Below are positions 1-64,000 of a DNA stretch of 64,000 nt, one piece after another (the stretch's first letter is position 1; every line of letters starts with the position of its first letter). A model generated the notes under the pieces. The model saw only the letters and a list, made by a program, of their open reading frames with translations, searched no databases and had not been told where the DNA came from. Source of the DNA: Mesotaenium endlicherianum. Its lineage: Eukaryota. A program made the position numbers and the translations under genes. The stretch spans positions 600,682-664,681 of the forward strand of contig WELA01003597.1 of the NCBI GenBank assembly GCA_009602735.1, written 5' to 3'.

Positions 1-1
1 C

Positions 2-1142
2 GTGACACCTCGAGGCCATAATGCAATACTCACGGTGGTGGACAGACTTACCAAGATGGCTCATTTTATTCCCACGACGACTAAGGCTACAGCACCACAA
101 CTTGCAAGACTCATCTTTGACAACATCTTTCGACTCCATGGACTACCATCAAGAATTGTGTCAGATAGAGATCCAAGATTCACAAGCCATTTTTGGAAAA
201 TCTCTTCAAGAACTTGGGTACATCGCTGGATATGTCCACTGCCTACACCCGCACTCAAATGGGCAAATTGAGCGTATGAATCGTACCCTAAAGACCTCTC
301 TAAAGGCCTACGTGTCTACTCTGGAGCAAGATTGGGACATGTACTTGACCCCCATGGAGTTTGCCTACAACAAGACGATGCAGGCCTCTACCCAAGAGTC
401 CCCATTCTTCCTCAACTATGGCTTCCATCCAACCACGCCGCTTTACGGCTGGCCATGATGAAGTACCTGCAGCAACACATTTTTTGGAGACATTAGAAGC
501 GGCCCTTACAGCAGCAAAGAAAGCTCTACAACAAGCGCAAGGTGCTCAAGAAAGAGTGGCAAACAGTTCCAGAAGAGAAATTACGTACAGAGTGGGTGAC
601 AACGTGTTACTATCATCCAAGAATATTTCTCTAAACAATAGGCCTGCCGGCAGCAAGTTCTCTCCCAAGTATTTGGGACCCTTCAAGATTATCCAGCAAG
701 TCAACCCCGTTGCTTTCAAGCTAGAACTTCCCCAGACTATGCACATCGACCCCGTATTCCACGCTTCCCTCTTCAAGCCATATGTGCAACCCGACAACAA
801 GTTCCCAGGACGTGTGACAACCCCACCAGCCCCAACAATAGTGGATGATCATTTGGAGTACGAAGTGGAAGACATAGTGGCTATGAGAAATTTCAGGAGA
901 CAGCAGCAATACTTGATCAAGTGGAAAGGATATCCAGATTCGGAGAATAGTTGGGTGGCGGCGCACTACCTTGACAAAGTTCAGAGAAAGTTGAAGCGCT
1001 TCCATGCCGCCAACCCCCATCTTGGACCAGCCCCAAGTCTCTCTACTAGACGAAGACTTCAGGGAGGCAGCCTGCCACCATCAAGAAGCAGCAGAAGACC
1101 CCTTGGAGGCAGCCTGCAAGAACAAGAAAGAGGAAAAATTGA
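2..1142 (+). pseudogene. pol remnant: integrase core, GPY/F motif and chromodomain, with several frameshifts
   Basis: Peptides [31 protein letters not shown] and [15 protein letters not shown] are spread over three frames; small indels near 200, 250, 440 and 1050 relative to the intact copy. Confidence 0.93.
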
Positions 1143-1911
1143 CATTAGACACTCTTCTCTTCTCGCAGTTTCTGGACAAAAAATTGAAATTGCTACTGGT
1201 GATAGGCCTCTGCATAATAAATTCTGAAAGTTTACTTGGCTGTAATTCATGAGTAGGCAGTACATTTAGAGTCCAATTTTGCTCAATTTGGAGCACTGGT
1301 GAAAGAGATATGATGCACTAAGTAGCAGGGGGTCAGGCTGCTGGCATTGTTAGGGCAGAATATGCCTTCTGACATTGTGCCCTCCCCTGAACTTGGAATG
1401 CTCTGGAACTCAAGACTCTAGTAGAACATCTTACAATTCCCAATTTCAGACTTAGTTTGCAGAATTTAGAGAAGTATAGAAGGACTTATAATTTTCAGAA
1501 GTTTCTGCACAGATTTGGAGGAGTGCCTACTCTCTCAGTTCTCAACAACACTCGAGAAATTAGAATGCTCTCAAATTTAGTGACCTGGTAGAATTCTTTG
1601 ACGCGGTCCGTTTGGCACTCAAATTTTTAGATTTGAAGCAGTTCTGTGGACGCTATGAGTTTTTGAATTTGTGGCACTTTCTGGGTCAACTTGTACAATT
1701 TTCTTTATCATCAAGGAGTAGGTAAGCCAATAACGTCACACCACCCACGACCTTGCCAGTCTACCTTACATGTGTAGCACTTGACTTGGCGCCTTGTTCT
1801 CATCCTCTTCACATGTGTGGCATCTGACTTGAAGCTGTTGACTAGTCTGCTGCACATGTGCAAGACCTGACTCGACGCGCCGAGACGTCGCTTTTTCTGT
1901 CGGGGGGGTGA

Positions 1912-2396
1912 TGTAGTGACTTGTGTTATAATATAGTAGTCAGCATATATTTTAATGCTTTTGAATATATTTGGAGTAGTATTGTGTGGAGTCAAGTGTG
2001 AATAGATACTCTAGTGACTTGGTTCATGTCTTTTGAACCTTCTAAGGCATTTTCAAAGTTAGAGGAAGGACCTAGAAGAACTCCATGTGCCAAAAGTCAA
2101 ATGTGTCATTTTTAGGTCAGAAGGACATGTGTACATTATTCTAGAAAGAGCTGGCAAGTTTTGGGATGTGTTGGGTGCCAACACATCAACATACGCCTTC
2201 CTAGAAATTACTTATGTAGCAAGTATATAAACAAGAGCTAGAACATAGAAAGACATGGAAGAATCACTCTTGTACGTGCCAAATTCCAGTAACACATTAA
2301 CTTCCAAGAAGTCATCTCTCTTTCAAGAAGCTACCACTTGTGTTCAAAGATCCTTGTTTTGAATAAATAAAGTATTCTATTTTACTAAGTACTTTA
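1912..2396 (+). repeat. 3' LTR lacking its terminal ~18 nt
   Basis: Aligns to the LTR at 23094-23596 up to ...ACTAAGTACTTTA, then diverges; no TCACTACA end. Confidence 0.9.
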
Positions 2397-4065
2397 AGTC
2401 TAACTCATCCACTTCATTTGCAAGACTTTGAGGTGGATTTGCAGTGGTCTTCCTGATCCTAATAACTCCTGGTTTGAGAGTAATCCACTAAATCTTTGGT
2501 ACTTTAGGCAAATGCAATCTGACAACAATTCGGGTCTCATATTTGTTGTCCCCGTCAAACTCAAAGAAGACCTTCCATGGAAACTTCTTATCTTACCTCT
2601 TCACCTTTTTAATCATCCTTCCCAACAAGTATATTTCATCGTAACTCTCCTCAAAAGCTGTTCTAGCCACCTAGGACCCCAAAACTGGCGAGGTACCTAA
2701 ATTCGAGTGTCTTCGCCAACATTTCCGAGCACTACGGTGTCCGGAGTGTCAGCCATGGCTATAAAATTTGCAAGAAACGAACAAAAAAGAGGATCGATAT
2801 CATGCAGAAAACTGACTTGTACTTTTCAGATTTTTCGCAATAAGAGGTGCTATACTTGGGCAAATCAAGAACGATTGATTTTACCCACTATCTTGACCTC
2901 ATAGTCGACCGTCCGATGCAAAAAAAAAAAAAGTTTCTAATTCTAGTACAAAATGGCCATTAAAAAAGAGGCCTGTATGGAACCATAAATGGATCCAAAT
3001 CCATATGTGGTTCTGTGATACACCTAGTGTTAAGCAATTTCAAGTAACGCTCAGCTTGAGCATGCTTCTGACAATGTCTACTTTGCAGTCTAGCAGTCCC
3101 TTCCCATTGCTTCTGTAGACGATCTTTAGCTGCAATTAGCTGCCTATCAACCCTGAATAGCCGAGGTTCAATAGCAGGTTCACTAATAGGGGCCTTTGTC
3201 TTGACAAACCTACCACCAGTACCTCTCACTTGCTGGTTGTTGTTCTGCACTCTAGTTTGAACAAATTTGGGCTGATCATGTCTTTTTTTAGAGGTTTTTT
3301 GAGCTGCAGATGTAGGGAGGGACATGGTGCCTACAACTATTAGAAAAGACCTTCCAAATGGTTGTGGGGGCCAATATGTACCCACATAGGTAGATAGGTA
3401 AGCAAATTTGTGATATCCTCCTTTTTTGGAGATTTTATTGATTTTTCATATTTTAATTCATAAAAACTTAACTAGAAGAAAATAAAATAAAATTTATTAA
3501 GGGTTTTTTTTTTAGGTTTCTTCCCACCAATAAATATTGAGATGTTTATTGAGAGCATTCACATAGGTATCATGACCCCGAAATGCACCAAAATGTCATG
3601 TAATGCCTCATCGGCGTGGGTCATATACTTCAGATAATTAGTATAATATGGTTGTGTATTCAGAAGTTATCTCTTAAATAGGTATTCACTTCATGTTTAC
3701 TCATGAGCAACTGGTCCAAAATTGATTCAATTCTGACAAAATAAGAACACTCAATGGCCTGCACTCTTGCATGCAAAGTCAGTCGATAAGTAAAGAGATT
3801 TACTCTCGTTGCCTGATTTTTGGCATTACTAGCATTGCCATAATATTGTCAAAAGAGCTCAGATGTGGCTCGTATCTGTAATAAGTATATATGAACATCA
3901 TACCTATCTCAATCTTTGAAAAAAATTGCTTCCGTATACATATCCAACATTTGCGAGCTGGCTTGCTAAAGGCATGCGATACGTGACATGTGTCATCCTT
4001 TGCACATGTGTAACTTGAAGAGGCTTGGTCTGAAGTGCTATTATTTTGATTATACATGTTCATCA

Positions 4066-4896
4066 TAAGGTCATGGGTGGGTGAATGAAGTTTGAGTCAA
4101 TTTGAACATATATGGAAGCCAAGGTGCTCTGCACAATGACACGTAAAATCTGTGATGCAATGCAAAAATGGCCGATTATCGACAGATTTAAAGGCCTAAC
4201 TAAAAGTGGCACAATTGCTTACACACAAGTCTCATGGCTCTGAGATTTGATATACACACTCTTTAAGGTAATATCTTTCCATAAAAACCAAAAAAATAAT
4301 ATTCCTTGCAGATCTCCAAAAATTGTGAACTAGCCTCTTTCAAGCGTGCAAAATTTGACACCTGGCCATCTTTGCTCGTGTGTGGATGGTACATGATTTG
4401 TCAAACTACGATTTTTTGTTCTCCAAATTTTTTATGATAGGGTTATGAGTGGGTAGATGAAGTTTCAGTCAATTTGAGCATATGTGGAACGCGTGGTGCC
4501 CTGCACAATGACATGCAAAATTTGTGATGCAATGCAAAAATGGCGGCTTATCGACAGATTTCAAGCAATGAGTAAAAGTGGCACATCTGTTTGCACACAA
4601 GTCTCCTGGCTCTGAAATTTGGAACACATATTCCTGTAAGCAATGTCTGTCCATGAGAACAAAAACCTAAAAATTCTTGCAAATCTCCAAAAGTTGTGGA
4701 TCAGCCATTTTCAGGCGTGCAAACTTTGACACCTGGCAATCTTGGCACGTGTGTGGATGCTATAGGATTTGTCAGAATACATTTTTTTACCTCCAGATTT
4801 TAATTATAGGGCCATGAGTGGGTGGATGAAGTTTCAGTCAATTTGGGTATATGTGGAAGCCATGGTGCCTTGCACAATGACATGCAAAATCTGTGA
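4066..4896. repeat. Diverged ~370-bp tandem repeat, about 2.2 copies
   Basis: The block ATG(A/G)GTGGGT...GAAGTTT(C/G)AGTCAATTTG...TGCACAATGACA recurs near 4073, 4445 and 4814. Confidence 0.85.
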
Positions 4897-6584
4897 CAAA
4901 TAGTGTGTTTTGACCAAAATGAACAAATATACCTAGTACAGTTAAAAATGAATATCTCCCAGAATGTTTCTTTGATTAATTTAAAATTTTTGGTGTGGAT
5001 GGAGAACAGATATATGTATCTATATTCAGAAATTCAGCCCTTTCCGACAAATTTGCCGCAAACGGCAGTGAAAAGTACGAGAATGCGCCTAAATGTCCTC
5101 AAAAGGCTATGTTGAGTTTCATGTGCTCGCACGTACACACCAAAATACGCGAAGGAAAGATTTGGAGAATGGGATTAAACAGCGAAGGTGAGGTTAAAAC
5201 TCACTTCACACCTTCACACCATGTACTTACGTGCTTGTAATTAGTGTATTGGAGGTGTAGTTCTTTTAAACCTTGGATGCAAAGTGCTTGGAGGCAAGAG
5301 GTATTAACCATCGTTGTGGTACTTATTTGTTATCAGAGTAGTTAGTCTATTAGGTAGGTGAAGTTGGCAAGTAGATAATGTGATTTTGAAGCTCAATAAC
5401 CTACACATTTTCTTATATTTCTGCATAATATTGGTAACCTACCGAAGGTCAAAGACTCGAATATTAGCTAGTGTTGTGTCATCTGCATAATACTAGTAAC
5501 GTACCATATGTCAAAGACTCACATACTTGCTATTATTGTGTGTGTGAGATGCATTGTTCTGCATAAAGAGCAGATTGGTCAAAAAAGAAGTTGTCTACTT
5601 TCCTTTGGTGATGTTATTCATTCACTTTGTCTTTGTCTCAGTCTTGCCATCTGTTTGACATCTGTTTGACATCTGTTTGACATCTGCCCAGCAAGAACCT
5701 TTTGCTTTGCATCAAACTTTCTTTGAAACCATTCAAGAGAAGGCAATGAAGTTCGTATCTGCTTTTAGCAAACTAAGAGGATCATTTTGGAAGTTGCACC
5801 CATCCCCATGGATATTCATCATAATGATTGTGTGTGACTTACGACAAAAAGTTTTCGCCCATGAGTATGGCCACAAAGCAAACACTTCAAAGTATGGCAA
5901 GTCGCGTCTCTATAGCCCTAGATAACTAGAATCCAGGGGGCCAAAATCCTGAACATGGAATGCAAGGTAAGCTCACAGTTCGTGCTTGAGAGATATGAAG
6001 AATACATCTAACACAACCTATTCAAATGCTTAGATGAATGAATATGCAAAAGTTCGGGCTTCCTATTTTTGCAAGCAATGGATGGTCAACAAGAGCAGGC
6101 ATTGTGAACCTGGTAATATTCACATGAAACTGAAGGTTCTCCCTCACCCCTAAACTGAATACCTCACCAAAATATATGAAGCGCAACCGCTTTTCCAACT
6201 TGGTTCCTAAAAAGAGCGATAGTACACATGAACAAAATGCAGCCTACATGTCCATTAGGGAACAATATCATGTATGAGTCTTAAAATGTCCTTCCCTAAG
6301 CTTACGTAGAAGCAGGTATAGACAAAACAAAACACCTAAGATCGCCATGGGGGCACCTAAGGCGGCCGCAACTCCACTTCAAATACAAGCCGTGCTTCCA
6401 GGAAAATTCATCCTCAGCCTGTATGCAAATACCACATCAGATGAATACTACTAGCGACCAAATTAAGATTTTCATTTTGACTCAATCCTTAAGCAACATA
6501 TGTACATGGAAAATACATGCCCTCTTTGTGCACTGATGGACAATGTCACCTTCAAGTACCAAACTTTCAGCTTACACTATGGAG

Positions 6585-8881
6585 CTAGAAACAAAATGAA
6601 ATATATCGTACAGCAAAGAATATAGCCATCACCGGGGCAGCCAAAACTGCCGCAACGCCCGCGTTAAACAGAAGGACGTGCTTCCAGGACAGAGGCCTTA
6701 TAACAAGTTTATACACATCGTTAACCTGCGCCATCGTCTCTTGCAGCAAGCCGCTGTTGTCGACCACGACATCCGCGCGCGCCCTCTTCGCCTCGAGAGG
6801 CATCTGTGAGCCTATTCTGAGCTGCGCTTGCTCGCGCGTGAGCCCGTTCCGATGCACCAGCCTCTCCAGCTGAGCCTCCCCCTCGCAGTACACGACCACG
6901 ACGGGGTTTGTGAGGACGTGGATCTTGGCCTCGAAGAGCAGGGGAGCGTCCAGCACGACAACTGGCGCGCCGAGGTACCAGTGTTGCGCCAGCTGGAGCA
7001 GAAGCCCGAGTGCAATTGCCGGCTGCACTGCCCTGGATAAAAGGAGGAAGCCAACAGAGATGGAGCTTTTGAGAAGCTGGAACGAAGACAAACCAGGGGT
7101 GCAAAATGTGGGCGTCGATAGAAGGTGAAAGCAAGAGCTGGAAGTTTCAGCCGGCCACTGCATGTGTCCAACACGGTTTTCAAACTGCCAGGCCTTCCAT
7201 GATCAGACTGATCGATACCATAACTCCTTCTTGGTGTCTTATTCACAAATTCAGCCCCCCATCCCTCACTCTGCAAGAACTTCAGCCGGGTGCTTGCTCA
7301 CTCTATGATATTATCAACCGAGAAAAACATACACTGTAAAATATGACTAAAGCGGCCATAGAATCTATAGCGAATGACACATCAAAAACGAGGCCTAATG
7401 TATGTAAGATATGGAATACCATGAATGCCTCTGCAGACACGCATTGCTGAACGATTGCCAGAATCGCAGTTTTTTTGCTTTAAGAAGCACGTGCGGACAG
7501 GCTTGGTAGACTTTATTGCCATATGATGATAAGAGTTCCCCCTTGACTCTTGGAATAGAAGTGCAGCCAAGACACCCAACTTCTCACCCTAGGGTTTGCT
7601 CAAGGGGTTAGAAGGCTTATCCAAACCAAAGCCCTAAACCCAAGCCCAAAACCAAACCCTTGACCATTCTAGTGAGCACGGCAAAGTTCACCTGTCCTCG
7701 AGAATCAAGCTCTTCCAGTCCCACTAATACCCATTTATTGTGGGCATCTCTCCTGACATGAAATGTATACTTCTGCTACTCGCCAAATAAAAAATAGTGA
7801 AAAGCCCCAAAAGAGGTGCCCTCCATACTCAACCCAACCACTATGAGAGTCACTATTAACTTATCGCCCCCGCCAACGCCAGTCCTCCCATAAGGGAAGT
7901 CTTGTGTGCATGATCATGTAGCTTTCCTGATGAAAAGATGACCTGCACCTGAGCCTGCAACTGACACAGTATCTCTTTAGAGTGTGTACAAGGTGTAGGA
8001 ATCACAGTCAGGATTCTCAGAAAGCTACTCCACTCGCAGTAGGGCCTCGGCTCTTACCTGTTGAGGGCTTTCCTCATTTCCGGATTTTGAAACACCAGAT
8101 CCCCCAGAAGCGAGCGGTCAATCTCGCCATCTTCGTCGAGAATGTTCAGACGGAACCTGCTGGCCAATCCCAGCGCCACAACAACGCGTCTGTAGCCCCA
8201 CGTGCCCTTCTTCTGCACGTCCTGCAGGAGGACACCAAGGGGCGACACCTGTCAGGCTTTTGGTAGCCCGTTGCAGAACCCTTCCTTATGTGCAGCTTGT
8301 ACTGCATCCTTCCCTCATCAATTCTATAGCTGACAATTTCATCTTGCTTTCGAATGCTCAGATTACAGTGCAATGTTATGGGGCATTGGTGATGGCCGTA
8401 GTATCTCAATGGTCCTCCTAACTACAAAAGTCAGTGTTGTCACTCTAAGGAGAATCCCACGTCACAGTTGTACCACATTGGCCTGTGCAGACTATGAGGT
8501 TCTGTTGCTCAAAATCCTTACAAGTGAATTGCCCACTCACCATGGAGGAACAAACGGGGAAGCCTCTCATTGACTTTTCCTACTCGAAACTCAGTTGACA
8601 AGTATTCTTATGAAGGAACCTACTTCGACCACTCAGAAGGACCAGAAGTGGAGCTGCTAGCATAAGCATTTGAACCTGTCGCTTCCACAAAGTGGCGACT
8701 GAAAGGGTCAGGGGTCTTGCAGTTGGGTTCCAGATTCATTTTAAAAGAGGTTCAGGGATCGAGGAAAACTGACATGAGCAACTTGGTCAGCATCGATGAC
8801 GGGCAGGCCTCTCCGCTGCAGCTCCCGGGACACTGTACTCTTGCCTGAGGCAATGCCACCTGTCAGCCCCACAATCCTCAT
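6585..8881 (-). CDS. coaE: Dephospho-CoA kinase; exons 8881-8774, 8221-8058, 7032-6585; 239 aa
   Basis: [17 protein letters not shown] (Walker A), [45 protein letters not shown] and a hydrophobic C-terminal tail as in plant DPCK. GT-AG introns keep the frame (108+164+448 = 720 nt). Confidence 0.95.
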
Positions 8882-9970
8882 TGCTCTACCAGGGCTCCTT
8901 CAGAGTGACACCTCATCTCACAGCTAGCAGGCCAGTCTGTCTCCTCCTGAGTGGTCCCCGGCCTGCACAGTAGAGAGAGCAGAATGACGTGGCGTCCTTC
9001 AGAAGTTTGAGGCACAAAAGCCAGACTCAGACTCGCTTTGCTCCAAGAGTATCGAATACCAGGCCAACTCCAAAAGTTTACTAAATGTCATACTCCAATA
9101 TTACTCCACAAGTACAAGTGAAGCCTACTCTTCAAGACTTCAAGACGCGCATGTTTCTCTCAGCGGATGATTTTTTCACATGCCTTATTGAGAGAATCGC
9201 GGCTTCAGCTTCCTCCTGTCTGGATGGCCATCGGGAATAATATCGGAGCTAGTGCTCGTGTGCTCTGGGCTGGTTTGAGGCCGGGGCCACTTCAGGCCAG
9301 CTCATGAAGCACCATGTAGAAATAGATAGGAACGAGAATTGCGTCGAAATATCAGAAGATAGCAACCGATAACGACAGTTCAGAAGCTCCTGGCCACTTC
9401 TCACGAAGTTTTACCAACAACAATATTACCTGCTTTTACCAGCTTGTACACACTTTTACCATGAAGTAATAAGTTCCCTTGTACTAGACTGCCCGAGATG
9501 GCCCGCGATATACATCGGAGTGGGCTATATATTGCATGCTGTTACCCAATGTTGCCGACTGTTGCCGGTTCATTCAGGCTCTGTAAGTGTCCTTAAGTGT
9601 CCGCAAGTGTTTCTGCCTTGTGTAAGGATGAGCCTTGATTGGTTTTCACCAGAACGTATAACCAGGTGGCATCCAACCGCACTCGTTCTAATCCATTCTC
9701 ATCAGCTTTCATATGTTTCTCACAGTATCTCATCTTCCACAAGACCGCACCAGCTCGCAAGTTCCATGGAGACGACTTCGTCTTAGCCATGGCAACGCGT
9801 GGCTCCCTGATTTATTTATATAGTCGTGGCAAGACACTGCTCTTTTGAATAGCTTTGGCGTGCTCTTGTGAACTGCAGGTTGAGGGTATCATAAACTCCT
9901 TGAGTGACGGATTATATTTTGTATAGTGCACGAAGCTGTATAGTAGTATATACGGAGAGCGCCAACTAAA

Positions 9971-12900
9971 ATGGTGCGCACAGAAGCACCAGGATGTGCT
10001 GGAAAATATACTATTGACTCTAGGGCATTGTCTGAGTTAGCTCTGCAGTTTAATCACGAAGCAAAGGCAATGAAAGAGCTGGAAGTGAAAATGCACAAAG
10101 TGAGTATACACTTGGGTGCCTCTGTTCGTGCACAAAACATATGTCATAAGCCCAGCCTGCACATGGCAACGTTGTTCTGTATACTCCATGATTTCATAAC
10201 GGGGTTTGGAATTATACCTGACTCTTTGGTGGTCGTTATATTTTTAAGCTGATACATAAAAGCAAGGCCTCATATATTGCACTCTGCTTGTTCGTCCTCC
10301 TTTTCTCTCATGCTTGTTCAACGCTTTCAATAAGACTTGTCTACGATACTTTCCTTATATGCATATGCTCTACGCCTGGTGACTAGGAAAAACCAACAAT
10401 AGTAATCGTAGGACATGGCTGCTCTGCACCTCCGCTTTTGGTCATAATAGCCAACCTCATCTGATTGGGCTTCTCTTGAACAGCTGCAAGACTATGTTGC
10501 AGCTTTTACCTCAGAGACTTGTGAGGTGAAGAAGCAAGTGGCGAGCTTGACAAAGAAACACGTGGCGGCATGCGCCTCCTGCACCCCTTGGCAGGGAGCC
10601 AGGGAGGAACATGCCGAGCAGCTTCTGCGGAACAAGAAGTATTTTGTGGAGCGAAACACTCCGCAGGAGAAAAATGTTGAGGAACAGCATCAGACCATTA
10701 AATGGGGATACAATGCAGCCTGCTCAGATTGCGATATGTGCCGATCAGAACGCGATGGCTGCACTATATTGACACTTGCATGCCTGGTGTTTATATGAAC
10801 AATGATATGCAGGAGGCATTGAAATGGCAGAAGGCGGTGGGTGAAGGCCATATAGCAGGGCTGGAGGAGCAGCTGAGGGTGTCCGAGGAGCGGCTGAGGA
10901 CGACCGAGCATGCGCTGGTTTAACAGGGAGCAAGGTATGGGGCCAAGATAGCACAGCTGGAGGAGCAGCTGAGGGCGTTGCAGGAGCAGCCGAGAAGGGA
11001 CCTGCAGGCCCGGGTGGCTCAGGCAGGGGGCCTCCTCGGTACGAGCCCAGCGGTCAAGCTCTCAGGTACCCTGTCCTAGCTTCGCACCAGAAGTGCGCCT
11101 CAGGCTGATACCTTCAGCGGTTGGTATGTTATGCCAGTCAACATGAATGTGTTGATGGTCTTGTTACCCAGATAGAGGCTGGTGTATGCTGTTTGAATAT
11201 TGAATCTGGTGTGCCGTGCTTACCTCGTCTGGCGGAAAGAAGTGCGATAATGGAACGATATTTGGCATGCCATATAAGCTACGGTTTCCAGTTCTTGAAG
11301 CGGGCATGCACAACAAAGATGCAAGATGTCTGACACGCTGGCAGCCCTCTTGAATCTCATGTCAGAGCTTCTGAAGTTGGTCGTAAGTGTGCGTTGGCTG
11401 TGGAGCTCGATGGCCCCGAAAGAGCCGGCGAGTCACGTGCACTGGTCGAGTGCCATCGTGCTGTTTCCTTTGTTGCATCTGCTCTTTTTTGAGTGCAACT
11501 GATCTAGCAGAGTGTCTATCGGCAACCTCCAAAAGTCGTACCTCTCAGCTTCATGTCAAAATCTGCAGGTCCCTTGGAACGATAAGCAATGAAACTGTTT
11601 GTATGATTTTTTTTGTGCTGAATGCCAGGCAATGTAGCCATACAATGGCTAGACTGTTGTGTACTGATTCTTGTGCATCTGGTTCCTGGATGCTGTCATC
11701 GAACGGATACACCTTCTGTTTACAACTGCAGGGCGATGACGACGCTAGCACCGCAAAGAAGCAAGTGGTGAGGTTTGCAGAGGGACATTTGGCAGCATGT
11801 GCTTCCTGCGCCTCTTTTCAAAGAGCACGGGAGGAACAAGCTAAGCAGCTTCTGCAGAAAGAGGAGCAGATGGAGGATCTGCAGAGGGCTGCGAGGGAAA
11901 CCCAGGTGAGCAGTAAGGAAAGACTGCTTATTCTATGCCACCAATATATATGTCCTCTTCTATCAGGGCCTGCTCACAACCCTGGGAGGCCATTTCTTGA
12001 GGTTAATTAACATCACACAAATGCAAGATGAAGACTAGTCATCAGGCTGAGAACTGCTTGGTACTTGTGCGTGGTGACGTTGCAGGCGTCACTAGAAGCT
12101 TACATGGCAGGGTTGGAGGAGCAGCTGAGGTCGTCAGAGCGGGAGAGGCCAGCTCAGCAGGCCCCCGCTGCTGAACAGCGAGCGAGCAACGAGCCACATG
12201 AAGCGCGCGTGGCAGGGCTGGAAACGCTGCTGAGGGCGTCTGAGCAGGAGAGGCAGGCCCAGCAGGCGCGTGCAGCCGAGCTCAAGGCCTATTTGGCCCA
12301 TGCCCAGCGGGTAGCCTCTCAGGTACGCAGTTGTTGGCACCCACGCTTCTATTTCAGTACTGCTGCAGAGTGGGCTCTGTTTGTTTTATAGGACACATGT
12401 CCTTTGTTCATTTTTGTCTTGTCGTACAACCACCCTTTCACTCAAGTTTAGCGCACTTCTGAAGTGTGATCCCTGTTCAGAACATACACAATTAGTGATT
12501 GCACTTTTGTGTGTCATGCACATGGCTTGCTTTGTTCTGGCCAACTCTGCGCACTGGTGTGACGTATGCTTATATTTGTAGCCTGCTTCCATGTTGGTGA
12601 CCAAAACGTGAGTGGAGAATGTGCACTCCGAAAAAGTGAGAGCTGAGTCATTTTCCTTCTTGGTCTTCATGAGTTCTGCCTTGCTTACAGATGTTTCCCT
12701 CAAAAGCATCTGAGGTAAGGCTACTAGTAGGTAGCCTGGAAGAAAGACGTGCGGATCCTGATGTGGCTCGCACGGCACCTTCTTTGGCTCCGGCTGGGGC
12801 TATTGTGCCCTCGGTGTTTGGAACAAACAATGCCAAAAAGCGTCCTGCTGAGGTGAGCAGTCCCTGTTGCTGGTGGGGCCTCTGCGAAGTGCTCTCTCCT

Positions 12901-13389
12901 CACTCTTTTTTGACTCTGTGGAGGAGTGCATGAGAACGGAGGCTCTGTCCCTCACTTGCTCCTTTTCTTGCACTGAATACTTTCTTAACACCGCTATCTA
13001 TACAGTGGCCAAGTGGCGTTCATTGTGGGTGTGAGCAGGTAGTGGGACGCCTTCCTTGCAGTGGTCTGATCTACTGCTGTATCAAGGTGATAGAAAGTCG
13101 CATAGTATTTGCGAACGAAAGGCTAACTTAATCTGTTGGTTGGCAGGCATTAGTGGCGCCAAGTGCAGCAGGTGCAGCTGCTTCCACATTCGAGGAGTGC
13201 GCTGCTTGCGGAGAAATAGCCAGGGCATGGTGCAAAACGAGGGGTGCCACCTCTGCACTCGGCAGAGACAGCGGACAAGCCTTCTGCGGCATTGCTCGAC
13301 AAAGTGGTGAAAGATGGCAGTCGCAGCAAGTGACTGACGTCAAGCCATGCATCCCCACACATGATTTGTCACTGGACGGGTGTTTGTAG
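9971..13389 (+). CDS. Multi-exon coiled-coil gene with repeated H(V/L)AACxxC and AGLEEQLRASE modules (gene A); in-frame TAA at 10921, possibly a pseudogene; exon model approximate
   Basis: Exon-like segments 9971-10099 (GTGAGT donor), from 10484, from ~10813, 11732-11905 and 12086-12322; homologous to gene B. Confidence 0.55.
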
Positions 13390-15430
13390 TAGTGTATAGC
13401 CTTCCTGTCGTTAGTAGTCCCCTTTGCTATCTCTCTCCTCCCCACCCCCCCCCTCTTCCTCCTCTCCCTCTCATTGTCTACGATACGTTACAAGGCCGCT
13501 TTCAGTCACTCTCAAAATATATACATTATCTTACAAGGTCGCTCTCCTGGAAAAATGACCTTTCATGTCAAGCAGGTGTTGCAGCAATTTTGGTGCCCTG
13601 GTAATGGTTTTGATTGTGTCTGTACAAATGTAGAGCCTTGTTTTCAGCTGTGTGAAGCTTTGATGTTGAAATGAAATCAGAGGTTATTTTGTCTGCGAAT
13701 GACTGAGAAATGGTACATCCCTCTCGTGCGCTACATGATTGTTACTAGTTAAGTCAGACTGAAGAGGCTTTGTTTGGAAGCAAGGGTCATCCTGGTATGT
13801 TAAGCGCACTAGCTGGCTGTAGTGGAAAAGTGCTTACTTTCAGTCGTTTGGCAAAGAGTAGCAGCAAGGCATGGAAGTATTTTGATTGACCGGCCCTTCG
13901 TCGAGGAACGCAGGCAATCAAAGGCTGTAATTATCATGCACATTGCTAAGTTCATTCAGGAAAGTCAGTACTTGTGTACCATTATATAGTTTCCGCACCG
14001 TTGTAATACGCTTTCAAGGACTTGGAGATCATAGTGGCCAGCATGACTTGTAAGAACAAAATGAACGTGTCATTATTCCCGGGCGAGCAGCGTTGGCTGT
14101 CGTTGAACAGTTGATTTGAACATTAAAATGGATATTACCGCAAGTAGCAATACTAGGCATTATTTGTGTTTCATAGCCGGGCAAACACACCGCAGCTTCA
14201 AGGATGCTTATCCTGTCCATCTTTGATGGCACTTTTTTTTTACGCGTCATGAAAGCTGGAACTCCATTGTATCATTATTTTTCCTCCACATTGACATCCT
14301 ACCTGTATACTATCTGATCTAACAGCAACTTCAAAGCTACAAGCCAAAAGACCACTGACGTTTGGGGTGCATGCCTATTAGTGCACTGTCTTTACTTATG
14401 ATTTGAACTATCCAGAAATTTATCGTTTGCGGTATTGTTAACCGTGACCCCATTACATGCCTCGCATATTGCTTGTCTTAGTACGTTTCTGGTGTATGGC
14501 TTATGCACAGCATCAACGAAAAATGGAAAATGTGGTGTATGGAAGCGCATCACCACGAGCATGGGATAAATCTGACCTTCCTCTGAGCTACATGCTTGTT
14601 AAGCTAATACTTTACTTCAATCAGAATACCTACATGTCAAGGCAATAAGGGCAGACTCGTGGAGTTTGGGACAAGTCGGGCACTCTTAGGGACAATTCAA
14701 AGTTTGTAGTTGACTACTAATTTGTCTACGAATTTGACATTACTTTACTCTGGCTAACTGTCAACAGCTGTGCTTGACCGTGTGTAGGATCATGGAGTCC
14801 CTGGGACGCCAAAAAATTGGACTTTAAGCGTGAGGTCGATTGGTTGTCAAGCGGTTGAAAGCAAGTTGTCTCTTGTTGCATAACATATGCCATGGTTAAC
14901 ATGAGCAGAAACTTACTGAATGTAAAGAATGAGAAGTACTTCCTACATTGAAGGATCTTTCAATGAAGCAGGAGTGAATTTTAGATTTTCAACATATGAA
15001 TCTTGAATCTTCATATACAATCTTGAGGAAACTCCATTGAATGCGAAATGCAGGTTCAGGATGTGTCCTGACCTTTATACAGTATATGTTTGTGATTGAC
15101 TGGCTAGCCAGAAGAACTTGCTTAATCTCAATAGTAGATTAGTAACCTATATCAATGGTCCTGGTTGCAATCTTGTGGGCTTGTCATTGATCAGATAACT
15201 TTGAATATAAGATGCAATAAACTTGATGAAAGTCGTCAAATATTGTTGAAACTCACTACTATCTTCGTCCATGGTGCACTCTATCACTCACACTTAAACG
15301 AACTCTGACTCAAAATATATGATAGCACGAAAAGTACACAAGGTGCCCTACTCTTCACTTTTACTGAGTTAGTTTTTTGGGTTACATTTTTTGGTCTTAA
15401 ATAGCTCACTACACTGTCTGAACTCTATGC

Positions 15431-15490
15431 GCCACCCCGCCACCCCGCCACCCTCCCCGCCACCCCGCCACCTTGCCACCCCGCCACCCC
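15431..15490. repeat. GCCACCCC octamer microsatellite, followed by AACGTTCA repeats (15496-15535)
   Basis: Direct reading of the sequence. Confidence 0.9.
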
Positions 15491-15889
15491 TAACAAACGT
15501 TCACGATCGTTCATGAACGTTCACAAACGTTCACGACATCTTCGTTGTCGTGTGAAAGTGACAAAAAATTACTAACTTACCCAAACGACTACCAACAATC
15601 GACTAACTTACGAACCGAACTAACTAACGATAAACCAAGCAAGGCTATCAGCACCCTGGCGTGCGTCACTTCTCGACGCGACACCCACTCGCCTAGTCAC
15701 GACAAAGTAGAATTAGGAGTGTCGGTCTACGGACCATGTTCCAACAAATATTGCCTACAGCTGGTAGTGAGGATTAAGTGTGAACATGAAAGTAACCCAA
15801 ACTGTGACCTGTCTAGTCCGAGCTAGTGGGAACATAAAAGTAGCCAACTTATTCTAGACATGACTGAAAATTGGGTCACCTGTCGAGGT

Positions 15890-16410
15890 CAAACTTGGTC
15901 AGTCAACATCTCTGAGGCCGGCTTCATGATCGATCGTGACCTGATCGTGACACAGACCGATTGAGACACATTCAGACACTTCTTCCATGCAGATGATTTG
16001 CCCTTGGGCAATAAATGCATTGTTGCTCCACGATCACAACTCACTAAGCATCCATGTGAGTAAGGGTACCAAGTGACGACGACTTGGTTCCGACTACTTT
16101 GCTTCGTGAACGACACACTGCTGTCTAGATCTGGCTTTGGTGAACAGAACAACATAACTGTGGGTCGGGCGCATTGACATAATCACTTCAATGTTTGCTA
16201 CACACTCGTTGCCTACAATTACTGCAAAATATGGTGCGCTCTGCATGAAGCCACAGAATGTGCTTCTGGCGATGCCAGCGACTACGGTATATATCAGCTG
16301 TTTACCAAGAACCTCTACGTCTTCGAGGTAAACGTGACCCCTTTTTGGTGGCATTGTTGTGCTTTTCTTTGGGAGGTATATTGAGCACAATGGCATTTTT
16401 CCCATCATGC
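15890..16410 (-). pseudogene. Possible highly decayed hAT (ZNF862/DUF4371-like) transposase relic
   Basis: QSAPYFAVIVGNECVANIEV resembles the 'S.FFSI.VDESTD..N.EQ' first-catalytic-Asp region; many stops. Confidence 0.3.
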
Positions 16411-16943
16411 AAGCACGTAATTGACCCTATAGCACGTATAAGAAAGCAAATATTTATGCTTTGGACTTGGAGGAGCGAGTACGTGCATCAAACAAACTGC
16501 TATAGCCCGAGACCACCGTTGATATAGATGGATGACTCGTCGATACACTGTCTTTGACATGCTGAAGCTGACCAACCACAACGTGGAGCAGTATGTTCCA
16601 ATACTCAGCTTCAGCTGACATGCCTTTTAAGGTTCCAACACAGCTTCTGTATGTCAATACTCCCAAATTCTGGGATATCTGTGGTGAAGAGAACGGGTGG
16701 CAAGCCCAACAAGAGACATCTGGCAGCATGAACTATATTAGAAGGATAATTACAATCATGGTTTCCATTGATCTATCAAGCACGATAAAATTTATCTAAG
16801 GAAGCACTAAAATATCTAGAAGAAGTGGCTTGCGTTTTAAACGTGAAGGTAGGAGAACATGCAAAGAAGTGAAGGGCTTATATAAAGCAACAGTAACTTG
16901 CTGATGTCTGATGGCTAACATGTTACAAATATGCGTTTGACAG

Positions 16944-19080
16944 GCTGAGCAAGACGTAGCCCAACATGCACCAGAGTCTTCCTGGACTCCAGTTAAAAGC
17001 GATCCCTCATCAAAGCTTGATCAGGAAGCCACGGCTAGGAAAGAGTTGGAGGTGCGGGTTCACACAGTGAGTCGTAACAGAATTTTCCCTCGCTAATGCA
17101 ACAACAACCAGTTAGTATGTCCACCTTGCACATGTCAGCATGTCCAGCTGCAGGGAGAGAACATTTTAGAAAATCATGCCAGTTCTTGCTTGCTGTAATC
17201 ATAACAGCTTTTGTGATAGGGACTTATGGTATTTTCTTCCTTGGGGGAGTCTTTGAGGTGAAAAAGCCTAAAAAGGGACATGTGGCGGCGTGTGTCTTGT
17301 GCGGAAATTTTACAGCGTGAACAGGAAATAATGTATGAAACCCGTGTAGCAGAGCTGGAGGAGCGGTTGAGGGCGTCAGAGGACCGGCTGAGGGCATCCC
17401 AGCAAGCCCAGGTGGCTCAGCTAGAGGCCTCCTTGGCGTATGCCCGGTTGCCAACGTTTCAAGTACATATTTTTCCTTTGCACCGAGAGTATCACGCCTC
17501 AAATTTGGTACAGCTAGGGGTACAAACTGCTAGAAGCATGGGGTAATGTATGAATGATAAATTAAGCAAATGAACTGCTATGTACGTGGTTTTCACTGTA
17601 CGTGTCATGTTAAGCCCAAACTATTTCAGTAGCAATCATTTATTCCGGGGCAACATAGCAAGTCAGCAAGCAGGGGGATATTGCGATGCTAGTATCCTTT
17701 TGACTCTTTGTCCTGACTGTCATTTTTAACCTCATTGAATTGTTCCTTTGCAGCTGCAGGAGCGTCTTGAGGCTCTCTCCTCAGACATGTGTGCCTTGAA
17801 GACACACGTGGCTGGCCTTGTAGAGGGCCAGTTGGCAGCATGTTCCTCTTGCGCCTCTTCTCAGCGAGCCGGGGAGGAACACGCCAATCAACTTTTGCAA
17901 AAAGAGGAGGTGAAGGAGCTGCAGTGTGCGGCAAGGGAGGCCCAGGAGGCCTTTGAGGAGCAGCTTCGTGTTGCACATACCGGCTCTCAACACCAAGTGA
18001 TGCAGATGGTGGCAAGTGATGCAGATGGTGGCTTTGTGCCTGCTGGCAAGGCTTGAGCTATTGAGCCTGTAATGGCCGCCTGCTAATGTGAATGTACAAC
18101 GCCTCGGGGCTGCTCACCGCTTCTTCCTGTCATGATGCATGACGTTGTAGGAGTCAGCCGAATCAATAAAAGAAATGGAGCAGCACAAAACACGTGTGGA
18201 GGAGCTGGAAAAGCAGCTGAGGGCGTCTGAGGAGCAAAGGCAGGCCCAGCAGGCCCGGACGGCTTCCTTGGAGGAAAAGGTGGAGCAAGAGTATAAAGCC
18301 CGCATAGCGAAGCTGGAGGGGAAGCTGAGGGTGGCTGCGATGCTCGGAAGACTCCCTTGGCCCGTGCCCAGCAGGCAGCCTCCCAGGTGTGCTTGCCTCC
18401 ATGTTGATGTTGTCTGTTGATTCCCCCGGATGATTCAGGAGCATCTAGCCACTTCATTTGCTATGCTGAGCCCATCTAAGCTTCCAATTATATGTATCTA
18501 CTTTGCATGTGTTTCACGCGTCTTTTACCTGTGAATTTGCAAGATTCAGGTGCTTAGTGTGTTTAATACTTGACGTAGTGAAAACTCAAGTCAGCTCCTT
18601 CCTCTGACTGACACATCAATGCAAGTGGTGTTCTCTTTGCAACTCCGAGTTGAGAGGGAGGAACACGGCAAAACACAAGGTTGGGTGGAGGAGCTATTGA
18701 GGGCCGCACAAGACGACAAGGAGAGATTTGAGTTCCAGATTCTGCAAAAAGAGGAGGAGATGGAGGAGCTACAGGAGGCTGCAACAAACAACCAAAAAAG
18801 TTTGGTAACAAAGAAACATGATGTATGTACTCACATACCTGCCTTCATGTCAGTGCCTTTTTGTAAAGAACCAAAAGTGCATGAACTTTGATGTACAAAC
18901 TGATTGACTCAGAGTTGTGGTGATTGTTCTGGTGCTCATGGTGACGTTATGACAGAAGATACCGGAATTGGATAAGACATGTACAGCCCGCATGGTTGGT
19001 TTGGAGAAGAAAATGAGGGCATTGGAGAAGGAGGGGCATATCCAACAGGATCGGGCGGCTCAGGTGGAGGCCTCCTGAGG
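16944..19080 (+). pseudogene. Paralog of gene A (gene B), multi-exon coiled-coil/CxxC, partly degenerate
   Basis: First exon ...DQEATARKELEVRVHT|GTGAGT vs gene A ...NHEAKAMKELEVKMHK|GTGAGT; LQERLEALSSDMCALKTHV...LAACSSC vs LQDYVAAFTSETCEVKKQV...VAACASC. Confidence 0.55.
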
Positions 19081-19217
19081 TATAACTTGGCCCTCTTCTA
19101 GGTCCTCCGGTATCCAGCTACAGCGCCTGTACTGATGCGATGTAGAGTGCGGAGGATACTTTATTGAACCAAGAGTTCCCAATGCTGAGGAACAACCAAG
19201 CTGTTGGTGCTCCCCTT

Positions 19218-19246
19218 CACCCTGAAAATGGGCAAGGGGCGAAACT
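19218..19246 (+). repeat. Left TIR of the EnSpm-like element
   Basis: 25/29 inverted match to 61553-61581; all mismatches are transitions. Confidence 0.8.
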
Positions 19247-20029
19247 CAAAAAAGGGGTTTGTTTTTGGCGAGGGCTAGCGCAATTTTAACCCAAACGGAG
19301 GTTGGAAATGACTGACCACATGTCCTGCACCCCGCTGGAAAATCAGCCCAGGTTATAATTGCTTGTTTTTCCATTCATCCATAGGATTGTTTTCTTGCCC
19401 ACTTAGTGACGTCTGTATACCCTTGTTTTAGGTTGTGCATTCCACCCCCGCTCCTGGGATGGAATACAGCGTTTTCTCCGCTTACAATTTTTCTTCTTCA
19501 TCATGCATATTTAGTACACCATATCAGTGGAGTTATTCCTTGCCTCTTGTTGTGTTCGTTTCTCAACTCCTCCCAGGTGTGCACAATCCTTCTCTTTTTG
19601 GACACATTTCCCTTCGAAATTCTGGGATGAATTTATCTTCAAATGCTTACCAACAATTTAAGCCTCCAACACCTTCGAAATGCCAGTAACAAACTGCATA
19701 ATTAACATTAAATGCGATCCATATTCACGCAATGAAAAATATTGTACATTTTCATTTGTATCCACAATTGTACAAGTACTACTGAACTATCAAGCATTAC
19801 TTTTACCACTAAATTAAGCCCAACAGGCTACCTACTTCACCTAATAAGCAGGACACGTGCTGCAGTGTCTAACCGTGGGACATAGGCTAGTATCTCTCAT
19901 CGCTGTCACACATATATATTACGCCAGAACCTAGTCAAGGTGTCCTCTTACCTCACATCATGCATTCTAGAACTACAAGTAAGGCACATGGCCCCTGTTC
20001 ACAAGCACCCAGAGGAACTACTATCGCTT

Positions 20030-23000
20030 AGTCACTTCTTGTGTCGCTTCTGTACTGGAAGTGAGGGCAAGGCCCTCCCCAACGATGCCGAGAAACTTCC
20101 TCTGCTTCCTCGACCCCCCCTCTGCGCCTTTCTCTTGCCTGCACACAACCACTTCATTATCAGTGCTGCGCACTTGCACTGTGGTGGTATTCAGTATTCA
20201 CCACATACTGCTCTTCATGGGCAAGGCAAGGAAACTCATTATTCCGATTCCGACACGCTGGGTGTTATAGGTGTCTTTAGTGGTGTGCGTGCATGTGTCT
20301 GTTACTCCGTGTACGCGCGATGCATAAGGGGGTATGTTTGATGCAACATTGTCATACATACACCCCCCATTCATTGACCAGCAGCAAGGCAACAAAAGCA
20401 TTCTGATTGGTGTGTGACACAACACCAAAACCCTGCTGTGTTTGCCCATGCATGACAATTTTCACATGCACCTTTAAGTTCACAATAAGGCAACTATGAC
20501 AGTACAAACTCTTGAGAGTAAACACGTGCATCCAACAATAGCCTGAACGGTTTGCACATACCTCTATTCATGGAATACTCTGGAGACATTGGCTGGTCAT
20601 CTTTGTCGTCACATCCAGATGAAGCTCCCTCGTTGCTCTCTTCTGATGGCGCTGACTCGCTACTTGAGTCGTTCTCGTCATCATTGTTCTCAACAAGCGT
20701 CTGCTCTGCCGCTGCCACCTTGACTTTTTGCAACCTCAATCGTTTCCAAGCCAAGTTAGCACTAATCTGCTTCCATTAGTGACACTCAAGCAACACGTGC
20801 TACATACTTTCACCCTTGCAACTTCCTCGCACTTACAATTGCATTGCGAGTCACTTGCTCCTTTCATCCACATCACACTGCGTTTTACAATGAACATATA
20901 TGGCATATAGGCAATACTTCCTCACAGGTATGCACGTGCATCACTTATCTAAGCTTCACCAGGTACTCATGTCACACCATCACTTTATGCATGCATACGA
21001 ACTCTCAAATACACATCTCACCTTCTTCTTGCACTTCTCCATCAGATAAGCCTTCACGCTCTCGTGGAAAGTTGTATGCTTTGGCTTGTAGTCTGCCACG
21101 TCGGGCCACTTTGCTTGCCACGGGTTGTGCTTCTTGAGCAATGACTCCACAATCCACTCCGCTGACTCATCTGTGAGGCCACCAGCGGCCTCGTCTTCCC
21201 ACTCAACCAACCCCTTTGCCAGCCCCCGCAACATGTGCTTGCTCAGCAGGCGAGTCATTTCTGACCTTGAGTCCTTCCAAATTTTGTTCAGTCGCTGCAG
21301 CCACACACCCACCATTGAACAATATTAGGAAGCATGTTCTACCAGCCACTCATTGCAAGCAGATTAACTACAAACTTGTGAGGCACATATAAGTGCAATG
21401 TTATCCTGTTGCTCTAGCTGTCCGCATTACAACGTGCATTACAAAGAAGTGGGATGTTCTTACCTTCAATAAGTCAGCCAGAAGTGCCTTCCCAGAGCGT
21501 AGAATTCTTTGTTGCGCTTGATGTAGACCACCATGTTATTTGCCTTCGCTGGGGGCTTTGTGTAACCCCTGAGCACTTTCTATGTTATATGGTCTCGGAG
21601 GCGAAGCAGGACCTTGAGAACCATTTTCTACCTGCTTCACTGCTTGCACCTCATCGATCATCAAAAAGTGAGGTTGAACTTACGCAACGCGTTCCACACC
21701 TCCTTCACGGCTTTAGTCTGCAACATGTCCTCAACATATCACTCCTCCCACAATTAAGTCATACACACCCCATGCGTGTCACAATCACTTATTCATTCAC
21801 CTATTGCAACACTGAACATGCAGTCAGCTGCAATAATTGCCCTGTTTAAAAAATAGCATGTTATTTCTGCCTCATGCACTTTCTTTCATCGTCGACACAG
21901 TGTAGGCTATCTGCAGCAGGCCCCATAGCCGGCCCCATAGCCAGGTGATACAGACACACAACATCCCCATTCACCACCTGCGAATATGGCAGCTTGCAGT
22001 TGCAGTTTGCATAATGAAGCTTCTACTTCACTCCACATTTGTTTATACAAAATACTATATATTCACAGCTGAATTTATTGCAATGACAGCCGATAAGGTT
22101 AATTTTAATTTGCATGCATGCAGGAGACAGTGGAAATTGTAACACACAATTTATTGTCAGTGCCACACCGAAACATGCACATCAAATAATAAATAAATGT
22201 TCTCATGCAGGTAGTACTTCACTCACCCGCTTGTCCTCCTCCTTCTCAACCTTGGGCTTCTTCTGATTGCCTCTGGTTGATTGTTCCACCAGCAAACTGA
22301 CGCTCTGAGCCAGATTTTTCAGCACGGGTAGAACCTCTCCAAGCAAGATAGATGTAGTTATGTTGCTCCTTGCCTCCATGGTCATATTCTGCTCCCCAGT
22401 ATCATCTCTCAATGCAAGTTGCGCTTGTTCGCCTCCAGCCTTACCTGTGACTATTACATCCTGAGAAGCATCGGTGATTTCAGCGTTTGATACTCGCTCC
22501 CCAGTTACTTGTGACAGAATCCCTTGCACATTATCTCTCTCTTCCTCTCGATTGGATAACTTGCCATCATGACCACACGATGCATCCTTTCCATCATCAA
22601 CATCAGTTCTAAGACCCTCTAGGGTATACCTGGTGTTCCTCCCAGGGAATGTTTTTCCACCCTCAGGGGCAGCATAATCTGGGTCACTTCCCGACATTTT
22701 CTCATTGTCATTATTGGGAGTCTCCCTCACACTCCCACTTCCTCCTGCTCCATTGCAAGTATTTGAACTGCAAACTCTGTGTGCCTCTCCACTCCCATCT
22801 AAGTGGTTTTCTAAGTTTTGTGGGTTTCCCTCATCCAACTCGGAAATGTTTTTCTGTTTATTTTTCCCGCCAATTGCAAGCAATATTTGTTTGTTTTTTA
22901 TTGCACCTAATGGTTTCTTTGAGGGTTGAAAGTGCCTATCTCCCAAAGCAACACCTTTAATGAGATTGTTGCAATTGTCTTTACTCTTCCGTGGCATCCT

Positions 23001-23090
23001 GCCATTACCACCTTCATTGCCGGTGTTAATGGTGCTAGCCATGAATGGCAAATTCAAAGAAGCCATGGCTACAATTAAGCTCGCGACCAC
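20030..23090 (-). pseudogene. Multi-exon gene of unknown function inside the EnSpm element (disordered N-terminal exon, W-rich helical exon, acidic and basic tail); partly degenerate
   Basis: Co-oriented open segments 23090-22203 (295 codons), ~21720-21480 (with stops), 21315-20980, 20754-20555 and ~20160-20030, separated by intron-like sequence. Confidence 0.45.
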
Positions 23091-23093
23091 TGC

Positions 23094-23596
23094 TGTAGTG
23101 ATTTGAGTTATTATATATTAGTTTGCATATATTTTAATGTTTTCAAATATATTTGGAGTAGTATTGTGTGGAGTCAAGTTTGAATAGGTACTCTAGTAAC
23201 TTGGTTCATGTCCTTTGAACCTTCCAAGGCATTTTCGAAGTTAGAGGAAAGACCTAGAAGAACTCCATGTGGCAAAAGTCAAATGTGCCATTTTTAGGTC
23301 AAAAGGACATGTGTACATTATTCTAGAAAGAGGTGGCAAGTTTTGGGATGTGTTGGGTGCCAACACATCAACATACACTTTCCTAGAAATTACTTATGTA
23401 GCAAGTATATAAACAAGAGCTAGAACATAGAAAGACATTCCAGAATCACTCTTGTACTTGCCAAAATCCAGAAATATATTAACTTTCAAGAAGCCATCTC
23501 TCTTTCAAGAAGCTACCACTTGTGTTCAAAGATCCTTGTCTTGAATAGATAAAGTATTCTGTTTTACTAAGTACTTTATCTATCTGTTTCACTACA
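23094..23596 (+). repeat. 5' LTR (503 bp)
   Basis: 8-bp terminal inverted repeat; about 6 mismatches to 29271-29773 by eye. Confidence 0.97.
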
Positions 23597-23597
23597 G

Positions 23598-23609
23598 TGG
23601 TATCGGAGC
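23598..23609 (+). promoter_or_regulatory. Primer-binding site TGGTATCGGAGC (initiator-Met tRNA type, variant)
   Basis: 1 nt after the LTR end; differs from the common plant TGGTATCAGAGC at one base. Confidence 0.9.
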
Positions 23610-23633
23610 TAGGCACTTTGGTAGCACAAGAAG

Positions 23634-24914
23634 ATGGCCGATCCTCAAGACCAACAGCAAGCTTTCGAAGGAAGCCCTTCCTCTCCAAGACACCCTCCTC
23701 CAGCGCCGATGGGAGAGCCCACTCAAGAAAATCTGCAACAACAAGAAGCACCACAAGGAGGAGCACACCCTCCTCCAGCGTCGATGGGAGAGCCTACTCA
23801 AGGAAATCTCCAACAACAAGAAGCACCACAAGGAGGAGCACCGTCAAATCCCGTGGCAGCCGCTATAGCAAAGTTGACCCCACCACAAGGAGTTCCCGCA
23901 AATGAGTGGGCAGCCTTCCTAATGACCGTCCACAACCAAGTGGGCTTGGCCACCTATGAAGCAACCGTGCAAGCGTCAAGAGAAGCTATGGCTGCCATGG
24001 TTGCCCCTATTGCGAGCAATGCTCAAAATCCAGCCCCGGCTCAAGCGCCTCCACAAGAGCCAACGAGAGCAAGGAAACTCATCAAGCCCGGCAAACCCGA
24101 CACTTTCAACCCCGGGAAAGGTGCCAACCTGAATTTATGGCTCTACCAAGTGGAGACGTACCTCGCATTCCTTGAAGTACCCGAGGAGGACTACGTTCCC
24201 TTTGCCGTTACCTTACTTAGAGGAGCAGCAACATCATGGTGGCGTAACTATCAAGCGGCTATATATCAAGCTATGGCGCACCCCATGCTCGGCCAAGAGC
24301 CCCCACCATCATATGCAAGATGGGCAGATTTTCGTGAGGCCCTCAAGAAGCAATTCATGCCCATCAATGCGGAGAAGATTGCCCGAGGAAAGCTCCACCA
24401 TCTCAAGCAAACGACGTCCGTTCAAGAGTATACATCCAGATTTCACGCCCTCACTCTTGAGATCCCCAACATGTCTCTCGAGGAGAAGATTGACCGCTAC
24501 ATCTTTGGCCTCAAACCCAAGGTGGCAAAGGAAGTGGAGTTACGCGACTTGACGGACTTCTCAAAGATCATTGAAGTGGCCCAAAAGGTGGATACCTTGG
24601 ATTTCAAGCACTCCGTGCCTTCATCTTCACGGGTACCGACGACGCGGGTGTACGCAGCCCCTTCCACATCCGAATCTGGACCCACACCCATGGAAATCGG
24701 AGTTATTAAAAGGGACCCCGCGGCTGCCCGGAAGAGTGGAAGACCCTCCAATGACACTTATGATGCAAGAAACCAGCAAGGAGTGAAAGCAAGACTCTCC
24801 CCGGCTGAAAAAGAAGCTCTCATGACGGCTGGACTATGCTTCTATTGCAAGGAAAAGGGCCATCGTGCACTTTCATGCCCCAAAAAGTTGTCAAAAAACG
24901 GACAGCGCCGGTAG
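23634..24914 (+). CDS. gag: Gag (retrotransposon capsid plus CCHC zinc knuckle), 426 aa
   Basis: [34 protein letters not shown] and [15 protein letters not shown]-terminal 25-aa tandem duplication. Confidence 0.96.
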
Positions 24915-27900
24915 GCCAGGAGCCTACCACCCCAAGACCCACTTCACGAGAAGGCAACACGCCAAGTGAGGTGGAGACCCCCGTTGAAGACGACGTTCCA
25001 GCCCCAATGAGTTTGAGAGGTTACCTTGGAGGAGAGAAGGTCCACATCTTGGTGGATAGCGGAGCTCAAGGCAACTTCATTGCTGCAGATTTTGCCACCA
25101 AGCACGGTATTACTATGCGAACTCTTGACCACGACGAGGAGATTATGATGCCCGATGGATTCTCCTATACTACCCCTTCCAAGAAGACGTACCCCTTGGC
25201 ACTCTCTATCAAGTCCTTCAAGGATAGAGTAGTGTTCTCCCCCATGCAATTGGGCAAGTACGACGTCATCCTAGGGACGCCTTGGTTGACCAAGCACAAC
25301 CCCCAAGTTGATTGGAGGACCGGTACTATCAAGATCAAGAATGACATCACTTCAAGAATCTGTATTTTGCGCGCAATCCAGAATATCCAGACCCAAGACA
25401 TCCAGAAGCCGGCACACGAGATACTATTGTCCGCCCTCCAACTCAAGAGACTTGTGAGGAAGGGACACGAGCTTCTTTTGGCCTTGATCACGCCAAAAGA
25501 CATCAAGAAAGACATCGAGAGTCAAGAAGGCAGCCCCGTTCCCAAGGAGATACAAGAAGTCTTAGAGGACTACAAAGAAGTGTTCTCCCCGGAATTGCCC
25601 AAGGGCCTACCCCCCAAAAGATTCGTAGACCACAAGATAGAGTTGGAGCCCGGAAGCAAGCCCATCTCTCGGCCTACGTTCAAAATGTCATACACGGAGC
25701 TAGACGAAGTCAAGAAGCAAATCAAGGAGCTACTGGAGCATGGCTTCATTCGACCTAGCAAGTCGCCATTTGGAGCCCCGGTGCTATTTGTCAAGAAGAA
25801 AGATGGTACCTTGAGGATGTGTGTGGACTATCGCGCCCTCAACAAGATCACCATCAAGAATCGATACCCGCTGCCGCGCATGGATGAGCTCATGGACCGG
25901 CTGGTTGGAGCCAAGTACTTCACGAAGATTGACTTACGGAGCGGCTACCACCAGATTCGCATCGCAGAACCGGACATAGAGAAGACGGCATTCAGGACAA
26001 GATATGGACATTTTGAGTTCATGGTCCTGCCATTTGGACTCACCAACGCGCCAGCAACTTTCATGACTATGATGAACACCATATTTCAGCCCATGTTGGA
26101 CAGATTTGTGGTGGTATTCATCGATGACATCCTTATCTACAGCAAGACCCTTGAAGAGCATGCGAGACACTTGAAAGAAGTCCTTGAAGTATTGAAGCAA
26201 AACAAGCTATTTGCGAAGGAGTCAAAGTGCGAGTTTGCCAAACAAGAAGTGGAGTTCCTAGGTCTCCACGTGACTGCTGATGGCATCAAGATGGACCCCA
26301 AGAAGACCACGGTGGTGGAGGAATGGCCAACCCCCACGACCAAGAAAGAACTCCAGTCATTCTTGGGATTTGCCAATTGGTACAGAAAATTCATCCAAGG
26401 CTTCTCGCACATAGCAGCCCCCCTGACAGATCTACTCAAGAAGGACAGGCTATATACATGGACCGAGAAAGAGGAAGAGGCATTTCAAGAGTTAAAGCGA
26501 AGATTGACCACATCCCCGGTGCTCACACTCCCAAGTCCAAACCCAGATTGGCCCTTCCACGTCATCACCGATGCATCTTCCTATGCAATAGGAGCAATCC
26601 TGCTTCAAGACCAAGGCAAGGGACTGCAGCCCATCGCCTACGAGTCAAGGAAGCTAAATCCAGCCGAGCAAAATTATACAACCACGGAGCGAGAGGCATT
26701 GGCGATTGTACATGCCTTGAAGGTTTGGCGCTGCTACGTTGAAGGACGCAAAGTACTGGTCACCACGGACCACGAGGCGTTAAAGCACCTCCAAACGCAG
26801 CCGTATCTCTCAAGGAGACAAGCAAGATGGAGCGGATACTTGCAACAATACAACATCACGATTCAGTACCAGCCCGGCAAGACAAACCCGGCTGACCCCC
26901 TCTCAAGACTGCAATTAAATGCAGTGATGGTATCCCTGAAGACAGATCTGGAAGCTCGATTTTCAGCCGCCTATGAAAGAGACCCTTACTACAAGAACGG
27001 AGAAGCAGCCTTGGACCCATGCAAGAAGCAAGAAGGCAATTATTGGGTGAGGCAAGATACGGGCCAGAGATGTGTTCCTAATGACATAGACCTCCGGCTC
27101 TTGCTTCTACGAGAAGCACACGACAACCCTCTTGGAGGACACTTTGGAATCCTAAGGACCACGGGCGTTCTAGCTAGGACTTATTGTTGGCCAGGCATGT
27201 CTAAGCAAGTCAAGGAGTACTGCAGGAGCTGTGACACATGCCAAAGAATCAAGCCATCATCGCAAAAGGCGGGAGGACTCCTCCAACCACTACCAATCCC
27301 CGAAAGACAATGGACGGACATCTCAATGGACCTTATCGTGGACTTGCCCGTGACACCTCGAGGCCATAATGCAATACTCACGGTGGTGGACAGACTTACC
27401 AAGATGGCTCATTTTATTCCCACGACGACTAAGGCTACAGCACCACAACTTGCAAGACTCATCTTTGACAACATCTTCCGACTCCATGGACTACCATCAA
27501 GAATTGTGTCAGATAGAGATCCAAGATTCACAAGCCATTTCTGGAAAAATCTCTTCAAGAACTTGGGTACATCGCTGGATATGTCTACTGCCTACCACCC
27601 ACAATCAGATGGGCAAACCGAGCGTATGAATCGTACCCTAAAGACCTCTCTAAAGGCCTACGTGTCTACCCTCGAGCAAGACTGGGACATGTACTTGACC
27701 CCCCTCGAGTTTGCCTACAACAACACTACGCAGGCCTCTACCCAAGAGTCCCCATTCTTCCTCAACTATGGCTTCCATCCGACCACGCCACTGAGCTTCA
27801 CGGCTGGCCATGATGAAGTACCTGCAGCCACAGATTTTATGGAGACATTAGAAGCAGCCCTTACAGCAGCGAAGAAAGCTCTACAACACGCGCAAGATGC

Positions 27901-28501
27901 TCAAGCAAGAGTGGCGAACAGATCCAGAAGAGAAATTACGTACAGAGTGGGTGACAACGTGTTACTATCATCCAAGAACATTCCCCTGAACAACAGGCCT
28001 GCCGGCAGCAAGTTTTCTCCCAAGTATTTGGGACCCTTCAAGATTATCCAGCAAGTCAACCCCGTTGCTTTCAAGCTAGAACTTCCCCAGACTATGCACA
28101 TCGACCCCGTATTCCACGCTTCCCTCTTCAAGCCATATGTGCAACCCGACAACAAGTTCCCAGGACGTGTGACAACCCCACCAGCCCCAACAATAGTGGA
28201 TGATCATTTGGAGTACGAAGTGGAAGACATAGTGGCTATGAGAAATTTCAGGAGACAGCAGCAATACTTGATCAAGTGGAAAGGATATCCAGATTCGGAG
28301 AATAGTTGGGTGGCGGCGCACTACCTTGACAAAGTTCAGAGAAAGTTGAAGCGCTTCCATGCCGCCAACCCCCATCTTGGACCAGCCCCAAGTCTCTCTA
28401 CTAGAAGCCCGAAGACTTCAGGGAGGCAGCCTGCCACCATCAAGAAGCAGCAGAAGACCCCTTGGAGGCAGCCTGCAAGAACAAGAAAGAGGAAAAATTG
28501 A
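24836..28501 (+). CDS. pol: Pol: protease-RT-RNase H-integrase-chromodomain; intact open frame, probably made as Gag-Pol by frameshift
   Basis: LVDSGA, LPFGL...FIDD, TDAS, HHCC zinc finger, DDE core, YLGPF and the chromodomain YEVEDI...YLIKWKGY...NSW. Confidence 0.97.
24893..24928 (+). promoter_or_regulatory. Candidate -1 ribosomal frameshift signal: A AAA AAC plus downstream hairpin
   Basis: Heptamer 24893-24899 is in the gag frame and pol is in the -1 frame; stem GGTAGGC-cagga-GCCTACC at 24910-24928. Confidence 0.75.
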
Positions 28502-29270
28502 CATTAGACACTCTTCTCTTCTCGCAGTTTCTGGACAGAAAACTAAAACTGCTACTGGTAATAGGTCTCTGCATAATAAATTCTGAAAATTTACCTGGCT
28601 GTAGTCCATGAGTAGCCGGTCATTTAGAGTCCAAGTTTGCTCAATTTGGAGCACTGGTGAGAGAGATATGATGCTCTAAGTAGAAGGGGGTCAGGCTGCT
28701 GGCATTGTTAGGACAGAATATGCCTTCTGACATTGTGCCCTCCCCTGAACTTGGAATGCTCTGAAACTCAAGACTCTGGTAGAACATCTTACAGCGCCCA
28801 GTTTGAGACTTAGTTTGCAGAATTTGGAGAAGTATAGAAGGACTTATGATTTTCAGAAGTTTCTGCACAGATTTGGAGGAGTGCCTACTCTCTCAGCTCT
28901 CAACGACAGTCCAGAAGTTAGAATGCTCTCAAATTTGGTGACCCAGTAGAGTTCTTTGACGCGGTCCGTCTGGCACCCAAACTTTTAGATTTGAAGCAGT
29001 TCTATGGCCGCTATGAATTTTTGAATTTGTGGCAGATTCTGGGCCAACTTGTACAATTTCCTTTATCATTAAGGAGTAGGCTAGCCAATAAGGTCACACC
29101 ACCTACGACCTTGCCTAGTCTACCTTACATGTGTCGCACCTGACTTGGCGCCTTTGACTAGTCCTCTTCACATGTGTGGCATCTGACTTGAAACTGTTGA
29201 CTAGTTTGCTCCACATGTGTAAGACCTGGCTTGACGCGCCGAGACGTCGCTTTTTCTATCGGGGGGGTGA

Positions 29271-29773
29271 TGTAGTGATTTGAGTTATTATATATTAGTT
29301 TGCATATATTTTAATGTTTTCAAATATATTTGGAGTAGTATTGTGTGGAGTCAAGTGTGAATAGGTACTCTAGTAACTTGGTTCATGTCCTTTGAACCTT
29401 CCAAGGCATTTTCGAAGTTAGAGGAAAGACCTAGAAGAACTCCATGTGGCAAAAGTCAAATGTGCCATTTTTAGGTCAAAAGGACATGTGTACATTATTC
29501 TAGAAAGAGGTGGCAAATTTTGGGATGTGTTGGGTGCCAACACATCAACATACACTGTCCTAGAAATTACTTATGTAACAAGTATATATACAAGAGCTAG
29601 AACATAGAAAGACATTCGAGAATCACTCTTGTACTTGCCAAAATCCAGAAATATATTAACTTTCAAGAAGCCATCTCTCTTTCAAGAAGCTACCACTTGT
29701 GTTCAAAGATCCTTGTCTTGAATAGATAAAGTATTCTGTTTTACTAAGTACTTTATCTATCTGTTTCACTACA
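29271..29773 (+). repeat. Second LTR (503 bp)
   Basis: Preceded by the PPT and followed by a second PBS instead of the TSD. Confidence 0.95.
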
Positions 29774-30345
29774 GTGGTATCGGAGCTAGGCACTTTGGTA
29801 GCACAAGAAGATGGCCGATCCTCAAGACCAACAGCAAGCTTTCGAAGGAAGCCCTTCCTCTCCAAGACACCCTCCTCCAGCGCCGATGGGAGAGCCCACT
29901 CAAGAAAATCTGCAACAACAAGAAGCACCACAAGGAGGAGCACACCCTCCTCCAGCGTCGATGGGAGAGCCTACTCAAGGAAATCTCCAACAACAAGAAG
30001 CACCACAAGGAGGAGCACCGTCAAATCCCGTGGCAGCCGCTATAGCAAAGTTGACCCCACCACAAGGAGTTCCCGCAAATGAGTGGGCAGCCTTCCTAAT
30101 GACCGTCCACAACCAAGTGGGCTTGGCCACCTATGAAGCAACCGTGCAAGCGTCAAGAGAAGCTATGGCTGCCATGGTTGCCCCTATTGCGAGCAATGCT
30201 CAAAATCCAGCCCCGGCTCAAGCGCCTCCACAAGAGCCAACGAGAGCAAGGAAACTCATCAAGCCCGGCAAACCCGACACTTTCAACCCCGGGAAAGGTG
30301 CCAACCTGAATTTCACTAAGTACTTTATCAATCTGTTTCACTACA
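29774..30345 (+). other. Duplicated PBS and 5' gag (about 170 codons) fused through TTT microhomology to the last ~35 nt of an LTR
   Basis: 29774-30313 matches 23597-24136; it is followed by ...CACTAAGTACTTTATCAATCTGTTTCACTACA and the TSD. Confidence 0.9.
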
Positions 30346-30876
30346 ACTGCTGTCTGTTATTTCCTCAGAAAGTTGCATTATGCAAGAGGTAGCAGCCAAA
30401 TACGACGTCTACCTGCCCAATAATTCTTGTCCTGTGGATTGATGTGTGCCCACTGGGTTTTTGGCCCACTCTAATTTGTCACACGTCATAAAATCGAAAA
30501 CAATTCACGTGGCTTTTTTTGATAACAATGATAGAAGTTGTACTTCCCAGTACTTCCATCTTGGATACCTGAACTCTTTAAATATAGGCTTGATTTCATT
30601 GCTTGTGAGGTAGGGAAACACATTTTCAACCACCTAAAATCGTCGACTTACAGCACCACACGTATTCACGAAAATGAGGTAAGCGCCACCTACACTTCCA
30701 ACTAATTCCAAGTAAAATGTCTCCATTGGTACCTCAGCTAGTTAATTATAGACTCTTTTGCTGCTCCCTAAATTAGTTACAATGTTAACACACTTCCTTT
30801 ACCAACTTATATCGCGAATGTATTTGTAGGCACGTCATGGCTAAAGACAATGGCCTCTTGTTGACTTGACAAGGTA

Positions 30877-31470
30877 TTGGAGGATGTTAGACGTGTGTTT
30901 TTGCAACTCACTGTCCTGCAAAATGAAGGAAAGTCATCGATAGGGCTGAAAGATGATGCCTCGGCCAATGCTATGCAAAAAACGCAAATGCAACTTTACG
31001 AGGATAGCTTGGAGAAGACTTTCCTGCAAGAAAAGATAGCGACATTAGAGGGAATCCTTGTAGCACGTTGCAAGCACGAGAGTAACTATTGTAAAGAGAA
31101 ACAACAAGAGTTGGCCAAGGAAAACATTGCCCTCAAGGTGGAGAGAAACTCACTCGTTGAATAAAATTTCACTCTTTAAGGGGCATACAAATTGCCGTAC
31201 TGATTGCAATCGGCCTTATTTCAACAGGCAAAATGTAGTTCTCAGGGAACTCAGTCATCAATTGTTATTGAAGGACTCACAGGGTGTTGAAGACAGGGAA
31301 AAGTCAACTGTGCTTCATTTGAACTCCTTGAGCTGTGCCCAAGAACCACCACAGGCACCACAAGCACCACTAGCAGGCACGCTAGAGGCAGTACATGCTA
31401 TCAAGCGCGCCCCTAAATCACCCAAAACGTATGCTGTGGACATGCCAGTTGCTTCCGCCAATGTAAGCAA
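30877..31470 (+). CDS. Coiled-coil-like exons of unknown function inside the EnSpm element; possibly the 5' part of the HIRAN gene
   Basis: LYEDSLEKTFLQEKIATLEG...KEKQQELAKENIALK|GT, followed by an AG-started segment to ~31460. Confidence 0.4.
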
Positions 31471-31722
31471 CCATACTCGCATACTCTTATATCGCACCTT
31501 TTTCTGGCTTCTTATTATTTGAGTGCATGTATCTTAAAGAAGGCCTTTGTTTGGTCTACAATACTCTGAGTTTATATGTTATGCTAGGATGTTAATTATC
31601 ATGCCCAGCCCCACTCTCCTTGTCAGTGCGCCTAGAGGAACCCCTTCCCGCCTACTCTTTATGCATTCTCCCTCTTCATTCGCACTTCTCCTTGCTGTCA
31701 GCAACTGTCAGACAAAATGGTG

Positions 31723-32443
31723 TGTAATAAATAAGTATATTAGTTGATATGATATTCATTTAAATATAATAGTTAATTAAGTTCAGCCTGCTCAACTCTA
31801 GTTAATAATCAGTCTGCCGGACTTTATATTTAATATCAGTTTAATGACTCGGCCCAAAGCAGCAGGCTGAAGTCAACTTAAGTCAGCTTGCTGACACATT
31901 CTTTGACAGCCAGCTGACTTCCGTACTTGGTAGCAGTGAACTGCCTCGATATGCATCTAAGTGTGGTATGCTAGATGAATCGCCAAATGACATCCCTATG
32001 ATGGATGGCGATTCGGGATGATGGGAGATGGCGGTGGATTTGGTTAACCGAGGTCCTACCAACGTGGTTAACTCCCGGGTAGGCGGTGCCATCGCACTGA
32101 CCGTTGAACAGTAAACTCATTCCATGTACATATGCTAGGCATTACTCTCGAGTTCGGCATTTGGAAACAAGGCCAACTCTCTTGTACAGCTTACTAAGAG
32201 CGATCTGAATCCAAGGCGAGAAGCCATTGATACGCACTGTCTTTTAACCTTGCTTATGTATGAGTTTACTGATTTGCATTATTGATGCTAGTTTACTCGC
32301 ATTTGACTTACGAGTTTTATTCACTGCTAGTGTGTTGTCCTTTGCCGTTAAACCAAGTAACGGAAAATACCATAAAGATTACTTGCTGATATAAATATCT
32401 TCATTAATTGTTAATTGCCTATTTGGTAAGTCGATTCATTTCA
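31723..32443 (+). repeat. 5' LTR (721 bp)
   Basis: Roughly 25-30 mismatches to the 3' LTR by eye. Confidence 0.95.
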
Positions 32444-32477
32444 GTGGTATCGGAGCAGTTATCACAGTCTTCTTTGT

Positions 32478-33169
32478 ATGGTAAGGACAAGGTCTCAAAC
32501 TAGCAACTCCCGAGGCATGGAGAACCAGGATAAGGAGAATGTCGAAAACCAGGCGGAAAGCCATGTAGCGGGAAACCTTACCTATTCTGAAGCAGTAGCA
32601 GATACTGCAGCTAGGGAGGCTGCAGATGAGGCAACTGCTATTGCCGTTGTCGCAGCACAGCAAGCTCAGGAGGAGAGAGCCAGGCTAGAAGCTGAACAAG
32701 TAGTAAAGGCCGCTGAAGATACAGAAAGGAGGGAAAGACAGCCAGCTGACGAGCGCACTGTCGAGGAACTCATGGCATCAAGGACCAATGTTCTGAACCC
32801 ACCTCCTGCTGTACAACTCAATGTACCCCTAGGTCAAATACGTGACCGACTGAATGCGGCAGGAATTGCTGCTGCAGGAGCAAGAGGGATTGTTGAGGAC
32901 ACTACTCAGCGAGTAGAGGTCAATACTGCTGCTGCATTTGCTAATCTACCACCCCAGACTGTAGACTTGGGAGCATTGTTCGTTCGGATGCAGTCGCAAA
33001 TGGCGACCATGTATCAGTCCCAACAAGAGGACAAAAGAATCATAATGTCCCTACAGCGGGACAGAGACCAACTGGGGTCTCAAACCACTAGTGGTGGTGG
33101 CCGAGGGCCTAGTAAGCCCAAGCCGAAACCTCCCCAGGAATATGATCCTGAGGGAAACAGAAAATATTA
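32478..33169 (+). CDS. gag: Gag N-terminal part, running into an assembly gap
   Basis: Starts MVRTRS just after the PBS; KPKPPQEYD capsid-start motif before the N run. Confidence 0.75.
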
Positions 33170-33793
33170 NNNNNNNNNNNNNNNNNNNNNNNNNNNNNNN
33201 NNNNNNNNNNNNNNNNNNNNNNNNNNNNNNNNNNNNNNNNNNNNNNNNNNNNNNNNNNNNNNNNNNNNNNNNNNNNNNNNNNNNNNNNNNNNNNNNNNNN
33301 NNNNNNNNNNNNNNNNNNNNNNNNNNNNNNNNNNNNNNNNNNNNNNNNNNNNNNNNNNNNNNNNNNNNNNNNNNNNNNNNNNNNNNNNNNNNNNNNNNNN
33401 NNNNNNNNNNNNNNNNNNNNNNNNNNNNNNNNNNNNNNNNNNNNNNNNNNNNNNNNNNNNNNNNNNNNNNNNNNNNNNNNNNNNNNNNNNNNNNNNNNNN
33501 NNNNNNNNNNNNNNNNNNNNNNNNNNNNNNNNNNNNNNNNNNNNNNNNNNNNNNNNNNNNNNNNNNNNNNNNNNNNNNNNNNNNNNNNNNNNNNNNNNNN
33601 NNNNNNNNNNNNNNNNNNNNNNNNNNNNNNNNNNNNNNNNNNNNNNNNNNNNNNNNNNNNNNNNNNNNNNNNNNNNNNNNNNNNNNNNNNNNNNNNNNNN
33701 NNNNNNNNNNNNNNNNNNNNNNNNNNNNNNNNNNNNNNNNNNNNNNNNNNNNNNNNNNNNNNNNNNNNNNNNNNNNNNNNNNNNNNNNNNNNN
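33170..33793. other. Assembly gap (N run)
   Basis: 624 N. Confidence 1.
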
Positions 33794-36700
33794 AAGACAG
33801 TCCCCCCTATCCTACTGCATTGCATGATTGCAGGTAGGAAGGTGAGGGCATTTGTTGACGGAGGGGCGTCGCATACTTTTATCCACAAGGACTTACTTAA
33901 GCGGCTAAGGCTGCCTACTGTCACCCAAGGGAATAGAAAAAATATTCCTTGGAGATGCCTCAAGTATCCCGAGAGGAGTTATAACCAAGCCTATTGAGGT
34001 CCAGTTAGGTTCTGGCATTGCAGTTCTAACTAAAACGCTTACATTTGAGGTACTCAACACTGGCTTTTATGATCTCGTGCTAGGCAGGTCCTGGCTTAAT
34101 AGACATCAAGCTGAAGTGTGTTGGAGCAGAGGTACAGTTAAAGTGAGAGGAGTTCGTCAAAAGCTGGAACCGGAAGGAAGACAGAATGTTCTGTCTGCTG
34201 CTAAGAGAGGTACCTTCTCAACCTGAAGAAGTGGTTGAGGAAAAGGTGAGCCCTCCGGAGCACCCTACTACTGCAAAAATTGTTGCTCAGTACACGGATG
34301 TATTTAATATGCCTCCAGGACTACCCCCTAAGAGGGAAGTAGATCATGATTGATTTATTACCTGGTAGTCAACCACCCTGGCAACGCACGTATGGCTTGT
34401 CTTATGTGGAGAGCGAAGAGTTGAAAACACAGATTGCAGAGCTTGAGGAAAATGGTTATATTTCTCCCAGTAAATCACCGTACGGCGCACCCATCCTATT
34501 TGTTAAGAAAAAGGATGGCAGTATGCGGATGTGTGTGGATTACAGAGTCCTGAATAGAATTACAGTAAAGAACAAGTATGCTTTACCGAAAATTGAGGAC
34601 TTGCTTGATACCCTGTCTGGTGCTAAGGTGTTCACTAAGATAGATCTCAAGAGTGGTTATCATCAAATCAGAATTGCTGAGGGGGATGAACACAAGACTG
34701 CTTTCCGCACACGTTATGGACACTATGAGTTCAACGTGATGCCCTTTGGACTGACTAATGCTCTCGCTACCTTCATGGGTGCTATGAGTGACATTTTCAG
34801 ACCATATTTGGATAAGTTTGTGCAAGTTTTCCTGGATGATAGTTTAATTTTCTCTAAAGATGAAGCTCAGCACACTGAACACTCAAAAATAGTCCTGGAC
34901 AATTTGCGGAAAAATCACTTATATGCTAAAATGAGCAAGTGTGATTTCTTTAAGGAAAGTATTGAATTCTTAGGCCACGTTGTCAGTAAAGAGGGCATCA
35001 GTGTGGATCCTAAGAAAGTCCAGACCATAAGGGACTTGCCAGTACCACAGTCTGTCTCTGAAGTTAGATCCTTCCTCGGGTTGGCTAACTACTTTAGGAA
35101 ATTTATTGAGAATTATTCCACAAAGGCCAGTAAACTGACTGACCTTACTAAGAAAGACATCGGGTACGTGTGGGGGGAAGAGCAGCGGGCTGCCTTCCAG
35201 ACTCTTAAAGATGCCCTTTGTTCTGCCCCAGTGCTAGCCGTGTATGACCCCAGCAAACCGGTGCAGGTGGTTACTGATGCCTCTGATTTTGCCATGGGTG
35301 CTATTTTGTTGCAGCCTGCTGACAAAACCACAAAGGATGGTAAGGTACGGCAGGAGTGGCATCCTGTGTTGCATGAGTATGAAATTTTATCCAGCGGAGA
35401 TTAATTACTCAGTGCATGATAAAGAGCTGCTAGCTATCATTCATGTACTCAAACAGTGGAGAGCATACTTACATGGTAAAGCTTTTAAGGTGATTACAGA
35501 TCATCTAGCTCTGACCCACTTTCAGAAGAAGTCCAAGCTGTCGAGGAGGGAGAACCGCTGGAGCCAGATGCTGGAGCAGTTCCAAGTCCAGATCGACTAC
35601 AAACCAGGGAAGTTGAATCTTGCTGATGCACTCTCTAGAAGACCTGACTTGCAAGAAAGGATCTTTAGTCAGCATGCTGTAGATAAAGTCTTGTGTGCAC
35701 TCACTTCACTAAAGGTGAAAAAGTCCTTCCTTGACCAACTTAGGAAAGCCTACCTTTCTAAACCCTAAACCCTAAACCCTAAACATTTGAGCCCAGCCCC
35801 ACTACTGGAGTGTGTCGTGCTACTGCACTCGGGTATAAGCTCAAGGGAGGGGTCTGGGTGAATGAAACCACTTCAGGCAGGTTGAAGCTGGTCATTCCTA
35901 ACGACTTGGAAATAAGGTCTCTCTTACTGAGTCAAGCTCATGACAGTCTCCTGGGTGGACATTTGGGGCAGGCCAAAACTGTTGGCAAACTGGCAAAACA
36001 TTATCATTGGGAGGGGTTACCCCGGGAGGTCTTGAAATATGTCAAGTCCTGTGACCAGTGTTAGAGAAATAAGTCTCGGCACACACCACCCGGAGGTCTT
36101 TTGCAACCGCTACNTTTGCAGCCGCTGCCCATCCCAGCTGGACGCTGGGAAACTATCTCCATGGACTGGGTGGTCTCACTACCAAGAACTGCCAATGGGC
36201 ATGATTCAGTACTGGTAGTCGTGGATAAACTGACAAAAATGGTCAATTTTATCCCCACAACTGTCAAAGTGACTGCAATCGAAACAGCGAGACAGTTCTA
36301 CAACCATGTAGTATGCCAACATGGGCTCCCTTCTAATATCATCTCAGACAGAGACTCAAAATTCACCTCTAAGTTCTGGAGAGCTTTAATGGGGTTAATG
36401 GGAGTCAAACAGCTGCTCAGCACAGCAAACCACCCTCAGACTGATGGGCAGACTGAAAGAACTAACCGAGTTCTGCAGGAGGTGCTGAGAGCATATATTA
36501 ACCAAAAACGAGATAATTGGGATGACCTGTTGCCTCAAATTCAGTTTGCGGTCAACAGTGCGGTGCACGCGTCAACGGGCAAGACTCCTTTTGAACTCAG
36601 CCTGGGTAGAGTCCCTAAGTCTCGTTTAGATGTACTGGGGGAGTCTTTAACTTGCCCTGAAGGGATTGACAACCGGGTCTCCCTCCAGTTAACTCAGGAG

Positions 36701-37257
36701 TTTGCTGCACCCTGTCAGAAGTCCAACAAAACCTGCACAACGCCCAAGAAAACCAACAAAAATACGCTAATCAACACCGTCGGGAACTGACATTTTCCAA
36801 GGGCGATTTAGTCAAACTGCATTCTCAGCACCTGTACCTCCCTGGTGTGGTCAAGAAAAAGCTTGGCCCTGTCTGGGTCGGTCCATATTTGGTGGTACGT
36901 CGTGTCGGTCAGAATGCTTACAAACTGAACATGTCAGCTGACTACAAGGGTCACCGGTCTTTAATGTCTCCTTCCTGGAACTATACATCAAAGGTGATAC
37001 ACTGTTCACAGGTCGGTTACTTGTCCAACCGGGATCGGTCCCCGCTGTCCGGGACGGCGACCCTGAGGAATATTGAGGTCGATGAGATTTTAGACGCTCG
37101 CTCGGTCCGTCGATCGTCTAAATATGTCATGAAGTACCTCATCCGATGGAAGGATCACGATGCCTCTGGGGACACTTGGGAATTTAAAGACCAGCTGACC
37201 AATGCCAAAGGGGCGTTGAAACGGTTCCACCTTCGGGCGGCTGGGGCACCGCCCTAA
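33794..37257 (+). pseudogene. pol: pol (protease, RT, RNase H, integrase, chromodomain) with frameshifts and stops
   Basis: FVDGGASH, MPFGL...FLDD, TDAS, HDSLLGGH...CDQC, ISDRDSKF, WVGPY and IEVDEIL...YLIRWK...DTWE. Confidence 0.93.
35758..35784 (+). repeat. Interstitial plant-type telomeric repeat, about 4 units of CCCTAAA
   Basis: CTAAACCCTAAACCCTAAACCCTAAAC inside pol. Confidence 0.92.
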
Positions 37258-37549
37258 CTGTCCCTTCAGTAGCCATGGGAAGGTGATAGGAGGTCTTGCC
37301 TCCACATAGTTGGAGGGGGTTGTGACAGTTAGTGACAGTTGTGACAGGCAGCCCACCTTTAAATTTAAGTTGGAGGGAGTGGTATTCTCTGATCACCATA
37401 TTACACACTCAACCTGCGCTCACACTAACTTGCTCTCTAACTCAATTTTCCCTTATATTCACTCACACCATGTATTCCACACTAGGAATTCTCCCGATCG
37501 CGTTCCTCTTCATCAAGAGCACTCAATAGCGGCAAAATGATTGAGCAGG

Positions 37550-39211
37550 ATGACTCAGAAGTCGGAACTCAAGAGGAAGAGAAGGGCGGAAGAGGCACAT
37601 GCAGAATACTTGCAATTCCGTGGAGACATCGAATCATCTTCCATCACCGCTCGGGAATCACAACGACTCCAACAACAGCGGGAGGCACAGAAGAAGAAGG
37701 AGGAGGAGGAACAGGCCAGACTGAGGCAGGAAGAAATGGACGGAAAAGTTGCAGAGGAGGCCAAGAAAGCAGAGGAGGAGAGGCAAGTTGAGGAGAAGCA
37801 AAAGCAGCAGGCTGAAGAAGACGAACAGAGGAGAATTAGCAGCTACCGCTACACAGTGCTGGGCAAGGGCTTTGATCTACTGGAGGAGGCCTTCAAGTAT
37901 GCCCAGAGAAGTCGCAGTGAGTCGCAGAAGGAAATCCTCCAGAAGGAAGGGGAGACATCCGAAAACTTTGACAAGTATAAAGAGGTCAGCACAGGGCTCC
38001 TCCTCTACCACGATTACGCCAGGATGGTAGGATACACAATTGGAGAGGCCAAGGCAATGGCCCAGGTGAACGAAGCAGGAACTGTCTTGATTCCTGGTAT
38101 CTAGGGGGCAGATAGGGTCATCAGGATGATCCCCATGGACGCGGACAGCTTCAAGGACTCAACACCCCATAACAGGTTCAAGCCCATGTACAACGAGGTG
38201 GAGAGGAGGAGCTGGGAATTCGTGGCCAGGGAAACCAGTCAGTTAGACTTTGCAGGGCACTGGTACCCTTGTACTCTTAAAAGGACCAACCCTGCCTTCT
38301 TCCAAAAGCCCACCGATTGGCGGTGGATGACCATCATCATGAGGGACCAGCAGAATGACAGGGCGACGGATGAGGATTTCCTGACAGACCTAAAGGGGAA
38401 CATAGTATTGCCCCCTCACATTGCGGCTTGGGACCCAAGATTGGATGGAGTCAGAGACTGCATGAGCCAGGAGATGCAGGGGGACAGAAGCAGGGCCCGA
38501 GAGTCATTCTCAAAAGGGAAGCACGCTTATACCAAATGGGCAAGTAAGCAGGGGGAAAAGGACCTCTATGCGGTCCGGACTCAGCAACTCCCACCAGCAC
38601 CCAAAAGGGGAAGGTCAGTAGGATATTCTTTTTCTCGGGAAGAGCTGGAGCAGCTGATAGAAGAGACCCCAGAAGTCTCAGAGGAACCCGGGGACGGAGA
38701 GGAGGAGGAGTCAGAGGAAGACGAGGAGGAAGGCAAGGAGGAGGACACTAGCCCCGCCGTGATCCTGACGCCTGCCACATCCCCTATAAGGAAGAAGACG
38801 GGGTTGGCCATGCAGCAACTCGCTGAAGTGGAGGATATCACTTGGCTGGGGACTGCCAGAGGACAGACCCCATCTCCAGGCAAGGAGACCCAGTCAGACA
38901 GGGCAGACAGGAGGGCTGCTCGGGAGATAGCCCGAGGCCTGCCAGCATCTCTTTCGCAGAGAGGGCATGTACCCTTGGCTCATGTCATGCAACATCCTTT
39001 TGGGATGCCGGTATACGTACCTGTCAGTTTGAGGGCTGCCCAGGAGAAGGCTGCCTCCCTCCAGACTGTGCAGGAGGAAACAGCCCAGTTACTGCGTTCT
39101 CCGCGGGGTCCTTACACGGAACCTCCCTCTCTGACAGGCTTCAGAAGACCCCAAGACAGGAAGAGGTCTGGCTCCCCTGAGTATAGAGCCTCAGGGACAT
39201 CTCCCTCCTAA
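37550..39211 (+). CDS. Extra sense ORF (ORF3) of about 553 codons, interrupted by one TAG (38102-38104); unknown function
   Basis: ORFs 37541-38104 and 38126-39211 share one frame, and the region lies between pol and the PPT. Confidence 0.8.
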
Positions 39212-39296
39212 TGGCAGTAGGATGGGGCCGGAAGGGACAGCACGCTGTTATTAGTGTTAGTGTTGTCGAGGCGACAACATGATAAGTTGGAGGGAT

Positions 39297-40017
39297 TGTA
39301 ATGAATCAGTATATTAGTTGATATGATACTCATTTAAATATAATAGTCAATTAAGTTCAGCCTGCTGAACTCTAGTTAATAATCAGTCTGCCGAACTTTA
39401 TACTTAATATCAGATTAATGACTCGGCCCAAAGCAGCACGCTGAAGTCAACTTAAGTCAGCTTGCTGACATATTCTTTGACAGCCAGCTGACTTCCGTAC
39501 TTGGTAGCAGTGAACTGCCTCGATATGCATCTAAGTGTGGTATGCTAGATGAATCGCCAAATGACATCCCTATGATGGATGGCGATTCGGGATGATGGGA
39601 GATGGCGGTGGATTTGGTTAACCGAGGTCCTACCAACGTGGTTAACTCCCGGGTAGGGGGTGCCATCGCACTGACCGTTGAACAGTAAACTCATTCCATG
39701 TACATATACTAGGCATTACTCTCAAGTTCGGCATTCGGAAACGAGGCCAACTCTCTTGTACAGCTTATTGAGAGCGATCTGAATCCAAGGCGAGAAGCCA
39801 TTGATACGCACTGTCTTCTAACCTTGCTTATGTATGAGTTTACTGATTTGCATTATTGATGCTAGTTTACTCGCATTTGACTTACGAGTTTTATTCACTG
39901 CTAGTGTGTTGTCCTTTGCCGTTAAACTAGTTAACAAAAAATACCATAAAGATTACTTGTTGATATAAAGATCTTTATTAATTGTTAATCGCCTATTTGG
40001 TAAGTCGATTCATTTCA
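39297..40017 (+). repeat. 3' LTR (721 bp)
   Basis: TGTAATGAATC...GATTCATTTCA, followed by the TSD. Confidence 0.95.
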
Positions 40018-40800
40018 TGGTGTCCATTTTGTTTCTCCTACCCTTTGCGTTCATTCTGCTTGAGAACTGCCCCCTTTCACCCCCCCCCCCTTGTGTGTCT
40101 CACTCACTTAGCCCCCAGTCCTCTTTGTTCTTGCCTGTTTCTAATATTTTGTTTATCTTTTTTTATGCTATTCACTCACAATATGCTCTCACCTATGTGT
40201 GTGTAACTCTTCCTGCCATGCTCACTTTGTCCCCTGCCGTTCACCATGCCCTTTACTCTCAAGCCTACGCTTTCTCTCATTGTTCTTCTTTTGTTGTATG
40301 TGCATCTCTGGCCTTACATTAATGCCGATTCGTCCATCTTCTCTCACATCTTGTCTCTCGTTGCATGTTCCTCCCTTGCTCACCTTGCCTTCATCGCTGT
40401 TCACCGTGCCCTTTTCCCTTCCATTGCCCTCGCAAATGCTTTTTTTTGGCCAGTTGTTTTCCTATGTGCCTCTCTTGCTACTCTATCGGCTGATTCTTTG
40501 TTGATGATTTGCATTTTCTTGTATGTACCCTGCATGTGTTTGTGCCTGACGCCTTTCCCCCGATTCAGGCGTACATATTTTTCTGTCCCTGCCCGTGCTA
40601 TGCTCCGCCTCTCTCCTTTCCCCTTCTCACTCTTGCCTTAGCCCTTGTCCTCTTTCCTGCAATTCCAGCCATGGCCATTGCCTTTGCTTAGTGCTTTGTT
40701 TGTTGTTGGAACTTCCTGTTCCATCTTGCTTGGTTGCTGTCACGCTATCTAATCAAATAGTCCCCCTTTGAAGAGTGTGTTGCCATACGAATTTGATCAA

Positions 40801-41848
40801 ATGCAGGGTGGACGGGCTATGTCACCAGACTCGCGGGATTTTTTGGACATACTCCTCTCTCGAACTGGGTCCCGGCAGAGAGAGCTGTCGAGGGGATTGT
40901 CCTTGGGGGAAGATGAGGAGGGGCCAAAGAAACCCATTCGCCTCATGCCTTATCAAGGGTCTCTCGTTGTACTTCTATGTACTTCCATGTGCCAGGAAGG
41001 GATACTCACTGCTGATGAGGTTCGTGTAACTTACCGCCCTTTCGTAAGTATCGCGCATGCACCCTGTACATGCACAACCTTGTGTTAAAGTCCACCATGC
41101 ATGGTTGCATTATATCTTTGGAGGTGCAATCCGTCTTTTTCTTTCCCTGATTTTCCTGCAACAGGTAATACTTGTAAGAGAAAAAGGTGTTTTTGAAGAT
41201 CCGTATGCTATCCGGGTTGATAACTCAAATGGCTCAACCGTTGGCTATGTGCCTCGGGAAGTGAGCAAGCATCTCTCGCCGCTCATTGACACGCCAGGTT
41301 GGGTAAGGATGTTTGGCACCATTGCGAGGTGGCGAGAAGAAGCACCTCAGGTATGGTGGCCTTTTGTTTGCTCCCCAACCTTGTCTCTCATGAATAGTAT
41401 TATTCTTACCACATGCCAAGGAATGATTGCATGGTGGCCACTGTTTGAAAGTTTATGATCGGGTGTGTGTCAGGCAGAGGGCTGGAGAGGGCGGGGCAAC
41501 ATACCGTGGGTCATAAGCTACCTGCATGCCTCGTGCACTCGTGGTTCGGAATATGCTAATGCAGGTTGCCTTTTTCCTGCATGGTGTGTTTGTGTGCATG
41601 TATGTGCTCTATTGCAGCTCCGTTGCATATTCAACCTTCACTTTCCCAAGCAATACGAATCATACGTAAAAGACCGACTTGATGAAGGAAGTCTGGTCAT
41701 GATTCATGTGAAGAGGTTGAAGAACACGTCGGTTGAGGACACCTACATGAGTGGTGTTTCGGCACCCTACAATGTGACATGCTCCCTTCAACAACCACAC
41801 ACACCCCTTCCACAACTGAAAGATATTGGCCGCGTGAAAAAAGTATGA
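40801..41848 (+). CDS. HIRAN-domain protein, spliced (approx. exons 40801-41019, 41165-41350, from 41618)
   Basis: VILVREKGVFEDPYAIRVDNSNGSTVGYVPREVSKHLSPLID fits the HIRAN pattern L.RE..N..D..AI.V....G..VGY(V/I)PR.....L.PL.D; canonical AG/GT exon borders. Confidence 0.75.
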
Positions 41849-42992
41849 CCTTATTACATTGTTTTACATGCACTTTTGTTTATTCATTTGCACAGCCATT
41901 TGCTACTACAATCAAGAAGGGTCACTTGTTGCCACCATGCATGCTCTGTACTTGAGAGGGCTCTTTTTGGTTCTTAACTATGTGGCAGAATGTGTTCCTC
42001 ACATACTTTATCTCTTTGTAGTTACCCATGTGACACTGCTCCTTACATATGCAGAGGCTTTGCTCACATGCTTGCAGAGGACGCACGGGGCGCATGCTCT
42101 TAGCAATGCTGGACTGGAGAATTGCCCTCACCCAAGTGCCATGCAGAATTCTCGCAAATCTGACCAAGATAGGGGCAATGTCTTACGTCCGCTCAATTCA
42201 AACTTAGGTACTTCGGGCATAATAGAGCAGCCTCATGACAACAATGCTGAAGGCCATGAATTATTGTGGAAGAAGGCCAGAATGTGACAACTTTAGGACA
42301 TATGTACACAAGTAGTAGTGCTCACCAATTTTTTTAGAAGTCAGTATAACTCAAAACAATACGATATCTTGTTTCTCTAAGAAAATGGCATGTATTGTAT
42401 ATGACAATGAAAGTGAAGTGGTTAAAGAAGATGTGGATAAAACCGATGCACTTAATGCGTGTTCTGCTACACAATTCTATGCACCAAGGAGTGTAAAAAG
42501 TCAATAACATCAACTCACCGTATGCAACGAGAATGCTACCCCATCATCAGAGTTACATGTCAAAAGTACTCCTGATCTACAAAGGTTTCAATAATCAAAA
42601 CCCACACGACATAATATGCTACGAGAACCAGCTTGTGTAAAACTTCTCTGATAATGCATTTGTTGCATAAACTTGACAAATGCACTCCAGTTGCTTGCCC
42701 AACCACCCAAAGTTTTAAGTCGTGGTCAGCACCTTCCATATTTGCACTCACACTATCAGTGCCACATGCAAATGCACACACGAAGGAGGTTCAGGCTCTG
42801 AGAGACAAGGCACAGTGCAAGGGATGCTGAATATACGTGACATTGAAGAGGGAGAGTGATTAAGAGACGGAGAAAGAAAGGTTGTGATATAAGAAGAGGG
42901 GCAGGGTTAGAGAAAGCACATAAAGGACCGGCATAATAGATAGAACGACACATATGACGGAGAGAGGGTAGATGGATAAAACAGATTAAGCA

Positions 42993-43055
42993 AGAGACAG
43001 AGAGAGAGAGGGAGAGGGAGAGAGAGAGAGGGAGAGGGAGAGGGAGAGAGAGAGA
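42993..43055. repeat. (GA)n-rich microsatellite
   Basis: Direct reading of the sequence. Confidence 0.9.
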
Positions 43056-43759
43056 TAGCGAGCGCTGTTGTCGTCAAAGACCCCCGCTGGAGAGGGGGCG
43101 TAGGCTGCACCAATGCACATGTTCTCGCAAGCTTTTGTCTTGAGCGAGCAATCCCCTGTACGCTGATGATGCAGAGACTGTCTATGCAAGTCAACTGCCA
43201 GATGGCAGCGGGCCAAATGGCGGCAAAGCCCGATCCTCTCTAGCAAAGTAAAAATGATGATTGAACGCTTGGTGTGCGGCCTGCTGGGAGTTTGGGGACA
43301 AGAGAGAGGGGGGGAGAGTGNGACTCGAAGTTGTCGCCCAGATGACAATGTCGGAGCTCTCCTTGGCCACCTCTGTTCCCGAAATGCCCATGGACAGCCC
43401 AATGTCCACCTGAGCGTGCATACGAAGAGAGACACACACACATGCACGCACGCACACATATGCACACGCGCACACACAAAGGTGTTTGTTAAAGCAGGGG
43501 AGGCAAACAGGTTACTCTCAGAGAGATCCAACAGGAGATGGGCTGGTAGGACAACAAAGAAAAGAAGCTCTGCGGCATGCTCGTAATCAAAACGTGAAAC
43601 AATCCATCAGTGATATGAAGCATGCGCATGCACAGCGGCGCATACACACACTGCTGTGAGAGGAGTGGCGAGCAACGGCATGGAGGGGGAGAGGAACAAC
43701 AATTGCAAGGGCGCAAGGAAACGCAGAGAGAGAAGCAAAGAGAGGACGGACCGAGCAGC

Positions 43760-46700
43760 CAGGGTTACGCCGTACGCCGTATTGGCCAACCCTCGTATGC
43801 TCAATTAAGCGTACTGAGACGGTTCGCTCGTACTAAGCGAACTGAAGCAAAAAAGTTTTAGGAAAAACACGTGCGCGCCGCCCACGGGCCCGTCCGACAT
43901 CCGTATTGTCCACCATTTTTGGCTTCGGTGTCTTACCTTTAAAAATTTTGTCGATCAAAATCGATCAACAAAAAGCTTGACTTGTTCTTGCAACTTTTTG
44001 CAGGAACGGCAGCAAACTTCTCGGGGGCCGGTTGATACCTTCAATGCACCTCTTTCATTAGCATCAAGCGTCAAGTAAAGAAGAGTAGGAGGTAACGTTT
44101 TTTAGGGTAAGCTATAGAAACGTTTATAGTTCCAATCGAAGCGACTTTTGAAATCTGCCTGACCTTAGGAGACTAGAGAAGTTGTTGCGATCCATTTTTT
44201 AGACAAAAAAAGCCCCACGGATTCTGAAAAGTGGTTGCCTTTGTCTCTCAACTCTCAGAATTCTCAGCGGTGTTTTTTTTCCGTGCATACCTCTGGAGTC
44301 GCATCAGTTCTTCCAGTAGTGCATGGCAACCATGGGCTTAGCAGAGGAGGGCGCCTCCTTCTTCTTGTTGTTGGGTTTTGGGAGACAGCACCCCTCATTG
44401 CACTTGCACCAGCACCAGCAACTGCGACAGCTATGCCAGCAACTGCTCTGCCGGTAGCTGTTGATGCTGCAGCAGTCACGCCTGCCGGTGCTTTTCTTGA
44501 GCTTGCTGCTGACTGTACAACACCCCCAGCTGTGACAAGAGAGCCCACTTCCCCTGTTGCCGGAAAATAGAGGGCCTCCCGGGTGAAAGAGGCAGCTAGA
44601 GTGGCTATGAGGGAGGTAGCTCTGCCAGCTGCAGCCTGTCTCCTGCCGATGGTTTGAGCTCTGACACTTGTCCCACCTGTGCCATGATTAGCAGAACCCC
44701 CTCCTTTATGTATCTGGAGCACATTGAATATATTTCCCTGACATGTGGGAGAAAGCCTAAGTTTGGAACTTGAGGGAAGGGAAAAAGAGGGTGGGATGAA
44801 GGGGAAGTGGGGTAGCTATAGCACGCCTACATCCCTTTCCTTTTGAATTATATCTGCTTTAAGAAGCATATGCAGGAGCAGCTGATCCTCAATCGTATGC
44901 GTAAACTCATGCCACAGGGGACTGGTTGTTTCCACAATCTCATCATTGACAAACAATATCTGTTCTGTTCCACAAGGTCTAGGAAGTGGGGGGTTTGGAT
45001 CAGGGACAGGGTGTGAGCATTTTGGGGCTCACCCGGGTGCACCTCATGCTCACATGCAGCCACAGCCAGGTATTCCAGCTGGGCCAATCAGTGATATGCT
45101 CGATGAAGCGGGCTCAGGGTTCATCAGAAGTGGACTGGGAGCTAATGGAGAGAGGCTTTTTGGCAGCAGCAGAGACTATGCTCAGTCAAATGCAAGTGTA
45201 TTTCTACTGCAAGTAACTCATGTCCCTGAGAGATAACGTCAAGTTTTGGTACATTATTTCACTCAGTTTAGTTATTCTCCTTAGTTTTGGACATGCAAAC
45301 TTATGTGTGACCAGATGACCACATACTTCTCCTCACAAGACATTCCTTACTACTTCGAAGTTGTTGGCTCTTACATGCAAGACAAGCTAAAAGTGATTCT
45401 CTGTCCCTTTCTACACAAGGTTTGCTCCATACGACCCCGTTGGTGATGATCTACTCATGTCCTCAGGACACTTGTCATGATGCTGTCTGCAGCTTGATTT
45501 TCTGGTGCTTTAGGTGCCAGGCCCCCTGACGCTGCCTTGAAGCTGGCAACCCCCTGCATCTTGCATCTGCATTGGTGCAACTGGTGCACCCGGTCAGGGA
45601 AGTCCAACTTCAGTCACTACCAAGTTGCGTGTTTCCTGCCTTCAACTGAGTTGAGCTGGACAAATTTCAAGTAGACTTTTGTTGCAATTTTAGAAAGCCA
45701 AGTATGTGGAGATTGCAAGACTTCCTGGGATGGTGGTGAAGGGTCACTGGACGCGAATAGCAGAGCAAAGTAGCAAGAGGTCTCACGTACAAGCCCCCAA
45801 AGCATGACATCAACGCGCCAGGTCTGTACAACCCTATCATGCCATTTACCACCTACGTTGTTGTGGGGGGGCTCGCCTGGACAAGAAGCGAGCTTGCACC
45901 TCCCACCCCTCATTCGCCATTACTTACCCACACCATACTTTGTTGCTTTGCTGGCGACTCCAGCCATGTAATCTGCTTGTTTGCTTGCATGTTTCACTGA
46001 GGAACATGTATACACATACTCACATGCCTGTCTATCTGTGGGCGCAAATGTGCATGTAATAGTAGTTAGCTAAGGTCCATTGCCGAACCCCAAGGGCCCT
46101 GTCCCTTTCCTCTGGTAGCTTCTTTTTTATTTATTTTGCTACGTAGGCTAACCCCTCCCATCACGTCTGCTGTGCTTTCTATTGACACCCGTACTTTATG
46201 CAAGGGGGGGCAACAGTAGTGTGCATCAGGCCCTAATCCGGGCATGGTCTTGAGTGCAAAACTATGTGTGGGGACTCATACCTCTAACAAAGTAGAGGTA
46301 GCAATACTAGCTTCTAGCAATGTGACACACACGCACAACACGGAGGAACTTAGGGCTCCTCAATTTGAGTGCAAGGTGAAACCGGCCCCCCCATCTACCC
46401 CAAACTTTCCCAAGCTTCCCTCAGCTTAACGTGCATACCTCTGCAAGCCAAAGAGGTGGCAGGCTGGCGGGCCGGCATGCAGATAGGCAGGATGCTTAGT
46501 CCCCGATTCCCCTCTTCCTCCCCTTGCAAGTCCGTTACCCCGGCCCCTTCCTGTGCCCGCTGGCCCTCATGTGTGCCTACACCTTCCGGGCGACGCGCTG
46601 GGCGTGCTTCAGGTTTACGCCACGGTGGTGAACTCGCGCTTCATCACGGGGCTCATTGGCTGGGCCCTGGAGGTGGTGCTCCTACACTTCATCCTGAACT

Positions 46701-48222
46701 CGCTGGGCAGCGGCGACACGCCCCTCATAGACCTCATCGCGTACGCCGGCTACGTCATTGTGGGCGTCACAACCGCCCTGCTCAGCTGGCTCGTCTGGTG
46801 CCACTCCTACTATGTTATTGTGGCCTGGACGAGGTACGCGCCTCCCTCCCTCCAGACAACTGTCCCGCTCCTTAATGTCTTGTTTTGTCCCAAGAGAGGG
46901 GTTGGGGGGAAGGCGACAGGGAATGTGGGAGAGAAATGATGGGCTGGAGTTCTTTTGAGTGCTGAATGACTTAAGCAATGCAATTTGGCAAGCATGGTGG
47001 TGCGAGAAAGGGTTTGCACAGGGCCACATCATTAGCACCTAGCATTGGGTGAGAACGCTTTGCAAGGGTACTCAATTCTTGCTGTGTGTGTGCAGGATGC
47101 TTATTAAAGCCTGCTTCATCTCCCCCCTTCTTTTTTAATTTGCTTGTCTGCAGCTATTGCATGGCGGCGTTTCTTGTGAAGACCATGAAGAGGGTGCAAT
47201 TTGCAGGGGCAAGGTAATATGATCGTGAAGCAAGCCGGCATCGATACCTGTTCCTCCTCATGAGCGTAGCACAGTTTTCTTGTCTTGTGGTTAGGCCGCT
47301 TAGGGAAGTGATGTAAGTAGTCACTTTGTGACGTTTGAGTGGAGCTGATTTCACACGCAGGCAGTGAAGTTTGTACATAAATATACGAGAATGAAATTGC
47401 AGTTTCTACGTCATTGGCCTCTTTTTGTTTTGAAGTTCTGAATATAGAAAAGAGTGAATGCCTTAGGATACTAAAACTTGCGAGTGTCTTGTGAGGAGTA
47501 GTCTTTTGAAGGTAACCAAGAAATGCTGTGAAATATGCCATCATATTATTCATAAAACTAATACCTTAATTCAAAGCTAGTAAACGTGTAGGACAAAAAC
47601 GAAAAAAATTGTCACAAGCAATCACAAGTTCTTAAAAGCCATCCACCAAAACTAGGGGTAGGAATAATAAGTACATGTATTGTAACCTGTGAGATTGTTG
47701 CGCACTACCTTAATAGATGCTTTGAGCCCAAGCAAATGAGGCATTAAAAAGTGGCAAATATGACAAGTCTTAAAATTTACTAATATGAGCATCACTTTTT
47801 TGTAAATTAGAATTGCCTATGGATGCATCATCTCCTGCAGGCGTAGTGGTCAGTCGCCGTATTTAAAGTTTGCGGACTACTCACTGTGGTTATAGTTTGC
47901 TACGTAGTGAGTTCATATTCTGCTACTAGCAACCGCTAGCTCAAGTTTTCTGCAATTTTTATCAAAAAAAATTCCTCGGCATATTTTTCTCAATTTTGTT
48001 TTGCTTGGTGGAAAAAGTTTTGTTCCTACCCGGCTTACTTCAAAAAGTACGATTGTTCTTTCACGCGTGCGACCGTCCCGTTCACGTTGGAACTTAACGT
48101 CGGGACGTTGACAATAGCACGTACTAAGCGTACTAAGCGTACAAAGCCATTTTTTTACACAACGAATTTAGCGAACTAGCGTACTTCGCGTACTAAGCGT
48201 ACTAGCGTACGATGTAACCTTG
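43760..48222 (+). mobile_element. Non-autonomous hAT (Pack-type) element carrying host DNA; 8-bp TSD CGAGCAGC
   Basis: TIRs CAGGGTTACGCCGTACGC and, as reverse complement, CAAGGTTACATCGTACGC; CGTACTAAGCG-type subterminal repeats; CGAGCAGC at 43752-43759 and 48223-48230. Confidence 0.9.
44976..47311 (+). pseudogene. YIF1: YIF1 (Yip1-interacting factor) pseudogene; 5 exons (~44976-45191, 45315-45419, 45742-~45888, 46613-46833, 47154-~47311)
   Basis: GSGFIRSGLGANGERLFGSS, YYFEV...KLKVILCPFLHK, GHWTRI...YKPPKHDINAPGLY, LGSGDTPLIDLIAYAGY and FLVKTMKRV; frameshifts in exons 3 and 4 and a premature TAA in exon 5. Confidence 0.92.
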
Positions 48223-48224
48223 CG

Positions 48225-48255
<31 letters not shown>

Positions 48256-60941: not shown

Positions 60942-61552
60942 TGTTATGAATGAAATGAAAGGTGCGTAAATGTAGCTACCTTTGTAACGCAAAAATATAT
61001 ATGAGCGAGGAACAGATGTACACCTCGATATAGTTTAGCTGCTGGGTAGGCGAAAGACGCCTGCCAAATTTAGCACTTGTAACTTGGATTGTGGAGATTT
61101 TGGAGCCAGGGAGGGGTAGCATGCAACTTATCGTGCTTTTGCTTGCGCATGGAGTGCGTTATGTCCACTTGAAAAAGCCCTGTAAATAATTTGAGAGGTA
61201 CACACAGCGATGAACCTATGAACGCCAGAATTGCGTGGACCTGAGTAAGCTAGATACACTCAACGATGCGCTAGCGGTCCTGCGAGTGACCGGCGACATG
61301 GGCGACATATTTTTGGCAACCGTGAGGCTCGTTCACAAGCATCGCAGGTCATTTGATTCAATAAAGGGAAATGAAGGCCGGATTTCCATCCTTGGAGGTG
61401 GAGGGCAAAGTAACTGCCCGGTTTCGGCGCTAATATGGGCAAAATTTTACAATTGGGTAGGATGTAGTGGGATTTCCGGCGGTCCGCTTGACCAAAATGT
61501 GTCATTTTGCCCGGCACGACCATTCGAGAGCTGGAAATTACGCACGCTGACC

Positions 61553-61581
61553 AATTTTGCCCCTTGCCCATTCTCAAGGTG
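61553..61581 (-). repeat. Right TIR of the EnSpm-like element
   Basis: Inverted match to 19218-19246, followed by TT. Confidence 0.8.
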
Positions 61582-64000
61582 TTCTGTAAGGGCTTAAGGT
61601 GTGCATGAAGCAAGGCTTATGGATCAGGAGAGGCTGTGGGGACGGGGTTATTGATGGAGCAGAGGGAAGTTTCAGTGGCAAAAGAATATCTGAAAGTGCT
61701 TGTGTGCAAAAGTCCAGAAAGCCAAAAATGAAAGAAGAACGGCAATTGTAAATGGGCAAAAGGATAAGGCAGAGGGTAAGGTAGGGAAAAGAGTCAAGAA
61801 AAGCAATGTGCTAGTGACACAGATGCCAATGAGGGCGAAGGGTGCTCATCGAAAAAATGGGTAGTCCACTTGTTGTACTTAGGAGATGGTAATGGAGCCA
61901 ATCTTGGGGCGGGGACAATGAACATTGAAAAGCATTGCGTGTGGAAAAAAGTGAACATGTTGGAGATGTACAGGGGCAGATGATATATGCAATGAAATTG
62001 CTACAATTCAAACAGCTCCTTAGCAAGATTTGTAGATATAGCATCTTGATTATGGAGGACAAGGTGGAGATAGTGGAGCACCTTCTTGTGCATATTTATG
62101 CAACTCTCTTTTTTGAATTCGTGTATACATACAACACCTGGTCAAATAATATGTAGATACAAAAAGATTTTTTTTTGATCTTGCATATGGCCTACCTTCA
62201 GCTTCGCTTTTACGGCAGGGTCTGAGCCTCCTCTACTGAAGCAATGAATTTGGACTTTATTTGGCCATCCGAGAAAGATTGTCCTTTTGCAAGATCAAAA
62301 TTCTCAATGATGGATAAGGAACCATTTCTCAGGTGTTTGCTGATGCATTTTGAGCGTCGTAAATGAAATGGATTTAGAAGGCTTATAACTAAATTGTTAC
62401 TGGTGCATTGACATGGTCATGAATGTGGCTCTATTGTGGCCAAAATAAAGGTGCGGGTCTTGATATACTTTATACGATAGATTTATAGAGTTACATGAGG
62501 AATTTTACGTTGGGAGATAAGTGAAACTTCTATATTGCTGTTTTGTGTACTTCATTCGAAGGGAGCCAAGAATGTCATTATGTCATCTTGGTTATGCTTG
62601 CTTGCTTATACTTTAGCATTACATACTTTAGCAAGTATGCATGACAAAATCAAGTGTGCATGCTAATTTATCTTACCATGAGCAACAGTCTTCGTGAAGC
62701 AGTAGTTGAAGAAAAAGGTTATCTCTTGACGACAGTAAATGTTACTATTTCTGATGACTCTACATACAAAGGCAGAAGAATTGTAACAAATTATATATTC
62801 TATTACGCTTGTGTTTGTATTCTCCTCAGCGTGGGTTCTTTAATAATAAAGGTATAGTGACGTATCCTCTATGCAAAGTGATAGTTGTTATCTTCATTGA
62901 AAACAAACATCGTTCAATTGTTGTCTTGTAGCTCACGCGTCTATTGAAATTGAATCATGTGGACTTTAATCCTTGTCAAATGTGAAGGAAAATGGTGTTG
63001 CACAAGTTGGAAGTTTTGTGGTAGAGACTATTCACGCAACACCTCTAGTTGCACCTTACAAAGACAACATGGGCCCCAAAACTAGCATATGAAAAATGTC
63101 GCAGGCGCCTTACCTATCTCTACTCGCAATCTATCTAATTACAGCTTTACTTGCTGAGAAGAGTTCTACCTCTAAAATTCTTTATATCTGATTACTTATT
63201 GAGCTATTTTGAAGGATAATTCAAAGCACTCAGCATTGAAAACACAAACGCTAGGAAAATGATGCTAGCTCCCAATGCGTAGCCTTACATTTGCCTGAAA
63301 TTTATGCATATATATTTTGTTCTTCAACCGCGGTTGATCAAGTATTAAGGTTTGAATTCATCTACCAAACATGTGATGTACTTCACTTGTGTATGATGCA
63401 ACTTGCATGGGACCAAAGTTGGCAAGAAGTACTCTACGACAAAAGGAAAGATACAGAGCACAATCTAATGCAACTAACTCTTTTGCCTGAAATACTATAT
63501 ATACTACCACAGAAGTCATCGCTGTATTGAATTTCATGAGCTCACTTTCATTATGTCTAGGACAGCTCCACTCGCCAACTACCCCTATAGAGAACAACTA
63601 GATTTCTGATTTATCTAATTAAGTTTCAGACGACTGCCTTATCCAGTCATTACATTAGATCCTCCTTCTTCATCTCACATCGCAAGGGGTTTCTATTCCA
63701 CTTAGCCTTTGCACCAAACTCAATCATGGACGAGATTGCAGACGCAGCCGTCTGGTGTGTGGTGAACTCCGCAAAGCCTGCCAAAGCAATGGCATGCTGT
63801 ACTCAACGACCTCTTCCTTGACTTGTAAGTGGTGGCAGGGCACTTAAGTCTGGTACAGCTATTCATGATGCTGTGCTTACACACATTCTGCAAGCATAAG
63901 ACGCGAGCTATTCTGACTTATTGCTATATCAGAACTGCCAGCTCATGGCAACATCTCATGCACATGCATTTGTGCTTGATTGAAATTATTATTCTCACCT

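Follow-up and report, generated by a model that had tools for sequence, protein, structure and literature searches.

A broken multi-gene CMCT-clade transposon that likely carries a HIRAN gene of its own family

Anatomy and termini of the element

The window (the whole stretch of DNA that was analysed, 64 kb) holds, at positions 19218-61581, what is fairly probably a member of a repeated family of DDE transposons in the CMCT clade (EnSpm/CACTA, Plavaka, Transib), present here as a broken copy. The copy is likely a single insertion of 13 kb or more, and the HIRAN gene inside it likely belongs to the transposon family rather than to this copy. The element has matched ends, a transposase of the CMCT class, a transposase half and a HIRAN gene that both occur in several copies, and a series of later insertions. 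Its 42.4-kb span describes the present assembly and not the native length. Subtraction of the inserts leaves a residual core of 13,439 bp, close to the 14 kb or so expected by the first-pass annotation, and this is a minimum size because the 3' end of the transposase gene is missing.

19216..19217, no strand: TT, left half of a candidate 2-bp target duplication (read directly)
19218..19244, plus strand: left terminal inverted repeat, 27 bp, starting CACCC (read directly)
61555..61581, minus strand: right terminal inverted repeat, starting CACCT (read directly)
61582..61583, no strand: TT, candidate 2-bp target duplication, right half (read directly)

The arms of the terminal repeats are complementary at 24 of 27 positions, and the termini read CAC..GTG, which fits the 5'-CA..TG-3' of CMCT elements. 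As had been annotated, they start with CAC, lie 42.4 kb apart and have TT on both outer sides. No other 27-nt inverted pair with three or fewer mismatches occurs in the window, and a search with a 9-nt seed found none in five of five order-2 Markov resamples. A TT/TT match is expected by chance in about 6.5% of cases from base composition, and it is read at a single site (the CMCT range is 2-5 bp). The 3-base flanks differ (CTT on the left, TTC on the right), which makes 2 bp the length of the candidate duplication. When the flanks were joined, neither a reading frame nor a paralogue emerged that would corroborate an empty site. Past the right terminal repeat, contig depth returns to single copy.

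A CMCT-clade transposase with distant relatives

56144..60941, minus strand: CMCT-clade transposase, at least five exon-like segments (from reading frames, motifs and relatives)

The transposase gene starts near 60,941 and runs from the right end towards the interior, as far as a splice donor at 56,143; the motifs and relatives bear out the EnSpm-like assignment and the orientation that had been proposed for it. The catalytic D-D-E residues are 149, 235 and 521 of a read-through translation in which an X is placed at the frame break. The CxxC (CPCSCC), DxxH and HxxxH (HALLH) columns align with those of relatives, and the C(2)C and H(3-4)H motifs sit after the second D and before the E, where the available text of Kojima 2025 (PMC12730594) places them as CMCT marks. 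The catalytic motifs align with all four relatives compared, the second D being shifted by one or two columns in three animal-type proteins. This copy of the gene is dead, with a frame break near 58433 (where other copies have two more bases), a stop near 56643 and a lost 3' end. The long pyrimidine-rich introns noted at first pass are present, for example at 59066-59654 (71% pyrimidine). A segment at 42,562-42,790 was considered as the missing last exon and rejected on a splice phase mismatch, judged by eye, and on 1- and 10-base indels in another copy.

Searched exhaustively with HMMER, 1.84 billion representatives yielded seven matches at E ≤ 0.001 and none at 1e-10. Six of the seven are true relatives, five of them animal-type, including one that clusters with Ixodes proteins. 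The top representative, P0005, is a repetitive low-complexity artefact and was removed before counting. The closest relative found is P0010, the Mesostigma viride protein Mv15033, with 26% identity over 328 aa (pairwise E 1e-12, library E 5.8e-4), and it is the only HMMER match that spans most of the transposase domain. The animal-type relatives are 18-19% identical to the transposase over 455-545 columns, compared to 28-38% identity among three animal-type proteins.

Pfam scans of the gene, done piecewise, gave no family match, including to Transposase_21, DUF4218 and TnpA, and PF18759 (Plavaka) matched neither half of the transposase, with P0010 itself at E 0.14. Weak Transposase_21 matches are found in the relatives P0007, P0009 and P0013. 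In the Atlas the transposase matches Plavaka- and Transposase_21-bearing clusters at 0.93-0.96, and the top cluster has Plavaka on 14% of its members. Other searches gave nothing further: a word-indexed search among longer proteins related none of 7,024 candidates to the transposase half and a two-sequence profile recovered P0010 alone (one of 7,995), both weak negatives; metagenome scans confirmed 0 of 52 and 0 of 595 stretches; and PDB sequence searches returned nothing significant.

The fold of the transposase is predicted to be RAG1/Transib-like. This rests on a structure model of low confidence (mean pLDDT 46; a single-sequence model at pLDDT 38 was set aside), for which the top five of 48,161 chains are RAG1/ProtoRAG, with Z of 9.1-9.8, 213-223 aligned residues and rmsd of about 5; HzTransib ranks seventh at Z 8.2. 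Foldseek gave no match at E ≤ 0.001.

The left block and its HIRAN gene

20480..23093, minus strand: multi-exon gene without known family, on the transposase strand (reading frames)
23094..30345, plus strand: LTR1, nested Ty3/Gypsy chromodomain retrotransposon (duplication ACTGC)
30850..31428, plus strand: coiled-coil-like exons with stop codons, the coiled coil judged by eye (reading frames)
31723..40017, plus strand: LTR2, nested Ty3/Gypsy retrotransposon (duplication TGGTG on both sides)
40801..42207, plus strand: HIRAN gene, exons 40801-41043, 41165-41350, 41618-41842 and 42055-42207
42208..42770, no strand: stretch common to other copies, sharing stops near 42,770 (contig comparison)

Both of the LTR inserts that had been recognized in the element are Ty3 elements, each with its own matching 5-bp duplication. 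LTR1 consists of an LTR, an internal region and an LTR followed by a partial repeat. LTR2 has LTRs that are 96% alike, and contains a gap of 624 N as well as a single N. Because both duplications match, the left end, the gene at 20480..23093, the coiled-coil exons and the HIRAN gene form one contiguous piece. The gene at 20480..23093 has one low-complexity exon of about 287 aa followed by small exons that contain one stop and a break of frame, and its 5' part may lie beyond LTR1. The pieces of it that were tested gave no family or relative in Pfam, in a word-indexed search (0 of 68, a weak negative) or in the Atlas, which held no usable match. The coiled-coil exons are out of phase with the HIRAN gene, which implies a separate gene or a missing exon.

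The convergent HIRAN gene stands as annotated, with a Pfam match at E 1.8e-11, or 1.9e-11 when exon 2 is scanned. Our model, made from the sequence and not confirmed by RNA, has four exons joined by GT-AG introns, all in phase 0, and is open over 268 aa; neither a helicase nor a RING domain is detected in the protein. Of the genes in the proposed multi-gene core HIRAN is the sole open one, the transposase, the coiled-coil exons and the gene of no known family all having stops or frameshifts. No HIRAN relative turned up in a transposon of another species. The titles and abstract openings of the papers listed, a scope outside which Repbase Reports and most subscription papers fall, contained no report of a HIRAN gene in a DNA transposon.

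Copies of the two halves

Contig sets X1 and X4, which come from the same sample and are possibly the source of the assembly, were compared with the window at 80% likeness. Beyond the right end, the X1 depth is 59.4 in six of six bins. All 19 bins over the transposase half lie at 109-643 (median 5.3x flank) and all 27 over the HIRAN stretch at 74-473 (median 3.1x flank), the depth then falling to 50.5 in the last two bins, from 42,788; summed contig depth is no copy count, and we take these values to mean no more than several related copies. The HIRAN gene is therefore multi-copy, as is the transposase half. Among the 15 of 20 joints listed, two other contigs of single-copy depth connect the right-end region with the first exon of the transposase (joints 60944-61376 and 60945-61229). 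Most of the eight joints over the HIRAN stretch bypass diverged sequence at the modelled introns, and exon-rich bins there average 306 compared to 168 in intron-rich bins. In both genes, diverged contigs match the exons and bypass the introns. Exons are thus better kept than introns, as expected if coding sequence has been retained.

The main rival to a helper function for HIRAN is that the element is real and the HIRAN module is passive cargo with no role in transposition, be it a host piece that was captured, a Pack-type piece or a nested second repeat family. We regard this as rather unlikely. Captured host fragments (Ca2+-ATPase, YIF1) do lie in the same span, the excess depth of the exons could stem from host paralogues or other repeats, and no read fell on the HIRAN exons in two RNA runs that were read in part (13% of X8 and 24% of X11), the strains of which may differ from the one sequenced here. 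However, the HIRAN introns and 3' flank are also common to other copies, at about 85-92% likeness, the frame is open across four exons whereas the captured fragments are broken, and the depth range is like that of the transposase. The transposase itself attracted few reads in X8 (86 across the whole stretch), none of them 99% alike. No RNA data set was listed as containing the transposase stretch, which is uninformative about its expression. Depth, contig and motif evidence together support the class and anatomy first assigned to the element, and the membership of HIRAN in a repeat family.

The middle block

42771..49134, minus strand: decayed exons, presumably of a P-type Ca2+-ATPase, interrupted by hAT1 (weak Hydrolase match)
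43760..48222, plus strand: hAT1, non-autonomous, complete (8-bp duplication CGAGCAGC; YIF1 gene fragment inside)
49135..54808, plus strand: hAT2, cut off at N 54809, with its 5' end and a transposase (DUF659 E 6.6e-36, zf-BED weak)
54810..56139, minus strand: multi-copy hAT3 piece (end at 56139 homologous to hAT left ends)

Between the two halves lies a block that the first-pass annotation had drawn as a nested hAT-containing insertion from about 43000 to 56138. The hAT elements are present, but the block starts nearer to 42,771 and is not borne out as a clean nested insertion. The decayed exons at 42771..49134 we take from their motifs to encode a P-type Ca2+-ATPase, and the first 200 bp of this stretch are at single-copy depth. 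The end of hAT3 at 56139 falls 4-5 bases inside a transposase intron, and no duplication matching this end occurs within 40-56 kb. Taken together, hAT2 and hAT3 have outward-facing 5' ends, both lack 3' ends at N54809, and neither has a matching duplication.

This arrangement bears on the alternative that the two halves are separate insertions, or two loci from different copies or families joined in assembly, with TT/TT a product of chance. The block at 42,771-56,138 crosses six single-N joins and has no target duplication bounding either side, the outward-facing hAT 5' ends abut at N54809, and depth is single-copy from 42,788. No contig or joint among those listed bridges HIRAN and the transposase, and the HIRAN-side records (best 16 of 2,318, the remainder mostly LTR-derived) and the transposase-side records (best 16 of 346) gave no match in length or depth. 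Two separate halves would nevertheless require a left half that lacks a right end and a right half that lacks a left end, 13 kb apart and correctly ordered and oriented, as well as the coincidence of identical dinucleotides next to the only 24/27 inverted pair in the window, and the depth ranges of both halves are similar. We therefore consider the alternative quite improbable. The order and orientation of the HIRAN and transposase halves are compatible with one element, and a single insertion of both is likely, short of proof: it is the simplest reading, because complementary halves in the correct order with matched ends and flanks would otherwise be a coincidence.

Discussion

The element has the DDE triad, the C(2)C and H(3-4)H motifs and the CA..TG termini of the CMCT clade. 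As those groups are defined, its ends place it outside angiosperm CACTA, fungal Plavaka A/B and ESTA/CNEST. Angiosperm CACTA (En/Spm) elements have CACTA/CACTG ends, a 3-bp duplication and the TnpD/TnpA genes. The present element resembles them in clade and in having a second gene on the transposase strand. It differs in its CACCC/CACCT ends, in the lack of a 3-bp duplication (CTT/TTC) and in giving no Transposase_21 or TnpA Pfam match when the genes are scanned piecewise. The contrast with angiosperm CACTA drawn in the earlier annotation carries little weight, since an angiosperm host is improbable. The plant-type genes and the chromodomain Ty3 elements point to a green plant, probably a streptophyte alga or a non-seed plant.

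Fungal Plavaka A/B, TET+ EnSpm, ESTA and CNEST have the same clade marks, according to the accessible parts of their descriptions. In those parts, fungal Plavaka elements end in TGT..ACA or CATCA..TGATG (Kojima 2025, PMC12730594), unlike the CACCC/CACCT ends found here, and fungal EnSpm has a 3-bp duplication and ESTA/CNEST a TA one (PMC12730594, PMC12810828), whereas the flanks here are TT. EnSpm-1_PGr of rust fungi is CAC-ended and 24 kb long with an accessory gene (PMC12730594, available text), and the cargo described is TET/JBP, not HIRAN. Animal-type EnSpm elements resemble the present one in their ends, as the available sections of the sources record CACTC ends with a 2-bp CA duplication for zebrafish EnSpm-N49 (PMC13189230) and a 2-bp duplication for SmTRC1 (PMC1636069), similar to the CAC start and candidate 2-bp duplication of this element. 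Their transposases are just 18-19% identical to this one over the aligned columns. The autonomous zebrafish EnSpm encodes two proteins, according to the portion of PMC11202377 consulted.

Giant multi-gene relatives are described from several algae, in sources available to us in part. The Bostrychia giant Plavaka elements, of the EnSpm superfamily, are 17.4-19.1 kb long with three accessory genes (10.1101/2025.02.11.637652), and Chondrus En/Spm elements are 16-20 kb with 4-5 ORFs (PMC6431247). On those accounts, the red-algal giant Plavaka elements share with the present one a CMCT transposase accompanied by several accessory genes, a similar size class and mostly degenerate copies. Their accessory genes are different, being PAG1-3 (adenine methylase-SET, ParB-2OG oxygenase). 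The frames scanned here gave no match to PF01555 or PF00856, while PAG1 and PAG3 lack a Pfam domain that could be compared, and HIRAN is mentioned nowhere in the Bostrychia main text (10.1101/2025.02.11.637652). Ectocarpus giant EnSpm elements, of up to 15.2 kb, have nested insertions, extra genes mostly without known function and an often pseudogenised transposase (PMC12477816, available part). They differ in their brown-algal host, and HIRAN is absent from that part of their description.

Plavaka-like CMC transposases are present in streptophyte algae and moss, according to the available part of PMC13519894. Mesostigma viride Mv15033 is the nearest sequence found and yet a distant one, and probably comes from a host of the same broad lineage. 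The literature already contains CAC-ended elements with 2-bp duplications, multi-gene giants of the EnSpm/Plavaka kind and, from streptophyte algae, Plavaka-like elements, and the element does not hold up as the best candidate for an undescribed system that the first reading had made of it. Two features look new: the HIRAN gene, and a transposase lineage whose sole full-domain relative found is that of Mesostigma.

From what is known of the family, the transposase would have bound the CAC ends, excised the element and inserted it at TT with a 2-base staggered cut, which would leave TT on both sides. The same-strand gene at 20480..23093 may stand in place of a second, TnpA-like gene; its position and strand, not homology, suggest this role. 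The HIRAN domain of Rad5/HLTF binds DNA 3' ends (PMC10813616) and HIRAN is said to originate from phage replication systems (PMC3417536), both as stated in the accessible text. By analogy, the small HIRAN protein is predicted to bind free 3' ends arising from excision or integration, and might protect them or steer their repair. Later, two Ty3 elements, the Ca2+-ATPase fragment and three hAT elements would have been inserted, and the transposase would have decayed. We tentatively propose, as a possibility that we do not hold to be probable, a distinct streptophyte lineage of giant CMCT elements that recruited a stand-alone HIRAN accessory protein to grip the 3' ends of cut DNA, serving donor-site repair or aiming insertion at stalled forks.

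If this is true, no eukaryotic transposon before it would have had a helper of its own for sensing DNA ends, here beside one or two further proteins without known family. In the parts of the literature available to us, the accessory genes of giant EnSpm/Plavaka elements have so far concerned chromatin marks (TET/JBP, methylase-SET, ParB-oxygenase) or had no known function. A HIRAN gene carried by a transposon would suggest another strategy, that of managing the broken ends of cut-and-paste transposition; if HIRAN is mere cargo, the element is another decayed multi-gene element. For the CMC transposases noted in streptophyte algae, the copy described here also provides an example that is defined in structure, by its ends, candidate 2-bp duplication and gene set.

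A probable host gene and a CoaE exon to the left of the element

The transposon adjoins the right edge of a plus-strand stretch at 10500–19200, in which glutamate-rich exons of about 100 nt each are repeated with 70–85% likeness to one another. This stretch is probably a host gene. To its left lies:

6585–7202, minus strand, dephospho-CoA kinase (CoaE) exon (Pfam E-value 1.5e-21)

The middle block

Between 42771 and 49134 lie decayed middle exons of a putative plant-type Ca2+-ATPase, with a frame break and changes in the motifs of the catalytic region. The assignment to a P-type Ca2+-ATPase comes from sequence motifs. They are interrupted by hAT1 (43760–48222), a Pack-type hAT transposon flanked by an 8-bp duplication and carrying GC-rich exons and one intron from a host YIF1 gene. 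The 5′ part of hAT2, a second hAT transposon, contains 34-bp units in tandem, organized as a 210-bp higher-order repeat (51080–52800), within which telomere-like TTTAGGG words were spotted by eye. About 750 bp of the hAT3 piece (54868–55615) are missing from another hAT3 copy, and related copies yield reads in RNA runs X5 and X8, with a joint at 55315–55497.

The nested Ty3/Gypsy retrotransposons

LTR1 (23094–30345) retains an open pol frame of 1,230 aa and repeats that are 99% alike; its tail is odd, being tandem and terminating in a 35-bp LTR end. A second copy of this family, 93.6% alike to LTR1, occupies positions 1–2416.

The other nested retrotransposon, LTR2, is a member of a very abundant Ty3 family. 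The contig depth over its end (39960–40017) sums to about 600,000, compared to about 60 for single-copy DNA, and this end has more than 100 distinct flanks among the contigs. In addition, RNA reads in X8 and X11 run from an LTR2-type LTR out into one other locus.

Follow-up and report, generated by a model that had tools for sequence, protein, structure and literature searches.

An extra open reading frame with a middle part under purifying selection follows the chromodomain of a Ty3/gypsy retrotransposon in Mesotaenium endlicherianum

A chromodomain Ty3/gypsy element of 8.3 kb carries, between its chromodomain and its polypurine tract (PPT), an extra sense ORF of 553 codons that is very likely a selected accessory gene of the element family. 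The ORF lies inside the LTRs, is open in other copies and has shared variants that are mostly synonymous, which argues for a protein-coding gene of the family. Its tested middle part is kept by purifying selection. The element was found in a window of 64,000 nucleotides of Mesotaenium endlicherianum (contig WELA01003597.1, positions 600,682 to 664,681 of the forward strand), to which all coordinates refer. Its features are listed here.

31718..31722, no strand: 5' target site duplication, TGGTG
31723..32443, + strand: 5' LTR, 721 bp, TG...CA
32425..32431, + strand: candidate splice-donor-like site G/GTAAGT at the LTR end; second candidate at 32480
32445..32456, + strand: primer binding site (PBS) starting with TGG, after the 5' LTR
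32478..33169, + strand: start of gag, assigned by position; the rest lies in the N gap 33170-33793
33794..37257, + strand: pol (protease motif, RT, RNase H, integrase, SH3, chromodomain), its frame broken by indels and stops
37066..37257, + strand: chromodomain (PF00385, E 3e-7)
37258..37549, + strand: spacer, 292 nt, holding a candidate splice acceptor and, at 37308 and 37368, two additional PPT-like copies
37550..39211, + strand: extra sense ORF, 553 codons, with one stop (38102-38104) private to the window copy
37550..37909, + strand: KRKRR basic cluster (residues 8-12, candidate nuclear signal) and what looks like a long charged single helix
38040..38640, + strand: aromatic-rich middle, the sole stretch tested for selection
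38600..39208, + strand: acidic tract, then an S/P/G-rich tail; 9 of the 10 SP/TP sites and more basic clusters lie here
39212..39296, + strand: tail of 85 nt that contains a hairpin (z -2.2) as well as the working PPT (39284-39296)
39297..40017, + strand: 3' LTR, 721 bp
40018..40022, no strand: 3' target site duplication, TGGTG

The element has the makings of a chromovirus: protease, RT, RNase H and integrase follow in this order inside LTRs, a chromodomain stands at the integrase C-terminus, and a PBS, a PPT and a 5-bp target site duplication are present. The two LTRs of 721 bp differ by 27 substitutions (K2P 3.9%) and are flanked by TGGTG on both sides, which bears out the initial annotation in placing the ORF within a single element. 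RT, RNase H, SH3 and chromodomain were matched in Pfam; the start of gag gave no Pfam match. The PBS is of what we take to be the initiator-tRNA-Met type. The chromodomain also matches CDY-like chromodomains (E 1e-6). Sites 1 and 2 of its cage are aromatic, site 1 being read in the frame that precedes a frameshift, and site 3 is His. A short run of (CCCTAAA)n, presumably the plant-type telomere repeat, interrupts pol at 35760-35783 and looks like a repair insertion; a contig from run X9 is without 16 bases there. This run of repeats and the YIF1 exon at 46487-46939 point to a green plant or alga as host.

A second chromovirus occupies 23094-30300 of the window, with an open gag (429 aa), an open pol (1230 aa) and a full aromatic cage. 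Its 3' spacer of 770 nt has no ORF over 73 codons. Behind its 3' LTR come a PBS and the beginning of a further gag, an arrangement like that of tandem copies; the 3' part of a further copy lies at about 1-2200. The integrase cores of the second chromovirus and the ORF-bearing element are 48% identical. The window also holds host exons at 41048-41455 (HIRAN, E 2e-11) and 46487-46939 (YIF1, E 1e-4), and a higher-order tandem array at 51077-52764, built of 34-nt units in 210-nt blocks and open on both strands for more than 360 codons. The ORF at 52649-54309 we take to be a hAT-type transposase that includes a BED finger; 57201-60330 on the minus strand is presumably another transposase-like gene.

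The extra ORF runs from the ATG at 37550 to the TAA at 39209-39211, with a single TAG at codon 185 (38102-38104). A frame with at most one stop did not arise in any of 2000 simulated sequences at each of Markov orders 1-3. The initial report of some 553 codons in one frame stands. The start is uncertain, there being an out-of-frame ATG 13 nt upstream and one X9 contig with about 30 additional bases at 37537. The stop is private to the window copy, since its position has another base in 98.6% of the X1 depth and also in X6 and in the main X5 contig; the part after it has 368 codons. Comparison with other copies revealed several indels in pol of the window copy, confirming the damage that had been noted there. 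The contrast drawn at the outset between an intact ORF and a broken pol was likewise observed, but by itself it is a weak argument: that all 7 indels lie in pol has a P of 0.065 when only the ORF is compared and of 0.011 when the LTRs are included.

Contigs covered the ORF in five of five contig runs (X1, X5, X6, X9 and X13) with five organism labels from five studies, although the labels may hide one species and X1 may be the source of the window. Part of 36700-39300 was present in 20 of 24 runs, from seven studies, among the matches listed. The 601 bases tested for selection carry 1732 X1 contigs, which indicates that many copies carry the ORF, and a single X5 contig spans this stretch with 18 substitutions. 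At 39061 one X9 contig carries 6 extra bases that keep the frame. Over the ORF, contig depth was about a third of that over pol in X1 and a quarter in X9, with the fall near 37290. This hints at many copies without the gene, or with a much-changed one, contig depth being no measure of copy number.

The selection test covered 38040-38640 (601 of 1659 bases), where the variants are linked and hence not independent. Forty of 58 variant rows were used; the row of the stop was dropped, and the remaining 39 were split by their share in X1. We infer that variants common to a fraction of the copies arose mostly in active ancestors. Among these shared variants, 21 of 27 were synonymous, all 21 at third positions, against an expected synonymous fraction of 0.21-0.29 for transition weights of 1-10 (P 4e-10 to 2e-7; 1e-7 at weight 6), and pN/pS was 0.08-0.12. 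Variants private to the window copy were synonymous in 4 of 12 cases, matching the expectation for changes after insertion, and the two classes differed (Fisher P 0.012). In the worst case, with the 18 other rows all shared and non-synonymous, P was still 0.005. Four alternative frames gave 2, 3, 2 and 6 synonymous variants of 27. The antisense frame with the same wobble position gave 19 of 27; all antisense frames contain 14-19 stops. Absence or neutral decay of the ORF in other copies, which the initial annotation had named as evidence against its proposal, did not occur over 38040-38640. The proposal itself, an accessory gene borne by the family, is upheld by the five contig runs together with the synonymous share of the common variants.

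The deduced protein has the three-part composition first described for it: E, K, R and Q make up 61% of residues 1-100, aromatic residues 11% of residues 101-350, and D and E 31% of residues 351-420. A coiled coil had been proposed for the N-terminus and was rejected. Within residues 34-100, opposite charges occur at i+3 and i+4 above shuffles (P about 0.002), as in a single helix, large hydrophobic residues amount to 9%, and a search for a heptad register found none. This stretch looks like a charged single α-helix, and the N-terminus was modelled as one helix over residues 3-120 (pLDDT 76-94 in the first 90). The single-sequence model of the aromatic middle reached a pLDDT of 35. Hydropathy over 19 residues peaked at 1.04, so there is no membrane stretch, in line with the earlier statement that the protein has no evident signal peptide or transmembrane helix and is not env-like. 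The protein has five basic clusters, KRKRR at residues 8-12 and four others, and 2 cysteines in 553 residues. An S/P/G-rich tail follows the acidic tract and holds 9 of the 10 SP/TP sites. Judged by motif, the nuclear signal and the phosphosites are candidates.

Searches with the 368-residue part covered 157 candidates of 202-644 aa and 5 shorter ones and yielded no relative at E 0.001; metagenome contigs, viral contigs and phages likewise contained none. Its first 175 residues had no Atlas match, and its best match among PDB sequences had an E of 0.5. The ORF protein matched no family in Pfam or PHROGs; in Pfam it matched none of the domains listed for eORFs (PMC6317226). For the N-terminal 184 residues, the search comprised Pfam, PHROGs, the window and 80 metagenome loci. 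A full HMMER scan of 1.84 billion representatives returned one match (P0144, E 9e-6), a SNF2-type helicase of 1739 aa whose N-terminal part has about ten repeats. This match sums six stretches, the best of which scores 33.5 bits over 52 residues, and it was rejected as a repeat artefact. A fold search on the model of the aromatic middle gave nothing below E 0.001 and is uninformative because the model is poor.

ORFs in this position were also sought in metagenome integrase loci. Of 80 such loci, 61 have a chromodomain and 30 have at least 1500 bases after pol; a sense ORF of 200 codons follows pol in 7 of these 30. Nine metagenome ORFs behind chromodomains were gags (three recognised by Pfam and two others by similarity) or unrelated, and none resembles the ORF protein. 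Sense ORFs without a recognised family lie behind chromodomains in L008 (3905-5838, directly preceding a gag), L019 (2375-3058) and L032 (3537-4283).

The candidate splice acceptor in the spacer ends at 37485 and has branch-like motifs nearby; a pyrimidine run of this kind occurs at 4 of 228 YAG sites. Donor-like candidates are those at 32425 and 32480. Two poly(A) RNA runs, 6% and 12% of which were read, placed 250 and 351 reads on the element, most of them 90-95% similar to it, with few over 37542-38303 and zero over 38304-39290. RNA from these runs gave no splice junction among 15 of 157 joints. Reads on the integrase and chromodomain (36018-37541) were mostly opposite in orientation to reads at the LTR start, which suggests antisense RNA over this stretch if the libraries were stranded.

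How might such a protein serve the element? We propose that the ORF is a third protein-coding gene of this chromodomain LTR retrotransposon family and, tentatively and at somewhat less than an even chance, that its product is a nuclear accessory regulator promoting the element's own expression. The message for the protein would be a subgenomic RNA, perhaps one in which the donor at the LTR end is joined to the acceptor at 37485, and the basic N-terminal signal of the protein would direct nuclear import. The charged helix may act as a rigid spacer and the aromatic middle as a folded binding domain, and the acidic, SP/TP-rich tail may contact host chromatin or transcription factors. A soluble nuclear protein of this kind would help the family's own copies to stay expressed; acting in trans, it could profit copies without the gene. 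The searches above offered no relative or fold as a biochemical clue to this nuclear role, and the sparse RNA reads and lower contig depth over the ORF also tell against it. A bolder version, unlikely but not far-fetched, supposes a chromovirus lineage of green plants that branched early and possesses a protein of its own for counter-silencing or RNA export, of undescribed fold, produced from spliced RNA and shared in trans with a majority of copies that have lost the gene. Such a protein would do for a retrotransposon what VANC or Rev does for its carrier, alongside a chromodomain that is aimed at silenced chromatin.

A rather unlikely alternative is an RNA-handling factor like Rev or CERV, which would be translated from spliced RNA, bind the unspliced genomic RNA and license its nuclear export. 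Between them, the candidate donor and acceptor would pose the retention problem to which such proteins are the answer (PMC10309623), and the Arg-rich clusters, the hairpin ahead of the PPT and a 10-bp complement linking the module ends are consistent with it. Against it stand the lack of a splice junction among the 15 of 157 joints, the lack of homology and, with 2 cysteines in 553 residues, the lack of a counterpart of the CERV cysteine loop. It is improbable that the protein is instead a particle or integration cofactor, whose long helix and folded core would associate with Gag or integrase and, along with the chromodomain, guide import or the choice of target. The ORF does adjoin a chromodomain with His at the third cage site in the window copy, and extra ORFs may shape insertion sites, as suggested for sunflower (PMC11728184). 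However, such binding is unsupported by any test, and the second chromovirus of the window, whose pol is open, lacks such a gene.

The surroundings of the ORF bear on how the element acquired it. The extra PPT-like copies at 37308 and 37368 lie 50 and 110 nt past the pol stop. The module ends (37258-37276 and 39215-39240) have the 10-bp complement and a short direct repeat in common, and an imperfect inverted repeat flanks the module. We infer that the module was gained by recombination or by a shifted LTR boundary. No target duplication was seen at the inverted repeat, and a nested DNA transposon was rejected. Contig joints linking both module ends at the short direct repeat were absent among 15 of 157 joints. 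The module ends, if joined, would make one small hairpin behind pol.

Addition by recombination or boundary shift, to which the extra PPT-like copies and the inverted and direct repeats point, would also suit a passenger useless to the element, be it part of a captured host gene, an element nested in this one or a tandem copy's gag. This is very improbable and largely refuted: variants common to copies are under purifying selection, the ORF has no introns, and no host relative was found among the 1.84 billion representatives. As to gag, the ORF protein has neither capsid domain nor zinc knuckle, and a profile built from 19 Gag sequences gave it -0.6 bits versus 116 for the gag of the neighbouring chromovirus. 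A tandem-copy gag was rejected on this score, which matters because the metagenome ORFs behind chromodomains were often gags. With repeat ends lacking a target duplication and no host relative found, we saw no sign of the nested insertion or recent host capture that the initial annotation had allowed for. Least probable of all is an env-like or cell-to-cell movement protein, which would fit the env position and the candidate splice acceptor but not a protein with no signal or membrane stretch, no Pfam match and no viral fold match (the fold search being made on a poor model).

Whether the extra ORFs of plant LTR retrotransposons have a function is a question posed by the REXdb survey (PMC6317226). 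A many-copy family offers direct evidence of selection on an extra-ORF protein. Coexisting copies with and without the gene, if true, would allow expression, methylation and insertion sites to be compared in a natural setting, and a folded domain for which 1.84 billion representatives contain no relative may represent a new fold that binds chromatin or RNA. Surprise is tempered by a layout that has been described before. What makes function testable is the protein, the evidence of selection and the possibility that gene-bearing and gene-less copies coexist.

The nearest RT cores are 64-72% identical to that of the element and mostly unnamed. In RT trees without named references or an outgroup, no starred group contains the element. 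Its RT lies outside the Asteraceae-containing clade in both trees, and the AU test does not reject joining (p 0.067); the RT matches in that clade we take to be Tekay. Tcn1 elements are self-priming in 83% of cases and use tRNA-Met in 5% (PMC6317226); self-priming without a tRNA PBS does not apply here, as a TGG-starting PBS is present. The aromatic cage is found in 54-59% of Chlamyvir and Galadriel elements, and zero extra ORFs are listed for Chlamyvir, Tcn1, Galadriel, Reina and CRM in a table of the same survey. The chromodomain of our element resembles those of clades without extra ORFs in that table.

Sense 3' extra ORFs occur in 18% of 782 Tekay elements (REXdb, Neumann et al. 2019, PMC6317226, Additional file 5), and an 'add. 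ORF' of unknown function is drawn in the full-length figure of fungal chromodomain Gypsy elements (Novikova et al. 2010, PMC2864245). The initial opinion that an extra ORF is atypical for chromoviruses is thus not supported. The present ORF corresponds to eORF-3'F as defined in REXdb, having at least 250 codons, in sense, downstream of and separate from the polyprotein (292-nt spacer), and over 38040-38640 it is kept in copies under purifying selection, as a functional eORF-3'F should be. It shares with the eORF-3'F of plant Ty3/gypsy elements, Tekay included, its sense orientation, its length of more than 250 codons, its place after pol and before the 3' LTR, and also its orphan status; eORFs are mostly orphan, forming 314 groups with a CDD match for 21.4% of the proteins (PMC6317226). 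Its carrier is not placed in Tekay and has a chromodomain of the YEV...W type. The likeness to the 'add. ORF', from fungal hosts, comes from the figure legend only.

Tekay elements of sunflower and grasses also have a 5' additional ORF of about 400 aa with a nuclear signal, few helices and long disorder, conserved within the family (PMC11728184). Both ORFs are borne by chromoviruses, but the Tekay one precedes gag whereas ours follows pol, the comparison being by description only. Bongo3, a Beta vulgaris chromovirus, has an additional PPT just after the chromodomain besides that of the 3' LTR (PMC3605345). This extra PPT is single and overlaps the pol stop, and the available text mentions no extra ORF; the window element has two, both past the stop. 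The further literature compared was PMC9289625. No published description of the family was found by title or start of abstract in a search that mostly left subscription papers outside. Functional models, without homology, are CERV of the C. elegans element Cer1 (PMC10309623) and VANC of VANDAL DNA transposons (PMC13547354), which are nuclear and promote expression of their own element; GENE23 of Grande is also nuclear (PMC7264820). Like the ORF protein, CERV and VANC are accessory proteins that are not membrane-bound and combine folded domains with a helical part. They differ from it in that CERV has exons in common with gag as well as a cysteine loop, and VANC comes from DNA transposons. The layout is already known; the orphan protein and the lineage that carries it are new.
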